A DNA stretch of 64,000 bases from an uncultured Spirochaetota bacterium (GTDB lineage Bacteria; Spirochaetota; Spirochaetia; SZUA-6; Fen-1364): the NCBI GenBank assembly GCA_963734545.1, contig CAVTHO010000009.1, positions 32,001-96,000 on the forward strand, read 5' to 3'. Below are positions 1 to 64,000 of the stretch, one piece after another. The notes below the pieces were generated by a model. That model searched no databases. It saw only the letters and a list, made by a program, of their open reading frames with translations, and was not told the DNA's origin. A program made the translations under genes and the position numbers. Positions within the stretch are counted from its first letter, which is position 1. The number at the start of each line of letters is the position of its first letter.

Positions 1-276
1 AGCCGGGGATATCCCGAGAGCTCGGAAAAGGGCGCGCTCGTCGAGCCCATCCCTCAACTGCCCGGGGAGCAGTCACTCATATTTCATGCCTCCACCTGCC
101 GCGTCTCGGACGGCACGGTCCGCATCGGAGGCGGCCGGTGCTTCACCGCTGTCGGCCTGGGAGACAACCTGGGCGCGGCCGCGATGAACGCGTACCAGGC
201 GGCTGACAAAATCCGCTTTGAGGGGGGGTGGTTCAGACGCGACATCGGCCGAAAGTTCATGGAGGCGCTGCCGTGA
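1..276 (+). CDS. purD: Phosphoribosylamine--glycine ligase, C-terminal part (5' end outside window)
   Basis: Frame 1 reads SRGYPESSEKG...IFHAST...GGRCFTAVGLG...AYQAADKIRFEGGWFRRDIG, the GARS C-domain signature; stop overlaps the purE start (GTGA). Confidence 0.85.
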   Translation, partial: SRGYPESSEKGALVEPIPQLPGEQSLIFHASTCRVSDGTVRIGGGRCFTAVGLGDNLGAAAMNAYQAADKIRFEGGWFRRDIGRKFMEALP

Positions 277-681
277 AAGATGTCCTCTTTCTGATCGGCT
301 CGGAGTCGGACACGCAGGCGGTGGAGCCGGGGACAAAGCTGCTCGCGGAAAAGGGAATGAGCTTCGAGCTGAAGGTTCTTTCCGCTCACCGCGATCTCGA
401 AGAGCTCATCCTGTTCCTCAAGCAGGAAGAAGCGAACTACCGGATAGTGATAGCCGCTGCCGGTCTCTCGGCCGCGCTCCCGGGCGTTGTGGCCTCCCTC
501 GTGAAGCTGCCCGGTGATCGGTATTCCGCTGGTTGCCGGGTCCCTCTCCGGCATGGATTCGCTCCTTTCCATCCTCCAGCTCCCCCGCGGCGTGCCGGTT
601 GCGACAATGGGCATCGGGAAACAGGGCGTCCTCAACGCGGTGCTCCTTGCGGAAAGGATGCTGCGGATCCCCCGGGGTTGA
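273..681 (+). CDS. purE: AIR carboxylase/N5-CAIR mutase; one +1 frameshift at 508-514 (probable sequencing error)
   Basis: GSESD, SAHR and [14 protein letters not shown] in the first frame; PVIGIP...[23 protein letters not shown]...NA in the shifted frame. Confidence 0.88.
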
Positions 682-683
682 GC

Positions 684-2495
684 TCAGGCGCCCTGGCGCC
701 TCATCAGGAGAACTGCCACCCTGTCGATGAGCCAGCCAAAACCGAGCTCGAGCCATGGGATGGCTCCGAATCTCCTCGGCACATAGACCGCGCGCCGCGG
801 CCTCCTGAGCAGCCCGATAATGGCGTTCGCAACGACTTCAGGCCGGATGGAAAATCCTCCCACCGGAATCGAACGGCCCAGGGAGAGCCGGGACACCGTC
901 TGGTAGAACTCTGTCAGTACCGGACCCGGCCGGACCGCGCTCACGTGGACACCGCTTCCCCGCAGCTCGCGGTGCAGCGCCGTTGTCAGGGTGTCCACGA
1001 AGGACTTCGTGGCCGAGTACAGGGCGGCCCAGGGGCTGGGGAATCCACCGACGATGGAGCTGACATTGATGACATGGCCGTATCCCCTGCCGCGCATGAG
1101 GGGCAGAAAGAGCACGATGAGCTGGGCCATCGCCGCGTTGTTCACCTGGACCATCTGCAGGGCGGTCTCCGAAGGCATGTCGGACGCGTAGCCGTACCAG
1201 CCGAAGCCGGCATTGTTCACGAGCACGTCGATCCCTTCGCCTGTCTCGACGACACGATCGTACACCACGCGCGCGGCCCCGGGCTTTGCGAGGTCCACTG
1301 CCAGGACATCCGCCTGCCCTCCTGCGGACCGTATTTCCTCGGCCAGGCGCGTCAGCCTCTCCTCGCGCCGGGCGACCAGGAGTACGCGGTAGCCCTTTCG
1401 GGCAAGCATGCGCGCCACCAGGGCGCCGATGCCGCTCGATGCGCCGGTGACGACGGCAATCCGCGCCGCACGCGTGCGCGCTTCCCTTGCCGGTGCTGCG
1501 GCGCGTTCCCGACTGGGTTCCCCGTTCGCGGCAAGCCAGTGGATGGTGTCACGCACCGTTTCGATGAAAGGCCTCGGCTGGTAGTCGAGCTCCCGCCGCG
1601 CTTTTTCACCGGAGATGAATGAATTGCTGGCCAGGGTCTCCAGCGCGTAGCGCGTGAAGCTCACCGGCTTTTTCCACAGCTTTGCGTGCCACGTCGCGAG
1701 GGTCGCTCCCGCGAGGGCCAGGGGGAAGGGGACAAGGAGATCGAGACCGGTGCGGGCCGTCAGCTTCCGCACCATGCTGATGAGCTCCGCCACGGAAACA
1801 CGCGCGCCGCGTATGATATAGGTCTCCCCCCGCCTGCCCTTCTGCGCCGCGAGGATCATAGCGCGCGCAACGTCACGCACGTCGACGAAGTCGAAGTGGC
1901 CATTTATCACGACGTGCACCCCCGGCTTCATCCACCTTCGGATCTGGGAGTTCATGGGCGAGCCGCCGTGATGATAGTAGGGACCGATGATGCCCGTGGG
2001 GCAGATGAGCACCGCGTCCAATCCCTTCTCGACTTCGGCAAGAACGGCAAGAGAAGCCTCTGCCTTGGTCTGGTCGTATTCGCCGGCGGCATTGTGCGGG
2101 TCGAAGGGAACGCGCTCGTCGACGGGTGTCCGCCGGGCCGGCCTGCCGAGCGCGTGGATGGAGCTGACGTACACCATCCTGCGCACCCCGCTCTCCCGGG
2201 CAACGCGCGCCACGTGCGACGTGCCCACCACATTGACCTGCCGCATCAGGGCGTTCCTGCCCGGCATGATCGAAATGATGCCGGCAAGGTGATAGACCAC
2301 ATCCACGCCCGCCATTGCGCCGTGAAGCGATTCGCGGTCGAGGATGTTTCCCCTCACGACCTGCAGGGGAAGCCCGTTCAGGCCGGAAATATCGTCATTG
2401 GGCAGCACGAACACTCGAACCCTTTCGCCATTTTCGAGAAGCTCCCTCACGAGAGCGCCCCCCACGTGCCCCGCCGCGCCGGTGACCAGAACCAT
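684..2495 (-). CDS. Fusion of NAD-dependent epimerase/dehydratase (dihydroflavonol reductase-like) and classical SDR oxidoreductase
   Basis: N-domain VTGAAGHVG and YDQTK; C-domain VTGASSGIG, NNAG, YSATK; GGAGG RBS before ATG 2495. Confidence 0.85.
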   Translation of the reverse strand: MVLVTGAAGHVGGALVRELLENGERVRVFVLPNDDISGLNGLPLQVVRGNILDRESLHGAMAGVDVVYHLAGIISIMPGRNALMRQVNVVGTSHVARVARESGVRRMVYVSSIHALGRPARRTPVDERVPFDPHNAAGEYDQTKAEASLAVLAEVEKGLDAVLICPTGIIGPYYHHGGSPMNSQIRRWMKPGVHVVINGHFDFVDVRDVARAMILAAQKGRRGETYIIRGARVSVAELISMVRKLTARTGLDLLVPFPLALAGATLATWHAKLWKKPVSFTRYALETLASNSFISGEKARRELDYQPRPFIETVRDTIHWLAANGEPSRERAAAPAREARTRAARIAVVTGASSGIGALVARMLARKGYRVLLVARREERLTRLAEEIRSAGGQADVLAVDLAKPGAARVVYDRVVETGEGIDVLVNNAGFGWYGYASDMPSETALQMVQVNNAAMAQLIVLFLPLMRGRGYGHVINVSSIVGGFPSPWAALYSATKSFVDTLTTALHRELRGSGVHVSAVRPGPVLTEFYQTVSRLSLGRSIPVGGFSIRPEVVANAIIGLLRRPRRAVYVPRRFGAIPWLELGFGWLIDRVAVLLMRRQGA

Positions 2496-2499
2496 GTTT

Positions 2500-3094
2500 C
2501 TACCTCCCGGATGACAACCCTGCAATCAGGAGCTGGAGCGCATCACGCATGACGAGGTCCCATTTCGCTCCGCCTGGATCCAGCACCCCCTGCACCACTA
2601 TTCCAACGGCCAGGGCGACGAGCGCCTGCCCCGCTGCCTGCGCGTCCACCTGGCGCAGCGAACCCTCGTCGATACCGGTCTGAATGATCTTTGCAAAGAA
2701 ATCGCGATAGCGCCTGTAGGGCGCGATGACCTCCTTCCACACGGCGGGATCGCGGCGCGCCTGCTGCCAGAACTCGAGGAAGAGCGGCACCTTCCCGTCC
2801 GCCGCGGCAAAGACGCCCCGCATCTCCGCGGCCATGGCCAGGAGGCCTTCCGGGCACATTGGAGGAGGCGCTCATGGCCATGCCCATCTCCGTGTCGAGG
2901 CCCTGCAGCCATTCCTGCAACAGCTCGAGGAAAACCGCCTGCTTGCTCGGGAAGTGATGGTAGAAGGCACCCTTGCTCACTTCCGAGGACTCACAGATCT
3001 CGGCTACTCCCGTTGCGTCGTAGCCTTTGTCCGCGAACAGCTTGAGGGCTGACTGGATGATCCTGCCGCGAGTCTCTTCGCTCCGTGTCTGCAT
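2500..3094 (-). CDS. TetR/AcrR family regulator; +1 frameshift at 2850-2856
   Basis: HTH ...LFADKGYDATGVAEIC...VSKGAFYHHFPSK; C-terminal ligand domain continues in ORF 2500..2859. Confidence 0.85.
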
Positions 3095-3111
3095 ATCCGC
3101 CTTTCAAAAAC

Positions 3112-3160
3112 CAGACCGACCGGTCGGTATGAATATAGCGCAAACAAATACTCTTGTAAA
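3112..3160 (-). promoter_or_regulatory. Sigma70-type promoter TTTACA-17-TATATT with a palindromic TetR-type operator ACCGACCGGTCGGT (3115-3128)
   Basis: Read directly; the perfect 14-bp palindrome lies over the predicted start site of tetR. Confidence 0.75.
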
Positions 3161-3184
3161 GAGGTAAGCTCGAAAGATCTGGAG

Positions 3185-3931
3185 CTATTTTCCGGCCAGG
3201 TGGGGAAATTCCTGCTGCCTGCGGGCTTCGAACAGGAGGATACCGGCAGCGACAGATACGTTGAAGGAATCCACGTGGCCGGCAGCGGGGATGCTCACCA
3301 GGAAATCGCACTTCTCCCGCACGAGCCTGTGCATGCCGGTGCCTTCGCTGCCCATGACGATGCAGACCTTGCCTTTGAGATCGACCTTGTCCGTGGTCTC
3401 TCCCGACGCATCCGCGCCGAATATCCAGAACCCGTTTTCCTTCAGGAGCTCGAGGGCGGAGGTGAGGTTCGGAACAACGGCCAGGGGGACATACTCGCTT
3501 GCGCCGGAGGATACCTTGTTCACTGTCTGGCTTTCCTGTGCCGATCGGCGGGACGGGATGATGACCAGCTCTGCCTGGAACTGGTCGGCGGAGCGGAGGA
3601 TCGCCCCGAGATTCTGCGGATCCGTGATGCCGTCCAGGACCAGCACGAGCGCCTTTTCTCCGGTCAAGGCTTTCAGGTGATGTTTCAGGCTGCTTTTCTG
3701 CGAAGAGGGAGCCCTCTCCAGCACCAGCAACGCGCCGCGATGCGCATCCGATCCGCACAGGCGAGTGAGCTCATCCTCCGCCACCTCGGAGACGGGCACG
3801 CCCTTCTTCTCGGCAAGCGCGCGGATCTGACTGAGACGCGAGTTCTCCCGTGAAAGGAACAGTGTACCGCCCCCTACTCCTTTGCGCAGTGTCTCTTCGA
3901 TCGAATGGAATCCGAATATGTGCTCCGCCAA
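3185..3931 (-). CDS. rlmB: 23S rRNA (Gm2251) methyltransferase RlmB, TrmH/SpoU family
   Basis: LDGITDPQNLGAILRS, MGSEGTG, SFNVSVAAGI SPOUT motifs. Confidence 0.9.
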   Translation of the reverse strand: MAEHIFGFHSIEETLRKGVGGGTLFLSRENSRLSQIRALAEKKGVPVSEVAEDELTRLCGSDAHRGALLVLERAPSSQKSSLKHHLKALTGEKALVLVLDGITDPQNLGAILRSADQFQAELVIIPSRRSAQESQTVNKVSSGASEYVPLAVVPNLTSALELLKENGFWIFGADASGETTDKVDLKGKVCIVMGSEGTGMHRLVREKCDFLVSIPAAGHVDSFNVSVAAGILLFEARRQQEFPHLAGK

Positions 3932-3934
3932 TCG

Positions 3935-4360
3935 TCACTTCCCCCCGAAGTCGCGCACCACATCGGGCTTGCCGTCGCCATCCATGTCGCGCTCGTACCG
4001 CTGGACGTACGTGCCGTCCAGAAGGTACACGATGATGTCGATCCTGCCGTCGAAGTGGGTGTCGAGCTCCTCGCGCTGCAGGACCCCGTCTTTGTAATAG
4101 TAGAAAGTGTCCATTTTCCCGTCGAAGTTGAAGTCCAGCTCCTCGCGGGCGACCTTTCCTTTTGCGTCATAGTATACCCTGTAATCGTTGACGCCGTCTG
4201 CGTTCCTGTCGAGCTCTATGAACCCGTTAGGAGCGCCCTGGGGGAGGAGCGGCGCAGGGGCGGGGGGCACCGCAGCGCTTCCGGAGGCAGCCTTGTCCAG
4301 AGCGGACAGGCCGGCGGCCGCAAGCAGGCAGAGAAGGACCAGGGGAATGGCTTTCGTCAT
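3935..4360 (-). CDS. Secreted hypothetical protein with four Dx[DN]xDG-like repeats
   Basis: Signal peptide, then DRNADGVND, DFNFDGKMD, DTHFDGRID, DMDGDGKPD at ~23-aa spacing. Confidence 0.7.
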   Translation of the reverse strand: MTKAIPLVLLCLLAAAGLSALDKAASGSAAVPPAPAPLLPQGAPNGFIELDRNADGVNDYRVYYDAKGKVAREELDFNFDGKMDTFYYYKDGVLQREELDTHFDGRIDIIVYLLDGTYVQRYERDMDGDGKPDVVRDFGGK

Positions 4361-4403
4361 GCTTCCCCATCGACACGGAAGCTCTTAATATTGAAACGAA
4401 CGG

Positions 4404-5264
4404 CTATTCCTTTCGGAAAACCAGCACGTTCTGGTGTATCAGCGACGGAATGTAGGAGTACTGGTAGCCGTAGAGATGCAGCTTTTTCGACACATCGTAC
4501 CAGACGATGTTCGCCTTCCACGCCAGCCGGGGGAGGGAAGAAAGAACCGCGGCAAGCTCCGCGGAAAGGCAGTGATAGCGATTCTCGCGATACATGTCCC
4601 CGATGAACGTCACCAGGTAGCCGTTCGGCTTCAGCAGATCCGAGGCCAGCGCAAAAATCTCGCGCATCCGTTCCAGCCATTCAGTCTTCGAGGCGTACGG
4701 GACTCCATGGAAAGGCGACAGCTTGCTCGCCCGCGCGGGCCGCGCCCGCTCCCCCACCCGCTTGAAAGATCCGCGCGATCTCGCGGCGGTGTCCATCTTC
4801 CAGTACGGCACGTCGGTGAGGATACAGTCGAAGCACCTGCCCGCCAGGCCGCGCAGCGCGTCCCGCGCGTCCCCCTGCAGGGTTTCCTGCCGGGCCATGC
4901 CCTCCCGCTCGCACACCTCGTGATAGACTTCGATCCATTCGGGGTTGAGCTCCACGCCGAGGGCCTTTCGACCGCAGAGCGTGGCGCCCAGCAGGACCCC
5001 GCCGACGCCCATGAACGGATCCAGCACGCTCTGGCCCGACTTGGTGAACGCGCGCAGGAGGTCCGCGCAGAGCTCCGGCGGCTTCTGGCCGCCGTGCCGG
5101 CTGCGGAGCGCGTGCTGCAGGTTGGGAGGATAGGGCTTGGTGATCACCGACCGTGTCCAGAACACCCATTCCCGACCGGTGAGGTCGTTGACCCTGTTGT
5201 CTTCAGAATAAAAGCCGCGTGACTCTCCATTCGCGTCGAGAAGCTCTTTCTTGCTTCGCCGCAT
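4404..5264 (-). CDS. SAM-dependent DNA amino-methyltransferase (N4-C/N6-A), permuted motif order
   Basis: HGGQKP...VLDPFMGVGG (motifs X/I) precede DCILTDVPY (motif IV) and LLKPNG. Confidence 0.75.
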   Translation of the reverse strand: MRRSKKELLDANGESRGFYSEDNRVNDLTGREWVFWTRSVITKPYPPNLQHALRSRHGGQKPPELCADLLRAFTKSGQSVLDPFMGVGGVLLGATLCGRKALGVELNPEWIEVYHEVCEREGMARQETLQGDARDALRGLAGRCFDCILTDVPYWKMDTAARSRGSFKRVGERARPARASKLSPFHGVPYASKTEWLERMREIFALASDLLKPNGYLVTFIGDMYRENRYHCLSAELAAVLSSLPRLAWKANIVWYDVSKKLHLYGYQYSYIPSLIHQNVLVFRKE

Positions 5265-5270
5265 CGTGCC

Positions 5271-6293
5271 CTACCGACCTGTCGCCATGTGAAACAGATA
5301 CTCGATGACGCTGCGCCGCACCGAAACGCCTGCGCCGTTTCCGAAGACGGGATAGGGGATTTCCATTACCCGGGTTTCACCCCGGGATGAAAGAATGGCG
5401 AGGATTTCCTCCCGGGAGAGGATGCCCTCAGAGCTGTACGAGAGAAAGACGTGCGCCGCGCGCGTTCCCGCAACGAGCTGCCGGAGAGCCTCGGCCGCGT
5501 GCGCCCTCCGGGAAAATGGACTCCGCAGCATCGCCCTGTCGAACTTGCGCGTCTTTCCGTACAAGGGCGGCTTCTCCCAGCGGGCGAGGTTTTCCAGCAC
5601 GTGGTAGTTGTCGCAGTACTGCCTGCCGTTGTAGGGAGGGTCGTAGTAGGCCACATCCGCCGCCATGACAGGCGCGAGCCTCACCATGTCACCTTCGACC
5701 ACCTCGAGGTCGATGCCGGGGAAGGGCTCGAGCGGCCGCAGGAGAAAAGGCGTCCCGACTCTCTCGTCCACGAGGTGCCTTCCGCCGATCCTGTTCTCCG
5801 CTCCGATGTTCTTGAGAAATGCATCGTACTGGCCGAGGGTGTTCGCGACCCTGTCCGCCGCGAGCAGGAAGCTGGACAGCAGCGCATCCTGCTCCCCTTC
5901 GGTTATCTCCCCGCCTGCGCGCCTGCGCGCGATCTCCTCCCGAATGGCGTCCATGCGGCCGCAGTTTTCCGCGGTGAAGTACGTGCCCGCATAGCTCGCC
6001 GAAATGTAGCCCGACAGGGACGGGAGCGCATTGAGCTGCTCCACCAGGGCGGGAATCCGGCGGCTCGTCTCCTGGAACCCGCGCAGTATGACGCAGTTCG
6101 ATCTCAGCATGTCCACGGCAACGACGTGGACGGCTCCCCGGGCTGCCATGGTCAGCCCTATCGCCCCGGTACCGCAGAATCCGTCAATGAATGTGCGGGG
6201 AGCTCCGACACTGCTCCAGATGCGGTCCACGATCCACTGCCTCAGGAGCCTCTTGGAGCCGAGATACTTGCGGGTGTAGGGGAGAAGGGGTGC
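5271..6293 (-). CDS. D12-class (FokI/NlaIII-like) adenine-specific DNA methyltransferase; start codon not resolved
   Basis: KYLGSK, FIDGFCGTG, YYDPPYNGRQYCDNYHVLENL, FLSYS. No ATG/GTG/TTG close to the conserved N-terminus. Confidence 0.8.
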   Translation of the reverse strand, partial: APLLPYTRKYLGSKRLLRQWIVDRIWSSVGAPRTFIDGFCGTGAIGLTMAARGAVHVVAVDMLRSNCVILRGFQETSRRIPALVEQLNALPSLSGYISASYAGTYFTAENCGRMDAIREEIARRRAGGEITEGEQDALLSSFLLAADRVANTLGQYDAFLKNIGAENRIGGRHLVDERVGTPFLLRPLEPFPGIDLEVVEGDMVRLAPVMAADVAYYDPPYNGRQYCDNYHVLENLARWEKPPLYGKTRKFDRAMLRSPFSRRAHAAEALRQLVAGTRAAHVFLSYSSEGILSREEILAILSSRGETRVMEIPYPVFGNGAGVSVRRSVIEYLFHMATGR

Positions 6294-6294
6294 T

Positions 6295-6714
6295 TCAGCC
6301 CTTTCGCGAATCGTCGATGCGCTCAATGAGCTCGTTGACCCTTTCCGCGAGGTCGGGGAATGCGTCCCGTTTGCGCGTGCGCACCCGCACCCCCTTCTCG
6401 CCCGCGAGCACCCGTTCGATGTCGACCTCGATCCGGTAGACCGGTCCGGCGATCCTGTGTGTCGCAAGAATTCCCACGACGATGAAAAGGAGCATGATTG
6501 CCAGGTCGTTGAGCAGCAACGGAGGAAGGATCACCAGAAGGAGCTCGGCCCGGGCTGCGCCTCCCGCCGCGTGTGCCAGCAGGTAATAGAGCGCCGTGCC
6601 GGCGGCGAAAACGAGCAATCCGGCAAGGACGATCGCCAAAGAGAAGGCGATCGTGCCATACTGGAATCTCCCGTCGATGACCTTGATCCGTCGCACGTTC
6701 CTGTTGCCTTCCAT
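6295..6714 (-). CDS. Small two-TM membrane protein with HAMP-like C-terminus
   Basis: Two hydrophobic helices then THRIAGPVYRI...RKRD...LAERVNELI. Confidence 0.7.
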   Translation of the reverse strand: MEGNRNVRRIKVIDGRFQYGTIAFSLAIVLAGLLVFAAGTALYYLLAHAAGGAARAELLLVILPPLLLNDLAIMLLFIVVGILATHRIAGPVYRIEVDIERVLAGEKGVRVRTRKRDAFPDLAERVNELIERIDDSRKG

Positions 6715-6723
6715 GAAATTGCC

Positions 6724-7809
6724 TCAGCCTTCGTACGTGCGCGCGCGCGTTTCGCCCAGGAGCACGTCACGCGCACCCATGGCGAGCGCCTCGAGCTCGT
6801 TTTCACCGGGGAATTGAAGAATCGGGGCGAGGAATGAGACGCGCAGGGAGATCTCCCGAACGACGCGCGGCGAGAATGCCAGGCCACCGGTGAGAACAAT
6901 TGCGTCGAGCCTGCCGCTGGTGAAGGCGGCAAGCGCGGCGATGGATTTCGCGATCTGGTAGCAGAGCGCGCGGATCAGCTCATCACTGAGCCGCGCGTCG
7001 AGCTCTCCGTTGCCCTCCGCGGACCGCTCGATGAGAGTGAACTCGTTGGTGCCGAGGTAGGCGACAAGCCCCCCTTTGCCCGCCAGCATGAGCTGGAGAG
7101 CCAGCGGGTCGTGCTGGTGGGACAGGATCCAGCGCATCCAGTCCCCCGCGGGCACCGTGCCTGCCCGCTCGATGGCAAAGGGTCCCTCGCCGTCCAGGGC
7201 GTTGTTCACGTCCACCACCCTGCCGTTGATGTGGATGCCGACGGAGATGCCTCCGCCCATGTGGGCGACGATCATCGCACATTCCGCGTAGGACTTGCCG
7301 ATGCTGCGTGCGGCCATTCTCGCCGTGGCTTTCTGGTTCAGGGCATGGAAAATGGAGCGGCGGGGAATTTCCGGAATTCCCGTGTAGCGGGCCAGCGGAT
7401 CCAGCTCGTCCACCACGACAGGGTCCACGATGAATGCCCGGACGCCGATTTCCGAGGCGAGAGAATCCGCAAGAAGCGCGCCGAGATTCGAGGCATGAAT
7501 ACCGTACTTGCAGGAAGCGAGATCCGACTTCATGCGTTCGTTGACTTCGTACACTCCGCCTTCCATGGGCTTGAGCAGTCCGCCCCTGCCGACAATGGCC
7601 GAGATGTCGGCGAACGGTATCCCCGCTTCCCTGATTCCCTCACGGACCGCCGTGCTTCTCATTTCCAGTTGATCGGTGATTCTGCGGTGCCGGGCGAGGT
7701 CCTCGGGCCTGTGAGTGACGCCTTTCTTCCACACCTCCGCGGTGTCATTGTAGATGGCGCACTTGGTGGAGGTGGACCCGGGATTGATGGCAAGAATCGT
7801 GAAGCTCAT
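6724..7809 (-). CDS. buk: Butyrate kinase
   Basis: ILAINPGSTSTK, GRGGLLKP, HASNLG, VDPVVVDE, FHALNQKA, HMGGGISVG. Confidence 0.95.
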   Translation of the reverse strand: MSFTILAINPGSTSTKCAIYNDTAEVWKKGVTHRPEDLARHRRITDQLEMRSTAVREGIREAGIPFADISAIVGRGGLLKPMEGGVYEVNERMKSDLASCKYGIHASNLGALLADSLASEIGVRAFIVDPVVVDELDPLARYTGIPEIPRRSIFHALNQKATARMAARSIGKSYAECAMIVAHMGGGISVGIHINGRVVDVNNALDGEGPFAIERAGTVPAGDWMRWILSHQHDPLALQLMLAGKGGLVAYLGTNEFTLIERSAEGNGELDARLSDELIRALCYQIAKSIAALAAFTSGRLDAIVLTGGLAFSPRVVREISLRVSFLAPILQFPGENELEALAMGARDVLLGETRARTYEG

Positions 7810-7817
7810 CCACGGCA

Positions 7818-7847
7818 ATACTACCAGCGGGACGGAGCAGGTTTCAA
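7818..7847 (-). promoter_or_regulatory. Candidate promoter TTGAAA-18-(TGG)TAGTAT, 8 nt before the buk ATG
   Basis: Read directly; no SD between -10 and ATG. Confidence 0.5.
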
Positions 7848-7861
7848 GGTCGGGCGAGACG

Positions 7862-7992
7862 GCAAATGCCACGGTGTACCGTGGCCGCAAATGCCACGGT
7901 GTACCGTGGCCGCAAAATGCCACGGTGTACCGTGGCCGCAAAATGCCACGGTGTACCGTGGCCGCAAAATGCCACGGTGTACCGTGGCCGCA
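7862..7992. repeat. Tandem array of 5 identical 18-bp hairpins GCCACGG-TGTA-CCGTGGC, period 26 (first 25); TACN-hairpin family
   Basis: Hairpins start at 7868, 7893, 7919, 7945, 7971, linked by CGCAAA(A)T; no unique spacers. Confidence 0.95.
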
Positions 7993-8077
7993 GTGATGAA
8001 TTTCAGCTCCCCGCGTGTTATATTGGTAGGCAAAAGCGACAGTCAATCCCGGTGGCGGGAATCGAGGAGGATATCAG

Positions 8078-8683
8078 ATGAAGAAGCTATTGATGCCGCT
8101 GACGGTGGTCGCGCTGCTGGCGCTGGCTGTCCCCGCGGCGTTCGCGGAGTGGGAACTGGGAATCGGGCTCACGCCCATCCAGGACACGACGTCAGCCGAC
8201 CCGAGAGCAGTCGACGGGATCCTCAATTTTCACGTCGGGTACAGCTGGTCGATCCTCTATGCGACCTGGGACGCATTTGCCATGCCCAACTACTGGGTGT
8301 ACAACGCAACATCATTCGTCGATCCGGTCCACGGATCGTATTACCCGGGCGCCGACGTGCCCGGATTCCTGAACCTGTTCGACGTGGGCATCAAGATCTA
8401 CCTGCGTCCCTTCATAGGGTATGCAGAAATCGGAACAAACATGCTCTATCTGTACGGCGGCCAGATCTACAAAGATCCGTACGGCAACCTGGGCGTGGGT
8501 GTCAATGGCCGGTTGGGTGCGGGAGTCAGGTTCGGAATGTGGGGAGTGAACATCTCGGGCACCCAGGTGTTTGCCTCGTGGTATGACCTGAGGGCGGCCC
8601 TCGACCAGGCCTTCCATCACGGGAACACCGCCGAGTTGACGGCCGGCAGCGTACTGAGCCTCAACTTCACGCTCTACTTCTGA
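8078..8683 (+). CDS. Probable outer-membrane beta-barrel protein
   Basis: AFA signal peptide, alternating aromatic/Gly strands, C-terminal LNFTLYF; GAGGAGG RBS. Confidence 0.7.
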   Translation: MKKLLMPLTVVALLALAVPAAFAEWELGIGLTPIQDTTSADPRAVDGILNFHVGYSWSILYATWDAFAMPNYWVYNATSFVDPVHGSYYPGADVPGFLNLFDVGIKIYLRPFIGYAEIGTNMLYLYGGQIYKDPYGNLGVGVNGRLGAGVRFGMWGVNISGTQVFASWYDLRAALDQAFHHGNTAELTAGSVLSLNFTLYF

Positions 8684-8699
8684 CAAGGGAGGACAGAAC

Positions 8700-9110
8700 A
8701 TGAAAATACGAAAAATACTGCCCTTGCTGCTGCTGGCATTCGGCTCGGTATTCCTGCTGTCGAGCTGCGACGCACTGCTGGACGCAATATTCTCCAACAA
8801 CAACATCAACGTGTATGTTTCGTCATATATACCGAACCGCGGCTTTTACCCGGGATATGACACCATGACCGTCGTTCTGACCGGACCTTACTCGGCATCC
8901 GTGTCGACCCGCTATGAAGGAGACGATGGTCTTTACATGTACTGGTCGATCTCGATCCCGAAGCTTGCCGACGGCAGCTACAGCGTATATGTAGTCTACA
9001 ATCACCCGTATGGAATAAACACCGGGACCTGGTTTTCTTCTACCGATTTCATTTCCTTCCCCATGAGCTCCGGCAGTCCTCACAACGTGAACTTGAGCTT
9101 CGATTTCTAA
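8700..9110 (+). CDS. Hypothetical lipoprotein
   Basis: Basic N-terminus, hydrophobic core, LLSS-C lipobox; GGAGG RBS. Confidence 0.7.
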   Translation: MKIRKILPLLLLAFGSVFLLSSCDALLDAIFSNNNINVYVSSYIPNRGFYPGYDTMTVVLTGPYSASVSTRYEGDDGLYMYWSISIPKLADGSYSVYVVYNHPYGINTGTWFSSTDFISFPMSSGSPHNVNLSFDF

Positions 9111-9137
9111 GATTCTCTTTCCGAAGGCTGTATGAGC

Positions 9138-9165
9138 AGCGCCCCTTCACGGGGCGCTTTTTTTT
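9138..9165 (+). terminator. Rho-independent terminator
   Basis: AGCGCCCC-TTCAC-GGGGCGCT followed by a T run, downstream of the lipoprotein gene. Confidence 0.85.
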
Positions 9166-10549
9166 ATCCTTCCGCCGGGTCAGCGGCCGGCACATCCTCG
9201 TCTGCGATGGGAAATGCCAGCCTGAATATGCTTCCCCCCTCGATCGGCTCATATTCGAGACTTCCTTCGTTCTGAAGGGCGAGGCTCCGGGAAAGGGAAA
9301 GCCCGAGACCCGTGCTGCCGGTGCGTGTCCAGGAAGGGGTGAACAGCCGGTGAGCCGCTTCGGGGGGGACCCCGCCCGCCCTGTCTTTGACCTCGAGCAC
9401 CGCCATCTCTTCCTGCCGGCGGGCAGTAACGGAAATCACACGTTTGCCATCTGCCGGGCCCGTGCGGTAAACCTCCGCCGCATTACGCACGAGGTTCAGA
9501 AGCGCGTGCTCCACCTCGTCCATGCGGCACCGAAAGCGAATTCCGGGAGCCAGGTCAGCTTCTATCAGAATTCCGTCGCCGCGAAAGGCGGCTCTGACCA
9601 TCCGGAAGAACCCTGCCAGATCCCGGGCAGCGTCGATCACCCGCGGCTTCTCCCTCCCGTCCCGGGAGAGGCTTTCCAGCAGGCCTATCGTCGCATCTCT
9701 GCCTGCCTCCGCATGCTGCAGGAGCAGACGAAGGCATTCGTCCTTTGCCTCCGTATCACCCTGCCGCAGGCCGTGTGCCGCCGTGAGCCTGACGTGGGAG
9801 AGTATGTTCTTGAACTCGTGCGCGGCTCCTGCAGCCAGCAGACCAGAGGCCATGAGCCGGTTCTGCCGCGCAAGCGCGTTCTCCTTTTCCAGCAGTCTCG
9901 CGAAGACCTCCTCCGTGAGCCGGTCCCTGGCCTCCAGCCCGCTCAGGCTGTCCCCCCAGCCTGCGTGGAGCGGGTATCCCTCGTGGAAGACGAGCAGGCT
10001 CGTGGCGGCGGCCAGGAGAAGAGCCGGTATCGATCCGGGAAACGATGGAGGCAATCCAAGAAAGCCCCAGGCACGGCTGCCGATTCCGACCACAAGCCAG
10101 GCGCAGCAGCACAGGAAAGTGATCAGGGCAAGGTTCGAGCGCGAAACCTGCCAGAATCGGAGCAGATCCCCCAGTGCAAGGCCGGACAGAAGAACCGTAC
10201 CGGATGCGTAAAAGGCGAGGTAGGGAACACTGTCGTGATAGCCAAGGAGCCCTGCAAGGAGCAGTGCAAGCAGGAAACCCGCGCTGACGCTGTTCCCCAG
10301 CGCAAGGCTCCTCCTGCCGGCCGCCGTGCGCAGAAAAGCGCCTCCTGCCCAGAGAGGGAGCACGAGAGTCGGGTCCCGAAGAATTGTTCCGGAGGGGATG
10401 AGCAGCCAAAGCGCAATGGAAAGAAGAAATGCGGCAAGCATCAGCGGCAGGTCACGGCGAATGCAGGAACGGGTGCGAATGAGAACGAGAGCCGACTGGG
10501 TGAGAAAAAGAGTGACCGCCGGGATCAGAAAGAACTCAACATTCTGCAT
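9164..10549 (-). CDS. Multi-TM sensor histidine kinase (no adjacent response regulator)
   Basis: About 7 TM segments; H-box AHEFKNIL, N-box LNLVRNA, G1 DRAGG, G2 GSTGLGL. Confidence 0.85.
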   Translation of the reverse strand: MQNVEFFLIPAVTLFLTQSALVLIRTRSCIRRDLPLMLAAFLLSIALWLLIPSGTILRDPTLVLPLWAGGAFLRTAAGRRSLALGNSVSAGFLLALLLAGLLGYHDSVPYLAFYASGTVLLSGLALGDLLRFWQVSRSNLALITFLCCCAWLVVGIGSRAWGFLGLPPSFPGSIPALLLAAATSLLVFHEGYPLHAGWGDSLSGLEARDRLTEEVFARLLEKENALARQNRLMASGLLAAGAAHEFKNILSHVRLTAAHGLRQGDTEAKDECLRLLLQHAEAGRDATIGLLESLSRDGREKPRVIDAARDLAGFFRMVRAAFRGDGILIEADLAPGIRFRCRMDEVEHALLNLVRNAAEVYRTGPADGKRVISVTARRQEEMAVLEVKDRAGGVPPEAAHRLFTPSWTRTGSTGLGLSLSRSLALQNEGSLEYEPIEGGSIFRLAFPIADEDVPAADPAEG

Positions 10550-10555
10550 CCTCGA

Positions 10556-10584
10556 ATCGTAGCGCGCGCTTTCCGTGTTGTCGA
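10556..10584 (-). promoter_or_regulatory. Promoter TCGACA-17-TACGAT, 6 nt before ATG (leaderless geometry)
   Basis: Read directly. Confidence 0.6.
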
Positions 10585-10685
10585 GGGTGCGACTCCTCCG
10601 AATACTCGGGCGGCGCCGCGGAAAAAAAGCGGGAAAGGTAAAAAGGAGGGAAAAACCCCTTTCCCGCCGGAAACAAAGTCTACAT

Positions 10686-11207
10686 TCAGTTGCTCGAGAT
10701 GGAGTCCGCCTCCTCGGCACGCACGCCGTAGTCTGACATGGCTCCTCGAGAGAATTTTCCGTGATCCATCATGCGCCGCGTTTCGATCCCTGCCCCCGGA
10801 CGCATCGCACCAATGTACCCGGCGGATCTCTCGCGCCGGATATACCTCGTATAAGCGCGGAAGTTGTCGTCCCCCATGATCTGCCTCAGCTGGACCCGCG
10901 CCGCCACCAGCGCCTTCTGCATGTCCACCCGGACCTGCCCCATCTGCGTGATGAGTGTGTTGACGTTCTGCATGTCGACGGTCGAAGGCAGAAGGGCCTT
11001 GTCGAGCTGCGCCCTCAGCAGCCGGAGCTGAACCGCATTTGCACGGACGCCGGACCGGGTCTTGCCTTGTATATCCATGACCTGGGAGACCTGGGCGTCG
11101 GTCAGACCGAGCTGTTTGAGCATCTTCGCTTCCGGCCCCTGCGCGGACTGCGCGAATCCGGCCATCGGCAGAACAAGGGCGAAAAAGACGGGTAAAAGTC
11201 GCTTCAT
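10686..11207 (-). CDS. Spy/CpxP-like periplasmic protein
   Basis: Signal peptide, LGLTDAQ (LTXXQ) motif, helical body, Met/Gly-rich tail. Confidence 0.7.
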   Translation of the reverse strand: MKRLLPVFFALVLPMAGFAQSAQGPEAKMLKQLGLTDAQVSQVMDIQGKTRSGVRANAVQLRLLRAQLDKALLPSTVDMQNVNTLITQMGQVRVDMQKALVAARVQLRQIMGDDNFRAYTRYIRRERSAGYIGAMRPGAGIETRRMMDHGKFSRGAMSDYGVRAEEADSISSN

Positions 11208-11338
11208 GAGAGCACCTCCGCTTCTCTGTTGCGATACTAATTGCCCGGGAGCAGGGATTCCATAAACGGATGATAAAGGGGGGAGAACTTTATGTTATTG
11301 CGCGGCGTGGCGTGGTATCCTGACGGGGAGGGCCGTGA

Positions 11339-11641
11339 ATGTACACCGCGACAATGCTGTACCACTTCAAGGACGACTCTTTCGAGGCTGCCTGCGAGAT
11401 CTGGAAGAGCCGGGTCATGGATCACGCGAAGAGCCAGCCGGGCTTCATCAGGATGCAATTCCTCACCGCACGGCCTCAGGCTCTGGCCATCGGCACATGG
11501 GCGGCGAATGCCGATGCCCGACAATTCATGGAGACGGGAGTCTTCAGACAGCTCATGGCCCAGCTCCAGAATCACGTGACACGCCAGCCCGAGCAGACGG
11601 TCTGGGACCTGCGCTACTTCGCGGAGAAAGAGGGGCGCTGA
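11339..11641 (+). CDS. Antibiotic biosynthesis monooxygenase (ABM)-like protein
   Basis: 100 aa, QPGFI and W-x-x-x pattern of the dimeric alpha/beta barrel; SD upstream. Confidence 0.6.
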   Translation: MYTATMLYHFKDDSFEAACEIWKSRVMDHAKSQPGFIRMQFLTARPQALAIGTWAANADARQFMETGVFRQLMAQLQNHVTRQPEQTVWDLRYFAEKEGR

Positions 11642-11679
11642 GACCGAAACCTGCCTGGTGGCGCGGGAAGGGGACCGTC

Positions 11680-12813
11680 TTACTGCTTCAACTCGGACAG
11701 GGGGATGGGGCGGGGGCTCGTATCCTCGCCGCTCACGCTCGCGAGCTCCTTGAGAAGCTCTTTGGCCTTGGGTGTGATCTTGGTGGGAACCCTCACGACG
11801 ATCTTGATGTACATGTCTCCGCGCTTGCCGGGGTTGTGCAGCTCGGGTATGCCTTCCCCGCGAAGACGGAGAATGCGGCCGTTCTGCGTCCCGGAGGGAA
11901 TGGTCACCCGGACCGTCTTGTCGTCCAGCGTGGGCACGGCTATGTCCGCGCCCAGCGCGGCCTGGGTGATGGAGATGGGAACCGCGCAGTAGATGTCCCT
12001 GCCGTCCCGCTCGAAGGACTCGTGCGGCTGCACCCTGAGGAATACGTACAGGTCCCCGTCCTGGGAGCCGTTGACGCCGGCGTCTCCCTGGCCGGCAACG
12101 CTCAGGCGCTTGCCGTCCTCTATGCCCGCCGGGATGGAGATCGTGAGGGTGCGGGTGCGTCGGACCGTGCCGGCGCCCCGGCATTCCGCGCAGGGCTTTT
12201 CGATGATTTCCCCTTCCCCATTGCAGCTGGGGCAGGTCGAGGCGATGGAGAAAAAGCCCGAATTTCTGCGCACCTGCCCCGAGCCGCCGCAGGTGGGACA
12301 GAGCTTTCTGCCGCTGCCCTTGTCCGCGCCGGTGCCCCGGCAGACTTCGCAGCGCTCCGCCCGCGGGTAGGAGACCTCCTTCTTGGCCCCGAAGGCGGCC
12401 TCGAGAAAGGTGATCTCCATGTCATAGCGGAGGTCGGAGCCGCGCTGGCCGCCGCTGCGCCCCGAAGAGCGGCGCCGCGAGCTTCCGCCTCCGAAGAAGG
12501 AGTCGAATATCCCGCTCACGTCGCCGAAGATGTCCTCGAAACCCTGGAAGATCGAGGAGAAGTCCTGCGCCGTCGGCTGGCCCATGCCGCGCAGGCCCGC
12601 GAAGCCGTACTGGTCGTACGCCTGGCGTTTGCGGTCATCCGCGAGGATTTCGTATGCCTCGGTGGCCTCCTTGAACTTTTCTTCGGAGTCCTTGTTTTCC
12701 GGGTTCCTGTCGGGATGGTGCTTGATGGCGAGCTGCCGGTAAGCCTTCTTTATCTCTTCCCGTGATGCGTTCTTCTGCACGCCCAGGATCTCGTAAAAAT
12801 CGCGTTTCGCCAT
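11680..12813 (-). CDS. dnaJ: Chaperone DnaJ
   Basis: HPD J-domain, four CxxCxGxG repeats. Confidence 0.97.
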   Translation of the reverse strand: MAKRDFYEILGVQKNASREEIKKAYRQLAIKHHPDRNPENKDSEEKFKEATEAYEILADDRKRQAYDQYGFAGLRGMGQPTAQDFSSIFQGFEDIFGDVSGIFDSFFGGGSSRRRSSGRSGGQRGSDLRYDMEITFLEAAFGAKKEVSYPRAERCEVCRGTGADKGSGRKLCPTCGGSGQVRRNSGFFSIASTCPSCNGEGEIIEKPCAECRGAGTVRRTRTLTISIPAGIEDGKRLSVAGQGDAGVNGSQDGDLYVFLRVQPHESFERDGRDIYCAVPISITQAALGADIAVPTLDDKTVRVTIPSGTQNGRILRLRGEGIPELHNPGKRGDMYIKIVVRVPTKITPKAKELLKELASVSGEDTSPRPIPLSELKQ

Positions 12814-12816
12814 GCC

Positions 12817-14748
12817 TTATTTTTTCTTCTTCCCGTCGTCTACCACCTCGTAGTCGACGTCTTCCGCGGCTTTCTTCTGGTCCCGCCGTGCCCTGTGCGC
12901 GCCGGCGTCGCCGTTTCCCGAGGTCCCGGCACCGGACGGCGAGCGCGCAGATGCTTCCTTGTAGACCTCTTCCGCGAGGCGGTACGCAGCCTTCGTGAGG
13001 GCGTCTGTCCTGCCCTTGATGAGGGAAATGTCTCCCGCGTCAAGCGCAGCGCGCAGCTCGGCGGCTGCCGCCTCTATCTCTTTCCTGTCCGCAGGGCTGA
13101 CCTTGTCTCCGAGCTCCCGAAGCGACTTTTCCGTGGAGTACAGCAGGGTATCCGCCTCGTTGCGCGTTTCCGCCCGCTCGCGCTCGATCCTGTCCTCCGT
13201 GGCGTGGGATTCCGCTTCCTTGACCATCCTCTTGATCTCGTCCTCCGAAAGCCCCGACGAGCTTTCTATGCGGATCTTCTGTTCCTTGCCGGTCCCCAGG
13301 TCCTTGGCGGATACGTGCACGATGCCGTTCGCGTCTATGTCGAACGTGACCTCGATCTGAGGAATGCCGCGAGGGGCGGGGGGAATACCGACGAGGTCGA
13401 ACCTGCCGAGCGTCCTGTTCTGGCTCGCCATCTCCCGCTCCCCCTGGAGCACGTGAATGGAAACCGCGGTCTGGCTGTCGGAGGCCGTGGAGAAAGTCTG
13501 ACCCTTGCGCGTGGGAATGGTCGTGTTGCGGTCGATCAGCTTCGTGAACACCCCTCCGAGAGTCTCGATGCCGAGCGAGAGCGGAGTGACGTCCAGGAGG
13601 AGCACGTCTTTGACGTCGCCGCCGAGGATGCCCCCCTGGATGGAGGCGCCGACGGCCACCACCTCGTCGGGATTGACCCCCTTGCTGCCTTCCTTGCCGA
13701 AGATATCCTTCACGAGTGACTGAATGGCGGGAATCCGGGTGGAGCCGCCCACGAGGATCACGTGGTCGATGTCCTGGGGCTTGAGCCCTGCGTCGCGCAA
13801 TGCCTGCATGCAGGGCTCACGTGTCTTTTCGAACAGCGAGTCGAGAAGCTGCTCCAGCTTTGCGCGCGTGAGCGTGTAGTTCAGGTGCCGCGGGCCTGAC
13901 TGGTCCGCGGTGATGAACGGAAGGTTCAGAGAGGTGCTCTGCGCGCTGGAGAGCTCGATCTTGGCCTTTTCCGCGGCTTCCTTGAGCCTCTGGAGCGCCA
14001 TCCTGTCCCGGGACAGGTCGATTCCATTCTCCTTCTTGAACTCGAAAACCACCCAATCGATGATGCGCTGGTCGAAGTCGTCCCCGCCGAGGTGCGTGTC
14101 TCCATTGGTGGACTTCACCTCGAACACTCCGTCTCCCAGCTCGAGTATGGAGATATCGAATGTGCCGCCGCCAAGGTCATAGACGGCGATGGTTTCCTCG
14201 CGTCCCCCCTTGTCCAGCCCATAGGCGAGAGCGGCCGCCGTCGGCTCGTTGACGATCCTTTTCACCTCCAGGCCCGCGATCCGGCCGGCGTCTTTTGTCG
14301 CCTGCCGCTGGGCGTCATTGAAGTAGGCAGGCACCGTGATCACCGCCTCGGTGAGGGGCTCTCCCAGGAAGTCCTCGGCGGTCTTCTTCATCTTTTGCAG
14401 TACGGCGGCGGAGATCTCGGGCGGCGAATAGCGGGTGCCCCTGATCTCCACGCGGAGGTCATTGCCGGCATCGGTGACGGCAAACGGCACCCTGCGGACC
14501 TCCTCCCGCACCTCGTCGATCCTGCGTCCCATGAAGCGCTTGATCGAGTACACGGTATTCTCGGGATTGGTGATCATTTGATTCTTGGCCGGCTGGCCTA
14601 CCAGTCGCTCACCATTGTCGGTGAAGGCGACAATGGAGGGAGTGGTGCGCTGCCCTTCCGAGTTCGGAATGACCACGGGCTGGCCGCCTTCCATGATGGC
14701 CACGCAGGAGTTCGTTGTCCCGAGATCTATCCCTATGATCTTGCCCAT
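12817..14748 (-). CDS. dnaK: Chaperone DnaK
   Basis: [25 protein letters not shown]. Confidence 0.98.
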
Positions 14749-14751
14749 ATC

Positions 14752-15525
14752 TCAGTTGCCCTTGCCGACCGGTTCATCCTGCCCTTCCTTCGGTCTGTCG
14801 CCGCCCCCGTCCTGTTTCACGCCGGGGGACGCTTTCGCGCCTGGCGGCATGGCCCCCGCAGGCGGCATTTTCGGTCCCGGGGGGGCCTGCACAGCCGGCA
14901 CGGTTGCAGGCACCATTACCTTCACCCGCGCAGGCCGCAGCACGCGCTCGTGAAGGTAGTAGCCCTTCTGATAGTCTTCCGCCACGGTGGGCTTGGCGTC
15001 CGACGGTCCTTCCACGCGCAGCACTGCCTCGTGCTTGTTCGGATCGAAGGTCTCTCCCACCGAGGTGAAACGCTTGAGCCCCCAGCGGCTTTCCAACATC
15101 TCCACGAGCTGCTTCTCGATCATGGTGACGCCCTGAAGGAAAGAGGGGAAGTCACGCGACTCCTCCGCTGACTTGATTGCCCGCTCGAAGTCGTCGATCA
15201 GACCTATGACATCCGTCAGGAGAGAGGCGTTGGCATAGCGCGCGGCGTCCTCGCGTTCGCGGATCATCCTCTTGCGGAAATTCTCGAAGTCCGCCTGCTT
15301 CCTCAACAGCCTGTCTTTCAGCTCTGCCGTTTCGCTCTCCAACGCGCTGATTCGATCCTGCTCACTCACGCAGGACGCCTCTGCGGACGCGCCTGTCCCC
15401 GACGGGCCGCCCGACGCGGCGAACTCGCTCTTCTGGGGGATTTCGCTCTTTTGCGCCTGAGGCTCGGCAGCATGGGCATTCTGCGCCCCTCCCGAGACCT
15501 CTTCCTGGTCCTTCTTCTTCGACAT
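14752..15525 (-). CDS. grpE: Nucleotide exchange factor GrpE with low-complexity termini
   Basis: QADFENFRKR, FDPNKHEA, QKGY..ERVLRPARVKV. Confidence 0.95.
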   Translation of the reverse strand: MSKKKDQEEVSGGAQNAHAAEPQAQKSEIPQKSEFAASGGPSGTGASAEASCVSEQDRISALESETAELKDRLLRKQADFENFRKRMIREREDAARYANASLLTDVIGLIDDFERAIKSAEESRDFPSFLQGVTMIEKQLVEMLESRWGLKRFTSVGETFDPNKHEAVLRVEGPSDAKPTVAEDYQKGYYLHERVLRPARVKVMVPATVPAVQAPPGPKMPPAGAMPPGAKASPGVKQDGGGDRPKEGQDEPVGKGN

Positions 15526-15557
15526 CAGTACCGCCTGGAGAGAAATGGTTTATAGTA

Positions 15558-15589
15558 AAGGTAACAGCTTGCTTCGCGTCAGGTCAAGC
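15558..15589 (-). promoter_or_regulatory. grpE promoter (TTGACC-18-TACCTT with TG extension) overlapped by inverted repeat GCTTG-N13-CAAGC
   Basis: Read directly; the inverted repeat spans 15567-15589. Confidence 0.5.
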
Positions 15590-15625
15590 ATTTTCTCAAC
15601 CGCGGCGCGAAGCTCTGTCGGGTCG

Positions 15626-18600
15626 CTATACCTTCGGTGCAAGCTCCAGTATGAGCTCTACCTCTCCTCTGCTGAGCTGGGTGACGCGCGAGATCTCCTG
15701 CACCGACCAGCCCTGGTGGGAAAGCTTGACGACCGTCTCCCGCTTGTCGAGAGGAGGAGCGCCGCGCTCGCCCTTTTCCTTCTTGGTTTCCGCCTTCATG
15801 ATGCTCTCGAGCAGCCGTACCTGCTCCTGTGCCTGCCTGCCGATCTCCTCGAACCTGGTTTCCGTGCGCGCCATCCATTCACGCGAGCTCTGCGCCTTCT
15901 CCAGGCGGCTCTCCAGCTCTTCGATGACTCCGCTGAGCTTCCCGACGGTCTGCATGGCGGTGTCCGCGTCTTTCTTGTTGGCGGCGAGCATCTCGTATTC
16001 GCCGCGCAGAGACGAGACCTTTGCCGCCAGCTCATCTGCCGTCCGGTCCGCCTCCCCCAGTGACTTCTCGATGTTCTCAAGACGCTGGAAGTTCCTGTCC
16101 ACGCCTTCCGATGTCACCGACAGTATTTCCTTCTTCTTCTCCAGTCTTTCGAACCCGCCCTCCACGGACTTGCCCATTTCCTCGAACTGCCGGATCTTGG
16201 CCTGGATCTGCTGGAGCGCGTCATTGCTGGACGACAGCGTATCCAGCTTGAGATCCACGTCCTTCGAGACCGCGATGATCTTCTTGAAGTCCCCGTCCAT
16301 CTCCTCGATTCGTCGTCTCTCGGCAAGGAACCGCGTGAGCTTCGTGGAGACCTCGTCGGCGACCTTCTTCGTCTTGGAAAGCTGGACCTCGATCTCGGAG
16401 AACTCCGCCCGGTCGGCGTTCAGCTTCGCCACTTCCTTCTTCATCTCGTCGATGCTGACTTCCAGGGCGGCCTTCAGAGTGTCCGCCCGCTCGAAGAGGC
16501 GCGTCTGGGAGGTGAAGCTCTTGACCCGCTTGTCGATCTCCACGAGGTTCGTCGAGAGCAGCTGGTAGCTTTCCTCGATCCGCCCGAAGAGTTTCTCCTG
16601 CATGGCATCGGCTTTTTCCTTGGTATCCACCAGGAGCTGCTTCTGTTCCTTGATTCTTCCCTCGACCTCGGTCTGCACCTCGCGCACCCGTTTCTGGCTG
16701 TCGAGCTGGAACCCATCCATCTGGGTCCGCAGCGCCTCCATTGCGGCTTCCGTCGTCTTCTTCAGATCCGCTTCGAACGAGGAGATGGTCTCTCCCATCT
16801 GGGCGAGCTCCTTCCGCAGGCCGATGCGCTCTTCGTTCGTGGACACCAGCAAGTCCTCTTTCTGCGCGGCGAACGCGTCCCTGATCGCGCCGACGGATGA
16901 TGCTGCCTCCGCAGAGAGGGAGGAAATCTTTTCCGCTATGGCGAGCTCGGCTTCCGCAAGCTGCTTCTTCGCCCCACCTTCCCAGGCCGCGATCTCGGTC
17001 CGCGAGGTTTCGAAGAGCTCGGTCAGCTCCTTGCGTCCCGCGGTCAGCTCCACGGAGAGCTCCTTGAGCCTCGATTCGATCTCCCGGTGCATCTTCCGGG
17101 TTGCGGCCTCCATCACGTCTTTCACGCCGCCCAGGTCCTTTTCAAAGGACAGGGAGGCGTCTTTCCGCGCCTTCTCGACGTCACCGCGGAGTGTCTCCCG
17201 CAGGGTCTGCACCGCCTCGTCCGCGGCAGCAGTGCGCTCCTTGACGTCGGCTTCGAAGCTCGCCGCGCGCTTCTCCATTTCCACCTGCCAGGCCTGGAAT
17301 TTCTCCTGCGTCATGGTGGACCGGGCGCGCAGGTCCGTGAAGAATTCCTCCTCGAACACGGAGAGCTTCTTCTCCGCGTCCTGGTAGGCGCGGGCTTTCA
17401 GCTCTTCCAGTCCTGCCTCCAGCTCTCCCATGCCCGCCTGGAGCTGCTCGCGCGCAATCGCGGCCCCGGCGATATCCGACTTCCATCCGGCAGCCAGCTC
17501 ATCCGCGAGCCCCTTCATCTCCGCGCGCACGCCCTCCGCCATCTTGTCCATTGTCTGGGAGAGGGATGCCCTCAGGGCATCCACGTCCCGGTTGGCATCC
17601 TCAAGGACCTTCACGCGGTAGTCCACGTCGCCCTGGTAGTCCGCAAGCCGCAGCTCGATCGTCTCGATGCTCTTCGCCAGCGTGGCCTCGTCCCCCTGGA
17701 TCCGTGAGGCAAGATTCGAGAGCCTGCCCGCGTTCTCCTGCTCCGCTTCGGCAAGCTGCGCTTTTGCGCCGTCTTCCCAGGCGGCAATCTCGGCGCGCGA
17801 GGTCTCGAACAGGTCCGCCAGGTCCTTGCGCCCCGCGTTGAGCTCCGCGGACAGCGCCTCGAGACGCGCCTCGATCTCGCGGTGCATCTTCCGCGATTCT
17901 GCCTCCATGGTGTCGCGGACGCTGCCCAGGTTCTTTTCGAATGATTGGGAGGCTTCCTTCCGGGCCCGTTCGATGTCTCCGCTCAGCGCCTCGCGCAGCG
18001 CCATGACCGATTCGCCGGCTGCCGCGGCGCGCGTTTTCACGTCCGCTTCCAGGCTTTCCACGCGCGCTTTGACATCCGCCTCGACGCTCGCCGCGCGCGC
18101 ATTGACGACCGCCTCCAGGCTCGCCGTGCGCTCCTTTACTCCGGCCTCGAAGCCCGCCGCTCGCTTCTCCATCTCCGCCTGCCATGACTGGAACTTTTCC
18201 TGCGTCATGGTGGAGCGGGCGCGCAGGTCGGCGAAGAACTCCTCTTCGAACATCGAGAGCTTCTTCTCCGCGTCCTGGTAGGCGCGCTTCTTCAACGTCT
18301 CCAGCTCCGCCTGGAGCTCTCCCATGCTCGCCTGGAGCTGCTGCCGGGTGGTCTCCGCGCCGGCAACCTCCGACTTCCATCCGTGTGTCAGCTCGGCGGC
18401 GAGCGTATCCGTCAACGCCTTCATTTCGGAGCGAACGGCCGCCCCCATCTTGTCCACCGTCTGCGCAAGCGAGGCGCGCAGGGCATCGACATCCCGATGT
18501 GCCTCGTCCAGGACCTTCATCCGGTAGTCGACGTCGGCCTGGTAGTCCGCCAGCCTCGATTCGACTGTCTCGATACTCTTCGCGAGCGCGGCCTTGTCCG

Positions 18601-20980
18601 CCTCGATCCGTGAGGAGAGCGAGGAGAACCTGCCCGTGTTCGCCAGCTCCGCATCGGCAAGGTGCTTCTTTGCGCCGTCTTCCCAGGCCGTAATCTCGGC
18701 GCGGGAAGATTCGAACAGCGCGGCCAGGTCCCGGCGCCCCACCTCGACTTCCCGGCTCATCTGCTCGAGACGCGCCTCGATCTCGGCGTGCATCTTCCGC
18801 GTTCCTGTCTCCATTGATTCCCGCACGCCGCCGAGATCCTTCTCGAACGACGACGAGGCATCCTTCCTGGCCTTCTCGATGTCGCCGCGCAGCGCGTCTC
18901 GAAGCGTCTGCACCGATTCTCCGGCAGCCGCGGTGCGCTGCATGATGTCCGCCTCGAACCCCGCCGTACGTTTTTCCATCTCCGCCTGCCAGGCCTGGAA
19001 CCTCGTCTGCGTCACCGTGGAGCGCGCGCGCAGGTCCGTGAGAAGCTCCTCCTGGAATGCCGTGAGCTTCTTCTCCGCCTCCTCGTGAGCGCGCGCCTTC
19101 AGGTCTTCCACGGCCGCCTGCAGCTCCGCCATGTCCGCCCGCAGCCGCTCCCGCGCCGCCGACGCGCCTTCAACCTCGGACTTCCAGCCCGTGGTGAGCT
19201 TCTCCGCGAATCCGTTCATTTCCGCGCGCATTGCCGCGGTCATCCTGTCCATCGTCTGGGCGAGCGCGCCCTGCAGCGCCTGGACCGACTGCCGGGCCGC
19301 CTCGGTGCGCTCTTTGACCTCTGCTTCGAGGCTCTCCACGCGCGCACCGGCATCCGTTTCAATGCTTTCCACGCGCTTGTTGACGGCAGCCTCGAGGCCT
19401 TCCACCCGCGCGTTCACCTCCGCCTCGACATTCGCCGTGCGCGCTTTGACGCCGGCCGCCAGGCCTTCCACCCGCGCATTCACGTCCGCCTCGACGCCCG
19501 CCGCGCGCTCCTCGACCTGGGCCGCAAGGCCTTCCACGCGCGCGTTGACATCCGCCTCGACGCCCGCCGCGCGCTCCTTGACCTCAGCCGCGAGGTTCTC
19601 CACCTGCGCGTTGATGTCTGCCCCGACTTCCGCGGCGCGTGCTTCGAAGTCGGCCTCGAAGCTTGCGGCGTGCTCTCTGATTCCTGCCTCGAAGCCCGCG
19701 GCATGCTCTCTGACTCCCGCCTCGAAGCTGGCCGCCCGTTCTCTGACCGCAGCCTCGAAGCTTTCCGCGCGCTTCTCCATCTCCGCCTGCCATGCCTCGA
19801 ACTTCTGCTGGGTCAGAGTGGACCGTGTGCGCAGATCGGCGAAAAACTCCTCTTCGAAAACCGAGAGCTGCCTTTCCGCGTCCTGGTATGCACGCGCCTT
19901 CAGCGCCTCCAGCTCCGCCCCAAGCTGCCCCATGCTCGCGTGCAGCTTCTCGCGGGTGGCTTCCGCGCCCGCAACCTCCGAGCTCCAGCCGGCCATCAGG
20001 TCGGTTGCGAGCTTGTCCGCGATCCCCTTCATCTCGGTACGCATGCTCGCCGCCATCTTGTCCATGGTCTGCCCGAGCGAGGTGCGCAGGGCGTCCACGT
20101 CGTGGTTCGCGTCTTCCAGGACCTTCACGCGATAGTCGACGTCCCCCTGGTAGTCCGCCAGCCTCGATTCGATGGTCTCTATGCCCCTGGCAAGGGTGTT
20201 TTCATTTATCTGGATGCGCGAGGACAGGCGCGTAAACACCTCGTCCTCCAGGCTCTCGCCTTTGCGGGCAGCCGCGGAAAGCCTGGCACGCAGATCCACC
20301 TCGAATGCATCCAGCGCCTTCGCGAGCCCCGCAATCCGCTCCTTTTCCGTCTGCTCCGCCCGCGCTCCCAGGCGTGCCATGTAGGCCGAAAAATCCTTCA
20401 CCTTCTTGTCCGACTCCACCAGCACCGCCGCCAGCGCGCCGACTTTCTCTTCCACGGTCCTGATCACCTCGCCGCGCGCGGTCTCCAGTGTTTCCCGGCC
20501 CTGGGCGGTGAATGCCTTCTGCATCTCGGGGATCAGCTTCTGCACCTTGTCGAGACGCGTCGCTGTCTCACCGATCTTTCGGCCGACCACATCGACGAAC
20601 GCGGATTCATCCCGCAGCTTCTTCAGGTTTGTGTCCACCCGTGATGACATAGCGGTGAGATCAGTGAGCGCTGTCTCGTAGTCCGCAAGACGCTTCTGGA
20701 TCGACTCCATCTCGGACGCCCTGCCCCGGAGCTGGTCATCCAGGCCGCGGGCATGAGCGATCAATTCCCTGCCCGTTTTCAGCTCCGCCTGGAGCGCAAT
20801 GGACAGGTCCTTCAGCTGCACGGTCTTTCCCTCGACGAGCGCGGAGAGGTTCTCCGTGATCTTGTCGCTGAACCGCTTGAGCTTTTCGAGAGATCTGTTG
20901 TTTCTGTCGATTGCGCGGAAGGCGATGACTATGAGAAGGACGACGACGAGGGTGATGAAATCACCAATTGAGAAAAACAT
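15626..20980 (-). CDS. Giant membrane-anchored coiled-coil protein (spirochaete SpiroCoCo type)
   Basis: N-terminal TM then DRNNRSLEKLKRF; 1784 aa helical body with large internal repeats; C-terminal HTH GWSVQEISR..LSRGEVELIL. Confidence 0.85.
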   Translation of the reverse strand: MFFSIGDFITLVVVLLIVIAFRAIDRNNRSLEKLKRFSDKITENLSALVEGKTVQLKDLSIALQAELKTGRELIAHARGLDDQLRGRASEMESIQKRLADYETALTDLTAMSSRVDTNLKKLRDESAFVDVVGRKIGETATRLDKVQKLIPEMQKAFTAQGRETLETARGEVIRTVEEKVGALAAVLVESDKKVKDFSAYMARLGARAEQTEKERIAGLAKALDAFEVDLRARLSAAARKGESLEDEVFTRLSSRIQINENTLARGIETIESRLADYQGDVDYRVKVLEDANHDVDALRTSLGQTMDKMAASMRTEMKGIADKLATDLMAGWSSEVAGAEATREKLHASMGQLGAELEALKARAYQDAERQLSVFEEEFFADLRTRSTLTQQKFEAWQAEMEKRAESFEAAVRERAASFEAGVREHAAGFEAGIREHAASFEADFEARAAEVGADINAQVENLAAEVKERAAGVEADVNARVEGLAAQVEERAAGVEADVNARVEGLAAGVKARTANVEAEVNARVEGLEAAVNKRVESIETDAGARVESLEAEVKERTEAARQSVQALQGALAQTMDRMTAAMRAEMNGFAEKLTTGWKSEVEGASAARERLRADMAELQAAVEDLKARAHEEAEKKLTAFQEELLTDLRARSTVTQTRFQAWQAEMEKRTAGFEADIMQRTAAAGESVQTLRDALRGDIEKARKDASSSFEKDLGGVRESMETGTRKMHAEIEARLEQMSREVEVGRRDLAALFESSRAEITAWEDGAKKHLADAELANTGRFSSLSSRIEADKAALAKSIETVESRLADYQADVDYRMKVLDEAHRDVDALRASLAQTVDKMGAAVRSEMKALTDTLAAELTHGWKSEVAGAETTRQQLQASMGELQAELETLKKRAYQDAEKKLSMFEEEFFADLRARSTMTQEKFQSWQAEMEKRAAGFEAGVKERTASLEAVVNARAASVEADVKARVESLEADVKTRAAAAGESVMALREALSGDIERARKEASQSFEKNLGSVRDTMEAESRKMHREIEARLEALSAELNAGRKDLADLFETSRAEIAAWEDGAKAQLAEAEQENAGRLSNLASRIQGDEATLAKSIETIELRLADYQGDVDYRVKVLEDANRDVDALRASLSQTMDKMAEGVRAEMKGLADELAAGWKSDIAGAAIAREQLQAGMGELEAGLEELKARAYQDAEKKLSVFEEEFFTDLRARSTMTQEKFQAWQVEMEKRAASFEADVKERTAAADEAVQTLRETLRGDVEKARKDASLSFEKDLGGVKDVMEAATRKMHREIESRLKELSVELTAGRKELTELFETSRTEIAAWEGGAKKQLAEAELAIAEKISSLSAEAASSVGAIRDAFAAQKEDLLVSTNEERIGLRKELAQMGETISSFEADLKKTTEAAMEALRTQMDGFQLDSQKRVREVQTEVEGRIKEQKQLLVDTKEKADAMQEKLFGRIEESYQLLSTNLVEIDKRVKSFTSQTRLFERADTLKAALEVSIDEMKKEVAKLNADRAEFSEIEVQLSKTKKVADEVSTKLTRFLAERRRIEEMDGDFKKIIAVSKDVDLKLDTLSSSNDALQQIQAKIRQFEEMGKSVEGGFERLEKKKEILSVTSEGVDRNFQRLENIEKSLGEADRTADELAAKVSSLRGEYEMLAANKKDADTAMQTVGKLSGVIEELESRLEKAQSSREWMARTETRFEEIGRQAQEQVRLLESIMKAETKKEKGERGAPPLDKRETVVKLSHQGWSVQEISRVTQLSRGEVELILELAPKV

Positions 20981-21007
20981 TGTCCCCTCCCCAGGAGATT
21001 TGTGACA

Positions 21008-21036
21008 ATATTATTCCTATCACCCCCGGATGTCAA
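21008..21036 (-). promoter_or_regulatory. Sigma70 promoter TTGACA-17-TAATAT for the coiled-coil gene
   Basis: Read directly; followed by GGAGGGG SD. Confidence 0.75.
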
Positions 21037-21042
21037 CGTGGA

Positions 21043-22128
21043 TTACCTGGGTTTTATCACATATGGAATCAACCCTGTCACGGGCCCTGCGCCCTTTGCC
21101 GCGGTGAATCTCCAGCGACGGATCGCGTCTTTGAAGGCCGAATCGACATCCGCGTAGCCGGATGACCGTGCCATGAACACGACGGAGATGGCGCCGTCCG
21201 GCATGAGGACGAATGAAAGCGTCACCGAGAGCGTCAGGCCCTGCTTGCTCACCCAGGCAGGGAGCTTCGGATCTCCGCCTGACACGCGCACGCGTCCCTC
21301 GCTCGCACCGGGCTGGTCCCACACCACTAGGTAGTCCCCGCCCCCTCCCCCGGCCGCGCCGCCTCCGCCCGCGCCGCCTCCGCCGGCCTGCCCCTGCCGG
21401 CCCGGGGCTGCACCACCCTGGCCTGCCTTGCCGCCCGCTTGCCCCTGCTGACCCGCGCCTCCGCCGGCCGCCTGCCCGGTGCCAGTACCTGCAGGAGAAG
21501 CCCCGGTAGCGGCCCCGGCAGCCCCGGATGTGCCGGCCCCTCTTCCCGCGATTGCCTGATCAAGTTTCCTGAGGTCCAGGGGGCCTGGCGTCCCATTGTC
21601 GGAACCAACAAGAACCCCTTCTCCTGCTCGCTGCGCATTTCCCGCGGCTCCGCCGGCCGCGGCGCCCGGGCCTGGTCTGCTGCCCTGCGGGCTGGCAGCC
21701 ACGGCGGGCTGAGGAAGCTGATTCTGTACAGCAGGGAGGGATGCCCCGGCGCCGGTCTTCCCCCCTGCCTCGCGAAACGAAGGTCCGCCGCCGGCGGCCG
21801 GCGCGGAGTCAGGAGCAGGTCCGCGCACAGTCGGTATGACAAAGCCCCCGCTCGCGCCGGCGCCCTGGCCCGGAAGCCCAGCCGCCGGAGCTTGCGTCGT
21901 GGAAGGCCCCGACCCGCTCCCCGAGCCCTGAGAATATGCCTGTCCTGCGGACTCGCGCCCGGATTCCAGCTGAACGTCGATAGGCGTCATCACCTCCGGC
22001 GACGGGCCGCGCAATGCGAAGGCAAGCGCCGCGATGAGGAGGACCGCCACATGAATGCCCAGGGCAGCGGCGAGGCTCGCGAACGTCCGCCTCCTGTCGC
22101 CTTCCAGGGGATGAACCGTGTCGCTCAT
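21043..22128 (-). CDS. TonB/TolA-like energy transducer
   Basis: TM anchor with S..A..IH, long Gly/Ala/Pro linker, TonB_C domain (SSGYADVD.A...IRRWRF). Confidence 0.8.
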   Translation of the reverse strand: MSDTVHPLEGDRRRTFASLAAALGIHVAVLLIAALAFALRGPSPEVMTPIDVQLESGRESAGQAYSQGSGSGSGPSTTQAPAAGLPGQGAGASGGFVIPTVRGPAPDSAPAAGGGPSFREAGGKTGAGASLPAVQNQLPQPAVAASPQGSRPGPGAAAGGAAGNAQRAGEGVLVGSDNGTPGPLDLRKLDQAIAGRGAGTSGAAGAATGASPAGTGTGQAAGGGAGQQGQAGGKAGQGGAAPGRQGQAGGGGAGGGGAAGGGGGDYLVVWDQPGASEGRVRVSGGDPKLPAWVSKQGLTLSVTLSFVLMPDGAISVVFMARSSGYADVDSAFKDAIRRWRFTAAKGAGPVTGLIPYVIKPR

Positions 22129-23778
22129 AGGCTGATGCTCAAAGAGGCGGTCACCCTGAAGCCGGGCGCGACAAACGGGTCGATATCCAGCCGGGGGTCT
22201 CCTGGAAGAAGCCCCAGAATATCATCCGCGGCGAGCTGCAGCTTCACCGCATCGGAGACCTTCGCGAAGCCCGAAACACGCAGCAGGGGCTGCTGGAGCA
22301 CCCCGCCAAGCGTCGGCCCCACGGCCACCGAAGCCGTGCCGCCGAACCTTCCGCTCGACTCCAGCGCCACCAACTCCGCCTCCAGTGAATCGATAGGCGA
22401 GAAAAAGGGGCGGTCCAGGAACTCGTGCGTCCACGATGCCGACAGGGAGAAGGACTGGGTGATTCCCCACCGCATTCCTGCCTTTGTGGAGAAATGAGTC
22501 CCCTGCGTCTGGGTCACGGGGAAAAGCCCGTTCCCCTTCGCGCCGGTGTATTGGTGCGAGTCCCCGATTGGCATTGCATCGCTTGCCATGAATGTGACGA
22601 GGATGGATGCCGAAAGCTCTCGGGCAAATGTGAATTGCACGGAGCCGTCTCCGAACCAGCCCCGGTCATCCTCAGATGCTGTTCGGCAGCACGAGAGAGT
22701 GAATGCTCATCACGTCGTGCATGTCGTAGGGTGTCACTTTGTAGCCGCCGCCGACGGTGAGGGTCAGAAACTCGAAGGGCGTCGCGGTGATCGTGGCGGA
22801 AAAAGGAAAGAGGCTGAGGCCCGCCGTGTTCGCGAACCACCCTGCCGCGGCTTCGAATGTGAAAGCCGTTCCGAGGTCCGCGCCAAAGGACGCGGTGGCC
22901 CGGAACCTGTGCAGGGAGCCCCCCGGATCCTGGTCGGTCGAGGGATCGACCCGGAAAGTGTACAGCGTCGCAAGCCCGACCTTCACGGCTCCGAACCGGG
23001 CCTCCGCGGACACGGTGGGAGACACGCGCGCGCCGGTCAGCTCCCTGGGCGATGGCCCCGAAGGCGCTCCCTGCAGGGTGAGCCAATCCGCTCCGCCGGA
23101 CGCGCCGGCGCGGAGCGTCAGCCAGTCCAGGGGGACCGTGGAGAAAGACGCGGTGCCGCCGAGCATGCGCCCGAGCCGGGCGGTATAATCCGATTGTCCC
23201 TGCAGTCCCGTCTCATTGTCGGAAAAAGTCCCGCTGAGGTCCGTGTCGATCCCGCCGAGCCTGAATTTGAGCGCGCCATCGAGGACGTCATTGCGGAGAT
23301 TGAAGCCCGCGCCGGAGGGATTCCCGGCAAAGCCGTCAATAGTCTCATGGTTGAACAGCAGAGAGAAGCGTGGATCGTCGCCGAGTGTCTTCAGGGAAAT
23401 GCTGCCCACGATGCTGTTCGGGCTCCCAGCGCCGAGATTGATATCGGCGGACAGCAGGCGGTCCTTCGGCTGGACCGCGCGGGGCTCGACTTCCGGCCCG
23501 GGGGAAGGGAGGGCCGGCTCGCCGATGGCCAGGTCCCCTTCACTGAGAAGCGGGATCTTCCTTTCCGGTGCCAGCAGATCCTCTTCCGCGGGGAGCTGGG
23601 CCTCCACCTTTTCCACACTCAGGTCTTCGATCTGCAGGATCACCTGCGGCATGATGATTTCCGGCTCTGTCGGCACGACCGCGGGGTTCGTTCCTGCGGG
23701 GGTCCGGGTCTGGGCTGAAACTCCCGACAAGGCCGTGCAGCACAGGAGAGCAATGAGCAAAAGGTTCCGTGTCTTCAT
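22125..23778 (-). CDS. Probable outer-membrane beta-barrel protein; frameshift near 22675 joins ORFs 22672..23817 and 22125..22640
   Basis: Signal peptide MKTRNLLL..VSA, amphipathic strands; the +1 frame continues EDDRGWFGDGSVQFTF to ..ASLSISL; ATGA overlaps on both sides. Confidence 0.7.
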
Positions 23779-26666
23779 TGTGCGCCTCCTGCCAGCAGGC
23801 GCCCTTTCGCGGTCCACTCGGAATCCGGAAAAGCAGCCTCGAGCCTCTTCACAAGCGCCTTGACCTCATCCGGCTTGCCTGCCAGCTTCATCATCTCCGC
23901 CGCACGGTAGAGGGCGGAGGCGGCCGCCTTCGGGTCCGCCTTCGGGATGAGCGCGGTGGCGACGAACTGCCGCGCCGCCTCGCCGAGGTCGCCCTTTCTG
24001 TAGAAGTACTCCCCCGCGAGCGCCTGCGCCTGGGGAGCTCCCTGCGGATCGCCTTCCTTTATCACCGGCAGGAGGAGCCGATAGCCGGCATCGGCCTTCT
24101 TGTCTCCGCTGAATATGTACAGCCGGGCAAGGTCGATGGTTGCCTGCCGCTTCCTGTCCCCCGCTTCCCGGGCGATGATCGCGGAAAGCTCCGCCTCTTT
24201 GTCTCCCTGCCCCAGGGCGAGGTAGCGGATCTGTTCCGCCCGGATGTCCGCACGCCCGGCCCTGGCCTCGTCCGGGTAATCGGCAATGAACCGGGAGTAC
24301 AGCTCCAGAGCTTTTGGATATTGCCGCACGTTTGCATAGGCCTCCGCTGTTTTCTGCAGGGCGGTGCCGCGGAACGGGCTGTCCGGATACGTCGCAATGA
24401 GCTTCTCCCAGAGGAGCGCGGCTGCCATGTCTTCGCCCACGGTCTGGGCCGCCTGCCCCCCCCAATACAATGCGGCGTCGACCTGCCTGCCCCTGGGAAA
24501 GCGCGTGCGGTACTCGTCGTACGCGGTGCGCGCGTCCGCCCACATCTTGTGCGTGAAAAAGGTCTCTGCCCGCTGGTAGACCGCTTCCTCCCGCAAGGGG
24601 CTGTCGGGGAACACGTCCGCCAGTTTCTTGTACGCATCTGCCGCCTGGCGCGTTTGTCCCATGTCGGAGAGGACCCCGGCATAGTCGAAGAGAGCATCAC
24701 TGGCCCACGGCGACGCCGGTGTGGCGGCGGTAATCCGCTGCAATGCTGCGGCAGCTTCGTCGCGCTTTTTCAAGTTGAGAAGGCTTTTCGCGTAGAGATA
24801 CAGGCTCTTCTGCGCCAGGTCCCCCTGCGCGCCCGCCCCCGACAATCGGGCAAACCACCCCGCGGCTCGATCGAACTCTCCCGCGCTGAAATGAGACCAT
24901 CCTGCCAGATAGACGATGGAAGGATACAGCTCGTGGGAAGGATATGAAACGGCAAGCTCATCGAAGACCTGTGCCGCCCTGCCGAAGTCCGACTGCCTCA
25001 AGTAGCTCCAGCCGAGGTAGTAGCGCGCGTAAGGCACGATCACGGCGAGGCCCGCCTTCTGCGCCACGGCGGGCTGAATGGAGGACAGGTCCGCGCTTGC
25101 CTTCCCATATTCTTTTGCCACGATCAAGGACAGGCCCCTGAGATACGAAACGACGATCGCCGCGTAGGGGTCCAGGGTGTCGATCGTCGGAAAAAGCCGC
25201 CTGACATTGTCCGCCTCTTTCACGATGGCGGCGTTCTGCTTCAGCACGAAAAGCATCTTGAGATAGTCCAGCCAGGAACGAAGGTCCTGGGGGTAGCGGC
25301 TCACGTATTGAGCCAGGGCATCCGATGCTGCATCGGTCCGGCCCGCCCCCTTCAACAGCACGATGTGCAGCTTTTCAAGCTGCTGACGGATGGCCGGCTC
25401 CATGTCCATGCCCAGGAGCCCATCCACCATCCGGGAGGCCTCTTCCGGTTTGCCCAGACGGAAGGAGCAATATGCCTGGAGGTATCCCGCCTCAGAGACG
25501 CGCTTCGACTCGGGGAAGGACGTGCGGAACTGCGCGTAGAAGCCCGTTGCCGTCTTGAAATCATCTCCCATGAGGGCGATGTCCCCGAGCCTGATGACGG
25601 CCGCCCCGGTCCCCGGTTTTCCCAGTGCGAGAAACTCGGTCAGGATGGCGCGCGCCCCTGCAGTGTCCTTGCGCCCGAGCATGATTTCCGCAAGATACAG
25701 CGGCACGACCTCGTTCACCGGTACTTCCCGGCGCGCGTCCCACGCGCGGCGCAGGAACGCCTCGGCCGAGTCCATCGAGCCGCGGCGGAAGCTTTCCGCG
25801 CCCACCCGGGTCCAGAGATCCACCAGCAGCTTGGTGCGTTTTCCGAATCGGGCCTCGGCCGCCTGGCTCAGGTCCCGCATGCCCTGAAGATCGTTCCTGC
25901 GCTGCGCGGCATCGAAGAGCCTGCCATAGGAGACCAGGGCCGCGTCGTCGGACGCTCCTACGAGCTGCAGGTACAGCGGCTGCGCCTCGGCCCACCGCCC
26001 GGATCGGGAGAGCGCTTCTGCGCGGAGAAGGAGGAACTCGTTTTTCCACGGATCGGGGAAGCCCGACGGATCGGTCTTCTGCGTCAAATCGAGCAGATCC
26101 GCGTACGACTGCCGCTTCTGCAGTATCGAGCCGAGAAGCACGGAGGCGTAGGGAAAAAGACGCGAGGACGGGTAACCGGCGGTGAGCGACCTCAAGGTCG
26201 CTGTCGCTTCTTCGTCGCTGGAAAGCGCGACCAGGTCGAGGGACTTGTGCAGGAGAGCCTGGGGGGTGAGCTCCGCATCTGCCGGCCCCGCGAGGAAGGC
26301 GTCGAGGCTCTCCACGCTCAGGGAGTAGCTGCCGAGGGCATACAGATTCAGGCCCTTCCAGAGCGGAACGTAGGCGAAATAACGGGTCGACCGGTAGCGT
26401 CGTTCGATGTCCGAGATGAGCTGCAGGGAGTCACGATACCTGTCCAGCCTGTAGAAGCAGGTCGCCCGCCTGTACTGCACATCCGCAACACGCTCGGAAA
26501 GCGGATACGCGGCAAGAAAGGCATCATACGCCTCGAGTGCGGCCGTGTAGTTCTTTCCCAGGTACCTGCTTTCCGCCTCTGAGAAAAGGTCCCCTTCAGC
26601 AGGAGCAGCGACAAGCGGCTGCGCAACGCCTGCGATCAGGAGAGCACAGAGAAGAATTCGGATCAT
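23775..26666 (-). CDS. Large exported tetratricopeptide-repeat protein (CpoB/BamD-type repeats)
   Basis: Signal peptide and many TPRs ending Y/F-P-x-S. Confidence 0.9.
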   Translation of the reverse strand: MIRILLCALLIAGVAQPLVAAPAEGDLFSEAESRYLGKNYTAALEAYDAFLAAYPLSERVADVQYRRATCFYRLDRYRDSLQLISDIERRYRSTRYFAYVPLWKGLNLYALGSYSLSVESLDAFLAGPADAELTPQALLHKSLDLVALSSDEEATATLRSLTAGYPSSRLFPYASVLLGSILQKRQSYADLLDLTQKTDPSGFPDPWKNEFLLLRAEALSRSGRWAEAQPLYLQLVGASDDAALVSYGRLFDAAQRRNDLQGMRDLSQAAEARFGKRTKLLVDLWTRVGAESFRRGSMDSAEAFLRRAWDARREVPVNEVVPLYLAEIMLGRKDTAGARAILTEFLALGKPGTGAAVIRLGDIALMGDDFKTATGFYAQFRTSFPESKRVSEAGYLQAYCSFRLGKPEEASRMVDGLLGMDMEPAIRQQLEKLHIVLLKGAGRTDAASDALAQYVSRYPQDLRSWLDYLKMLFVLKQNAAIVKEADNVRRLFPTIDTLDPYAAIVVSYLRGLSLIVAKEYGKASADLSSIQPAVAQKAGLAVIVPYARYYLGWSYLRQSDFGRAAQVFDELAVSYPSHELYPSIVYLAGWSHFSAGEFDRAAGWFARLSGAGAQGDLAQKSLYLYAKSLLNLKKRDEAAAALQRITAATPASPWASDALFDYAGVLSDMGQTRQAADAYKKLADVFPDSPLREEAVYQRAETFFTHKMWADARTAYDEYRTRFPRGRQVDAALYWGGQAAQTVGEDMAAALLWEKLIATYPDSPFRGTALQKTAEAYANVRQYPKALELYSRFIADYPDEARAGRADIRAEQIRYLALGQGDKEAELSAIIAREAGDRKRQATIDLARLYIFSGDKKADAGYRLLLPVIKEGDPQGAPQAQALAGEYFYRKGDLGEAARQFVATALIPKADPKAAASALYRAAEMMKLAGKPDEVKALVKRLEAAFPDSEWTAKGRLLAGGAQ

Positions 26667-26696
26667 GACTAGTCAATCATACTCCGTGATAAAGCT

Positions 26697-28001
26697 TTAA
26701 TCAATTTGGGGAAGGGAGAAATCGCCCGCGGAGTCGAGATGGACGAGGTGGACGTACTCCTTCCCATACCGGCGCGTCAGAGAAGCGAGGCTCGTTTCGG
26801 CATTTCTTTCGAGCACCACGACCTGGAAATCGCCGTTCGCATCGAAGAAGGGCAGGAGCACGATCACGTGATGGTGCTGGCGCAGCGTGGGTGTTCCTTC
26901 CTGTGATGCCTCCCGCGAAGCGGCGTTCACCGACCCGAGGTAGATCGTACCGGGGCGCTCGCGGGCAAGAAAATAGAGCAGCGCACGGAGACGGGGAACC
27001 GGGTATCCGGTGTCGCGGGTGTACGCCATGTGATCCGCGCTGCGCACGTCCAGGTCCTCATCCGGCAGGAGTATGCCCGGTACGCGCCTGTGCGATGCTC
27101 CGCGCGAGCCCGCGCGTCCAGTCCAGTCCGAAATAGGGATCCAATTCCTCTTCGTAGCGGGCACTCCACTTGTTGATCCGCATCGCGTTACGCGACTTCA
27201 GGGCCGCAATATCCGTGTTCCTGCCGGTGAGCGGCGCGTAGAAGCCGTCGACGATCCACTTGGCAAAGCCCGAGCAGTTGAAGCCCCCGGGCCCGCCGGA
27301 ACGCCGCTCGCGATGTACACCATGCGCCCGGCGCTGTCCATCGCGCCGTCGTCCATGTCCCGCAGGCCCTTCAGGCGCGCGCGCACCGAGCGGGCAACCT
27401 CCGCGAGCCGGATGTCACCGGGACCGGGCGAGGGAGCCAGGAGGAGCGGCCAGTCGATGGAGTTGCCCGTGAGGTCCATGATGCGCGCCAGCGGCGCCGT
27501 GAGCAGACGCTCGAACGCGACCGGCAGAACGACCTGGCTCAGGAAGAGCTCGCCGGAGAGAAAGACGTCCATGACGGTCCTGTCGCTGCGGGGAAACAGG
27601 CGGAGAAAGCAACCAGGATCGTTCTGCACGAATACCTTGGCCTGGATGAAGCTTCCATCCTTGAGGCTTCTCTTGATAATGAAGGTTCCCGCCCCCGCCA
27701 CGGGAAAGCTCCGGCCCTCCCGATTGGCGAAAACGAGGTAGAGAGAGCCTGACTGGGCGTCCGCCTGGAAGGAGACCTGCCCGCCGCCGCCGGGCTGGTT
27801 CACGATCATGCCCGCGCGCCGGGCGGCATCGCCGACCGGGGCGAAAATCGTGTCACGCAGAAGGCTCCGCGCCTCCCAATTCTCAGGCAGGGAAGGAGCA
27901 CTCCCGGGCGCACGAATGCCGGAGCTGCCGATGCCGGGAAAAGCGCAGACGGCGAGAAGAAAGAACGCCAGGGCCGCTCTACACCAGGAGAGTGTCCTCA
28001 T
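26697..28001 (-). CDS. Exported hypothetical protein with GFNCSGFAKW motif; two frameshifts (~27285, 27074-27080)
   Basis: ORF 27198..28001 continues in another frame GGFNCSGFAKWIVDG...DPYFGLDWTR, then into ORF 26697..27164. Confidence 0.65.
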
Positions 28002-29811
28002 CTATCCGATCCTTCAGAATGCCCCTGCGCGCGCCCAGCATCTCGCGGTCAAGCGCAAAGAGGGGACTGATTTCGATCGCGTGGAGGGACTTCCCGTTTC
28101 CGTCCCGGGGTACCTCGACGCCGCACGCCGTGAGCCACCGGGCTGCGCGCTCCACCTGGCCCCGCAGGCAGGTCTCGACCGAGTCGACCCCCTCACGGTT
28201 CTTCAGGGGAGCGAACTCCTCCGCGCGCTCGGTCTCGAAAAACAGGGCGCTTCCCGCTGCGGGGATCGCATCGAATATGAACATCTCCATCTTGACGGCG
28301 TCTCTCTCTACAATTTCGGTCCCTTCCGGGGTGGGATTGAGCACCCTCGCCTTCTTGCGCGCGATGTGCCAGGGAAGCAGCAACGCGGGATTCGCGAGAA
28401 ACGCCACCTCGAGGATGTGTATGGCAATCGAACCCTGGGAGTAGAGAAGCTTCCCATCCGCGCCCCGCGCCTGCATGAGGGCTTCGTCAAGGTCGGAGTA
28501 TTCGATCACGGCCTGCTTCCCGCCCATTGTCACGATGGTCCCGAGCTTCTCCTCCGGATAGGCTTTCTCGATCACCTTGGAGGAGATCCGGGCCCCCTCG
28601 CGGCAGTGGAATCCCAGGAAGCATGGATCCGGCGCGCGTACGAGGGGATTGTCTACCTGCCAGTAGAATAGCTGCTCCACGCCCTGCTGCTGCATGGCTG
28701 CCAGGCTGCCGGAACGGCGCAGGGCGCCGATTACCCCGCCGTGACCGTCGGGATTGACCAGGAGGCCGCCATCAGGCGCCAGGAGCAGCCGTCCATCGGG
28801 TGACAGCGACGGAAGGGAGCCCTGCATGAACAGGCGCACCGTGTCGCACCCGAGCCCGAACCAATCCTGCTTCTCGAAGTATTCCTGGGTTGCGCCGTGA
28901 TTCTGCGGTCCCGTCATGATCAGCCATGGAATATCCACGCCGTACCTGCGCCTGGCGGCAAGAAGGTCTTCAGCGAACCAGGCGAACAGGCTCAAATGGC
29001 GCAGCGGCGTGACTGGAAACATGCCCTTGGGTCCGTCGAATCCGAGCCTCGAGCCCTGTCCGCCTGCCACCGTGAGGAAGGCCGTCCGGCCCCGCCGGAT
29101 GCGATCCTCCCCCAGATCCGCCGCCTCCCGGTCCGTGCTGCTCTGCTGAAGCGATACGTACGGGGCAGGGACAAGGTCCGCAGACCGTACGCCGCGCATT
29201 TCTTCCCGGCGCGGTACGGCGTCCTCGCCGAACGGGTACTCCCGTGCTCCGCGCATTTCCTCCTGCGCGAGCCTTGCGCGGAGCTGCCGGACAAGACCGA
29301 GGTCGAGCGAGGCGAGATCATCGAGAAGCCTTTTTCTCATGTGCTCCGGGCGCGCGGGCCAGTGCGCAAACAAGTGTTCCTGTCCCATCGCGCTGAGCTT
29401 TTCCCTGACATCCCCGCGCGCACCTGAGGGTTTTTCCGTCCGCGCACGTGCGGGTTTTTCTTCCAAGTCTTCCCCCTCACCCACGGAGTTTCCGCCATGC
29501 GCCCGCCGCACGGTCATGAGGGCGTCGATCAGGTCCGCGCGCATCTCGGAGAAGCGCGCGGCCAGGTCCGGGTCAGCCGTGGCACCCAACTCCTCCCACA
29601 ACCTCCCCTTGGCGCCCTCGATCGTGAACTTCTTGTCGTACAGGAGGTGACGGAATCTCATCAGGAGCCGGATCTCGTTTCCCGAATACTCGCGCCGGCC
29701 CGAGAGGCCCTTTCTCGGGGAGAGGAGGGGCAGCTCGCTCTCCCAGTAGCGGATCACGTGCGGCTTCACTCCGAGGAACCGGGCCACCTCCCCGATGCTC
29801 CACGATTTCAT
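27979..29811 (-). CDS. MerR-family HTH domain in frame with UDPGP-family (UAP1-like) nucleotidyltransferase; may be two genes
   Basis: SIGEVA..LGVKPHVIRYWE; AGGQGSRLGFDGPKG, PDGHGG, QVDNP, EYS, KMEMFIFD, EEFAPLKN. Confidence 0.85.
   Translation of the reverse strand: MKSWSIGEVARFLGVKPHVIRYWESELPLLSPRKGLSGRREYSGNEIRLLMRFRHLLYDKKFTIEGAKGRLWEELGATADPDLAARFSEMRADLIDALMTVRRAHGGNSVGEGEDLEEKPARARTEKPSGARGDVREKLSAMGQEHLFAHWPARPEHMRKRLLDDLASLDLGLVRQLRARLAQEEMRGAREYPFGEDAVPRREEMRGVRSADLVPAPYVSLQQSSTDREAADLGEDRIRRGRTAFLTVAGGQGSRLGFDGPKGMFPVTPLRHLSLFAWFAEDLLAARRRYGVDIPWLIMTGPQNHGATQEYFEKQDWFGLGCDTVRLFMQGSLPSLSPDGRLLLAPDGGLLVNPDGHGGVIGALRRSGSLAAMQQQGVEQLFYWQVDNPLVRAPDPCFLGFHCREGARISSKVIEKAYPEEKLGTIVTMGGKQAVIEYSDLDEALMQARGADGKLLYSQGSIAIHILEVAFLANPALLLPWHIARKKARVLNPTPEGTEIVERDAVKMEMFIFDAIPAAGSALFFETERAEEFAPLKNREGVDSVETCLRGQVERAARWLTACGVEVPRDGNGKSLHAIEISPLFALDREMLGARRGILKDRIDEDTLLV
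29185..29265. repeat. TACN-hairpin family: partial unit plus loop-expanded unit, in frame inside the nucleotidyltransferase
   Basis: CCGCGCATTTC at 29192 and 29249 (57 = 27+30); encodes EEMRGAREYPFGEDAVPRREEMRGVR. Confidence 0.85.
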
Positions 29812-31244
29812 CGCACGCGCTTCCTGCTCTGTCGGAACTCTATCCCGACGGGCACCCGCGGCACGCCCAGGTCCCTGCGAATGCAGTTTTCGAGGTACTG
29901 GGTGTAGGAAACCGGAAAGCCCGACAGGCGGTTGACGAACACGACGAACCGAACAGGGTTCGCGCTGATCTGCGTCATGAATCGTATCTTATAGTTTTTC
30001 CCCCGCACGGGAAGACGGTAGTGCGCGCTCCATGCCTCCAGCGCCTGGTTCAGTCTGCCGGTCCCGACCCGGCGGTGAAGCTGGCTCCACACCTCCAGGG
30101 CGGTGTCCAGGAGGGAACGTACGCCGAAGCCGGTGAGGGCGGACACCGGGACGATCGGCGCGAATCCGAGCACGGGAAACTGGAACCGCACTTTCTCGCT
30201 CACCTCTTCCAGGAGCCGGGGCGTGTTCTTCAGGAGGTCCCACTTGCTCAGCACGATGACCACGCCCCTGCCTTCTTTCACCGCCTGGCCCGCAATCTTC
30301 TTGTCCTGGTCCACCAGGCCCTCCGTGGCGTCGATCATCAGGAATACCAGGTCCGCCCTCCCGATACTTTCGATGGCCCTGTTCACCGAGTAGTACTCCA
30401 CGGGATCCTGCACCCTGCTCTTGCGGCGGATGCCCGCCGTGTCCAGGACCTGGAAAGTCTTCCCGCGATGAAGAAAGCTTCCCTCCACCACGTCGCGGGT
30501 CGTGCCCGGCACGGAGGAAACAATCGAGCCGTCCTCACCGGTCAGCCGATTGGCCAGGCTGGACTTCCCCGTATTGGGCTTTCCCAGGATTGCAATACGC
30601 ACGATCTCGTCTTCTGCCGCCCGGACCGGCCGCGCCCGGGTCCGGGGCGCCGCGGCCTGCTCCTCCGCAGAGAGCGGCGCCTCGAGCTGCGCTTCCAGCA
30701 ACCCGGCTACCGTCTCCTTCAGCCGGTCCAGACCCCTGCCGTGAGCTGCGGAGACGCCGATGACATTGGGAAATCCATGCGCGTGAGCGTTCCAGACGAG
30801 CAGGTCGCGATCCGGAGTATCGACCTTGTTCACCACGAGCAGGAGCTTTTCGGCGCAGGGACGCAGACGGCGGATGAACTCCTCGTCCTCCGGAGTGGTT
30901 TCCACGGCGTCCAGCACCAGGAGAACGAGATCAGCCTCCCGCGCGGTCTTCAGGCTCCTCGCCGCCACCACGCCGTCCAGCCCTTCCGCGCCGCTCGTAT
31001 AGCCGCCCGTATCCACGAGCGTCATGCGCGCGCCGCCGAGCGTGCACTCCACCTCGATGGGATCACGCGTGACGCCGGGATCGGAATAGGTGATGGCGCG
31101 CCTTCGCCCCAGGAGCACGTTGAAGAGCGTGGATTTGCCGACGTTCGGTCTGCCGAGAATCGCCACGCGGGGATAGCGCGCGGGCTCGCGCCGGGTGAAA
31201 TGCGCAGGCTCGCGCCGGGGGAGCTTACCAGGTGGAGAAGTCAA
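29808..31244 (-). CDS. der: Ribosome biogenesis GTPase Der (EngA)
   Basis: Two G domains: GRPNVGKS/DTGG/NKVD and GKPNTGKS/DTAG/SKWD. Confidence 0.95.
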   Translation of the reverse strand: MTSPPGKLPRREPAHFTRREPARYPRVAILGRPNVGKSTLFNVLLGRRRAITYSDPGVTRDPIEVECTLGGARMTLVDTGGYTSGAEGLDGVVAARSLKTAREADLVLLVLDAVETTPEDEEFIRRLRPCAEKLLLVVNKVDTPDRDLLVWNAHAHGFPNVIGVSAAHGRGLDRLKETVAGLLEAQLEAPLSAEEQAAAPRTRARPVRAAEDEIVRIAILGKPNTGKSSLANRLTGEDGSIVSSVPGTTRDVVEGSFLHRGKTFQVLDTAGIRRKSRVQDPVEYYSVNRAIESIGRADLVFLMIDATEGLVDQDKKIAGQAVKEGRGVVIVLSKWDLLKNTPRLLEEVSEKVRFQFPVLGFAPIVPVSALTGFGVRSLLDTALEVWSQLHRRVGTGRLNQALEAWSAHYRLPVRGKNYKIRFMTQISANPVRFVVFVNRLSGFPVSYTQYLENCIRRDLGVPRVPVGIEFRQSRKRVR

Positions 31245-32945
31245 GCCGATCCTCCATCCACCGCCGAACAGCGCTCTCTATCTCCGCCCCCGAACCCATG
31301 GGTACGAGGCTGCGCACGAACGCCTCTGCCTCCATGATCCCCACCGAGCGCACGATCCTCTTGATCAGGGGTATGCCGATGGGACCCATGGAGAAGCTGT
31401 CCAGGCCGAGACCGAGCAGCACCACGGTGGCAAGGGGATCTCCGGCAAGCTCGCCGCACATGCCCACGGGAATCCCCCGCGCGTGGGCGTTCTCGATCGT
31501 CGTGCGGATCAGGCGGAGGACGCCGGGATGGAAGGGCTCATAGAGATAGGCAACCTTTTCGTTTCCCCGGTCCACGGCGAGGGTGTACTGGATCAGGTCG
31601 TTCGTGCCTATCGAGAAGAACTCCGATCGCGTCGCCAGGATGTCGGAAGTGATCGCCGCGGAGGGAACCTCGATCATGATACCGACCGGCACGTCCTCCC
31701 GGAACGGCAGCCCCTCCCGGGCGAGCTCGGCCTTCACCTCAGCCAGGATTTCACTGATCCGGTCGAGCTCGCCCGGCCCGGAGATCAGAGGGAACATGAT
31801 GCGAAGAGAGCCGTGCACCGAGGCGCGCAGGAGGGCGCGCAGCTGGGTGCGGAAGATTTCCGGCCGCGCGAGGCAGAAGCGGATGGCCCGCCACCCGAGG
31901 AGCGGGTTGCTGTCTCCCGCCTGCTTGAAGCCGGGCATCACCTTGTCCCCGCCGAGATCGAGCGTGCGGATGGTGACGCTCCTGCCGCCGAGGGCAACGA
32001 GCACGGTCGTGTAGGCGGCGAGCTGTTCCTCTTCCGATGGGAACCGATTGGGCTGGATGAAAAGGAACTCCGAGCGGAACAGCCCGATGCCGTCCGCCCC
32101 GTGGGTCAGCACGGCCTCCGCTTCCTCGGGGATCTCGATGTTCGCTTCGATGGAAAGGCGCTTGCCGTCGACGGTCTCCGCGGGCAGATCCCTCTGTTCC
32201 TTGAGGAGGATGTATTTCTGCTCCCACACGCGCCTGCGCTCATCGTAGCGGTCCCGCGTGGCCTCGTCCGGGTTGACGATGACGGTGCCCCGGTTGCCGT
32301 CCACGATGATCTCGTCCCCGTGTGCACATTGCGGCTGATATCGGAGAGACCGAGCACCGCGGGAATTTCGCTGGCCCGCGCAAGGATGGCGGTGTGGGAG
32401 GTCTTGCCGCCGGCGTCCGCCGCGATTCCCAGCACGAGCTTCCTGTCCAGGCTGAGGGTGTCGGACGGCATGAGGTTGCGCGTCACGAGGATGGCCGGCT
32501 CACGCATGTCGGAGAGCCGCGCCCGCTCGTGGTACAGCAGACGGGCCAGGATCCTGTTGCCTGCATCATTCAGATCGATGGAGCGCTCGCGCAGGTACTG
32601 GCTGTCGGCTGCCGCGAGCTTGCCCGCCATTTCCTCCACGATCTGCAGGACGGCCCATTCCACGTTCCTCCCGTTTTCTTCCAGGGAGCAGCGGACCCTC
32701 TTCTTCAGCTCGGGGTCGTCGAACATCAGGAGCTGCGCTTCGAAGAGCGCCGCGTCGCGGCCGGATACAAGGCCTTTCACCTCGGCGGACGCCTTCTCCA
32801 GCGCGGCGAGAAACCTCCCGTACTCGAAGTCGACCTGCGAGGGGGCGATATCGTAGCGGGGAACGGAAACCTTGTCTTCCAGGAACAGGAAGGCTTTCCC
32901 CCGCGCGATGCCGGGAGAAGCGCTGATTCCCGTGAACTCCATCAT
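31225..32945 (-). CDS. ptsI: PTS Enzyme I; -1 frameshift in the G run at ~32316-32319
   Basis: GISASPGIA, TSHTAILAR (active His), GIGLFRSEF, RTLDLGGDK, SIGTNDLIQY, GMCGE. Confidence 0.93.
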
Positions 32946-32954
32946 GCGGCCATG

Positions 32955-32983
32955 AGTATAGCGGTATTCAATGGGGCTGTCAA
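32955..32983 (-). promoter_or_regulatory. Near-consensus promoter TTGACA-17-TATACT, 9 nt before the ptsI ATG
   Basis: Read directly; no SD. Confidence 0.8.
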
Positions 32984-33007
32984 ATTGACCGATCATATGA
33001 ACGAGAG

Positions 33008-33757
33008 ATGGCAAGAAAAAAGGGCTCCCGCGCAAAAGCCGCGCGTCATCGCGGCATCGGATTCCTCTTCTGGCTGTGCCTCGCCGCCATCCTGGTCGTG
33101 GTCGGGTACGTGGCGCAGCCGTCCCTGCGCGCCGCATTCGCACGGCTGACCGGAAACGGCGCCCCCTCCACCCCGTCGCCCGCCCCCTCGGCTCCCCAGG
33201 TGACGATACGCCCGCTGGAAAGGGACCGTCCGCAGGGAACCGACATTCCATCTCCCGCGGCAGAGCCGGCAACGGCGCGCGATGCAGTGAGTGCCGCGGA
33301 AAAGCCGTCGACACCTCCCGCGCAGAAACCTTCCACGCGCAAGGCCCGCCTGTTTTTCGTCTCGGTGGACCCGAACGGCAGACTCTCGTCGAAAAGCGTG
33401 ATCCGTTCCGTGCAGGCGAGCGATTCGCCGCTGCGGGACACGCTGGAAACGCTCCTCAAGGGCCCCACCTCGCCGGAGCTCAACAGCGGACTGCTGACGA
33501 TGATTCCCCTTGAAGCCAGGCTTCTGGGCGTGACTGTCCGCGAGGACACGGCCTACATCGACTTCAGCGAGAGCTTTCGGTTCAACACGCAGGGTACCGA
33601 GGCGCTGGACGCCCAGGTCAAACAGGTGGTGTACGCCGCCACGGAGTTCCCGAACGTGAAGAAGGTTCAAATCCTCATTGAAGGGAAAAAAGTGCGCTCG
33701 CTGGGAGCCGAGGGAACACGGATCGACTCGACACTCACGCGCGCGTCATTCCAGTAG
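33008..33757 (+). CDS. GerMN domain membrane protein
   Basis: TM, Pro-rich linker, LLKGPT..E, AYIDFS, QVVYAATEFPNVKKVQILIEG. Confidence 0.85.
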   Translation: MARKKGSRAKAARHRGIGFLFWLCLAAILVVVGYVAQPSLRAAFARLTGNGAPSTPSPAPSAPQVTIRPLERDRPQGTDIPSPAAEPATARDAVSAAEKPSTPPAQKPSTRKARLFFVSVDPNGRLSSKSVIRSVQASDSPLRDTLETLLKGPTSPELNSGLLTMIPLEARLLGVTVREDTAYIDFSESFRFNTQGTEALDAQVKQVVYAATEFPNVKKVQILIEGKKVRSLGAEGTRIDSTLTRASFQ

Positions 33758-34640
33758 AAGCTTTCGCACGATCGAGTCCCTCCCGGCCGCATCCTGGCCT
33801 CCGCCGAGACGAAGAAGAAAGAGAAACTCCCTGTTGCCTTTTCTGCCGCGAAGGGGGGACTCCATCGCGTCCTCCACTCCCACACCTTCGTCCGACAGCC
33901 CTGCAATGAGATCCGTGAGAATATCGCGAAGCGCGCCCTTTCCCTGCACGACCCCCCTGAAGTCCCGGGGCGGGCGCCTGTATTCGAACTGCGGCTTGAC
34001 CAGGAAAATTCCGCGTCTCGCCGCGGTGAGCCCCAATATATGCGCTGCTGCCTGGCGGATCGAGCGGAAAGACAGATCTGCCGCCGCGCTGTCGGGAACA
34101 GGATCAAGGTCAAGAGCCCGCACCGTCATGACGTTCGTGGATTCCATCACGCGCACTCTCAGGTCGGCGCGCAGCCGCCAGTCGAGCTGGTTTTCTCCGA
34201 CATCGATTGCGTACACCAGGGATGCGCCGCGGCGCAGCAGGCAATCGGTGAATCCGCCTGTGGAGCTGCCCGGCATCGATCCAGGTCGTTCCCGCGCAGG
34301 CGATTGCCCACAGGTCGAGGCCCGCCGCGAGCTTCTCCCCGCCGCGGGACACGTAGGGCGGCTTCTCGCGGACGCTGATCGCCGCGTCGGCGTGGACAAG
34401 AGTTCCCGGTTTCACGACCTTCTCTCCCCCCACCAGGACTTCCCCGCGGAGGATCTCCGCGAAAAGCTCCTTCTCGTCACGCGACGGGTAGATGGTCTTG
34501 AGCAGGTCGATGAGGCGGACCCTTCGGCGCGGTCCTCCGTGCATTTCTTCTCGGCGCGGTCCTCCGTGCATTTCTTCTCGGCGCGGTACCCCGCGCATTT
34601 CTTCTCGGCGCGGTACGGCGTGCTCGTTGCGCGGTCTCAC
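33746..34640 (-). CDS. tlyA: TlyA family rRNA (cytidine-2'-O)-methyltransferase; +1 frameshift at 34267-34273; repeat-derived N-terminus
   Basis: S4-like domain, YVSRGGEKL, D.GSSTGGFTD, DLSF, LVKPQFE, GNREF. Confidence 0.9.
34524..34634. repeat. TACN-hairpin family: 27-bp tandem units (3 complete plus the start of an expanded unit)
   Basis: TCGGCGCGGT at 34524, 34551, 34578, 34605. Confidence 0.93.
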
Positions 34641-34641
34641 G

Positions 34642-35451
34642 TCACACCGAGGACATTTGACGCACCCTCTCGATGCGCACCGCCTTGCCGCTCGCGGCAT
34701 CGATCTCGATCAGCACGCCCTGGATCTCCCCGATGGAGTTCTGCACTTCCATCTTGAGAGGCATCTGGGTGAGGCTGCGCGCGATGGCGGTTTCCTTTTT
34801 CATGCCGATAACACTGTCGACGGGACCCGTCATGCCGATGTCGGTGATGTACGCCGTCCCGCCGGAGAGGATCCGCTCATCCGCGGTCTGCACGTGCGTG
34901 TGGGTTCCGATGACCGCGGAGACTTCGCCGTTGAGGAACAGACCGAGGGCCTCTTTCTCCTCCACTGCTTCCGCGTGGAAATCGACGATCACCGCGTTCA
35001 CTTTGCTGCGGAACTGCTTCAGCAGAGCCTTGCCCACGTGCAGGGGATCCCGCAGAGGAGACAGGTTGACCCGTCCTTCGAGATTGATCACGAGGACGGC
35101 AGCGTCCCGCACGTTCACGATGCAGTGACCCTTGCCGGGAATTGCCCCGGCGCCCTGGATGATCGGATAGTTCTCGGGCCGCAGCAGCGTGTCGTTCGTG
35201 GACAGGAGCGGGAGGATCTCCCGCTTCTGCCAGATGTGGTTTCCCGATGTGATGACGTGCACGCCTGACTTGAACATGCGCTCGGCGATTTCCGGCGTCA
35301 GGCCGAAGCCGTCAGCGGCATTTTCCCCGTTGGCAATGACGAGGTCCGCCCCTACGCGGCGTATCATGTCCGGCAGCCCGATGAAAAGGGCCCTGCATCC
35401 CGGCTGTCCCACGACATCACCCAGGATGAGGGCCTTGATGGCGCGCGTCAC
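34642..35451 (-). CDS. ymdB: YmdB/TIGR00282 metallophosphoesterase
   Basis: GDVVGQPG, NGEN, SGNH, DFHAEA..EK, GTHTHVQTAD, DIGMTG. Confidence 0.92.
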   Translation of the reverse strand: MTRAIKALILGDVVGQPGCRALFIGLPDMIRRVGADLVIANGENAADGFGLTPEIAERMFKSGVHVITSGNHIWQKREILPLLSTNDTLLRPENYPIIQGAGAIPGKGHCIVNVRDAAVLVINLEGRVNLSPLRDPLHVGKALLKQFRSKVNAVIVDFHAEAVEEKEALGLFLNGEVSAVIGTHTHVQTADERILSGGTAYITDIGMTGPVDSVIGMKKETAIARSLTQMPLKMEVQNSIGEIQGVLIEIDAASGKAVRIERVRQMSSV

Positions 35452-35454
35452 TTT

Positions 35455-35612
35455 GCGCGCGCCCTAGCCCGCACCGCCCGAAGGGCGTAGCCAGGGATGG
35501 CGAGGTCGGCCGAGGCCATGGATGGCCGAAAGGCCGACGCGGTATCCGTAGGGCGGCAGGCGCGCAGGGCGCGCAACTCCGCAAGGAGCGGAAGGGAGCC
35601 CACGCGCCGGGC
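35455..35612. repeat. Multi-hairpin palindromic intergenic element; shares 23 bp with 37280-37302
   Basis: GCCCGAAGGGC, GCCAGGGATGGC, GGCCATGGATGGCC, GGCCGAAAGGCC, CTCCGCAAGGAG; ATCCGTAGGGCGGCAGGCGCGCA at 35544. Confidence 0.7.
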
Positions 35613-35648
35613 CTAAATGTCTCTTGCGTGCCATCGCCCTACACGATC

Positions 35649-37175
35649 CTAGCGAGCGTACTCGACGACGCGCATTTCCCGGATTATCGTGACCTTGATC
35701 CTGCCCGGGTACTTCAGCTCGCTCTCGATGCGCTTGGCGATATTCTTCGCGAGCTCCTTGGCCGCGTCGTCGCTTATCTTCTCGTTGTTCACGAGGATGC
35801 GCAGCTCGCGACCGGCCTGTATGGCGTACGCCTTGTCCACTCCCTCGAAGTCTTCCGCAATGGACTCGAGATTCTCGAGCCGCTTGAGATAGTTGTCCAG
35901 GGTCTCCTTGCGCGCGCCGGGCCGTGAGGCGGAGACGGCGTCCGCGATCTGCACGATCACCGCTTCGACGCTCTCCGGCTCCACGTCCCCGTGGTGCGCC
36001 CCGATGGCGTTGAGGACCCGTGGATCTTCCCCGAGCCGCCGCGCGAGATCCATGCCGACCTCGATGTGGTTTCCGTCGCCGTTGGCTTCGACACCCTTGC
36101 CGATATCGTGCAGGAGGGCTGCGCGCTTGGCCAGCTCGACGTTGGCGCCCACCTCGGAGGCAATCATCCCGGCGATGAGAGCGACCTCCTTGGAATGGGC
36201 CAGCACGTTCTGTCCGTAGCTCGTGCGGAAATGAAGGCGTCCCAGCGTGCGGATCGCTTCCGCGCTCATCGTGTGAATTCCCACTTCGAAGAGGACGCGC
36301 TCACCTTCTTCGTAGATGGTCTGGGTGATCTCCTTGGTGACTTTCTGGACGATCTCCTCGATCCGCGCGGGGTGGATCCTCCCGTCCGATATCAGCCGGC
36401 TGAGCGCCGTCTTGGCGATCTCCCGCCGTATGGGGTCGAAGCACGAGATGACGACCGCCTCCGGAGTATCGTCGATGATGATGTCGACTCCCGTCAGCGT
36501 TTCGAGGGTCCTGATGTTGCGCCCCTCGCGGCCGATGATGCGGCCTTTCATCTCGTCATTGGGAAGGCTCACCGTCGTCACCGTCACCTCGGAGGCAACG
36601 TCCGTTGCCAGTCTCTGGATCGTGGTGATGAGGATGTCGCGGGCTTTCTTGTCCGCCGCGAGCCTCGCTTCCTGCTCGATGAGATTGATCGTGACCTGCG
36701 CGTCGTGCCGCGCCTCGTTCTCCAGACTTTGCACGAGAAGCTTCTTTGCTTCCGCCCTGCTGAGACCGGAGACCCTCTCTAGTTCCGCGGCGACCCGCTC
36801 ACCTTCAAGCTGTAGTGCCGCCTCCTTGTCAGCGGCTGACCTCTCCCGGTTGCTGACCGTTCTCTCTTGCTTCTCAAGAGATTCTACGCGCTTTTCTAGG
36901 TTTTCTTCCTTCTGAAGGAGACGCCTTTCAACGCGCTGGAGCTCGATCCGGCGCTCCCGCGTCTCCTTTTCCAGCTGGTTGCGCTCCCGCAACAACTGGT
37001 CCTTGCTTTCAAGTATCGCCTCTTTCTTCTTAGCTTCCGCCTCTCTCAGCGCCTCGCCGACGATACGCGAGGCCTTTTGCTCGGACGATGAAAGCTGAAA
37101 TCGTGCGTAAAACCATCGAATTAGCCAACCTAGAAATACACCGGCGAGAGGAAGAATGAAGTACAGAATTACCAT
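35649..37175 (-). CDS. rny: Ribonuclease Y
   Basis: TM, coiled coil, KH (KGRIIGREGRNI), HD (LLHDIGK), SASRPGAR; GGAGGAAGG SD before ATG 37175. Confidence 0.97.
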   Translation of the reverse strand: MVILYFILPLAGVFLGWLIRWFYARFQLSSSEQKASRIVGEALREAEAKKKEAILESKDQLLRERNQLEKETRERRIELQRVERRLLQKEENLEKRVESLEKQERTVSNRERSAADKEAALQLEGERVAAELERVSGLSRAEAKKLLVQSLENEARHDAQVTINLIEQEARLAADKKARDILITTIQRLATDVASEVTVTTVSLPNDEMKGRIIGREGRNIRTLETLTGVDIIIDDTPEAVVISCFDPIRREIAKTALSRLISDGRIHPARIEEIVQKVTKEITQTIYEEGERVLFEVGIHTMSAEAIRTLGRLHFRTSYGQNVLAHSKEVALIAGMIASEVGANVELAKRAALLHDIGKGVEANGDGNHIEVGMDLARRLGEDPRVLNAIGAHHGDVEPESVEAVIVQIADAVSASRPGARKETLDNYLKRLENLESIAEDFEGVDKAYAIQAGRELRILVNNEKISDDAAKELAKNIAKRIESELKYPGRIKVTIIREMRVVEYAR

Positions 37176-37209
37176 TTCCTTCCTCCACCTGAACTGAATA
37201 TGCAAATAG

Positions 37210-37238
37210 AGATTAAATGAGAATCCTCCCTTTGTCAA
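37210..37238 (-). promoter_or_regulatory. rny promoter TTGACA-17-TAATCT
   Basis: Read directly. Confidence 0.75.
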
Positions 37239-37320
37239 GGACGCCCTGTCGTCCGTCCCCGGACTGGGCGTCCCTCGACATCCGTAGGGCGGCAGGCGCG
37301 CATGCACGCCGGGAGCCCCT
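37238..37320. repeat. Second, shorter copy of the element at 35455-35612
   Basis: Identical 23-mer at 37280-37302, plus the GGGAGCCC tail and hairpin GGACGCCC...GGGCGTCC. Confidence 0.65.
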
Positions 37321-37385
37321 GTCTATGGGGTAACGGTTTGCCGTTTTTTTTATTGCCCCTTTTATAGCACTATGAGCGTAACAAT

Positions 37386-40300
37386 TCAACGAACGACAAG
37401 CTTTGCCAGTATCTGGCTTATCACGATCTCGGTTTCGCCCGCAAACCCCAGCAAAAGGTATGCTTCCTGACCTCTGAAGTTTGCCGGGAAGAGCAGCACC
37501 CGCTTCATATATCTCAGGTCATCAGGGTCGATTTTTACCCTGAGGAATGCGACATCAGCCGAGTTCTTGTTCACAGCGAAATATTTCCTGGGCGCGAAAA
37601 GGGACTTGAACGCGGGCTCCCCGGCGCTGAAAGCCAGGGTCCGCACCGTTCTTTCGCTCATCCCGACCGTCAGATCCAGTGCGTAGGTCTGCACTTTCTT
37701 GATGAACAGACCTGCGCTGACTGCCGAAACCCGGCGTGATAATTCAACGAGCGTCTTCATCTGCGTGGTGTGGGTAAAGGAGCGGGGATAGGACGAGAGA
37801 AACTCGTCGTAGTCCAGCCCGTTCCGCTTCAACCGTATCGGGCTTGCGGTCTCCGCCTGCGCGGGAGGGGCCTCTTCGGCAGCCGCCTGATCCCGCAGAA
37901 AATCATCAGAGAGATCGAGGGTATCCTCGGCGCTGATCAGGTCTCCTATGCCGCTCAATCCCGATTCCGCCTCGGCGGGCTGTCCGCCGGAGACTTCACT
38001 CAGCTCTCCCTCCATCTCGTGCTTGACGACTTCCTCCACGATCTGGCGCAGCTTCTCGTCATCGCGATTCTCGCTCGGCTTGTTTCCCGCCGTGTACACT
38101 TCTTCCTTGATACGGAAGAGACCGTCCTCCATGACGATGGCCGACTTGCCCTCTTCCAGAAAGCGCTGAAGCTCCTCCACCGTCCAGATCTTGATCGCGC
38201 CGGAGGCAAGAAGAGCATCAAGGGCCTGCGGGGTGTCGGCTGCCGATGGAACGACCGCGACCTCCTCGACGCTCTCCACCGCTTCTTCTTCAACGCTCTC
38301 CAGCTCTTCGAAATCCACGACTTCTTCGAATGCCAGCTCCGCCGGTTCAACGGGCGTGGGTCTTCCCCGTTCGGGCTCCACCAGGTCCTCGGCCTCCACG
38401 AGCACTTCCGGCTGAATCAGCGGCTCGGGCGGGGGTGCTTCGATCCGCGCGCGCTCTTCGTATTCCTCCGGCTCCACCGTGCGCGATTCAAGGGCCTCGA
38501 TGCGGCCCGATGCCATCGATCCATGCCCATGCGAATCATCGTGCCGCTCTTCGTCGACGACGGGAAGCAGCTCGAGTCCCTCCTCGACGGGCTCCGGGGG
38601 GAGCGGACGGACTTCCGGCAGAGGCTCCAGCTCTTCCAGCAATTCGCCCGACGTGTCGATGGCCTCCGCTTCGAGCGCGAGTGCGAGATCAGAGAACATA
38701 TCGACCGCTTCGCCGGGAACTCGTATCTCGACAAAATCGGTAACGGCGCCGCCCTTCTTCCTGGCCTCGGGTTTCTGGGGAGCTGAAACCGCGGCGACCT
38801 CCGCCTCGTCCTCCATCGGCTCGAGTTCCGCCGGCTCCTCCTCCAGCCCCTCGGGAACTGCCTGCGGCGGGGACAGCCTGCCGGAAGCATCCGACGCAGC
38901 TCCGGTCACGCTCCGCGCTTCGGCCGCGACACCCTCCGGCTCGGGCAGCGCTTCAGCCGGCTCGGCGGGTTCAGCTTCCGCAGTTTCCGCATCTTCGACC
39001 GTCTCGACTTCTTCGATGGTCTCATACTCTTCGACCGCGGCTGCTTCTTCGACAGGCGCGGCTTCTTCGGCCTCTTCGACCGCGGCAGCTTCTTCGACCG
39101 TTTCAGCTTCCTCGACTGCCTCGGCCTCTTCGACTACCTCGGCTTCTTCGACCGTCTCAGCCTCATCAATTGTTTCGACTTCCTCGACTGCCTCGGCCTC
39201 TTCGACCACCTCGGCTTCATCAATTGTTTCGGCTTCCTGGACTTCCTCGATCTCTTCCACCGCTTCAGCTTCTTCGACTTCTTCGGCCGCCGCGGATTGG
39301 CTGACCGCCGCGGGCGCCGGTTTGGCCCGTCTGGCCCCGGGCTCCGCGCTTTCGCTGACTTCCTCCGCCCTGATCTCCTCGACCTGCAGGGCGCGAGCGG
39401 GGGACACTTTCTGTTCGGGCAGAATGAAGTTCGCATTCTTGAGGGCTGCCTGGATCAACGACTCGAGGCGCGAAATGTCGATTGCTCCCGCCGCAGCAGC
39501 GGCAGGAGCTTCGGCGCGCCGGGACACCAGGTCGAGGATTTCGGACCAGCTCTTGGAAAGGTACTCGTCGATTATCGGCTTCTGTTTCTTCGACACGCGG
39601 CCGATTCCGCGCTGGATCTGCCAGGTGATCTCGTCCTTGCGCGACTCCATCTCACCTCGCCATTTGTTCCAGTCCGCGCCCCCGGGGCTTTCCACGAGCT
39701 CGGTGATCAACTGGATCTGGAAGCGCTTCACGCGCTGGCGCAGCACGTCGAGTGGATCGGTCCTGAGATTGAATATCAGATACAGGAAAAGGAAAACAGT
39801 GAGAAAAAACGTCGCGAGCAGCAGACCCTTCATGAGGTCCGCCATCTCGAAAAGCGAGCTCGGTTCCACGAGGCCGGCCATCCCGCCCGCGGCCAGGCGC
39901 TGGGAGAAGACGCGATAGGCGGCCTGCGGCCCGCCCTGGCTCGAAAGGGTAAGCGGCGCGGTAAATGAGGATGATCCGGGATTGCTGTTCCAGATCGCAA
40001 CGAGGTCATCCTCCACCGCCTTCGAGCCGGCGGGGTCGAAATTGATGAGGACGCCGGCACTTCCGACGAGCGCGACCTTCTCCACAGGAACGCCGGGGGT
40101 AACCGTCAATTCGCTGAGAAGCTTCTGCTGGGAAACGTAGAAAAGAAGCGTGCCGAACTGAGGGGGAGAATTCGCCTTTGCCGGCGCCTGCGCCGGCAGC
40201 GCGTAGACGAACCAGCCGTGCGGTCCGTCGATCAGGACCTTCGGCTTCTGATCCGGCGCGGCCGGAAACGCCGTCACGGGAATCGAGGTGTTGTCCTCGT

Positions 40301-40715
40301 TGTAATTCCGGTAGGAGACGCCTCCGGTGAGCTGCTGCTTGACGTCCATGTCGAGGAAGCTGCTGTAGAGTATCCGCTTGGCGTCCGCGCCGAGCAGCCT
40401 GACGCCGAAGAACCCGATCTGGCTCTTGGCGTCCGCCCACGCCTTGAGCGTGGGATCCGACAGGCGCAGGTCGAACGAGGCGGCGATGAAGTCCTTCTTT
40501 GCCGCGTTGGAGAATATCTCGAGATTTGCCTGGTGAAACCGGTCTATGCGGGAAACGAGCCGATCGAGATTGTCCTGATAGACCTGCTCGATCCTCGGCA
40601 GGAAGAAGCTCGTCTGAAGGACGTCGAAAAGCCCTGAGAAGCCGAGCACGGCGAAGCCGGCGAAGAGGAGAAGCGACGCGAGGAGACTGATTGCAATCTT
40701 GAGGCTCTGTCGCAT
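37386..40715 (-). CDS. Large membrane protein with extracytoplasmic domain and very acidic low-complexity cytoplasmic region
   Basis: TM - ~270 aa domain - TM - EEAEAV hexapeptide repeats - globular C-terminus; start uncertain (40715 or 40742). Confidence 0.8.
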   Translation of the reverse strand: MRQSLKIAISLLASLLLFAGFAVLGFSGLFDVLQTSFFLPRIEQVYQDNLDRLVSRIDRFHQANLEIFSNAAKKDFIAASFDLRLSDPTLKAWADAKSQIGFFGVRLLGADAKRILYSSFLDMDVKQQLTGGVSYRNYNEDNTSIPVTAFPAAPDQKPKVLIDGPHGWFVYALPAQAPAKANSPPQFGTLLFYVSQQKLLSELTVTPGVPVEKVALVGSAGVLINFDPAGSKAVEDDLVAIWNSNPGSSSFTAPLTLSSQGGPQAAYRVFSQRLAAGGMAGLVEPSSLFEMADLMKGLLLATFFLTVFLFLYLIFNLRTDPLDVLRQRVKRFQIQLITELVESPGGADWNKWRGEMESRKDEITWQIQRGIGRVSKKQKPIIDEYLSKSWSEILDLVSRRAEAPAAAAAGAIDISRLESLIQAALKNANFILPEQKVSPARALQVEEIRAEEVSESAEPGARRAKPAPAAVSQSAAAEEVEEAEAVEEIEEVQEAETIDEAEVVEEAEAVEEVETIDEAETVEEAEVVEEAEAVEEAETVEEAAAVEEAEEAAPVEEAAAVEEYETIEEVETVEDAETAEAEPAEPAEALPEPEGVAAEARSVTGAASDASGRLSPPQAVPEGLEEEPAELEPMEDEAEVAAVSAPQKPEARKKGGAVTDFVEIRVPGEAVDMFSDLALALEAEAIDTSGELLEELEPLPEVRPLPPEPVEEGLELLPVVDEERHDDSHGHGSMASGRIEALESRTVEPEEYEERARIEAPPPEPLIQPEVLVEAEDLVEPERGRPTPVEPAELAFEEVVDFEELESVEEEAVESVEEVAVVPSAADTPQALDALLASGAIKIWTVEELQRFLEEGKSAIVMEDGLFRIKEEVYTAGNKPSENRDDEKLRQIVEEVVKHEMEGELSEVSGGQPAEAESGLSGIGDLISAEDTLDLSDDFLRDQAAAEEAPPAQAETASPIRLKRNGLDYDEFLSSYPRSFTHTTQMKTLVELSRRVSAVSAGLFIKKVQTYALDLTVGMSERTVRTLAFSAGEPAFKSLFAPRKYFAVNKNSADVAFLRVKIDPDDLRYMKRVLLFPANFRGQEAYLLLGFAGETEIVISQILAKLVVR

Positions 40716-40797
40716 GAGAAAACGATGTACCTTCTCACCCAAATATCGGCGTGAAAGGCCCTGCGGCCGAGGCTATTTTCCACTGCCGGACAGGCCG

Positions 40798-40867
40798 CAG
40801 CTCACGCCCGGCACGGGTGCACGCCCCTGCGCTCAGCTCACCCCCGGCGCGGGTTCACGCCGGGGGT
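40798..40867. repeat. Two imperfect direct repeats (period 36); the second forms a GC hairpin just after the rplQ stop
   Basis: CAGCTCACNCCCGGCNCGGGTNCACGCC at 40798 and 40834; ACCCCCGGCG...CGCCGGGGGT. Confidence 0.65.
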
Positions 40868-40871
40868 CGCG

Positions 40872-41285
40872 TCAGCCTTCCTTCGCGGCTTCCTGGGCTT
40901 CCTTCTTCTTCCGCTTGCGCTCCCTTTCCTTCCTGTCGAGAAGCTCGAGGATGACGATTTCGGAGGCGTCCCCGAATCGTCTCCCCATCTTCAGTATGCG
41001 GGTATATCCGCCCGGTCTCTGCGCATACCGGGGGGCGATTTCCGTGAAGAGCTTGTTGAGAATCCGGCCATCGTCGATCGATTTCGCGGCAATCCGTCTG
41101 TTGTGCACGGAATCGACCTTCGCGCGCGTGATGAGCTTTTCCGCCAGCCGGCGGGCGACCTTCGCCTTGGCAACGGTGGTGCGGATCCGCTCGTATCTGA
41201 ACAGGGCTTTCGCCTGGGCTTTCAGAAGGGCCTTGCGGTGGGCCGAAGTCCGGCCCAGCTTGTTGATGCTACTCCGATGATCCAT
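40872..41285 (-). CDS. rplQ: 50S ribosomal protein L17
   Basis: KLGRTSAHRKAL, RPGGYTRI. Confidence 0.95.
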   Translation of the reverse strand: MDHRSSINKLGRTSAHRKALLKAQAKALFRYERIRTTVAKAKVARRLAEKLITRAKVDSVHNRRIAAKSIDDGRILNKLFTEIAPRYAQRPGGYTRILKMGRRFGDASEIVILELLDRKERERKRKKKEAQEAAKEG

Positions 41286-42393
41286 TGCCTTCCTTCCCTT
41301 CGCCCTTCTCCGCGTGCCCGACCGCCACGCCGGCAATCGATCCGGCGGCGGCGATCTCTCCGGCAAGCTGCTTCTTGAGCTGCTTCTTCAAGGCGGAGTA
41401 GTCCTTCATACCGAGGTCCAGCCCGCGCGCCTGAAGCTTGTCCCTGATCTCCTGAAGGCTCTTCTTGCCGAAATTCCGTGTCTTGGTGATCTCTTCCTCG
41501 GTCTTCTTCGTGAGGTCGCCGATCGTGCGGATATTGGCGTTCCGCAGACAGTTGCTGGATCGCACCGAGAGCTCCAACTCCTCCACCGGGGTGTCGAGCA
41601 GGGCGCGAATGCGCTCCTCGTCCTCGTCCACCTCGTCGTCTCCTCCCGCCTCCGCCTCGTCGAAGTTGATGAAGATCGTGAAATGGTCCTTGGCGATCTT
41701 CGCCGCCTCCGCAAGCGCGTCATCCGGAGTGATCGTACCGTCGGTCCAGATCTCCAGAAGGAGCTTGTCATAATCGGTACGCTGCCCCACCCGGGTATTC
41801 TCGACGCTGTACTTCACCTTCTGGATGGGAGAGAAGATCGCGTCGATGGGAATGGTCCCGATGACTTCGATATACTTCTCGTTGCGTTCCGCCGGCACGT
41901 ATCCGCGGCCCAGGTTGATCTGGACCTCGAACTCGATGTTGGCCTTTTCCATCAGGGTGGCGATGGGGAAGTCGCCGTTGATGACTTCCACGTCGTTGTC
42001 CACCGCCAGGTCGCGCGCGGTGAGGACCCTGCCCCCCTTGGCCTCGAGCACGATCGTTTTCTCCTCAAGGTCGCCCGAAAGACGGAGCTGCACCTGCTTG
42101 AGGTTGTTGATGAAGTCGGGAGTGTCCTCCACGACCTCGGGGATCGGCTCATACTCGCTGGCGATGATATGCGGCGACCCGTCGTCCTTGTAGGTCGTGA
42201 TCTTGACGGCGGTCACGGCATACCCCTGTATCGAGGAGAGGAGGATCCGGCGCAGCGTATTGCCGATCGTGATGCCATATCCTCTTTCGAACGGATAGGC
42301 CACGAACCGACCGTAGTTGGCCTCCACCTCGCTGTGCTCGAAGGTGATGCCCTTGGGCTTCTTGAAGCCCTTCAGCAGGTTCTTGCGGACCAT
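41269..42393 (-). CDS. rpoA: RNA polymerase alpha subunit
   Basis: PFERGYGITIGNTLRRILLSS, ELSVRSSNCL, RNFGKKSL. Confidence 0.97.
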   Translation of the reverse strand: MVRKNLLKGFKKPKGITFEHSEVEANYGRFVAYPFERGYGITIGNTLRRILLSSIQGYAVTAVKITTYKDDGSPHIIASEYEPIPEVVEDTPDFINNLKQVQLRLSGDLEEKTIVLEAKGGRVLTARDLAVDNDVEVINGDFPIATLMEKANIEFEVQINLGRGYVPAERNEKYIEVIGTIPIDAIFSPIQKVKYSVENTRVGQRTDYDKLLLEIWTDGTITPDDALAEAAKIAKDHFTIFINFDEAEAGGDDEVDEDEERIRALLDTPVEELELSVRSSNCLRNANIRTIGDLTKKTEEEITKTRNFGKKSLQEIRDKLQARGLDLGMKDYSALKKQLKKQLAGEIAAAGSIAGVAVGHAEKGEGKEGNGSSE

Positions 42394-42403
42394 AAGGGAC
42401 ACC

Positions 42404-43039
42404 TCACTTTGAATACAGCTCGACGATCAGCTGCTCTTTGATGTCCGCGAGATCGGTGATCTCGCTTCTCCGCGGGATGGCGCGCACCTTGCCGACCATC
42501 CTGTCCGGGTCGATTTCCAGCCAGGATACGATCCCCGACTTCGAGTAGTCCTTGAGACTCTCCTTGATCGCCGTGAGCTTGGTGCTCTTCTCCCGCACGG
42601 AGATTTCGTCATTCTCCTTCACCATCTGCGAGGGAATGGAGGCGCCGCGGCCGTTGATCGCGATGTGTCCATGCAGAACCAGCTGCCGGGCGGACTTGCG
42701 CGAGGGGGCCAGGTGCATGCGGTAGACGACATTGTCCAGCCTGCGTTCGAGCATCTGGATGAGATTCTCGCCCGTGATGCCCTTCCGGCGTACCGCCTTG
42801 CCGAAAAACAGGCGGAACTGGCCTTCGAACATCCCGTACATTCTCTTCAGCTTCTGCTTCTCGTGCAGCTGCACCCCGTAATCAGAGATTTTCTTGGTGC
42901 GGCTGCGCGGGCCCTTGCCCGGGGCGCCCTTCTTCCGGGTGACGGGGCATTTGGGCCCCTTGCACCTGTCTCCCTTGAGATAAAGCTTGTACCCATGGCT
43001 TCTGCACAGCCTGCACTGGGGACCGATATTCCTTCCCAC
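42404..43039 (-). CDS. rpsD: 30S ribosomal protein S4 (Cys-containing type)
   Basis: CRLCR...KGDRC...KC, LERRLDNVVYR, IVELYSK. Confidence 0.97.
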   Translation of the reverse strand: MGRNIGPQCRLCRSHGYKLYLKGDRCKGPKCPVTRKKGAPGKGPRSRTKKISDYGVQLHEKQKLKRMYGMFEGQFRLFFGKAVRRKGITGENLIQMLERRLDNVVYRMHLAPSRKSARQLVLHGHIAINGRGASIPSQMVKENDEISVREKSTKLTAIKESLKDYSKSGIVSWLEIDPDRMVGKVRAIPRRSEITDLADIKEQLIVELYSK

Positions 43040-43051
43040 TGTCTGCCCTCC

Positions 43052-43435
43052 CTACACGCGCCGCTTTTTCGGAGGCCGGCACCCGTTGTGCGGGATCGGG
43101 GTGATGTCCTTGATGGAGCGCACCCTGATGCCCAGGACTCCGAAAGCACGAATGGCCGCCTCGCTGCCGACGCCGGGCCCCCTCACGAAAACAACCAGCT
43201 CGTGCAGCCCCTGCTCCATCGCCTTGCTGGCCGCGGACTCCGCCGTCGTCTGGGCGGCGAACGGCGTCGATTTCTTGGCTCCCTTGAACCCGAGGGCCCC
43301 CGCGGAAGCCCAGGATATCGTGTTCCCCATGAGATCGGTGATGGTCACGATGGTATTGTTGAAGGTGGCCTGAATGAATGCCTTGCCTTCCGCTATATTC
43401 TTCTTTTTGTCTTTCTTGCCCTTGGTCTTTGCCAA
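43052..43435 (-). CDS. rpsK: 30S ribosomal protein S11 (TTG start)
   Basis: [33 protein letters not shown]; GGAGG SD. Confidence 0.96.
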
Positions 43436-43477
43436 AGCTTGGTCCTCCGTTTCGTCCGGCTCTCCCGAACGCGTATG

Positions 43478-43560
43478 CCGACGCGCGGTACGGCGTACTC
43501 GCCGAGCGGGTACACACGCACTCCGCGCATTTGCCCGACGCGCGGTGCACCCCGCGCGCG
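43478..43560. repeat. TACN-hairpin family: loop-expanded unit plus simple unit between rpsM and rpsK
   Basis: CCGACGCGCGGT at 43478 and 43535 (57 = 27+30). Confidence 0.85.
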
Positions 43561-43566
43561 TGTGCT

Positions 43567-43935
43567 CTACTTCTTCCTCTTCCCTGCCACCGTCTTGCGC
43601 TTGCCCTTGCGGGTGCGCGCGTTCGTCTTTGTCCGCTGGCCGCGCACAGGCAGCCCCCTGCGGTGACGGATTCCCCGATAGCATCCAATGTCCATGAGCC
43701 GCTTGATGTTGAGCGAGACCTCCGTGCGCAGACGCCCTTCCACTCGGAAATCACTCTCGATCACGGTCCGCAGCTTGTTCACTTCGTCAGCCGTAAGATC
43801 GTTGATGCGCTTTTCCGGATCGACACCGGTGGTCGCGCAGATCTTCCGTGCCGACGTGCCGCCGATCCCGAAAATGTAGGTCAGGGCGACGTCCACATGT
43901 TTGTTGGGAAGATCTACGCCCGCAATACGTGCCAT
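43567..43935 (-). CDS. rpsM: 30S ribosomal protein S13
   Basis: [27 protein letters not shown]. Confidence 0.97.
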
Positions 43936-43998
43936 TCCTTCCTCCTCCTAAAATGCGCCTGGCATTTGCCGCGCTCGCGCGGCATGCCAGTCGCTGCC

Positions 43999-44112
43999 CT
44001 ACCGCTGGCGCTGCTTGTGCTTGGGGTTCGTGCAGATAATACGCACCACGCCCCTGCGCCTTATCACTTTGCACTTGTCACAAATAGGCTTCACGCTCAC
44101 GCGCACCTTCAT
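43999..44112 (-). CDS. rpmJ: 50S ribosomal protein L36 (Zn-ribbon type)
   Basis: [37 protein letters not shown]. Confidence 0.96.
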
Positions 44113-44156
44113 ACATCTGCCTCCACTGCCCGGGCTCTCCGCTCTCCTGCCTCGTC

Positions 44157-45476
44157 TCATAGGTTGCGGGAGCGGATCTTGCCGCGTTTCACGATTCCAT
44201 CGTGATGATGCATTCTCAAATAACCTTCGATCTGCGACATCGTGTCCAGGTCGACGCCCACCAGGATCAGCAGCGAGGTACCTCCCATGAGGTAGGCTAC
44301 CGATGAGGGAAAGCTGAACAGGCTCTGCACAAGGGACGGAATGATCGCGATGAACGCGAGGAAAAGTGACCCGGGCAGGATGATGCGGTAGAGGATGCGG
44401 GAGAGATACTCCTCCATCTTCTCGCTCCTGATTCCCGGAATGGACCCGCCGTTCTCGCGGATGTTCTTGGAGATCTCCACGGGGTTCAGTGTGACCTGCG
44501 TGTAGAAGTACGCGAAGAAAATGATGAGCAGGGCATAGGCAACCTCGTAGGCGAATCCGTTGGGCCGCAGCCACGCGGCCAGCCGGGAAAGCCACTCGAT
44601 GCGGGAGCCGAGGCTCTGCGCGATCTGCACCGGAAACAGGAGCACCGAGGAGGCGAAGATGACCGGGATGACGCCCGAGGGATTCACCTTGAAGGGCAGG
44701 TAGGTGTTCTGCGCGCCGTACATCCTGCGGCCGATGACCCGCTTGGCGTAGTGCACGGGGATCTTGCGCTGACCCTGCTGCTCCATGATGACCAGGCCGA
44801 TCACGACGACCCAGAGCGCGAGAACGATGAGCACGAACACCGGGTTCAGCGTGCGCTGCTGGATCATCAGGATGAGCGTCCAGAACGCTCCGGGAATCCT
44901 CGCCACGATGCCGGCGAAAATGATCATCGAGATGCCGTTGCCGATGCCGCGCCGGGTGATCTGGTCTCCCAGCCACATGAGGAACATCGTGCCGGTGGTG
45001 ATCGTCAGCATGGCGAGCAGGGCGAAGGGGAGCCGTCCGATCATGATGGCATCAGGAATACTGTTGGCGTAGACGGTGACCGTGTAGGACTGGATGAGGG
45101 CCACGAGGACGGTGCCGTAGCGCGTCCAGCGGTTGATCTTCTTCTTCCCGCCTTCTTCCTCCTGGATCTTCTTCAGCCGGGGGAACACGATCGTGACGAG
45201 CTGCATGATGATCGACATCGAGATGTAGGGCATGATCGTGAGCATGAAAATGGAGAAGTTCTTGAACGCGCCCCCCGCGAAGAAGTCGAGGAAATCCTCT
45301 ATACCCAGCGCTCCGGCGGTGCCTTGCGCGGCAAAATGGAGCTTCAGCGCGGCAATGTTGATGCCGGGCACCGGGAGGATGGTCCCCATCCGGTAGATCA
45401 CGAGGATGCCGATCGTGAAGAGGATCCGATCCCTGAGTTCCTTGACCCTGAAAATGTCGACCAGCGGGTTTGCCAT
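44157..45476 (-). CDS. secY: Preprotein translocase SecY
   Basis: [32 protein letters not shown]. Confidence 0.97.
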
Positions 45477-45961
45477 CACTTCGCCTCGGCTGCACCCTTG
45501 GCGTCGGCCGGGGCGGTTGCGCTGACTTCCTTCACCACGCCGCCCATTGCGGCGATCTTCTCACGTGCGGAGGCCGACACCTGCACGCCCTGCACCGTGA
45601 GCTTCCGGGTGAGCTCGCCCGAGCCGAGAATCTTCACGAGAACGCCTCTCTTCTTTGCCAGCCCCCTGGCGGCAAGGCTCTCCGGCGTGACGGCATCCCC
45701 GTCCGCGAAGCGATTGAGGTCGGATACGTTGATGACCTGGAATATCTTCTTGAAAGGGTAGTTGGAAAAGCCGCGGCGCGCGATGCGCCTGAAGAGCGGC
45801 ATCTGCCCTCCCTCGAAGCCGAGACGGACCCCGCCGCCCGCGCGGGCCTTCTGGCCTTTCGTGCCTTTGCCGGCGGTCTTTCCATGGCCGGAACCGACCC
45901 CCCGGCCGAGCCTCTTGTTCTTCTTCTGGCCTTTCGGCGCGCGGATATTGAAGCCTTCCAT
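45476..45961 (-). CDS. rplO: 50S ribosomal protein L15
   Basis: GRGVGSGHGKTAGKG, FEGGQMPL. Confidence 0.97.
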   Translation of the reverse strand: MEGFNIRAPKGQKKNKRLGRGVGSGHGKTAGKGTKGQKARAGGGVRLGFEGGQMPLFRRIARRGFSNYPFKKIFQVINVSDLNRFADGDAVTPESLAARGLAKKRGVLVKILGSGELTRKLTVQGVQVSASAREKIAAMGGVVKEVSATAPADAKGAAEAK

Positions 45962-45963
45962 AA

Positions 45964-46161
45964 CTAGCTGATCTCCTCCACCTCGAGCAGATAGGAAACT
46001 GCGCGCACCATCCCGAGGATGGCCGGCGACGCGTCATGCTCGACGACGGCATTGAGTCTTCGAAGGCCCAGCGCCTTCACGGTTGCCCGGTGTGCCGGCA
46101 CGCAGCTGATCGGGCTGCGCACGAGCTTGATCTTCAGTTTCTTTCCCGCCATGGCGCTCAT
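45964..46161 (-). CDS. rpmD: 50S ribosomal protein L30
   Basis: [10 protein letters not shown]...LGLRR...ILGM. Confidence 0.93.
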
Positions 46162-46667
46162 CCCCACATGTCCTTCAGCGTTCTGCCCCGGTGCGCGGCG
46201 ATCTCCCGCGGGTCCATGAGCGAGTCCAACCCCTGGAAAACGGCCTTCACCGTGTTGATCGCGTTCGATGAGCCGAGTGACTTGGACAGGACGTCGTGTA
46301 TTCCCGCCGCCTCCATGACGGCGCGCACGGGGCCGCCGGCAATGACGCCGGTTCCCGGCGCCGCGGGCTTCAGGAGCACCTGGGCGCTCTTGAACTTGCC
46401 GAGGACCTGGTGCGGAAGCGTCGTCTTCTTGATGGGAACACGCACCATGCTCCTCTTGGCCTTCTCGATGCTCTTGCGAATGGCATCCGCGACGTCATTC
46501 GCCTTTCCGAACCCGTAGCCCACGCGGCCGGCGCGGTCACCCACTACGGTCAGCGCGGAGAAAGAAAAACGTCGACCGCCCTTGACGACCTTCGCGACCC
46601 GGTTAAGCTTGACGAGTTTCTCGAGAAACTCGCCCTGGTTCCTGTCCCTGTCCTGATCCATTGCCAC
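46158..46667 (-). CDS. rpsE: 30S ribosomal protein S5
   Basis: [23 protein letters not shown]. Confidence 0.97.
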
Positions 46668-46687
46668 TTGCAGCTCTCCTCATCCTC

Positions 46688-46742
46688 GAACGGGTACGGC
46701 CTTCGGGCCGAGCGCGTACTCGCGCACTCCCGTTGTCCGCGT
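46688..46742. repeat. TACN-hairpin family: second-level expanded module between rplR and rpsE
   Basis: ACGGG-TAC-[GGCC TTCG GGCC]-GA-[GCGCG TACT CGCGC]-ACT-CCCGT. Confidence 0.85.
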
Positions 46743-46749
46743 CACTCTT

Positions 46750-47109
46750 CTATAAGCTGATGCCGGCCTTGCGTGCGCCGTCCGCAATCGCCTTTATCTT
46801 GCCGTGATAGCGGTAGCCGTTCCTGTCGAAGACGACCGCCGCGATGTTCTTGGCCTTGAGCCTCTCCCCGATGAGCAGCCCGAGCTTCTCCATTTCCGCG
46901 ACCTTGTTGGCGATGCTCCGATGCTCCTTCTCCAGATTCGAGGCGGTGGCCAGCGTGGCTCCCGCGGCATCGTCGATGGCCTGCACGTAGGTGTAGCGGT
47001 TCGACTTGTACACGGTGAGCCGGGGCCGCTCGGGAGTGCCCTGGATCTTCTTGCGGATGCTCGCCTTTCTCTTCAGACGCTTGCGCGACTTGTCGATGAT
47101 CTTCTTCAC
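46750..47109 (-). CDS. rplR: 50S ribosomal protein L18
   Basis: RPRLTVYKSN, VFDRNGYRYHG. Confidence 0.96.
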   Translation of the reverse strand: MKKIIDKSRKRLKRKASIRKKIQGTPERPRLTVYKSNRYTYVQAIDDAAGATLATASNLEKEHRSIANKVAEMEKLGLLIGERLKAKNIAAVVFDRNGYRYHGKIKAIADGARKAGISL

Positions 47110-47121
47110 CGCTTCATTCTC

Positions 47122-47661
47122 CTACTTGATCCCCGATTTGCCGACCTTGCGGCGCACGTACTCGTTCTCGTACTTGATGCCCTTGCCCTTGTACGGCTCC
47201 ACGGGCCGGAACGAACGGATCTCGGAGGCGATCTGCCCCACCTGCTGTCGATCCGCGCCTTTCACCGTCACCTTGGTGTTCGCCTCGACTTCCATGGTGA
47301 TTCCCGGGGGGATCGGGTACTCGATGGGCGTCGAATAGCCGAGGTTCAGGACCAGGGCCTTGTTCTTTATTTCAGCCTTGTACCCCACCCCGGTGATGAC
47401 GAGTATCTTCGAGAAGCCGTCCGAGAGCCCGATGAGGGTGTTCTTTATCAGGTTGCGGTACAGACCATGGAGGCTCTTCGCCTTCCGCGAATCGTCCGCG
47501 CGCGCAACGACCACCGAATCTCCTTCGATCTTCACCGACACCTCAGGCGCGTACTCCTGGTCGACCTTGCCCTTGGAGCTCTCCAGGAGCACGTGGCCAT
47601 CCTGCACGGAGACCTTGACCCCTTTGGGTATCTTGACCGGTAAACGTCCGATTCGCGACAC
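47122..47661 (-). CDS. rplF: 50S ribosomal protein L6
   Basis: MSRIG, EPYKGKGI. Confidence 0.97.
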   Translation of the reverse strand: MSRIGRLPVKIPKGVKVSVQDGHVLLESSKGKVDQEYAPEVSVKIEGDSVVVARADDSRKAKSLHGLYRNLIKNTLIGLSDGFSKILVITGVGYKAEIKNKALVLNLGYSTPIEYPIPPGITMEVEANTKVTVKGADRQQVGQIASEIRSFRPVEPYKGKGIKYENEYVRRKVGKSGIK

Positions 47662-47676
47662 TCGCGTTCTCCTTGC

Positions 47677-48075
47677 CTACCAAATAGTGCAGAGCAGCTC
47701 TCCGCCGGCCTTCTTCTCCAGGGCCTTCTTGCCCGTCGTGACGCCGAGGGAGGTGGTGACGATGAGCGTCCCGAATCCGTTCAGCACCCGGGGAAGGGTC
47801 TTGTAGCCTGCGTACATCCTTCGTCCCGGCGTGGAGATCCGCTTCAAGCCGTGAATGACCGGCTCGTTCTGCCCATCGTACTTCAGGAAAATCCTGATGA
47901 GGTTGCGGCCGTCCTGCGTCACCTTCTTGAAGGTTTTGACGTAGCCCTCATTCTTCAGGATTTTCGTGATCTCAAGCTTCAATTTCGAGGTGGGAATGTC
48001 CACACTCTCGAATCGCGCGCTGCTCGCGTTTCTGACTTTCGTCAGCATATCTGCAACGGGGTCTGACACACTCAT
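47677..48075 (-). CDS. rpsH: 30S ribosomal protein S8
   Basis: [20 protein letters not shown]. Confidence 0.97.
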
Positions 48076-48087
48076 GTCGTGGCTCCC

Positions 48088-48273
48088 TCACCAACTCGAT
48101 TTCGTGACGCCAGGAAGCTTTCCCTGGCTGGCCAGCATGCGGAAACAGATTCGGCACAGTCTGAACTTCCTCATGTAGCCCCTCTGCCGCCCGCAGACAT
48201 TGCATCGATGCGTCCGGCGCGACATGTATTTCTGAGTCGCGTTGGTTTTCTCTATCGCCGCTTTTCTTGCCAT
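48088..48273 (-). CDS. rpsZ: 30S ribosomal protein S14, Zn-binding (type Z)
   Basis: 61 aa, CNVC...[13 protein letters not shown]. Confidence 0.95.
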
Positions 48274-48289
48274 TATCCTCTCCGCCTGC

Positions 48290-49156
48290 CTAAATGCGCT
48301 GCGTACATCGCGCGCGCGCCGCACAAATGCGCTGAGTACATCGCCGGCCTATTTTCCGGAACGGCATTCCCAGCCGCGCCAGGAGGCTCCGCGCTTCCTG
48401 GTCCGTCTTCGCGGTGGTCACGACCGCGATATTCATGCCGCTCACCCTTTCGATCTTGTCATAGTCGATCTCGGGAAAGATGATCTGCTCCGTCACCCCG
48501 AGGGAATAGTTCCCGTGCCCGTCGAATGCATTGGGGTTGGCCCCTCGGAAGTCCTTGATCCTCGGCATGGCCACGTTGACCAGCCGGTCCAGGAACTCGT
48601 ACATCACGTTCCCGCGCAGTGTCACCATGGCGCCGACTTCCTGTCCTTGGCGGACCTTGAAGGTCGCGATGGACTTCTTTGCCTTCGTGCGCACCGCTTT
48701 ACGCCCCGTGATCTGCATCATCTCCTGCGTGGCGGAATCGAGAAGCTTCTTGTTCACGATGGCCTCACCGAGACCCATGCTGACGATGATCTTCGATACC
48801 CGCGGTATCTGCATCGTGCTTTTGTAGGAAAATTCTTCCTTCAGGTCTTTTGTCACCGTGTCCAGGAAGAGGGCCTTCAGGCGCGGCTTGTAGCCGGGAG
48901 GATCGGCAACGGGTTTGGCTTTCGGCTTGCTCTCCGCCTCCTGCCGCTGACCCTTCTGGCCCTTGGGCTGCTTGTCGCCCTTGGCAGCTTTCTCGGAACG
49001 GGGAGCCCCTTCCGCCGCGTTCCGCGGGGCCCCGTGACTCTTCTCCCCCTTCGGCTGCCCGGCTTTCTGGCCCTGCTCCTTCACGGGAGCCTGGTCTGCG
49101 GCGGCCTTGGCCTCCGGGGCGGCGCCCTCGGCGCCCGACTGTTTTTCCTTGCTCAC
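48290..49156 (-). CDS. rplE: 50S ribosomal protein L5 with ~85-aa N-terminal extension (true stop possibly TAG at 48349-48351)
   Basis: [26 protein letters not shown]; GTG start overlaps the rplX stop. Confidence 0.95.
48292..48346. repeat. Two degenerate TACN-family units (period 33), inverted relative to most copies
   Basis: AAATGCGCTGNGTACATCGC at 48292 and 48325. Confidence 0.7.
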
Positions 49157-49473
49157 AGATCTCCTCCGCACTTGCGGCATACGCGCTTCTTGGCAGTCCC
49201 CTCGACGAGGTACCCGATCCGGGTGGGCCCGCATTTCTTGCACATGATCATCAGCTTGCCGACCGGCAGGGGCGCTTCCACCGAGGTGATGCCGCCCTTC
49301 TGGTTCTGCTTCTTCTGCTTCATGGCCTTCTTCACCATGTTGAGGCCTTCCACCACGGCGCGCATCTTCTCCCGGTCAATGTTCACTATACGGCCGGTCT
49401 TGCCCTTGTCCCGGCCCGCAATGACACGCACCGTGTCGTTCTTGCGCAGCTTGATCCTACCCTTGGTCTCCAT
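49153..49473 (-). CDS. rplX: 50S ribosomal protein L24
   Basis: [21 protein letters not shown]. Confidence 0.96.
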
Positions 49474-49485
49474 ATCACCGTCCTC

Positions 49486-49854
49486 CTACAGGACTTCCGG
49501 GGCGAGGGACACGATCTTCATGAAGTCCTTCTCCCGCAGCTCGCGGGCCACCGGGCCGAAGATACGCTTGCCCTTCGGATTGTTGTTCGCGTCGATGACG
49601 ACGCAGGCGTTGTCATCGAAGCGGATGAAGGTTCCGTCGGGACGGTGGAACTCCTTGCGGGTCCGCACCACCACCGCCTTCTCGATCCCGCCCTTCTTGA
49701 TTGCCGCGTTCGGCAGCGCGTCCTTGACGGCGACCACGATGATGTCCCCGATCCGCGCGTACTTGCGCCGCGTGCCGCCCAGGACCTTGATGCACTGCAC
49801 CTGTTTGGCGCCGCTGTTGTCCGCGACGTTGAGAAGCGTCTTCATCTGTATCAT
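49486..49854 (-). CDS. rplN: 50S ribosomal protein L14
   Basis: [20 protein letters not shown]. Confidence 0.97.
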
Positions 49855-49865
49855 GACCGGCTCCC

Positions 49866-50156
49866 CTACTTCGCTTTCTCGACTATCTCGACAAGCCGCC
49901 AGCGCTTGTCCTTGCTCAGCGGCCGGGATTCCACCACGCGCACCGTGTCCCCGATCCCGCACTCGTTCTTCTCGTCATGCGCCTTGATCTTCTTTGTCCT
50001 CGTCAGGTATTTCTTGTACAGCCGATGGAGCTTGCGTTGATGGATCTCGACGACGATCGTCTTCTGCATCTTGTTGCTCACGACGCGGCCCTGGAGGACC
50101 TTCTGGACCGGCACGGTATTCCGTGCATTATTTGTCTTCTTTGTCACTTCTTCCAC
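49866..50156 (-). CDS. rpsQ: 30S ribosomal protein S17
   Basis: [25 protein letters not shown]. Confidence 0.96.
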
Positions 50157-50167
50157 GTGCCGCTCTC

Positions 50168-50368
50168 CTAGCGCTTTCTGATTCCGAGGTCGAACTCGCG
50201 GATGATCGATGACACCCGGGCGAGCTTGCGCCGCGCGGTCCGCTTGGAAAGCGGGTTATCCACGTGGCCGATGATCATGTTTGCGCAGACGTCATTGTAC
50301 TGCTTCTTGAGCTCCTCCCGCTTGGCGAGCAGCTCCGGATAACTCAGCTCTTTGAACGAGTCCTTCAT
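50168..50368 (-). CDS. rpmC: 50S ribosomal protein L29
   Basis: Position plus ELS..EL...NP...RRKLAR. Confidence 0.9.
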
Positions 50369-50372
50369 ATGC

Positions 50373-50789
50373 CTACTCCACGCTCTCCCGAACCAGGAAC
50401 TTGGTCTTGATGGGCAGCTTGCTGCCGGCACGCTTCATTGCCTCTTCCGCCATCTTGCGGTCGACGCCTCCCAGCTCGAACATCACGGTCCCCGGCTTCA
50501 CCGGCGCGACCCAGTACTCCGGTGCTCCCTTGCCTTTTCCCATGCGGGTCTCGGCAGGCTTCTTCGTGAACGGCTTGTCGGGGAATATCCGTATCCATAC
50601 CTTCCCGCCGCGCTTGACGTGACGGGTAATGGCGATACGGCACGCCTCGATCTGGCGGTTGGTGATCCACTCTCTCTCAAGGGCCACCAGGCCGAAGTCG
50701 CCGAAGGATATCTCCGTGCAGCGGGTGGCCCTGCCCTTCATGACCCCGCGCATCTGCTTCCTGTATTTCGTTCTCTTGGGGCTCAGCAT
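50373..50789 (-). CDS. rplP: 50S ribosomal protein L16
   Basis: [20 protein letters not shown]. Confidence 0.97.
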
Positions 50790-50795
50790 GATTGA

Positions 50796-51560
50796 CTACT
50801 CCTGCCCTCTCTCGCGGCCTCGGAGGTCCCGGCCGTCGCGGCTGTCCCTGCCGTCCCGGTCTTCCCGGGCGTCGCGGCCTTCACGGCCACGGCGCACGAG
50901 GAGGCCGGCATCGTCTTTCTTCGCCGGCCCGTACACTTCTCCGTTGAAAATCCAGACCTTGATGCCGACGCACCCGAACGTGGTGATTGCCGTGGCCGTG
51001 CCATAGTCGATGTCCGCCCGGAAGGTATGAAGGGGAATTCTCCCCTCCTTGAACTCCTCCCGGCGGGCCATTTCCGCTCCGGAGAGCCGGCCGGAAATCT
51101 TCACCTTGATTCCCTGCACGCCCGTCTTCATGGCGTTCAGGATGGCCATCTTGCAGGCCCTTCTATAGGAGGCGCGCGCCTTGATCTGGCGGGAGATGTT
51201 CTCCGCCACAAGCTTTGCGTTCGTCTCGGGACGCTTGATCTCCTTGATGCGGAGCTGAATCTTCTTGCCGATGCTTTTCTGCAGCTTGCCGCCCAGCTTC
51301 TCGATGTTGGCGCCCTTGGCGCCGATAAGGACCCCGGGCCGCCCGGTGTGGATGATCACGGTCACCCTCTGCGGGTGGCGGATGATCTCCACTTCCGCAA
51401 TGTCCGCTCCCTTTGTTTCCTCCGCGTCCAGGATGATTTTTCGGAGACGCAGATCCTCATGCAGAGTTGCGGCATAGAGCTTGGGATCCACGAACCAGCG
51501 CGACGACCAGGTCTTGTTGATCCCCAGCCGCAGCCCTATCGGGTTAACCTTCTGACCCAT
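50796..51560 (-). CDS. rpsC: 30S ribosomal protein S3
   Basis: [26 protein letters not shown]. Confidence 0.97.
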
Positions 51561-51999
51561 TGGCTACCTCTTTTGCACCGATCTCGTCGACGACCACGGA
51601 TATGTGGCAGGATCTCTTGATGAGCCTGTCCGCGCGGCCGCGGCCGCGGGCCCACATCCTCTTCATCGAGGGCCCCACGTCGACCAGGAGCTCCTTCACG
51701 TACAGCATCTGCTCGTCGAGGTTCTTGTTCTTCGCCAGCGCGTTCGCGGCGGCCGACTGGATGAGCTTCGACAGGAGCCGGGCACCCTTGTGGGGCAACA
51801 CGCCCAGCAACGCCATGGCCTCCACGTACGGCTTGCGGCGGACATTATCGGCAATGCGCCTCACCTTTGTCGCTGACACCCTCTGAAAGGGTACGCTGGC
51901 GCGGTACCCCGTGGTGATCTTGCGGGGCGGCCGCGTCTTCCTGACGGGCTTGCTGCCGGGCTCGCGCGCCGCTTTGAGCTTCTTCGGTGCATCGCTCAT
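51544..51999 (-). CDS. rplV: 50S ribosomal protein L22 with basic N-terminal extension
   Basis: [22 protein letters not shown]. Confidence 0.95.
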
Positions 52000-52277
52000 T
52001 TCTTTACTACCTTCTTGTCAGAGCCCGAATGCCCCCGAAAGATCCGCGTAGGGGCGAACTCCCCGAGCTTGTGGCCGACGAGGTTTTCCGTGACGTACAC
52101 GGGAACCCAGGTCTTGCCGTTGTACACGGAGATCGTGTAGCCCACCATCTCGGGGATGATCGTGGAGGTTCGTGAGTATGTCTTCACCATCCGCTTCTCG
52201 CCGCTCTTGTTCATGTCGACGACCTGCTTGTACAGGCTTTTCGCGATGAACGGTCCCTTCTTGATCGATCGTGACAC
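51996..52277 (-). CDS. rpsS: 30S ribosomal protein S19
   Basis: [19 protein letters not shown]. Confidence 0.97.
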
Positions 52278-52289
52278 GCTCCGGCCCCC

Positions 52290-53117
52290 CTATTTCCTTC
52301 GATCCTTCACGATGAAGCGGCTCGTGGTGTTGCGCTTCTTGCGGGTCTTGTACCCCTTGGTCGGCTGACCCCAGGGACTGACGGGATGCCGTCCGCCCTT
52401 GGTCTTTCCCTCTCCACCGCCGTGCGGGTGGTCGACAGGGTTCATCGCCGTGCCGCGCACCTTCGGCCGCTTGCCCAGCCACCGGCTGCGCCCCGCCTTG
52501 CCGAGGGACACGTTCATATGGTCCTTGTTTCCCAGCTCGCCGATTGTGGCATAGCAGCGCTCGTTCACCATCCGCATCTCGCCCGAAGGAAGCCGCACGG
52601 TCACGTACAGCCCCTCTTTGGCCACCACGGTGGCGCTGGTCCCGGCGGAGCGGACCATCTGCCCTCCCCTGCCGAGATTGAGCTCTATGTTGTGAATCTG
52701 CATCCCCAGGGGAACCTTGCCCAGGGGAAGAGCGTTACCGGGTTCGAACCCGACGTCAGGTCCGCTCACGACGGTCTTCCCCACGGTGAGGCCCTCGGGC
52801 GCAAGGATGTAGCGCTTCTCCCCGTCCTTGTACACGATCAGGGCGATGAATGAGCTGCGGTTCGGGTCGTATTCGATGGCGCTCACCCTGCCAGGAATGC
52901 CGATCTTGTCACGGCGGAAATCGATCTGTCGGTACGCCTTCTTGTGGCCGCCGCCCTTGCGTCGGACGCTGATCCTGCCGCCCGCTCCACGACCCGCGTG
53001 CTTCGACTTGCCCTTGGTCAGTGCCTTTTCCGGAGACTTCTTGGTGATCTCTTCGAAGGTGAGACCCGTCTTGAACCGCAGTCCGGGGGTTAAAGGCCGG
53101 TATTTCTTGATTGCCAT
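52290..53117 (-). CDS. rplB: 50S ribosomal protein L2
   Basis: [21 protein letters not shown]. Confidence 0.98.
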
Positions 53118-53137
53118 GAATGCTTCCTGCCCTTTCC

Positions 53138-53506
53138 TTAGACGCCCTCGAAGATGGCGATCTTTTCCTCAGGGGCGATCGTGATGATCGCCTTCTTCCA
53201 GGACGCGGTATAGCCGAGCCTGTAGCGCACCCTCTTGGGCTTTGTCGCCGTCTTCAGCACGTTACACTTGAGGGGATGCACGTTGTAGAGCTTGCGCACA
53301 GCGTCCATGATCTGGTACTTGTTCGCCCGGCTGTCCACCTTGAACACGTACTTGTGGCTTTCCCGCATCACGTTCGTCTTCTCGGTCACCACCGGCTCGA
53401 TGACGATTCTCTCGATCCGGTGCGGTACGCCGTGCGTTTCCGGCTGGCGCGGTACTCCGCGCGTTTCTGGCCGGCGCGGTACTCCGCGCATTTCTTCTGG
53501 CGTCAT
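53138..53506 (-). CDS. rplW: 50S ribosomal protein L23 with repeat-derived N-terminal extension
   Basis: [20 protein letters not shown]; ATG overlaps the rplD stop (ATGA). Confidence 0.95.
53417..53500. repeat. TACN-hairpin family: three 27-bp units inside the 5' end of rplW
   Basis: CGGTAC at 53423, 53450, 53477; the last unit GCGCGG-TACT-CCGCGC-ATTTCTTCT matches the tlyA units. Confidence 0.93.
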
Positions 53507-54276
53507 TTGTCCGCCCCCTTTGCCTTGGCGGCTTTCCGCGCCCGGGGAGCCGGTGCGGCGGCGGCTTTCGCCTTGGGCCTGGTCCTGGTCTCGGCGGCGC
53601 CGCGCGCGGTCGCGCGCTCAGCGGAACCGTGCGGCACTGCCTCGGCGGAGCCCTCTGCCCCATAGAAATTGTTGAGCTTGGTGGCCGCGGTTTCCAGCAG
53701 AAGCAGCTTCTGACAATAGAAGAGCGCGTGCGCCGTCAGCCTGTTGAAGCTGAGAAAGTCCAGCCACGGGACGTTTCGACCGGCTCTCCGGGTCATCGCA
53801 TCGTCGTCCTTGAGAATGACCACGGTGCGCTCCTGCGCGGCGAGATTCTTCAATAAAAGTACCAGGTCCTTGGTCTTTCCGCTCTCCACGGTGAAATCCG
53901 TGACCACGCGCAGCTTGTCCTCTTTCGCCTTCAGGGAGAGAATGGAGAGGAGGGCCAGCCGCTTCACCTTGCGGGGAAGCTTGTAACTGTAGTCGCGCGG
54001 CCGGGGCCCGAAAATCTTTCCGCCGCCCACCCAGACGGGTGAGGTTCTCTGGCCCGCGCGCGCGCGGCCCGTGCCCTTCTGTTTCCACGGCTTCTTGTTG
54101 CTGCCATGCACCTCGCCGCGATCCTTGATCTTCGCGGTGCCGAGACGGCGGTTGGCCAGCTCGTTCCTGATGGCGTGATAGATGGAGCCCTCGCTCACAT
54201 CGCGGCCGAACACCACGTCGGAGAGCTCGATCTCGCGCAGCGCCTTGCCGTCCAGTCCGTAGACCTGTGTCTTCAT
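53503..54276 (-). CDS. rplD: 50S ribosomal protein L4 with Ala/Lys/Arg-rich C-terminal tail
   Basis: [25 protein letters not shown]. Confidence 0.96.
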
Positions 54277-54286
54277 CGTTTTCGCC

Positions 54287-54904
54287 CTACTTCTTTCCGG
54301 CCTTGAGCACGACGACAAAGCCGCCGCGTCTGCCGGGCACGGCGCCGTTGATCAGCAGCAGGCCCTTTTCCTTGTCCACTTTGAAGAGTCGCAGGTTCTG
54401 CACGGTGAGGCGCGCGTTGCCCATGCGCCCCGGCATCTTCGAGCCCTTGACGATCTTGCGGAACGCGCCGGTGCCGACCGAGCCCATTTCGCGGTGAAAC
54501 TTCGAGCCGTGGGCCCCGGGGCCGCCCGCGAACTTGTGCCGCCGGACAACTCCCTGGAAACCCTTGCCCTTGGTGGTGCCGCGGACGTCGACGTACCGCA
54601 CGCCCTCGAAGATTTCCACGCCGACCTTGTCGCCGACCTTGCACTCCTTCTCGAAGTCCTTGAACTCGAGGAGGAACCGCGTCGGGTCCGTGCCCTCGGG
54701 GAACTGCCCCGCGTAGGGTTTGCGGACGCGCGTCTTCTTCAACGGGTCTGCGCCGAGAACCATGGCGCTGTACCCGTTCTTTTCCGCCGTGCGTTCCCGC
54801 ACGACCACGTTCGGCTCCACCTGTATCACGCTGAGCGGGATTCTCATCCCCTCCTCGTTGAACAGCTGGGTCATGCCGATCTTTTTGCCGATTAGCGCAA
54901 GCAT
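54287..54904 (-). CDS. rplC: 50S ribosomal protein L3
   Basis: [21 protein letters not shown]. Confidence 0.97.
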
Positions 54905-54918
54905 TCCTGCAGCCTCAC

Positions 54919-54995
54919 TGCGACGCGGTACGCCGCGTCATTCGTTGCGACGCGGTACGCCGCGTCATTCGTTGCGACGCGATACGCCGCGTCGC
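54919..54995. repeat. TACN-hairpin family: three 27-bp units GACGCGG-TACG-CCGCGTC-ATTC between rpsJ and rplC
   Basis: Units start at 54919, 54946, 54973. Confidence 0.93.
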
Positions 54996-55304
54996 TCATT
55001 GCTTGATTTCGACGTCCACGCCGGCGGGCAGCTCCAGACGCATGAGGGCGTCCATGACCGCGGGGGTGGGCTCGAGGATGTCGATCAGCCTCTTGTGGGT
55101 CCGCATCTCGAATTGCTCGCGCGATTTCTTGTGCACGTGCGGCGAGCGCAGGACCGTGAACTTGTTGATCCTCATGGGAAGCGGGATGGGGCCCGAGACC
55201 CGAGATCCCGCCTTCAGCACCGTCTGCACGATGGACTTCGCGCTCTGATCGATGAGCTCGATGTCGAAACCCCGCAGGCGCACTCGAATCCTTTCCCTGG
55301 CCAT
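54996..55304 (-). CDS. rpsJ: 30S ribosomal protein S10
   Basis: [29 protein letters not shown]. Confidence 0.97.
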
Positions 55305-55317
55305 TCTCTTACTCCGT

Positions 55318-55367
55318 CCGGTCACGGTACCCCGTGACATTCCCGGTCACGGTACCCCGTGACGTTC
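55318..55367. repeat. TACN-hairpin family: two 25-bp units GTCACGG-TACC-CCGTGAC-ATTC between tuf and rpsJ
   Basis: Units start at 55318 and 55343. Confidence 0.9.
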
Positions 55368-55423
55368 CTTCGCGCCGTGCCGGCAGCACGCCGGGCGTTA
55401 CATCCGCGTCTTCGCGCGGCGCC

Positions 55424-56617
55424 CTACTCAATGATGTCCGTTACCTGTCCTGCCCCGACCGTCTTGCCGCCTTCCCGGATGGCGAACTGAAGCCCCTTGT
55501 CCATGGCGATGGGGTAGATCAGCTCGACAGCGAGATCGGTGATATGGTCGCCGGGCATGACCATCTGCTTGCCTTCGGGCAGCGTGACGGACGCCGTGAC
55601 GTCCGTGGTGCGGAAGTAGAACTGGGGCCGGTATCCCGTAAAGAACGGAGAGTGCCGCCCGCCCTCTTCCTTGGTCAGCGCCACGACGGTGCACTTGAAC
55701 TTCTTGTGCGGCGTGATCGAGCCCGGCTTGGCAAGGACCTGTCCGCGCTCGACGTCGTCTTTTTCTATGCCGCGCAGAAGGGTGCCGATATTGTCGCCCG
55801 CCTGCCCCTCGTCCAGAAGCTTGTTGAACATTTCGACACCGGTCACGACCGTCTTGCGCGTGTCCTTGATGCCGACGATTTCGCATTCGTCTCCGACATG
55901 CACGACACCCGTTGCCACGCGTCCGGTGACCACGGTTCCGCGTCCGGAAATGGAGAACACGTCTTCGATGGGCATCAGGTACGGCTTGTCAACCGGTCGC
56001 GGCGGAATGGGGAAATACTCGTCCATCGTGGTGAGAAGCTCCTCGATGCACTTGGTGTTCTCCGCCACCTCGGGATGCTCCATTGCCTTGAGCGCCGAGC
56101 CCTTGATGATGGGGATCTTGTCGCCGGGGAAGTTGTAGAATTTCAGGACGTCCCGAATCTCCACCTCGACCAGCTCGATGAGCTCCTTGTCGTCCACCAT
56201 GTCGATCTTGTTCAGGAATACGACGATGGCGGGCACACCGACCTGCCGGGCCAGGAGAATGTGCTCCCGGGTCTGCGGCATCACGGAATCAGGCGCGGAC
56301 ACGACGAGCACGGCACCGTCCATCTGGGCGGCTCCCGTGATCATGTTCTTTATATAGTCCGCATGCCCCGGGCAGTCGATGTGGGCATAGTGGCGCTTTT
56401 CCGACTGGTACTCCACATGCCGGGTGTTGATGGTGATCCCCCTCGCCTTCTCTTCGGGGGCATTATCGATGTCCTCATACTTCATCAGCTTGTCGCCGTA
56501 CTTCTTCGCGCAGTACATGGTGATCGCAGCCGTGAGCGTGGTCTTGCCGTGGTCGATGTGACCGATGGTGCCCACATTGATATGAGGCTTCGACCGGACA
56601 AATTTCTCCTTCGCCAT
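55424..56617 (-). CDS. tuf: Elongation factor Tu
   Basis: [26 protein letters not shown]. Confidence 0.98.
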
Positions 56618-56658
56618 AAAACTCCTCCTTGCAGTTTCCTGACGCGCTCAAATTCCCT

Positions 56659-56815
56659 GCGCGGTACCCCGCGCCTTTTTTTCCTGTGCGCGGTACCTTG
56701 CACGGTAACCCGTGCAGTTTCGCGCTTTTTTCCCCACCGCAGTACGGCGTACCCGCTACACGGGTACGGCCTCCGGGCCGAGCGCGTGCTCGCGCACTCC
56801 CGTCCTCCGCGCTTC
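56659..56815. repeat. TACN-hairpin family: simple, singly nested and doubly nested units between fusA and tuf
   Basis: GCGCGG-TACC-CCGCGC; GCGCGG-TACC[TGCACGG-TAAC-CCGTGCA]..CGCGC; TAC[hp]..[ACGGG-TAC[hp]GA[hp]ACT-CCCGT]..CCGCGC. Confidence 0.85.
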
Positions 56816-56846
56816 TCTGTTCCGCCCCGCTCGCTCAAATCCCCGG

Positions 56847-58934
56847 CTATTTTTTCGAGCCGCGGGTCTTGGTCACAAGCTCTTCCTGGATCGATCGAGG
56901 GGTGTCCTGGTAATGGGAGAATTGCATGGTGTGTGACGCGCGCCCCTTGGTCATGGAACGCAGCGTCGTCACGTACCCGAACATGGAACGCAAGGGTACG
57001 AGGGCTTTCACCACCTTACTCCCAGGCCGATCTTCGATTCCCTCTACGTGGCCCATTCGCGCGCCGAAGTCCGAGATGACATCCCCGAGGTGCTCCTCGG
57101 GAGTCGCGCACTCCACGGCCATGATCGGTTCAAGGATAGTCGGTTTGGCTTTTGCACAGCCCGACTTGTATGCCATCGATGCCGCCACTTTGAAGGCCAT
57201 TTCGCTGGAGTCCACGTCATGGTAGGACCCGTCCAGCAGCGATGCCCGGAAGTCCACCATCGGGTAGCCTCCCAGCACCCCGTTTTCCATGGCTTCCTTG
57301 ATGCCCTTCTCCACCGCGGGAACATATTCCCGCGGCACGCGGCCGCCGATGACCTTGTTCTCGAAAATGAACCCCGTTCCGGCAGGGAGAGGCTCGAAGC
57401 TCATGATCACGTGCCCATAGGCCCCGTGGCCGCCGGTCTGCTTCACGAACTTGCCCTCCGCCTCGGCGCTGGCCCGGATGGTTTCGCGGTAGGCAACCTC
57501 GGGTGTTCCGACGTTCGCCCCCACGTTGAACTCGCGGAACATCCGTTCCACGAGGACCTCCAGGTGCAGCTCGCCCATGCCCCAGATGATCGTCTGGCCC
57601 GTTTCCTTGTCGAAACGCACCTTGAACGTCGGGTCCTCCTCCGAGAGCTTGTGCAGGGCCGAGGAGAGCTTCTCCTCGTCTTCCCTGGTCTTCGGCTCGA
57701 TGGAGACGGAAACAACCGGGTCGGGAAAGACCATGGATTCCAGGATGACCTGCCGCTCTTCGTCGCACAGCGTGTCACCCGTGGTGGTCTTTTTCAGACC
57801 CACGGCTGCCGCGATGTCACCCGGATAAACGGCCTTGATCTCTTCCCGCTCGTTCGCGTGCATCCTCAGTATCCGTGTCACCCGCTCCCGCCTGTCAGCG
57901 GTCGAGTTGTAGATGTACGACCCCGCCGTCAGCGTTCCCGAATACACACGGATGAAAGTCAGCTTCCCCACAAAGGGGTCCGTCATGATCTTGAATGCAA
58001 GCGCCGCGAAAGGCTCGTCATCCCTGGGAAAGCGCTGGATATAGTCCCCGCTGCTGGGGACCGTTCCCATGGTCGGCGGAACGTCCGCCGGCGAGGGAAG
58101 GTAGTCCACGACTGCGTCAAGAAGAGGCTGGATGCCCTTGTTCTTGAATGCGCTTCCGCACACGACAGGGAATATCCTGCCGCTCACCGTGGCTGTCCGC
58201 AGGGCCGTTCTGATGGCATCTTCGCCGATTTCTTTGCCGTCGACGTAGTCCGCCATCATTGCGTCGTCCGTCTCTGCCAGCTTCTCCACCATCGTAGCCC
58301 GCGCCGCTTGGGCGGCTTTCATGACCTTGGCGGGGATCTCCACCTCACGGAATTGCGCCCCGAGAACGTCTTCGTCCCAGATCAATCCGCGCATCCGGAC
58401 CAGGTCCACCAGCCCGGCAAAATCCCCCTCGATTCCGATGGGAACCTGTATGGCGACCGCGTTTGCCCCGAGCTTGGCGTGCATTTCCTCCACGACTTCC
58501 TCGAAGCGCGCTCCGGTCCTGTCCATCTTGTTGATGAACGCCACACGGGGGACGTTGTATCGGTTGGCCTGCTTCCAGACCGTCTCGCTCTGAGGCTCGA
58601 CGCCTTCGACGGCCGAGAAAACCCCGATTGCTCCGTCCAAAACTCTCAAAGAACGTTCCACTTCGACAGTAAAGTCGACGTGTCCCGGCGTGTCGATGAT
58701 GTTGATCTGCACGCCGCGCCATTCACAGAAGGTCGCGGCCGCCGTGATGGTGATGCCGCGCTCCTTCTCCAGATCCATCCAGTCCATCTTGGCTTCGCCA
58801 TCATGGACTTCACCGATCTTGTGTGTCCTGCCGGTATAGTACAAAACCCGTTCTGTCGTCGTCGTCTTACCGGCGTCAATATGGGCCATTATCCCGATAT
58901 TGCGTGTCGACGACAGGGGATACCGCGATTCCAT
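56847..58934 (-). CDS. fusA: Elongation factor G
   Basis: [45 protein letters not shown]. Confidence 0.98.
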
Positions 58935-58955
58935 AAGGTGAGCGTGCTTGCCGTT

Positions 58956-59429
58956 CTACCAGCGGTAGTGGGCAAAAGCCTTGTTCGCCTCCGCCATCTT
59001 ATGGGTATCTTCCTTCTTCTTGATCGCGGAACCGGTGTTGTTGAAAGCGTCGACGAGCTCGGCCGCGAGCTTCTCCGCCATCGACCTTCCGTGCCGGCTG
59101 CGCGAATATCCTATGATCCAGCGCATGGCCAACGCGTCCCTGCGCTCTTCCCGGATCTCCACCGGGACCTGGAGGGTCGCCCCTCCCACCCTGCGCGACT
59201 TCACCTCCACCACGGGCTTGACGTTTTCCAGCGCCTTCTGGAAGACTTCCACAGGATCCTTGCCCGAAACCTTCTGGGCAATGATGTCGAGCGCCGAATA
59301 GATGCTCCCGTAGGAGATGCTCTTCTTGCCCTGCTCCATCATGCGGGCGACGAATTTCCCGATGACCGGGTTCTTGTACTTGGGATCCAGGAGGATCCTT
59401 TTTTTCCGAATCAACTGCCCTCTCGGCAT
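58956..59429 (-). CDS. rpsG: 30S ribosomal protein S7
   Basis: [26 protein letters not shown]. Confidence 0.97.
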
Positions 59430-59496
59430 CTCGTTTCCTTCTCCTATGGGCTCGCTTTAGTGCATCCCTGCACTCGCTCGCCCTCGCCTTCCGTGG

Positions 59497-59871
59497 CTAT
59501 GCCTTCGGTCTCTTGGTGCCGTACTTGGACCGGGCCTTCTTGCGGTCTTCAACGCCGAGGGTATCCTTGGCACCGCGAATGATGTGGTAGCGGACGCCGG
59601 GGAGGTCTTTCACTTTTCCGCCGCGGATGAGCACCACGGAGTGCTCCTGAAGGTTGTGGCCGATGCCGGGGATGTACGCCGTGACGTCTATCCCGTTGGT
59701 CAACCGCACGCGGGCAACCTTGCGGAGAGCCGAGTTCGGCTTCTTGGGGGTTACGGTCATGACACGCGTGCACACTCCCCTTTTCTGAGGGCAGTTCTGG
59801 AGGGCCGGGGACTTCGTCTTCTTGCGGACCGCCTTGCGTCCCATCCTCACCAGCTGGTTGATCGTCGGCAT
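59497..59871 (-). CDS. rpsL: 30S ribosomal protein S12
   Basis: [29 protein letters not shown]. Confidence 0.98.
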
Positions 59872-59899
59872 AAACCCTTCCTGCTACCTTTCTCTTCTT

Positions 59900-59965
59900 G
59901 ACGGCGTTCGCGCCGAACGGGTACAGCCTCACGCCGAGCGCGTACTCGCCCACTCCCGCAGCGTA
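59900..59965. repeat. TACN-hairpin family: doubly nested, decayed copy in the rpsL leader
   Basis: [GGCG TTCG CGCC]GA[ACGGG-TAC..GCC-GA-GCGCG TACT CGCCC-ACT-CCCG]. Confidence 0.8.
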
Positions 59966-59997
59966 TCTCTTCCTGATTCACAGACACGCGGATTTGA

Positions 59998-60026
59998 ACG
60001 TTACTATTCTGCAAAAAAAAAGTCAA
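59998..60026 (-). promoter_or_regulatory. str operon promoter TTGACT-17-TAACGT
   Basis: Read directly; AT-rich spacer in a GC-rich background. Confidence 0.7.
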
Positions 60027-60244
60027 CCCCTCATAACCGGTATCCGGGGCTTTGAGATCGTTCCTGTTGCCGTCCCCGTCCCTTTACGCCGGATGTCTCG
60101 TCCGGCGTTCCGAATGCCGCGAGCCCGCGAAACCCTTCAAACCCGCGGATGCCTCGGATCCCCTCCCAGAACGAGCCCACTCTATCACCGGCGAGCGTGC
60201 ATGTCCAGAGGCAGCACCACCCGCCGAATGACAATCGATACGTC

Positions 60245-63200
60245 TCAGTCTACCGCGAGGACGCTTTCCGCGGAGGGCATCTGGGCCCGCTCGGCCTCCA
60301 GCATGGCCTTCAGCTCGCGCTCCTTGCGCTTTTCCTCGATGATCCGGTTGATGGAGATATCGAGGTCCTCCATGTTCTCGTCGTAGAGCTTGATCTCCCG
60401 GTACTTCCGCATGCCCGTCCCCGCGGGGATCAGGTGGCCGATGATGACGTTCTCCTTCAGCCCGCGCAGGTGGTCCACGCTCCCCGAGATGGACGCGTTG
60501 GTGAGGACGCGTGTCGTCTCCTGGAAGGAGGCGGCCGACAGCCACGAGTCGATGTTCAGCGACACGCGGGTGATGCCCAGCAGGATGGGCCGCGCGACCG
60601 ACGGCTGTCCGCCCTCCCGCAGGGTCTTCCTGTTCTCCTCGTGGAACTTGAACCTGTCCACCTGCTGTCCGTAGATGAACGGCGTATCTCCCACGTCCAC
60701 GATCTCCACCTTCTTCATCATCTGGCGGATGATCACGCCGATGTGCTTGTCGTTGATGCGGACGCCCTGCAGACGGTACACCTCCTGGATCTCGTTCAGG
60801 AGGTAGCTGTGCAGCTCGGTTTCCCCCAGGATCTGCAGGATGTCGTGCGGGTCCTTCGGTCCATCGCAGAGCATGTCGCCGGCGTTCACCTCGTCCGCCT
60901 CGCGCACGAGGAGGTGTTTGCCCATGGGCACCAGGTGCTTGAACTCCCGGTCGAACGGGTCGGTGACCACGATGACGCGCTTGCCCTTCACAATGCCCTT
61001 GAATGACACCCGTCCGCTGACCTTCGCCAGCACCGAGGGGTTCTTCGGCTTCCGCGCTTCGAACAGCTCGCCGACGCGCGGCAGACCGCCCGTTATGTCG
61101 CTCGTCTTGACGCTTTCCCGCAGCAGCTTGGCGATGATCCTGCCCGCCTTCACCTCCTCCCCCTCGTCCACGTTGAGATAGGCGCTCCCGGGGAGGAAAT
61201 AGGCGGCAAGCTCGGTCCCCTTGCTGTCCTCGATGGTGATTCGCGGCTGGAGGGTCTCGAGGGTGTATTCGGTGATCTTCTTCTCGATCTTGCCCGGTGT
61301 CCTCGTTGACCTCCTCCTTCAGCGTGGTGCCCAGCACGATATCGTGGAATTTCAGCACGCCGGCGGCCTCCGCGATGATGGGCTCGCTGAACGGGTCGAA
61401 GAAGGCGATTGTCTCGTCCGCGGGCACCATGTCGTTCTCTTTCGCCACGACCTCCGCGCCGTTCCTGATGTCGATGTGCTGCGGCTGCGCGATCAGCAGC
61501 AGCCGGTCGGGGAGGAGCTTCACGTAGCAGATCTCCGAGCTGGTGAGCGTCTCTCCCTTCCTCTGGATGACCGGCTCGGGCCCGTGCTTGAGCAGCCGCT
61601 GCCCGTCCTTGACCAGCAGCTTGTCGCCCTTCTGCAGCTCGTAGCTCTGCAGGATGCGGCGCACCGTGATCGTGCCCTTGCGGGTGAAGAGCATGTTGCC
61701 ATTATCGATCTTCACCATGCTGCCTTTGATCTTCTCCACGTACACGGGGTACTTGAGGAAGATCCTGTTCTCCTCGCTGATCTTGGTCGCCGCGCCGCCG
61801 ATGTGGAAGGTCCTCATCGTGAGCTGGGTGCCGGGCTGCCCGATGGACTGCGCGGCGATGATGCCGACCGCCTCGCCGATCTCGATGGGCTTGTAGGTGG
61901 CCAGGTTGCGCCCGTAACAGCGCCCGCACACCCCGTACTTCGAGTCACAGGTGAGCACGGAGCGGATGCGCACGCCCTCGATTCCCGCTTCCTCGATTGC
62001 CTGGGAAATCTCGTCGGTGATCTCCTCGTTGACGTCGACGATCAGCTCGCCCGTGATCGGGTGCTTCACCTTTTCCAGGGAGAAGCGGCCGGAGATCCGG
62101 TCGTGCAGGTGCTCGACGATATCCTCGCCGTCCTTGATCGCCTTTCTCTCGATGCCGTTGATCGTCCCGCAGTCCTCCTCGGAGATGACCACGTCCTGCG
62201 CAATGTCCACGAGCCGCCGCGTGAGATAGCCGGCGTCCGCGGTCTTGAGCGCCGTGTCGGCAAGGCCCTTGCGCGCGCCGTTCGTGGAGATGAAAAACTC
62301 GATGACCGAGAGGCCTTCCTTGAAATTCGACCTGATGGGCAGCTCGATGATGTCGCCGGAAGGCTTGGCCATGAGTCCGCGCATGCCCGCGAGCTGGCGG
62401 ATCTGGCTCCTGCTTCCGCGGGCCCCCGAATGCGCCATCATGTAGACGGGATTGAAGCCGTCGTGGTCTTTCTTCAGCTCGTCCATCAGCTCATTGGTGA
62501 TCAGCTCGTTCGTGGAGCTCCACACCTCGATGACCCGGTTGTAGCGCTCCTCGTTGGTGATGTGTCCCTGGAGGTACTGGCGCTGGATCTCGTCGACCTG
62601 GGAGTTGGCCTCCTTGATCAGGGCCTTCTTCGCGCCGGGGATGACGATGTCATCCATGCCGATGGTGGCGCCGAACAGGGTGGCGTACTTGAACCCGAGG
62701 TCCTTCACCGCATCCAGCATTCTCACCGTGACCGCCGGACCCTTGTCCTTGTAGCACTGGGCAATAAGGTTCAGAAGCTCCTTCTCACCCATGGGATAGT
62801 TGAGGAATCCGAGGTCCCGGGGAATGTTGTCATTGAGGATGATGCGCCCGGGCGTTGTCTGCACCCAGTTTCCGTCGATCTTGACCTTGACCTGCGCCTG
62901 ATAGTCCACGCCCTTGGCGTCGACCGCGAGGATGCACTCGTCCGGCGAAGAGAAATGCTTGCCCTCCCCCTTCGCCCCGGCGCGCTCACGGGTGAGGTAG
63001 TTGATCCCCAGCACCATGTCCTGGGTGGGCACCGCAATGGGGTGACCGCTGGCAGGGTTGAGGAGGTTCTTGGAGGACAGGAGCAGCGTCCAGCACTCGG
63101 TCTGGGCCTCGGGCGTCAGGGGAACGTGCACCGCCATCTGGTCGCCGTCGAAGTCGGCATTGAACGCGTGGCAGACCAGTGGATGCAGCTTGATGGCCTT

Positions 63201-64000
63201 TCCCTCGACGAGGATCGGCTCGAATGCCTGGATGCCGAGCCTGTGCAGGGTGGGGGCCCGGTTCAGCATGATGGGGTGCTCCTGCACGACCTCTTCGAGC
63301 ACGGCCCAGACCTCGGGGCTCTCCTGCTCCACGAGGGTCTTGGCCTTCTTGATGTTGTACACGACATCCTTCTGCACGAGCTTGCGCATGATGAAGGGCT
63401 TGAAGAGCTCGAGGGCCATCTTGGAGGGCAGGCCGCACTGGTGCAGCTTCAGCTCGGGGCCGACCACGATGACGGACCTTCCCGAGTAGTCCACGCGCTT
63501 TCCCAGGAGGTTCTGCCGGAATCGTCCCTGCTTTCCCTTGAGCATGTCCGAAAGGGACTTGAGGGGCCTGTTGGCCGCTCCCTTCACGACGCGCTTCTTC
63601 TTCGAGTTGTCGAAAAGGGCGTCCACCGCCTCCTGGAGCATCCGCTTCTCGTTCCTGATGATGATGTCGGGCGCGTTGAGCGCGAGCAGCCTCTTGAGCC
63701 TGTTGTTGCGGTTGATGACGCGGCGATACAGGTCATTCAGGTCCGATGTCGCGAACCGCCCGCCATCGAGCTGGACCATGGGCCGCAGCTCGGGGGGAAT
63801 CACGGGGATGACCTCGAGAATCATCCACTCGGGCTTGTTCGACGAGGCCCGGAATTTCTCGATCAGCTCGATGCGCTTCAGCAGGCGCTTGTCCGCCTTG
63901 GCGCCCTTGTCGATCATCTTCCGGCGCAGCTCTTCGGCCAGCGTGTCGCTGTCCACGGACTCGAGCAGGGTGCGGACCGCCTCGGCGCCCATGCCGGCGG
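60245..64000 (-). CDS. rpoC: RNA polymerase beta' subunit (5' end outside window); +1 frameshift at 61291-61297
   Basis: [28 protein letters not shown]; the shifted frame continues [25 protein letters not shown]. Confidence 0.98.

Follow-up and report, generated by a model that had tools for sequence, protein, structure and literature searches.

We report a lineage-restricted family of REP-like miniature palindromic repeats in an uncultured wetland spirochaete, whose units lie between and inside essential ribosomal protein genes, and a nested 28-nt core that lies in the hairpin loops and is new beyond the earlier sequence-only reading of this DNA. In the explanation that we favour, with a probability of roughly 0.55, a putative enzyme seeds new copies and loop insertions, and slippage resizes the arrays. 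The window referred to below is the whole stretch of 64,000 nucleotides that was analysed.

Read on the other strand from the one first described, the basic unit consists of 5'-RAAT, a 6-7 bp GC-rich stem ending in CGG, a 4-nt NRTA loop and the complementary stem, usually followed by CGC, for a unit length of 20-27 bp. The loop previously given as TACN is conserved, but its consensus is wider: among hairpins closed by CGG/CCG with a stem of at least 6 bp, 208 of 367 have an NRTA loop (143 NGTA and 65 NATA). In the 5' flank, the A at position -6 is present in 106 of 112 units. The repeats are real: the window has 16 copies of the 10-mer CGGTACNCCG, whereas 100 shuffles that preserve dinucleotides contain 0.33 on average and never more than 3, and a hairpin descriptor (an NGTA/TACN loop on a perfect stem of 6 bp or more) matches 13 times against 0.14 (largest 1) in 100 shuffles. 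With AAT demanded at the 5' foot, there are 10 matches against 0.02. Enrichment over shuffles is ~90-fold or more in the window, and ~11-fold on a 1-Mb contig, or 185-fold with the AAT foot. Fourteen of the 16 copies of CGGTACNCCG fall in six repeat loci (7864-7992, 34584, 53417-53495, 54919-54993, 55318-55368 and 56662). The copies at 42786 and 51902 were ruled out as repeat units, as both are conserved coding sequence, with GTAC absent in relatives at the former and present in one of two relatives at the latter.

Across all 266 CGGNGTACCG sites of the genome, covariation of the stems, with loop and flank kept, was borne out. At the four pairs that follow CGG, Watson-Crick pairing is found in 78, 76, 72 and 43% of sites, compared with 46, 59, 36 and 27% when partners are shuffled, and the pair types change between sites (pair 4: 142 G-C and 55 A-T; pair 6: 108 C-G, 60 G-C and 17 T-A). 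A reversed control motif (86 sites) showed no covariation, pairing at 24-29%, the same as its own shuffles. As had been noted from the letters, neither a GTAG nor a CGTC tag accompanies the stem; the 5' flank is RAAT. Against the proposal of one architecture at about 12 loci, 29185, 43478, 46710, 56659-56814 and 59902-59960 are composites in which hairpins are nested in the loops of other hairpins. The loci in the window are as follows.

7864..7992, + strand: five direct units of 25-26 bp, AAAT-GCCACGG-TGTA-CCGTGGC-CGC (TRF: period 26, 5.0 copies, 99% matches), in a divergent spacer upstream of a + strand gene starting at 8078.
29182..29258, - strand: composite, from sequence reading, with host hairpin AAAT-GCGCGG...CCGCGC and a double hairpin in its loop.
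34524..34624, - strand: ~3.4 direct 27-bp units, GAAGAAAT-GCGCGG-GGTA-CCGCGC-CGA (TRF: 27 bp x3.4 at 34524-34614), two of them with decayed loops, between a YmdB-like gene (stop 34642) and an FtsJ-like gene (Pfam).
43483..43558, - strand: composite AAAT-GCGCGG-AG-[double hairpin]-TA-CCGCGC together with a degenerate hairpin, from sequence reading, in the spacer upstream of the S11 gene.
46690..46733, - strand: 44-nt three-way-junction composite, from its DNA fold, in a ribosomal-operon spacer.
53417..53500, - strand: 84-nt in-frame insert of three 27-bp units plus 3 nt (TRF: 27 bp x2.9 at 53417-53495), in rplW.
54915..54995, - strand: three direct 27-bp units, AATGA-CGCGG-CGTA-CCGCG-TCGCAACG (TRF: 27 bp x2.8 at 54919-54993), after the rpsJ stop (54996-54998) and before the rplC start (54904).
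55318..55368, - strand: two direct 25-bp units, GAAT-GTCACGG-GGTA-CCGTGAC-CGG (TRF: 25 bp x2.0), after the tuf stop and before the ribosome-binding site of rpsJ.
56659..56814, - strand: cluster of a three-level nested composite, a nested-insert unit and a simple unit, from sequence reading, in the fusA-tuf spacer.
59902..59960, - strand: 59-nt composite, a double hairpin with another double hairpin in its first loop, upstream of rpsL.

Folding as DNA yields the predicted hairpins and three-way junctions. The array at 7864..7992 reaches -47.8 kcal/mol (z -6.3), and that between rpsJ and rplC folds as three hairpins. In the 44-nt composite, ACGGG-AG-[TGCGCG-AGTA-CGCGC-T-CGGCC-CGAA-GGCCG]-TA-CCCGT, an outer stem encloses two hairpins at -18.5 kcal/mol, and none of 200 shuffles was as good.

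Some units stand alone and others form head-to-tail arrays in direct orientation. They are found in the spacers of operons, the ribosomal protein super-operon among them, and, when their length is a multiple of three, also inside genes, to which they add stretches of peptide. The insert in rplW (uL23) lies directly 3' of the second codon and preserves the ATGA stop/start overlap with rplD; the Pfam Ribosomal_L23 match of the product begins at residue 34 of 122. The composite at 29182..29258, which is followed by a degenerate further unit, sits in the open frame 27979-29811, between its MerR-HTH (residues 5-69) and UDPGP (residues 241-538) Pfam domains, and in an Lhr-like helicase ORF Pfam domains flank a 5 x 27 bp array on both sides. 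In the S11 gene, whose upstream spacer holds a composite, the S11 domain begins at residue 100 of the longest ORF. Among neighbouring units, 23 of 26 pairs located deep within called ORFs have a period that is a multiple of three, against 12 of 30 elsewhere, a statistic that rests on crude ORF calls, one 'deep ORF' being a read-through of two genes.

The second module is a 28-nt double hairpin, CGGG-AGTA-CCCG-TT-CGGCG-AGTA-CGCCG, which sits at the TA of basic-hairpin loops in either orientation, usually with TA on each side. TA borders 38 of the 49 copies on their left side, 31 on their right side and 23 on both sides, against a genome-wide TA frequency of 1.6%. A host hairpin can be recognised around 31 of the 49, with the core oriented one way in 18 cases and the opposite way in 13. 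The loops of the core can themselves hold further modules, giving nested three-way-junction composites. In the window, the insert at 29182..29258 (CACGGG-AGTA-CCCGT-T-CGGCG-AGGA-CGCCG) is the core with one substitution (C9 61217), and that at 43483..43558 is the core with three (C9 75491). In the fusA-tuf cluster the nested insert is ACTGCACGG-GTTA-CCGTGCAAG, and the simple unit reads GGCGCGG-GGTA-CCGCGC. At rpsJ-rplC, 34524 and 56659, loops that are filled in one genome have empty orthologues in another. Two further readings of the TA|core|TA arrangement are a blunt insertion at GT^AC and a deletion product, and at 34524, where the orthologous unit in G002 and G014 carries a nested core in reverse orientation, parsimony favours loss in this genome.

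We found the family almost only in one genus of uncultured Spirochaetota. A 21-nt unit pattern with 34 matches here had a single match, in one of 400 other genomes sampled across the phylum, and a 32-nt core pattern was present, at 1-36 copies, in 11 of 18 further genomes from the genus and in none of 12 that belong to other genera of its order; its reversed control gave no match in any genome searched. The sister genome G002 (96% complete) is as rich in repeats as this genome, with 316 motif sites and 18 cores. At orthologous sites in 17 relatives we found empty, filled or differently sized loci. The rplW array, for instance, is present only in this genome: it appears as an 84-nt gap in alignments to both G002 and G014, and 17 of 17 relatives read ATGAC.. 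straight into the conserved start.

Three spacers hold different elements in each of three genomes that are ~90% identical in DNA. The length of the fusA-tuf spacer ranges from 156 nt in G002 through 233 nt here to 327 nt in G014, with a different unit set in each. The site of the 44-nt composite holds a different element in all three, and the composite itself has many dispersed matches in G002 and G014 (88-100% identity, mostly 92-100%). Between tuf and rpsJ, units of the same stem type number two (decayed) in G002, three (one with a nested insert) in G014 and three (period 20) in G012, with no family units seen at this site in the remaining relatives examined. The array at 7864..7992 is a shorter, decayed version in G002 and missing from G014; the composite upstream of S11 is absent from G002 and replaced by a different sequence in G014; and that at 59902..59960 is absent from both, where the site reads gatacgc|tcaag or gatacgc|ccaag. 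These alignments of assembled genomes show that new loci are gained and lost on the time scale of ~10% DNA divergence, and that array copy number changes between close relatives. At rpsJ-rplC, metagenome contigs likewise include forms that skip exactly 81 nt and forms with a single unit. Such turnover sets the family apart from fixed regulatory hairpins, as the sequence-only reading had supposed. No clean target-site duplication of the basic unit was visible at the orthologous sites compared.

Could host processes alone create and spread such repeats, with no dedicated enzyme? Slippage would generate the arrays, template switching the perfect stems and the apparently compensatory changes, and gene conversion or illegitimate recombination would copy units elsewhere. 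The correction of quasi-palindromes by template switching is a well-established route of mutation. Within an array the units are almost the same, down to shared mismatches, which argues for local duplication; 53 of 57 neighbouring pairs are direct (4 inverted); copy number varies at orthologous arrays; half-deleted units exist (e.g. 47100-47125); and no search produced a candidate enzyme. However, slippage cannot seed the first copy at the uL23 start or at 59902-59960. Moreover, the core is 100% conserved across species and placed at one precise loop position in different host stems, in both orientations and with TA on both sides, a precision hard to obtain from untargeted recombination, and the loop and 5' RAAT stay fixed while the stems drift, which suggests recognition in addition to palindromy. 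We regard a purely host-driven origin as possible but rather unlikely.

Alternatively, the hairpins may be mainly functional and selected, with dispersal secondary, acting in RNA as mRNA stabilisers, processing sites, terminators or translational-coupling modulators, or in DNA as protein-binding sites. All 11 loci in the window are sense to the local genes, with no T run after the hairpin in that orientation, and the density of perfect hairpins here is ~5x that of the genome (13 in 64 kb compared with 204 in 5.14 Mb). Genome-wide, however, 52 sense and 38 antisense loci show no significant bias, and copies inside genes take both orientations. Also in favour of function, 8 of 10 genomes in one clade, to which the filled state is confined on the tree, have retained the rpsJ-rplC units, with stems paired despite some base differences. 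Every unit there contains ATGA, and the first overlaps the rpsJ stop, so that a coupled mini-ORF runs to the rplC start. Yet among 18 orthologous loci, 8 are filled, 1 has another sequence and 9 are empty, those nine relatives having a spacer of only 11-13 nt. The closest genomes differ by site, with one spacer holding unrelated elements or none. No Rfam family matches the hairpins, and mismatches at interior positions show no strand preference (5 G:T and 3 A:C). A primarily functional origin seems to us improbable.

The sequence-only reading had placed the mobilising enzyme of a non-autonomous system outside the window, and this part of its interpretation is unsupported, while the dispersed structural family with kept loop and flank and covarying stems stands. 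Profile searches with PF01797, which detected E. coli in the control panel, found no RAYT in the assembly or in the genus genomes, where only IS200-type genes of ~150 aa were recovered. The whole assembly (89% complete) has one PF01797 gene, which we rejected as a partner: it belongs to a classical IS200 that carries end hairpins of its own and is not flanked by family repeats. An IS630-type DDE_3 transposase was likewise rejected, being absent in G000, G002 and G012 and present in core-less genomes such as G007 and G015. No parent element of the form H1...gene...H2 occurs in this genome, and repeats flank genes for FliG, for a PAP2 and a PDZ protein and for one product without a Pfam match, none of them nuclease- or transposase-like. 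An absent gene weighs little either way because most compared genomes are fragmented, incomplete MAGs. The absence of any found enzyme counts against an enzyme-based reading, as do the lack of a significant genome-wide bias in orientation relative to genes and the lack of a link to GC skew.

One may also ask whether these are classical REPs or PATE-like derivatives whose Y1 HUH transposase, be it a RAYT or the TnpA of the resident IS200, is missing from or unrecognised in the assemblies; short-read MAGs often lose IS copies. The right-end hairpin of the resident IS200 type, AAATCCACCGCC-tca-GGCGGTGGATTT, shares an AAAT foot and a CCACCG/CGGTGG stem with one repeat subfamily. In IS200/IS605 elements a tetranucleotide 5' of the hairpin foot guides cleavage, and this is the position that RAAT occupies. 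But the GTAG tag and the inverted-dimer layout are both absent, PF01797 is missing from G002, despite its abundance of repeats, and from G012, G006 and G003, all of which carry the elements, and the IS200 insertion sites are unrelated to the family units: in G017, its copies have inserted beside ..TT rather than at GTAC. We hold this origin, too, to be improbable.

Returning to the seeding of copies by an enzyme, the conserved loop and 5' tetranucleotide, together with free covariation of the stems, lead us to propose a nuclease or recombinase. In this model, a trans-acting protein would read, on single strands folded into hairpins, the loop and the tetranucleotide at the foot, much as Y1 HUH enzymes do on IS200/IS605 ends and REPs, and would seed new copies and loop insertions. 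Replication slippage would then expand and contract the arrays, and selection would act as a filter only, retaining open reading frames and operon translational coupling.

The family may be called undescribed within the literature searchable here, a claim that does not reach beyond that scope. In reviews, REPs are given as GC-rich stem-loops of 20-40 bp or 21-65 bp, high in copy number, mostly intergenic, often operonic and sometimes intragenic, with stems that vary between families and folded single strands thought to be active (PMC3733652, PMC3184786). Our units resemble them as tiny GC-rich, high-copy stem-loops between and inside genes. However, REP/BIME elements have a GTAG/GTRG tag, a RAYT and inverted dimers, whereas here we find a RAAT flank, no RAYT, direct tandem arrays, a conserved NRTA loop and a second module inserting into loops. 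The family is REP-like, yet it lacks the tags, the partner enzyme and the dimer layout that define REPs. CGTC-tagged REPs have been reported from five phyla, Spirochaetes among them, and are described as having no dedicated transposase; they have 8-9 bp stems with A-T at the first two pairs, a terminal CGTC and a CCA-like tail (PMC3733652). They provide a precedent, in the same phylum, for small palindromes without a known partner enzyme, and one subfamily here (GACGCGG/CCGCGTC) happens to end in CGTC; they differ from our 6-7 bp GC-rich stems, which have a CGC 3' flank and no conserved CGTC.

Correia/CREE, ERIC-type and IS630/Tc1-related MITEs measure ~100-230 bp with clear terminal inverted repeats (PMC3184786), and Rickettsia palindromic elements are mentioned in the reviews. 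Our core has TA on both sides, as expected for TA target duplication, but is only 28 nt long with a terminal match of at most 5 nt, and DDE_3 is lacking in this genome, G002 and G012. Mycobacterial MIRUs, of 40-100 bp, are tandem units in polycistronic-operon spacers whose frames overlap neighbouring genes (PMC3184786, citing Supply et al. 1997), with empty and filled sites between species and variable copy number (PMC3184786). They share with our family the tandem operon-spacer units, the empty as well as filled sites and the variation in copy number, but are not simple covarying hairpins, whereas ours are 20-27 bp with a fixed loop and no significant genome-wide orientation bias. Rickettsia palindromic elements, of ~100-150 bp, are similar in being palindromes in-frame in protein genes that add peptide segments; the coding inserts here differ in being multiples of 24-27 bp units. 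A paper on the Nostoc/Anabaena SDR (Elhai et al. 2008, Genome Res 18:1484) is cited in PMC3116915. These elements belong to a different phylum and differ in sequence from ours. They are reportedly ~21-27 bp long, mobile-looking, nested and in some cases hairpin-forming, with a mechanism said to be unknown, and we take them to be the closest precedent for ultra-small nested elements.

The dispersed family of miniature TACN-loop hairpins that the sequence-only reading had described is confirmed here and extended. The short 10-mer of that reading, CGGTACNCCG, occurs 16 times in the window against 0.33 expected. Fourteen of the 16 matches fall in true repeat loci (six loci in the window), and the other two, at 42786 and 51902, were rejected as ordinary coding sequence; the GTAC at 42786 is missing in both closest genomes and that at 51902 is kept in one of the two. 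Tandem Repeats Finder returned five arrays in the window, with periods of 25-27 bp. In the comparison with dinucleotide-shuffled sequence that had been proposed, a strict hairpin descriptor (a perfect stem of at least 6 bp with an NGTA or TACN loop) gave counts far above the shuffles: 13 matches in the window against 0.14 in 100 shuffles, 10 against 0.02 with an AAT foot 5' of the stem, and, in the 1.03-Mb contig C7, 52 against 4.7, or 37 against 0.2 with the foot. Perfect hairpins with a stem of at least 6 bp and an NGTA loop number 204 in the whole genome, 123 of them with the AAT foot. The assembly (G000; 5.14 Mb in 10 contigs, 62-63% GC; the window is C9:32001-96000) has MAGs of uncultured Spirochaetota as its nearest relatives, and metagenome runs from wetland, peat and freshwater sediment share parts of the window region.

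Described on the strand opposite to that of the first reading, the basic unit consists of 5'-RAAT, a stem of 6-7 bp ending in CGG, an NRTA loop and the complementary stem, usually followed by CGC. Position -6 carries an A in 106 of the 112 unique units. Of 367 hairpins with a 4-nt loop closed by CGG/CCG, the loop is NGTA in 143 and NATA in 65, so that what stays invariant in it is TA, not GTAC. The stems fall into several subfamilies.

Stem subfamilies: CCGCGG, 47; TCCGCGG, 25; GCGCGG, 13; GTCACGG, 12; GCCACGG, 10; and others.

The claim that these stems covary holds as well. When only the loop and the three closing pairs were used to pick sites, Watson-Crick pairing at the four stem positions beyond them was far above the shuffled level and the pair types varied; a control motif gave no stem pairing signal. 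Folding of the units as single-stranded DNA produced predicted hairpins as expected, and no Rfam covariance model matched either strand of the window at the gathering score. Interior stem mismatches comprise 5 G:T and 3 A:C; assignment of the structured strand from wobble mismatches was rejected, the C:A excess being traced to the outermost position of one subfamily with 5-bp stems.

The most unusual property of the family is that its hairpin loops receive a 28-nt, TA-flanked double hairpin. Five loci in the window are composites, each with a host hairpin loop split by a double hairpin:

29182-29258, composite
43483-43558, composite
46690-46733, composite
56659-56814, composite
59902-59960, composite

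Genome-wide, the commonest loop insert is the 28-nt core CGGG-AGTA-CCCG-TT-CGGCG-AGTA-CGCCG, with 49 copies at up to 5 substitutions. Of the 49 copies, 38 have TA adjoining the left end, 31 the right end and 23 both ends, against a background TA frequency of 1.6%. A recognisable host hairpin encloses 31 of the 49; 18 cores are arranged as stem-NG-TA[core]TA-stem' and 13 are reversed, as stem-TA[core]TA-CN-stem'. Because the core starts with AC after a T and ends with GT before an A, its borders fit a TA duplication and a blunt GT^AC insertion alike. The first loop of the core can host another double hairpin, producing three-way junctions, and in the fusA-tuf spacer the nesting is three levels deep. 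A third type of loop insert has the form ACTGCACGG-NNTA-CCGTGCAAG.

The repeat family turns over quickly. We compared the S10 operon with 17 relatives on a tree built from rpsJ, rplC and rplW, from which G018 was excluded because its matches were partial, and the empty orthologous sites that the sequence-only reading had suggested looking for were present at the rplW array (17 of 17 relatives) and between rpsJ and rplC (9 genomes). The rpsJ-rplC spacer measures 11-13 nt in these 9 genomes, contains 1-3 units in 8 and has unrelated sequence in G012; there are 3 units in G000, 1 in its sister G002, and 1 with a core in its loop in G014, another of the nearest relatives. All filled sites belong to one clade, of which 8 of 10 genomes are filled and G009 and G010 are empty, a pattern that implies either one gain with two clean losses or several independent gains. 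Stems at this site stay paired despite differing bases (GACGCGG/CCGCGTC versus GGCGCGG/CCGCGCC). At the start of rplW, all 17 relatives run from ATGAC.. straight to the conserved N-terminus. G000 alone has 84 extra bases (3 x 27 + 3), in frame, after the conserved ATGA stop/start overlap, so that the Pfam domain of the product, uL23, starts at residue 34 of 122. Since the stretch from the array to the conserved IERIV motif has no ATG, GTG or TTG, the array is probably translated.

A three-way comparison of G000, G002 and G014, in alignments 77-93% identical (~90% in the ribosomal-protein region), adds further cases. The 59-nt composite upstream of rpsL occurs in G000 only; the spacers at 43478, 46710 and 56659 contain different elements in each of the three genomes; at 34524 an orthologous unit has the core in G002 and G014 and lacks it in G000; and more unit gains, duplications and half-deletions are found at 47110, 48300 and 50130. 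At 48285-48350, a 33-nt tandem duplication with a degenerate unit, AAATGCGCTG-NGTA-CATCGC..., is single-copy in G014 and G002. A BLAST census of indels was fragmented around the repeats and yielded no clean fraction, and is used qualitatively only. Some metagenome contigs with at least 90% likeness lack precisely the 81 nt of the rpsJ-rplC array (one such contig comes from an RNA library), and others have a single unit in place of the tuf-rpsJ pair. These contigs are short unitigs of relatives, of which only joints bridging arrays were used, and they are a weak independent sign of the same array polymorphism.

Most window loci are situated in spacers. In the window, 11 of 11 loci are in sense orientation to the local genes; genome-wide, 52 are sense and 38 antisense, a non-significant difference. 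No relation to replication strand was found by GC skew, which is locally too weak across most of the genome: 89 of 112 loci are in weak-skew regions and the rest are evenly split. Periods of neighbouring units are multiples of three in 23 of 26 cases deep inside ORFs versus 12 of 30 elsewhere, by crude ORF calls. uL23 is a clear coding case of an array, and an Lhr-like helicase ORF has Pfam domains on both sides of an array of 5 x 27 bp. Hairpin arrays can also create false fused ORFs in annotation, a caveat on the period comparison: one of the ORFs counted there (L149; G000:C7:117720-121715), apparently of 1331 aa, runs through both an ABC permease gene and an alpha-L-rhamnosidase gene, with an array encoding RRIRGVPRR repeats between the two. 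A 610-aa frame at 27979-29811 on the minus strand of the window has a composite repeat between a MerR-type HTH (residues 5-69) and a UDP-glucose pyrophosphorylase-type domain (241-538), and could be either a genuine fusion or a pair of genes with an open spacer.

Other repeats are present in the window. A 52-nt segment between rpsL and rpsG (59445-59496) is missing in G002 and G014, where it matches many dispersed loci at 84-95% identity; it is a different repeat family with CCCTCGCC-type motifs. The region at 35469-35647, 179 nt in G000 versus 4 nt in G014, is rich in other palindromes (GGCCGAGGCCATGGATGGCCGAAAGGCCGAC-like), and in G002 it has further small insertions, including a core-like piece. 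In-frame tandem repeats of 33/66 bp at 18022-19763, in a minus-strand ORF (15626-20980, 1784 aa), and of 18/54/72 bp at 39027-39288, in another (37386-40742, 1118 aa), are unrelated to the hairpin family.

As far as searched, the family is restricted to one uncultured spirochaete genus. The core pattern, at up to 2 mismatches, occurs 25 times in G000 and in 11 of 18 other genomes of the genus (1-36 copies each), and was found in none of 12 genomes from other genera of the order; its reversed control gave no matches, and there were none to the core in viral contigs. Core variants ACGAG...CTCGT and ACAGG...CCTGT retain paired stems. A 21-nt basic-unit pattern has 34 matches in G000 and a single one in 400 other genomes across the phylum, in one genome. 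These longer patterns were used for taxonomy because the background of the 10-mer is high: as a taxonomic probe it was dropped, with a control motif at 40-60 per strand and a twofold excess of the 10-mer in unrelated genera, where most of the matches at the places listed (in three genomes of a single genus) are CGGCGTACCG. Within the genus, the 10-mer is about threefold over its control in G000, G002, G014 and G016, over twofold in G017, and no higher than the control in G003, G006, G007, G008 and G015.

That a mobilising enzyme would be encoded outside the window, as the sequence-only reading had supposed, was not borne out in this 89% complete assembly. The genome-wide search for a RAYT or IS200 TnpA flanked by dense copies of the repeat returned one PF01797 gene (C4:159630-159989), a 160-aa IS200-type TnpA with no family units beside it:

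L001 (G000:C4:158130-161489), positions 1408-1890, minus strand, tnpA, sole Y1 transposase gene of the genome

This IS200 sits, by eye, in a stretch of lower GC, and a putative N6-adenine methyltransferase-like ORF adjoins its tnpA. Its own end hairpins are CCACCGCC-tat-GGCGGTGG and AAATCCACCGCC-tct-GGCGGTGGATT. The foot and stem of its right end (AAATCCACCG; foot AAATCCACCGCC) resemble one repeat subfamily, which may offer a lead only; its loop, inner stem and left end are unlike those of the repeats. PF01797 matches occur in 12 of 21 genomes of the genus and, except for a few fragments, are of ~150 aa and IS200-like; there is no match in the incomplete assemblies G002, G003, G006 and G012, though elements are present there. 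Four near-identical IS200 copies in G017 are inserted beside ..TT, not at GTAC. As a partner, the IS200-type gene was rejected for want of a phyletic match with the repeats. The same applies to an IS630-type gene and the core: G000, G002 and G012 lack DDE_3 (PF13358), and 15 of 20 other genomes have it, the core-free G007 and G015 among them. Ten genes are flanked by repeats on both sides, two of them rpsJ and tuf; the four scanned by Pfam were FliG, a PAP2 protein, a PDZ protein and one without a match, none of them nuclease-like. No autonomous parent, with a gene between the two hairpins of the core (H1...gene...H2), exists in G000, where two distant H1...H2 pairs are separate core copies. 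All these absences are weakened by the incompleteness of the assemblies, which are 89% complete in G000 and 69-97% in the relatives.

We favour, at a probability of roughly 55%, a hairpin-reading enzyme as the driver of this family, the classical Y1 variant included, although no candidate enzyme emerged. An enzyme-free origin through slippage, template switching and conversion is a serious rival, though we think it an unlikely one. We propose only tentatively that the core and its relatives are the smallest class of targeted mobile DNA so far observed: modules that would recognise an exposed TA or GTAC in a second hairpin repeat's loop, insert at that point in either orientation and so build nested, fractal-like three-way junctions, with an enzyme other than a RAYT or an IS630-type transposase moving them. 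The insertion signature is precise and testable (TA in a 4-nt loop, either orientation, a 28-nt payload), and is a handle for finding a new hairpin-reading enzyme. The extent to which such elements are tolerated in essential genes is illustrated by a 28-residue extension at the start of uL23 and by arrays between translationally coupled ribosomal protein genes. The arrays are, moreover, hypervariable markers that separate strains of an uncultured wetland lineage, and in its MAGs they lead to broken assemblies and to spurious 'fused ORFs'.

Few features of bacterial genomes that still lack an explanation are as common as REP-type repeats, whose spread is understood, in part, for the GTAG/RAYT class alone. 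REPs are described as 20-40 bp long, in GTAG and CGTC superfamilies (PMC3733652), or as 21-65 bp (PMC3184786). Like REPs of the GTAG superfamily and the REPIN-RAYT system, the present units are short GC-rich stem-loops of high copy number and mainly extragenic. The GTAG (GTRG) tetranucleotide is replaced here by RAAT, with a CGC-like 3' flank; a RAYT gene (Y1 HUH, PF01797) is typically repeat-flanked, whereas the one such gene of G000 is an unflanked IS200-type gene and all intact matches in the incomplete assemblies of the genus are IS200-like; and REPINs and BIMEs are inverted dimers, whereas neighbouring units here form 53 direct and 4 inverted pairs. CGTC-tagged REPs, as PMC3733652 describes them, have stems of 8-9 bp with A-T at the first two positions, a terminal CGTC and a CCA-like tail; they are reported from five phyla, Spirochaetes among them, and, in the words of that paper, 'apparently lack a dedicated transposase'. 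Our stems are of 6-7 bp (CCGCGG, GTCACGG, GCCACGG, GCGCGG), and CGTC appears only in the GACGCGG subfamily. Among the texts retrieved on repetitive extragenic palindromic repeats in spirochetes, no such repeats were found; the genome tables behind PMC3733652 could list a related spirochaete family. For small dispersed repeats, PMC3116915 refers to Elhai et al. 2008. MIRUs, according to PMC3184786, are 40-100 bp long and are found in polycistronic spacers, and their open frames overlap neighbouring genes; the same source describes in-frame repeat fusions and ERIC-type elements flanked by TA on both sides. A TA-duplicating MITE of the IS630/Tc1 type would share the TA on both sides seen in 23 of 49 cores, but terminal inverted repeats would be expected, whereas the core ends share TACGG only and G000, G002 and G012 have no cognate DDE_3. 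A PATE-like element is both subterminal hairpins of a resident IS200/IS605 joined without the gene, with the target and cleavage sites of the IS. The family is REP-like in size, copy number and location, and departs from REPs in tag (no GTAG), architecture (not that of the CGTC class), partner (no RAYT found) and layout (no inverted dimers as a rule). It differs in each REP-defining test run (tag, partner enzyme, dimer layout), yet is mobile-like on short time scales, and is a new form of REP-like repeat, set apart on the features testable here.

Follow-up and report, generated by a model that had tools for sequence, protein, structure and literature searches.

Palindromic repeats carried in frame within genes are already known, and a ribosomal protein gene is an unusual target for them. 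The Rickettsia palindromic elements (RPEs) reportedly go back to Ogata et al. in 2000. They measure about 100-150 bp, encode one conserved peptide in one frame and occur in obligate intracellular alpha-proteobacteria, as outlined in a review (PMC10969869), and N-terminal decorations derived from RPE-1 are expressed in vivo according to PMC3733652. The latter paper (Di Nocera et al. 2013) deals with intragenic GTAG and CGTC REPs, which are high-copy, short, GC-rich palindromes found mostly in intergenic regions, with a minority lying wholly in ORFs. In its account, over half of the intragenic REP inserts occur as dimers or groups that encode 20-30 residues, and many are N-terminal; REPs in tails, linkers and loops were judged to be neutral, and CGTC REPs were described as having no dedicated transposase. 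The term 'ribosomal protein' has no occurrence in the main text of PMC3733652, which gives its target ORFs in a supplementary list. Our literature search, which covered main texts, did not turn up a ribosomal protein gene reported to contain a REP, RPE or MITE, and an exit-tunnel paper (PMC13338714) contained nothing on uL23 N-termini. An extended uL23 has been described in the spinach chloroplast, where the N-terminus of uL23c is mainly disordered (mature protein 77-198, model 105-193; PMC5071890).

In the genome of a free-living, GC-rich spirochete from wetland metagenomes, we found a repeat of a related kind inside rplW, the gene encoding uL23. A REP-like repeat sits in rplW after codon 2, and we consider it probable that it is read through as a 28-residue disordered tail of uL23, the insert being tolerated selfish DNA. 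The gene (53138..53506, minus strand, 122 aa; positions are those of the window, the whole stretch of 64,000 nucleotides analysed) was recognized from the ORF list and Pfam PF00276, and the order of the ORFs placed it in the canonical rplD-rplW-rplB arrangement of the S10 operon on the minus strand of the window. The start ATG (53504..53506, minus strand) overlaps the stop codon of rplD (uL4; 53503..54318, minus strand, from the ORF list) as ATGA, and a Shine-Dalgarno (SD)-like AAGGGGG lies 7 nt 5' of the ATG (53514..53520, minus strand). The product reads MT, followed by the 28 residues of the insert (residues 3-30) and then by the uL23 core; this N-terminal reading, taken over 43 residues including the first 13 of the core, is identical to that given in the first-pass annotation. 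The conserved core at residues 34-117 (53156..53407, minus strand) was matched by the profile PF00276 Ribosomal_L23 with 92.6 bits against a cut-off of 30.8, and forms the folded part in AlphaFold2. The best solved relative of the product was 8fmw_AV (E = 7.1e-19).

The 84-bp in-frame insert (53417..53500, minus strand) falls between codons 2 and 3 and is composed of three 27-bp hairpin units plus 3 bp. Tandem Repeats Finder reported period 27, 2.9 copies, 86% matches and a score of 116 for 53417-53495. A 6-bp GC stem closing a 4-nt loop is present in each unit. Counted in gene order, unit 1 (53474-53489; GCGCGG / 4-nt loop / CCGCGC) and unit 2 (53447-53462) have no mismatches, and both read GCGCGG-TACT-CCGCGC on the plus strand. 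Unit 3 (53420-53435) is degenerate, with three mismatches, and reads GTGCGG-TACG-CCGTGC on the plus strand, where its two G.T wobbles correspond to A.C mismatches in the mRNA sense. The three units are mutually different, the longest identical run being 17 bases. When the rplW 16-mer was searched with up to three mismatches, 18 matches were obtained in the 64-kb window versus 2.49 expected, and none of 100 shuffles reached 18.

A comparison with relatives confirmed that the in-frame array in rplW is real and species-specific. The protein search covered 41 genomes, this one (G000) and 40 relatives, and gave a match in 37; 30 loci were fetched. In 18 of the 29 loci from relatives, MT stands directly before the core, recognized as I or L plus the following 12 residues, and in nine further loci M lies within 0-3 codons of the core, while two (L019 and L024) were ambiguous. 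No extra sequence before the core was found in these 29 loci when read in frame, nor was the insert found in 17 other same-genus species with an rplW match. In the DNA alignment with nine relatives, only G000 had extra bases, exactly 84 of them, which follow ATGAC(G) and precede ATCGAG. Conservation in this alignment extended to the columns of the SD and the ATG, the relatives showing AAGGGGG, AAGGGAG or ACGGAGG in the SD column and ATGAC in nine of nine at the start, so that the rplW ATG is orthologous to the start of the relatives. No duplicated flank indicative of a target-site duplication was visible at the rplW junction in the same alignment. The closest relatives, G014 and G002, whose uL23 cores (loci L002 and L003) are 96.7-97.8% identical to that of G000, share even a long C-terminal tail of uL4 with G000 and lack the insert. 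The length of the protein also departs from the usual bacterial uL23, as 33 residues precede the start of the Pfam match. The 34 solved uL23 sequences have 87-107 aa, and residues 29-34 of the query align with their residues 3-17. A database search gave 177 homologues at E<=0.001; the best 120 of the 177, which were inspected, range from 78 to 98 aa in length, and their alignments span no more than 79% of the query. The first-pass annotation had placed the array inside the rplW frame and had proposed an alignment of L23 from relatives; the DNA alignment bore out this placement downstream of the orthologous start, and the extension was absent both from the 29 loci and from the best 120 of the 177 homologues.

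The same comparison bears on whether this rplW might be a decaying copy, with the functional gene located in the unassembled 11% of the genome. The completeness of 89% leaves room for such a gene. Against this stand the high identity of the core to its closest relatives with coding-type substitutions, the intact frame and the canonical rplD-rplW-rplB position, and a single uL23 match, with no second uL23 gene, was found in the 5.14 Mb of assembled genome. We therefore regard this explanation as extremely improbable.

The rplW units are members of a dispersed hairpin family. A census with the pattern C[AG][CT]GG-N4-CC[AG][CT]G, with loops of the T[AG][CT]N type, counted about 325 units at about 225 loci in this genome, arranged head-to-tail in arrays of 1-5 units with a spacing of mostly 24-27 bp. 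The consensus of 300 units was CCGCGG-TAC[TC]-CCGCGG-ATTT, in which the stem has 6 bp and the loop 4 nt; a family unit consists of a single hairpin and an 11-nt spacer, and the spacer is repeated as well. The strict family pattern gave 167 matches in G000 versus one for the reversed control, which, together with the number of loci, agrees with the dispersed, selfish-looking repeat proposed in the first-pass annotation. The family is largely restricted to the genus: the strict pattern had 158 and 168 matches in the two closest species, 1-70 in 18 other species of the genus, and at most six outside it. The family is located mostly between genes, as REPs are. Among the stringently defined units, 81 of 140 lay outside predicted CDS according to crude gene calls, which were made with a codon-usage caller using the longest start and comprised 4186 genes covering about 80% of the genome. 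This caller replaced a first survey of open frames across the arrays that was too noisy at 62% GC, and the 101 of 225 loci assigned to 'CDS' by its longest-start calls overstate the true intragenic copies.

These properties place the family close to the intragenic REPs, with which it shares short length, GC richness, high copy number, the palindromic form, a mostly intergenic location with some copies in ORFs and, as in the CGTC REPs, the apparent lack of a dedicated transposase. Like the REP/BIME of the E. coli type, it forms stable GC-rich stem-loops in hundreds of copies, with clustered arrays between operon genes. The differences are also clear. Unlike in the GTAG REPs, the GTAG tag is absent from either palindrome end in the consensus of 300 units. 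The CGTC REPs have a CGTC tag, stems of 8-9 bp and loops of 4-5 nt, whereas the stem here is the 6-bp CCGCGG and the CGTC tag is absent from the consensus, a CGTC end (GACGCGG...CCGCGTC) occurring only in some copies such as that at 54919-54993. The intragenic REPs are mainly head-to-head dimers and the E. coli-type elements alternate, whereas the present family forms direct, head-to-tail arrays spaced by 24-27 bp. No RAYT, with which GTAG REPs and E. coli-type REPs are associated, was found in the 89%-complete genome, and none of the 13 same-genus genomes searched had a protein passing the cut-off. The sole Y1 transposase (PF01797) of the genome is of the IS200 type, as it scored 145.6 bits with NF033573 and 35.3 bits with the RAYT model (cut-off 80); neither family hairpins nor flanking inverted repeats were found around its gene. 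An Rfam search of 50000-58000 of the window returned no family at E<=0.1. The possibility that the family is a MITE was rejected, as no target-site duplication was visible and the unit is a single hairpin with an 11-nt spacer. A CRISPR array was likewise rejected, as the 11-nt stretches between the hairpins are repeated and the arrays have only 1-5 units. The repeat would have reached rplW by transposition, inserting directly after codon 2, and would then have grown by slippage from one unit to the present three tandem 27-bp units.

Whether the three-unit array might be an assembly artefact, such as a mis-joined repeat copy, or a minor allele in a population dominated by a normal rplW was considered, as the genome is a metagenome-type assembly of 10 contigs (5.14 Mb, 62% GC, 89% complete), and at least one gene, a neighbouring one, looks frameshifted relative to its orthologues, so that small assembly errors are possible. 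No contig across all three rplW units was present among the public contigs listed; these are short pieces that derive from more than one related organism, and the array attracts alignments of repeat copies located at other sites. The rplW junction also appeared in neither of two scans of JGI metagenome contigs. The scan with the array-core junction pattern had no match; in that with the start-array junction pattern, the sole match (L065) was rejected as a chance match to an unrelated permease-like ORF (GMTPEEARR). An independent 251-nt public contig from run X1 (depth 4.6), however, showed a family insertion at exactly the rplW site in reads. This contig aligns to 53700-53495, where 11 of 206 bases in the rplD tail are mismatched, skips 57 bp and resumes at 53437, and the 206 and 45 aligned letters together make up its length. 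Its path runs from the rplD tail through ATG ACG CCA GAA into the last unit and the uL23 core, which points to a 27-bp, nine-codon allele at the rplW site in a diverged lineage. In addition, a simple collapse or duplication does not account for array units that differ from one another and have no identical run longer than 17 bases. The insert keeps the frame exactly and contains no stop, and the gene lies on a 352-kb contig with the normal gene order of the S10 operon. Thus, an artefact or a minor allele appears very unlikely. Both the 84-bp and the 27-bp alleles preserve the frame, and the number of units in rplW, one or three, is a ready strain marker.

The first-pass annotation had further claimed that translation of the repeat is hard to avoid, and the arrangement of start codons upholds this. 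The only canonical starts in frame at or before I31 are M1 and M6, the latter stemming from the repeat's own AAATG, and the next in-frame ATG, GTG or TTG after M6 is the GTG pair in EPVV of the core. In the eight codons following the array, IERIVIEP, a comparison with the two closest relatives shows two synonymous substitutions and a single conservative one. As the core following the array is under coding constraint, translation must start at or before I31; and as the array is in frame, without a stop between the rplW ATG and the core, ribosomes from the intact old start would read through it in any case. The SD and the ATG would have stayed upstream, coupled to the rplD stop, with initiation taking place at the old ATG or no later than the repeat-derived M6. 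The array is thus most likely translated into an N-terminal tail of about 28 residues, as judged from the nucleotide sequence.

The alternative is that the array is real and untranslated, with a non-canonical start at the core (ATC; I31, I34 or I36) giving a uL23 of normal length and the array serving as a structured rplD-rplW leader. Other family arrays indeed occupy true spacers of the S10 operon, between rpsJ and rplC and upstream of rpsJ, and the region is strongly structured: the rplW hairpins start 16 nt past the ATG, and a folding energy of -63.8 kcal/mol (z = -3.0) was computed for the 151-nt region. An untranslated array is nevertheless opposed by the orthologous SD and ATG, which have been kept intact and share the frame of the core without an intervening stop, by the lack of a GGAG- or AGGA-like SD motif in the 24 nt before I31, and by the preservation of the frame in the 84-bp allele as well as in the 27-bp one. 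In bacteria, ATC initiates very weakly as a start codon and is implausible for an abundant ribosomal protein. The section of PMC3733652 on annotated N-termini argues that many REPs located there are really extragenic; that argument requires shorter homologues with a downstream start, whereas the start of the homologues here is the upstream ATG. The locus differs from the intragenic REPs of that paper in this respect, namely that the target is a ribosomal protein gene whose upstream start is proven to be orthologous. An untranslated leader is accordingly unlikely. The GC-rich hairpins could hinder initiation, and coupling with the termination of rplD should help.

Read-through of the array would give an otherwise normal uL23 with a 28-residue Pro/Arg/Glu-rich N-terminal tail. 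AlphaFold2, run with a 25-sequence alignment, models this tail as disordered, with no regular structure at residues 1-32 and mean pLDDT values of 57, 58 and 46 for its 10-residue blocks. In the core, residues 31-90 had block means of 72-89 and residues 101-120 a mean of 82, with 54 in between at 91-100; the overall mean pLDDT was 71.9. The N-terminus of uL23 is presumably solvent-exposed and near the trigger-factor docking Glu, which is E42 here. We infer that the array is translated, that the tail is exposed at the surface and that the insertion is nearly neutral. Its survival in an essential gene would be explained if insertions can persist there only when they keep the frame, bring no stop and fall in a permissive tail exposed to solvent. 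The protein would then resemble spinach uL23c, in which a bacterial-type ribosome also carries a mainly disordered extra N-terminal segment of uL23, of similar size, by the tunnel exit; in contrast to that old, lineage-wide extension, the one of G000 is confined to its species, and its descent from a mobile repeat is directly readable.

The family was also found in frame in other genes. Between its middle and C-terminal domains, a Mur ligase of G000 (C7:871249-872799) has an addition of 10-11 residues (…ERMRGVPRRDE…) that was absent from nine of nine orthologues according to Pfam and the orthologue alignment. In a hybrid histidine kinase (C9:197076-199700), HATPase_c contains 33 additional residues, including three 8-residue units with TPNPRDTA, and these were absent from all three orthologues compared. 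In the sister species G017, two perfect 27-bp units directly follow codon 5 of rplV (uL22) and encode GNARGTAPA twice. The array most similar to that of rplW (34524..34614, 27 bp x 3.4, detected by Tandem Repeats Finder and compared with orthologues) is flanked by a YmdB-like gene and by the 5' end of a gene for an FtsJ-like methyltransferase, and its reading frame, EEM(R/H)G.PRR, is that of the rplW array. An array also occupies the equivalent place in G002, and in the 10 other orthologues compared the FtsJ-like gene starts with M(A/P)SR(R/K) a few bases after the upstream stop. A hairpin match at 51900-51913 in rplV of G000 was rejected as a second ribosomal insertion, as it falls in the conserved TTGYR / KKGY of uL22 present in all relatives and is a chance match.

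The family is thus read in frames that differ by gene, giving RGVPR, NPRDTA or ARGTA. A proteome search with E[EMT].[RH]G[VG]P[RH]R, which the first-pass annotation had suggested, recovered only two of the 4186 crudely predicted proteins. Its analogy with RPEs stood in part. The way of working is the same, with a palindromic selfish repeat present in frame in unrelated functional genes (Mur ligase, histidine kinase and rplV of G017) and adding a peptide segment to each. The unit of 24-27 bp (8-9 residues), the use of several frames, the tandem expansion and the free-living host of 62% GC, however, set the family apart from RPEs, and the closest precedent is found in the intragenic REPs as treated in PMC3733652. 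The range of such REP-like insertions is hereby widened to a free-living spirochete lineage with direct tandem arrays, a spacing of 8-9 codons and no detectable RAYT.

The first-pass annotation had also left open whether the repeat in rplW was exapted or tolerated. A tail exapted for trigger factor or SRP docking, rRNA contact or assembly, or hairpins that regulate rplD-rplW coupling, would fit the persistence of the insertion in two diverged lineages (the one-unit contig with 11 differences in 206 bases of the rplD tail), the presence of the family in a second tunnel protein, at the N-terminal tail encoded by rplV, in a sister species, and the concentration of the family around the ribosomal genes. 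The tuf/S10 stretch at 50100-56700 holds five family loci in 6.6 kb, all in one orientation, as compared with a genome mean of one per 23 kb. The insertion point also lies 11 residues before the conserved TEK Glu, which we take to be the trigger-factor site of uL23. On the other hand, the insert was not found in the 17 other same-genus species with an rplW match, the number of units varies between one and three, the tail has no predicted structure, the different frames RGVPR, NPRDTA and ARGTA argue against a selected peptide, and the orientation of the family is near random between co-directional genes (24 vs 23). Exaptation or regulation by the hairpins is therefore distinctly unlikely; nothing was found in support of an exapted tail, while the species-specific insert and the disorder in AlphaFold2 favour the tolerated one.

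A broader hypothesis, which we put forward as speculative and unlikely, is that the hairpin family acts as a translatable module that lands time and again right behind the starts of tightly coupled operon genes and has decorated two tunnel-exit proteins in one genus, uL23 and the uL22 of G017, with the tails or the mRNA hairpins measurably affecting co-translational factor binding or rplD-rplW coupling. If so, ribosome surfaces by the docking site of trigger factor and SRP would be species-specific, as a natural, repeat-driven heterogeneity of ribosomes. The functional weight of the tail would be modest, as far as can be judged from sequence. Universal ribosomal proteins are among the most constrained genes, and uL23 and the uL22 of G017 appear to absorb selfish DNA in their tails, offering a natural test of how extra N-terminal mass is tolerated at the tunnel-exit platform. 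Genes like this rplW are also easily mis-annotated, either with a shifted start or by being flagged as odd.

Within the S10 operon, Tandem Repeats Finder detected two further family arrays. One of 27 bp x 2.8 lies in the rpsJ-rplC spacer (54919..54993), where family hairpins occur at the matching position in five other loci of the genus, and one of 25 bp x 2 (55318..55368) lies just upstream of, or overlapping, the 5' end of rpsJ. Across the genome, array spacings were a multiple of 3 in eight of nine cases deep in predicted CDS, in 12 of 30 between genes and in 12 of 23 at gene edges, spacings within an array being non-independent. The orientation of the family showed no clear relation to GC skew, which is weak, or to the gene-strand majority (57:24 vs 38:21). 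Stem mismatches on the strand with the TAC loop comprised 39 G.T/T.G and three A.C/C.A; of the former, 36 were of one type (T in the left arm) and perhaps reflect subfamily founders rather than independent events.

A second ribosomal protein gene was found to carry the hairpin family in the same-genus species G017. In its rplV (uL22), two perfect 27-bp units lie right behind codon 5, and the encoded segment, units included, reads [27 protein letters not shown]... Within the G017 locus (L004, G017:C2:869185-872508), the uL23 core motif lies upstream of these units by approximately 1416-1470 nt. They represent a separate in-frame insertion, making uL22 the second tunnel-exit ribosomal protein hit by the family.

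In-frame units were also detected in genes outside the ribosomal operon. The FtsJ-like methyltransferase gene (PF01728; window 33746-34700, minus strand), which we take to be of the TlyA type, is fused in frame at its 5' end to a 27-bp array (34524-34614), and the corresponding gene of the same-genus species G002 likewise has an array fused in frame at the 5' end. Compared with its orthologues, the methyltransferase gene of the source genome breaks up into two overlapping reading frames past approximately residue 84, which points to a pseudogene or to an indel introduced by the assembly. Elsewhere in the source genome, a Mur ligase gene (C7:871249-872799, L033) harbors one in-frame unit between domains, and a hybrid histidine kinase gene (C9:197076-199700, L032) harbors three inside HATPase_c; these units were missing from every orthologue compared for the two genes. 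The sole PF01797 match in the genome was an IS200-type Y1 transposase gene (C4:159630-159989, L031), and no family hairpins were found near it.

Five family loci are situated within the tuf/S10 operon stretch (window 50100-56700), at 50112, 53417-53500, 54919-54993, 55318-55368 and 56660, corresponding to a density approximately 17-fold that of the genome mean. All five share the same orientation, with the TAC-loop strand antisense to the mRNA. Across the source genome, shared orientation of the units tends to extend over adjacent 50-kb blocks. Imperfect stems genome-wide, read on the TAC-loop strand, showed 39 G.T-type and 3 A.C-type mismatches, and 36 of these mismatches had T on the left arm. 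This bias could reflect a strand-specific constraint on single-stranded DNA, or could merely derive from subfamily founders. A subfamily with CACGG-TGTA-CCGTG hairpins forms a five-unit 26-bp array with 99% matches (7864-7992) on the 5' margin of a gene predicted to encode 441 aa.

Further observations concern the tails of ribosomal proteins. The long, Ala/Lys/Arg-rich C-terminal tail of uL4 (rplD 3' end, window 53503-53680) is common only to the source genome and the two closest species (L002, L003); uL4 of other same-genus species ends shortly past ...FYG. The uL22 N-terminal tail (window 51880-51999; loci L002-L020) is hypervariable genus-wide, with low-complexity expansions that can reach tens of residues, as well as short tandem duplications, as in L012, L014 and L019. 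The RDGRD-type C-terminal tail of uS3 is encoded by seven copies of a 9-bp tandem repeat (window 50826-50888).

What the first reader, a model, noticed from the sequence alone, without database searches (positions are those of the whole stretch)
56659..56815. The repeat is recursive: a 30-bp double-hairpin module inserts into its own TACT loop, twice over
Seen: level 0 = GCGCGG-TACT-CCGCGC. Level 1 (29209, 43483) = GCGCGG-TAC-[GGCG TACT CGCC]-GA-[ACGGG TACT CCCGT]-ACT-CCGCGC (consensus of the two copies). This adds 12+2+14+2 = 30 bp with the loop's AC apparently duplicated, and unit spacing rises from 27 to exactly 57 at both loci. Level 2 (56738-56812, 46688-46735, 59900-59960): the inner ACGGG-TACT-CCCGT hairpin has received the same kind of module, ACGGG-TAC-[GGCC TYCG GGCC]-GA-[GCGCG TRCT CGCGC]-ACT-CCCGT. 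Each module brings new TACT loops, that is new targets. At 56688-56725 a different hairpin (TGCACGG-TAAC-CCGTGCA) is nested in a loop. Inference: a self-targeting growth rule yielding branched, fractal-like ssDNA/RNA structures. Both 27 and 30 are multiples of 3, so growth keeps reading frames open. I know of no described element that grows this way.
Basis: partly seen in the sequence, partly recalled or inferred. Interest (0 to 1): 0.9.

Follow-up and report, generated by a model that had tools for sequence, protein, structure and literature searches.

The report
Nested 30-base double-hairpin DNA repeats
A wetland spirochaete genome carries small hairpin repeats whose loops hold a 30-base double-hairpin unit, sometimes one inside another, and comparison with related genomes suggests these units are added or removed as exact blocks by an unknown mechanism.

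Summary
Hairpins of the form stem-TACT-stem fill intergenic DNA. A 30-nt unit, A+14-nt hairpin twice (ACGGCG TACT CGCC GA ACGGG TACT CCCGT), sits in their loops.

- In-silico removal of exactly 30 nt restores a 4-nt loop closed by at least 4 bp in 48 of 62 copies in this genome and in 52 of 90 copies on metagenome contigs.
- A second unit (B) lies in the ACGGG hairpin of the first in 7 copies, plus a degenerate eighth at 56738-56811. No deeper nesting was found.
- Related genomes differ at the same sites by exactly 30 or 60 nt. The unit occurs in both orientations, in head-to-tail tandems and at non-hairpin sites.
- The identical 30-mer occurs in many species of the genus.
- 58 of 64 copies have no stop codon in any frame, and two loci lie in frame inside genes.

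Best reading: a very small mobile palindromic unit inserting at G(T/G)|A(C/T), mostly in its own family's loops. The enzyme is unknown. A Y1 (HUH) transposase is not supported: it is missing from four of the most unit-rich relatives. Polarity (insertion versus precise excision) is not shown. I rate it a new variant of REP/MITE-like selfish repeats.

The parts
56659..56674 (+). Level-0 hairpin GCGCGG-TACC-CCGCGC, followed by a T run
   Evidence: A related genome has TACT here.
56688..56725 (+). Outer GCGCGG..(T)CGCGC hairpin whose loop holds a 22-nt insert CT-[TGCACGG TAAC CCGTGCA]-GT. The inner hairpin is at 56699-56716.
   Evidence: The same nested form is present in the relative G014. There are 12 TGCACGG hairpins in the genome, about 8 of them nested in various outer stems by my reading of the listing.
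56738..56811 (+). Level-2 composite: a degenerate outer stem CGCAG..(C)CGCG; a degenerate A unit (h1 GGCG-TACC-CGCT at 56746-56757, linker AC instead of GA); an ACGGG..CCCGT hairpin at 56760-56803 that holds the 30-nt B unit at 56766-56795
   Evidence: The RNA fold of the minus strand reproduces the nested hairpins (z -3.42). The DNA fold gives z -2.66. The relative G014 has an unrelated palindrome at this spot.
29209..29254 (+). Level-1 unit: GCGCGG-TAC-[GGCG TCCT CGCC]-GA-[ACGGG TACT CCCGT]-GCT-CCGCGC
   Evidence: The whole unit is absent at the orthologous site of G014.
43483..43557 (+). Level-1 unit (43483-43528), then a level-0 variant hairpin starting 57 nt after the first unit's start (43540-43557)
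   Evidence: G014 keeps only the second hairpin.
46689..46734 (+). B unit inside a free ACGGG hairpin: AACGGG-TAC-[GGCC TTCG GGCC]-GA-[GCGCG TACT CGCGC]-ACT-CCCGTT
   Evidence: At the same site G014 has a level-0 unit plus a GCGCGG level-1 unit.
34527..34626 (+). Tandem array with 27-nt period: three level-0 units and a truncated level-1 unit
   Evidence: G014 has a single intact level-1 unit here.
53420..53489 (+). Array of three level-0 units (27-nt period) in the S10-type ribosomal protein gene cluster (gene names are my reading, not tested)
   Evidence: All three units are absent in G014.
59901..59959 (+). Degenerate 59-nt A::B composite with no outer hairpin, between the ORFs I read as rpsL and rpoC
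   Evidence: It is absent in G014.
55424..56617 (-). Flanking ORF (397 aa), read by me as tuf (elongation factor Tu). Context only.
   Evidence: ORF. The name rests on my reading of the translated start and was not tested by a family search. It is conserved in 16 genomes of the genus.
56847..58934 (-). Flanking ORF (695 aa), read by me as fusA (elongation factor G). Context only.
   Evidence: ORF. The name was not tested by a family search. Its 3' end is conserved in the genus.

Best explanation
The repeats are a family of very small selfish palindromic DNA units.

Basic unit (level 0): a GC-rich hairpin with the conserved core (G)GTACT(C)C in and around its 4-nt loop and ATT just 3' of it. 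It often forms direct tandem arrays of 22-31 nt period.

Second kind of unit: a 30-nt dimer, A+14-nt hairpin twice. Types seen are A (GGCG/ACGGG stems), B (GGCC/GCGCG stems), C (CGCG/ACGCG stems) and minor ones. It is added to, or cut out of, DNA as an exact block with no consistent target duplication. The junction is G(T/G)|A(C/T).

That junction is displayed in the GT|AC of the family's own loops, so units land in each other's hairpins. This gives three-way junctions, and B inside the ACGGG hairpin of A gives a second level.

Shown: the block structure, the both-orientation placement, the tandems, the exact 30/60-nt differences between orthologous sites, and the conserved sequence across species.

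Inferred: that the process is active insertion by a trans-acting protein working on single-stranded or extruded hairpin DNA. The enzyme is unknown. Because the units are 30 nt and stop-free in all six frames, they can persist inside genes as 10-residue insertions.
For: (1) Grammar test. Cutting out exactly 30 nt restores a 4-nt loop closed by at least 4 bp in 48 of 62 family units in this genome: A-like 31 of 44, B 12 of 12, C 5 of 6. It does so in 52 of 90 units on 72 metagenome stretches.

(2) Orientation. Of the 31 A-like units in loops, 17 are forward, 10 are reversed in TACT-type loops, and 4 are in GGGA-type loops of another repeat.

(3) Orthologous differences between this genome and G014, from 421,505 aligned columns and single loci:
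- Leaf ACGGG-TGCT-CCCGT versus the same hairpin plus 30 nt of B (C5:261794).
- ACGGG-TAAC-CCCGT versus plus 30 nt (C5:195809).
- A plain CCGCCG-TACC-CGGTGG hairpin in G014 versus plus 60 nt (A::B) here (C5:282069). G002, G012 and G006 lack the hairpin altogether.
- Plus 60 nt at the non-hairpin site GAGTTGG|ACGCC in G014, which is empty here.
- The unit is inverted between the two genomes at C4:40859.

(4) Tandem 30-nt head-to-tail copies occur: three in G020 and two in G003.

(5) The exact 30-mer recurs in unrelated flanks in 8 fetched genomes. With up to 3 mismatches it is in 16 of 25 genomes of the family, with 0 hits for the reversed control.

(6) A and B variants combine freely. GGGG or GGCG stems occur with GCGCG or GCGGG stems, and all four pairs are seen. 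That fits repeated events better than one composite spreading clonally.

(7) Nesting order follows distribution. B is in 3 species, plus one 3-mismatch variant copy in G020, inside the much more widespread A.

(8) Other nest combinations exist: A inside C in G008.

(9) Hairpin pairing is kept through changes on both sides at 6 of 9 stem positions.
Against: - No enzyme was identified.
- The Y1 transposase family (PF01797) is found in only 12 of 21 genomes of the genus. It was not found in G002 (50 A copies, 96% complete), G012 (21 copies, 97%), G020 (22 copies, 78%) or G006 (17 copies, 97%). It is present in G017, G011 and G019, which have no A copy.
- The single copy here is an ordinary IS200 with hairpins of its own.
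- There is no orientation bias against GC skew: 46 versus 40 hairpins and 15 versus 12 units. Skew was too weak to call for 107 hairpins and 37 units.
- No longer element with the unit's two hairpins at its ends was found (noisy).
- All presence/absence pairs are between species about 86-95% identical in the one collinear 66-kb contig compared, not within a population, and polarity is unproven. In three cases the outgroups lack the host hairpin too.
- The junction carries only 1-2 nt of specificity. That also fits copying by microhomology.
- Identity of the 30-mer across species could reflect selection for a function rather than mobility.
- 14 of 62 units here and 38 of 90 on metagenome contigs are not in hairpin loops. 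Purging of insertions from genes may inflate the apparent loop preference.
- Nesting stops at two units.
Confidence: 0.6

Rival explanations
1. No dedicated enzyme exists. The units spread between dispersed hairpins by copy-choice (template switching) or short-patch conversion during replication or repair of hairpin-induced breaks. The conserved core around the loop (GGT..ACTCC, or ACGGGT..ACTCCCGT for B) supplies the microhomology.
For: - B is found only in ACGGG..CCCGT hairpins (12 of 12). That gives 6-8 nt of identity on each side.
- There is no target duplication and no transposase correlate.
- Orthologous A versus A::B differences and the free mixing of A and B variants are what conversion would give.
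- Arrays gain and lose whole units, for example a 57-nt unit in the fusA-tuf spacer of G014 and five extra 24-nt units at C7:383 kb.
Against: - A units sit in at least eight different outer stems and at non-hairpin sites where only 1-2 nt match the usual flanks: GG|AC, GG|AT, CT|AC.
- Both orientations occur.
- The exact 30-mer is kept in many species and always breaks at the same linker. In 0 of 6 h2-AC-h1 junctions is there a permuted single copy.
Confidence: 0.2
2. The three-way junction is a functional structured RNA (or single-stranded DNA) motif kept by selection. Short and long forms are variants of one family whose arms come and go. Nothing is mobile.
For: - Stems covary at 6 of 9 positions.
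- The first hairpin's loop is often TTCG or TCCG (24 of 62), a stable RNA tetraloop type on the + strand (recalled, not tested).
- Folds are more stable than shuffles (z -2.66 and -3.42).
- Between or inside same-strand genes, AGTA is on the sense strand in 32 loci and TACT in 14.
Against: - No Rfam family matches, even at E up to 1.
- Units lie in both orientations within one kind of outer hairpin, inside coding sequence in frame, in tandem multimers and at unrelated sites.
- Orthologous sites are highly unstable. The fusA-tuf spacer ranges from 116 to 324 nt, as measured between anchors, in 16 genomes.
- There is no fixed relation to neighbouring genes.
Confidence: 0.08
3. All short forms are deletion derivatives of one long ancestral element.
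For: - Precise 30/60-nt differences are symmetrical, and polarity was not established.
- G002 keeps only a left arm, AATCCGCGG, at one site, which looks like a loss.
- One truncated level-1 unit lies in the window at 34608-34626.
Against: - Plain hairpins far outnumber composites: 193 against 62.
- Plain hairpins are abundant in genomes with no A unit at all: G001 35, G011 28, G019 33, G017 25, G005 23.
- B is limited to 3 species plus one 3-mismatch variant copy in G020.
- The same unit lies in many unrelated hosts and in both orientations. Under this reading each would need its own long ancestor.
Confidence: 0.05

Closest known systems
REP / REPIN elements with RAYT (REP-associated tyrosine transposases)
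   Same: Both are short GC-rich hairpins in high copy number, mostly between genes and clustered, with hairpin pairing kept by compensatory changes. Abstracts of PMC3116915, PMC2817692 and PMC3333891 were seen in the listing.
   Different: - The arrays here are direct tandems, not alternating or inverted doublets.
- There is no GTAG or CGTC tag. Here the conserved parts are the loop core GTACT and a 3' ATT (tags as in the abstract of PMC3733652).
- No RAYT is present: the only Y1 gene scores 35 bits against a cut-off of 80 for the RAYT model.
- Y1 genes do not co-occur with the units.
- Nesting of units in each other's loops is not mentioned in the papers I searched.
Insertion sequences that target REP hairpins (IS1397, ISKpn1, IS621, ISPpu9/10)
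   Same: In both cases a mobile DNA chooses a repeated palindrome as its insertion site. Passages of PMC1525189 were read.
   Different: Those are 1-2 kb elements that encode their own transposase (IS3, IS110 and other families). Here the inserted piece is 30 nt, encodes nothing, and belongs to the same family as its target.
Rickettsia palindromic elements (RPE)
   Same: Both are palindromic repeats found inside protein-coding genes in frame, where they add peptide segments. Passages of PMC10969869 were read. Here there are two such loci, and 58 of 64 units are stop-free in six frames.
   Different: RPEs are about 150 bp, belong to other bacteria and are not reported as nested. Most copies here are intergenic: 22 of 143 loci read through an ORF, against 435 of 1000 random sites.
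Mitochondrial double-hairpin elements, GC clusters (yeast GC42) and repetitive hairpin-forming elements
   Same: These are also tens of nucleotides long and GC-rich, with one or two hairpins. They show a short target motif, tandem or merged copies and presence/absence between strains, and their mechanism is unknown. Passages of PMC4478555 and PMC2800124 were read. The Allomyces paper was seen only as a reference.
   Different: They occur in organelle genomes of fungi and sponges. GC42 is flanked by duplicated AG. The word 'nested' does not occur in either text. No sequence relation was tested.
IS200/IS605-type single-strand 'peel and paste' transposition
   Same: Shared traits (my recollection of that family, not taken from a call): no target duplication, hairpins at both ends of the moved piece, seamless removal, and insertion next to a short motif that must be single-stranded. 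These fit the junctions seen here.
   Different: The Y1 transposase does not co-occur. No lagging-strand bias is seen. The moved piece is far shorter than any described member.

Membership tests
REP/REPIN-RAYT system | Short GC-rich palindromes in high copy number, mainly extragenic | tested here: met
   193 perfect TACT/AGTA hairpins. 22 of 143 loci read through an ORF, against 435 of 1000 random sites.
REP/REPIN-RAYT system | Conserved GTAG or CGTC tetranucleotide at one end of the palindrome | tested here: not met
   Flank composition of the 193 hairpins shows no 5' tag. The 3' flank is ATT (A 124, T 104, T 114 of 193). The feature is taken from the abstract of PMC3733652 (listing).
REP/REPIN-RAYT system | A RAYT gene in the genome, flanked by the REPs | tested here: not met
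   There is one PF01797 gene. It scores IS200 model 145.6 bits and RAYT model 35.3 bits, below the cut-off of 80. Its flanking hairpin occurs only at its own two ends. The genome is 89% complete, so absence is not proven.
IS200/IS605-type (Y1 HUH) mobilisation | Y1 transposase present wherever the element is active | tested here: not met
   PF01797 is in 12 of 21 genomes. It was not found in G002, G012, G020 and G006, which hold 50, 21, 22 and 17 A units. It is present in G017, G011 and G019, which hold none. These are MAGs 78-97% complete.
IS200/IS605-type (Y1 HUH) mobilisation | Strand bias with respect to replication | tested here: inconclusive
   46 versus 40 hairpins and 15 versus 12 units. 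Local GC skew was below 0.01 for 107 hairpins and 37 units.
IS200/IS605-type (Y1 HUH) mobilisation | No target duplication; hairpins near both ends | tested here: met
   The junctions fit a 30-nt block at G(T/G)|A(C/T). TA or GTAC duplication fails at GG|AC and GG|AT sites.
MITE (miniature inverted-repeat transposable element) | Terminal inverted repeats, target site duplication, and a related full-length IS | tested here: not met
   The ends share only ACGG/CCGT. There is no consistent duplication. No pair of half-sites around a gene was found (noisy, so that part is inconclusive).
Rickettsia palindromic elements | In-frame insertion in protein-coding genes | tested here: met
   Two loci:
- An ORF with FAD_binding_6.
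- A HisKA_3 kinase in which the HATPase_c match spans the insert: residues 107-246 of the protein cover 106 profile positions.
Length differences between species are 69, 105, 57 and 117 nt. Likeness of behaviour only; family membership is not claimed.
Known RNA families (Rfam 15) | Match to a covariance model | tested here: not met
   No match at the repeats in window 28000-62000 at E up to 1.

The most novel reading that the evidence does not exclude
A class of mobile DNA not yet described in bacteria: a 30-nt, gene-less double hairpin. It is moved as an exact block, probably as single-stranded DNA, by a host-encoded activity that is not a Y1 transposase. It inserts at a 2-4-nt motif displayed in hairpin loops, including its own. 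As a result it builds self-similar nested structures and adds 10-residue segments to proteins.
Probability: 0.35. Interest if true: 0.85.

Novelty: new variant of a known kind. Interest (0 to 1): 0.68.

Why it matters
If the 30-nt unit really moves, it would be among the smallest mobile DNAs known in bacteria. It would also be a case where the target is the element's own loop.

- It gives a natural system for asking how hairpin DNA is recognised and cut in vivo without a RAYT.
- It shows how intergenic spacers, even inside the ribosomal protein and elongation factor operons, can change length rapidly between species.
- It shows how stop-free, 3n-long repeats can seed new peptide loops in enzymes and sensor kinases.
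- It warns annotators that open reading frames can run through such arrays by construction.

Tried and rejected
- Sequencing runs: no run held more than 0.48 of the sampled words. Laying four runs gave only short contigs over the spacer. One contig of X2 carries an extra 29-nt level-0 unit behind 56652. This neither supports nor questions the nested parts.
- A search of metagenome contigs for filled or empty alleles of the 56760-56803 site found nothing.
- The A 30-mer is not in the viral contig collection.
- A first crude ORF caller put 131 of 193 hairpins 'in ORFs'. I rejected that figure because ORFs run through stop-free repeats, and replaced it with a codon-usage test of both flanks. That test is conservative: it calls only 435 of 1000 random sites coding.
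- The reversed-sequence control of the peeling test gave 19 hits and I could not account for it. I relied instead on the tally over all junction letters, which gives a median of 2 per combination. Two of the 64 peeled units (C3:456791, C7:887004) were dropped as non-family before the counts.
- The search for a longer element with the unit's two hairpins at its ends was too permissive and gave only chance pairs.
- I considered a restriction-fragment model: GT|AC blunt fragments religated. GTAC is not avoided (observed/expected 0.92), and B ends in GC, so the model is not general.
- TA or GTAC target duplication was rejected by the GG|AC and GG|AT junctions.
- Papers: searches found no description of hairpin repeats nested in each other's loops in bacteria. 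'Nested' has 0 occurrences in PMC4478555, PMC2800124, PMC10969869 and PMC12306157. Subscription journals and supplementary files were not seen and may hold such a description.
Full report
**What is there.** The finding lies in the 229-nt spacer between two minus-strand ORFs (55424-56617 and 56847-58934). I read these as tuf and fusA from their order and translated ends, without a family search.

Read on the + strand, the spacer holds three elements:
- a plain hairpin GCGCGG-TACC-CCGCGC at 56659-56674;
- a GCGCGG hairpin whose loop carries a further hairpin TGCACGG-TAAC-CCGTGCA (56688-56725);
- a composite at 56738-56811. In it a degenerate outer stem encloses GGCG-TACC-CGCT and an ACGGG..CCCGT hairpin. 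The loop of that hairpin in turn holds GGCC-TCCG-GGCC-GA-GCGCG-TGCT-CGCGC.

One exception: 46689-46734 and 59901-59959 have no outer GCGCGG hairpin.

**More than chance.**
- The 16-mer occurs 6 times in the window against 0.14 expected.
- In the 5.14-Mb genome (10 contigs, 62-65% G+C) perfect hairpins with stems of at least 5 bp and a TACT or AGTA loop number 113 and 80. The other 11 orderings of the same four letters give 4-37.
- Stems are few in type but differ (GCGCGG, CCGCGG, CCACGG, GCACGG, CGCCG, ACGGG ...). The loop and a 3' ATT are conserved.
- Of the 20 perfect three-way junctions in the genome (stem, 3 nt, hairpin, 2 nt, hairpin, 3 nt, stem), 19 carry TAC/GA/ACT or its complement. 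One is a perfect two-level nest at C7:383630-383705.
- Among 2398 double-hairpin positions the letters AC/GA/A are the commonest of 1024 combinations (57). The next two (40, 19) are the same units on the other strand, the next is 14, and the median is 2.

**The unit.** The inserted piece is 30 nt and is best written A+14-nt hairpin twice.
- Type A: A CGGCG TACT CGCCG, A ACGGG TACT CCCGT.
- Type B: A CGGCC TTCG GGCCG, A GCGCG TACT CGCGC.
- Type C: the same layout with CGCG and ACGCG stems.

The test finds such 30-mers (up to 1 stem mismatch, followed by A), cuts them out, and repeats. This gave 64 units: 57 in the first round and 7 more that became recognisable only after an inner unit was removed. 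Two looked unrelated and were dropped.

After removal of exactly 30 nt, 48 of 62 sites are a 4-nt loop closed by at least 4 bp:
- A-like units: 31 of 44. Of these, 17 are forward, 10 are reversed in TACT-type loops, and 4 are in the GGGA-type loop of another repeat.
- B units: 12 of 12, all in ACGG..CCGT-type hairpins (ACGGG in most).
- C units: 5 of 6.

The window's own level-2 copy is too degenerate for the second round, so I count 8 two-level nests in all.

No third round occurred here, in 466 kb of a relative (25 units, 22+3), or in 433 kb of metagenome contigs (93 units, 89+4; 52 of the 90 scored restore a loop).

The single TGCACGG hairpin insert is recurrent too. There are 12 such hairpins, and about 8 are nested in four or more kinds of outer stem by my reading of the listing.

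**Comparison with relatives.** The only other genomes among 185,579 species that hold the B-in-ACGGG 44-mer exactly are two MAG records titled uncultured Spirochaetota and Spirochaetaceae. That is my basis for the taxon.
- Among 40 relatives, the 44-mer (up to 3 mismatches) is in G002 (11 copies), G014 (16) and G020 (1), against 13 here.
- The A 30-mer is in 16 of 25 genomes of the family: 40 here, 61 in G014, 50 in G002, 22 in G020, 21 in G012, 17 in G006, and one exact copy in another genus. The reversed control gave zero hits.
- Plain CGCGG-TAYY-CCGCG hairpins reach 10 or more copies in 14 of 25 genomes. These include five with no A unit.

So the innermost unit is the most restricted.

The fusA-tuf spacer itself ranges from 116 to 324 nt, as measured between anchors, in 16 genomes. 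In most of them it is filled with species-specific hairpins of this kind.

**Orthologous sites.** Contig C1 of G014 is collinear with the window region at 86-95% identity. At the window's repeat loci, whole units are present in one genome and absent in the other. Examples are three units at 53420-53489, the unit at 29209, and a 57-nt level-1 unit that G014 has between the first two hairpins of the fusA-tuf spacer.

Block-wise differences inside loops were found elsewhere:
- Two ACGGG hairpins with a plain loop here carry the 30-nt B unit in G014.
- A plain hairpin in G014 carries the 60-nt A::B composite here, while G002, G012 and G006 lack the hairpin.
- A 60-nt A::B composite sits in G014 at GAGTTGG|ACGCC, a site that is empty here.
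- At one site the A unit is inverted between the two genomes.

In other species the same 30-mer stands at unrelated sites. One site is next to what looks by eye like a tRNA gene (not tested). It also occurs in tandem triplets and inside a C unit.

All junctions fit one rule: a 30-nt block between G(T/G) and A(C/T). Because GTAC is a palindrome, this also explains both orientations. TA or GTAC duplication fails at GG|AC and GG|AT sites.

**Coding compatibility.** 58 of 64 units, taken with 6-nt flanks, have no stop codon in any of the six frames, against 1057 of 5000 random 42-mers.

A codon-usage test of both flanks places 22 of 143 loci in frame within an ORF, against 435 of 1000 random sites. 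Ninety of the 143 loci have at least one non-coding flank. The family is therefore mainly intergenic.

Two loci are clearly inside genes:
- an oxidoreductase with an FAD_binding_6 domain;
- a HisKA_3 kinase, where the HATPase_c match spans the insert.

Their lengths differ between species by 69, 105, 57 and 117 nt, all multiples of 3. It does not hold for the arrays, whose periods include 22, 23, 26 and 31.

**Mechanism.** That idea does not hold up:
- The genome has one Y1 gene, an IS200 (145.6 bits; the RAYT model gives 35.3 bits against a cut-off of 80). Its flanking hairpins occur nowhere else.
- Across the genus, Y1 genes are in 12 of 21 genomes. They were not found in four unit-rich genomes and are present in three unit-free ones.
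- Orientation shows no bias against GC skew, although the skew is weak.
- No autonomous partner, viral carrier or Rfam family was found.

I therefore commit only to this: discrete 30-nt units are gained or lost as exact blocks at a short motif that the family's own loops display. This is most likely done by a trans-acting activity on single-stranded or extruded hairpin DNA.

The main rival is enzyme-free copy-choice between hairpins. It fits B well, because B has long identical flanks. It fits A poorly, because A has many hosts, 1-2 nt of shared flank, both orientations, and a fixed break point in 6 of 6 tandem junctions.

**Against my reading.**
- Polarity is unproven.
- All comparisons are between species.
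- No enzyme is known.
- Identity of the 30-mer across species may reflect function.
- The loop preference may be partly due to purging of insertions elsewhere. GTAC occurs 13,370 times and is not avoided.
- Depth stops at two.

**Known relatives of the idea.**
- REP/RAYT systems, IS elements that target REPs, Rickettsia palindromic elements, and mitochondrial double-hairpin or GC-cluster elements each share some traits.
- The defining features of REP/RAYT and MITEs were tested and not met.
- I found no description of hairpin repeats nested in each other's loops in bacteria in six searches. Subscription journals and supplements were not covered.

**Verdict.** The finding is real and not an artefact. 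It is a new variant of small selfish palindromic repeats with an unusual self-nesting habit.

Noticed in passing
G000 genome, e.g. C7:158174-158326, C5:237916-238080, C7:943435-943600 (outside the window): A second repeat of about 75 nt begins with the hairpin TCCGCGG-TACT-CCGCGGA, then GTTGGATGGCGAGGGCGAGCGAG, then a TCCA-GGGA-TGGA hairpin. By my estimate about 30 of the 45 listed motif hits are copies of it, often head to tail. Its GTTGG|A junction and its GGGA loop are recurrent sites of the 30-nt unit.
   Followed up: partly
G000:C4:159408-160100 (locus L001): A single IS200-type element: a 160-aa Y1 transposase flanked by CCACCGCC-N3-GGCGGTGG hairpins that occur nowhere else in the genome. 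Like the repeats, its downstream hairpin is followed by ATT.
   Followed up: yes
window 56675-56687 and 56726-56737: On the + strand the hairpins of the fusA-tuf spacer are followed by T runs (CTTTTTTTCC, CTTTTTTCCCC). They therefore look like terminators for antisense transcription, while the operon runs on the minus strand.
   Followed up: no
window 43903-43997 (-): A weak match to Rfam Alpha_RBS (26.3 bits, gathering score 38, E 0.027) lies in the ribosomal protein gene region. It is below threshold.
   Followed up: no
L131 (G008:C29:125740-125970) and L134 (G003:C14:141300-141580): Other nest orders exist in relatives. In G008 an A unit sits inside the ACGCG hairpin of a C unit, followed by a second C unit. 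In G003 there is a more tangled stack that I could not parse by eye and that may be deeper than two.
   Followed up: partly
window 56652, run X2: One metagenome contig carries an extra 29-nt level-0 unit behind 56652, as in the relative G014. This suggests copy-number variants of the units in natural populations.
   Followed up: no
L120 (G020:C29:5530-5770): An exact A unit lies directly 5' of a sequence that looks by eye like a tRNA gene (GCCGCTGTAGCTCAGACGGTAGAGC...). This was not tested with the tRNA finder.
   Followed up: no
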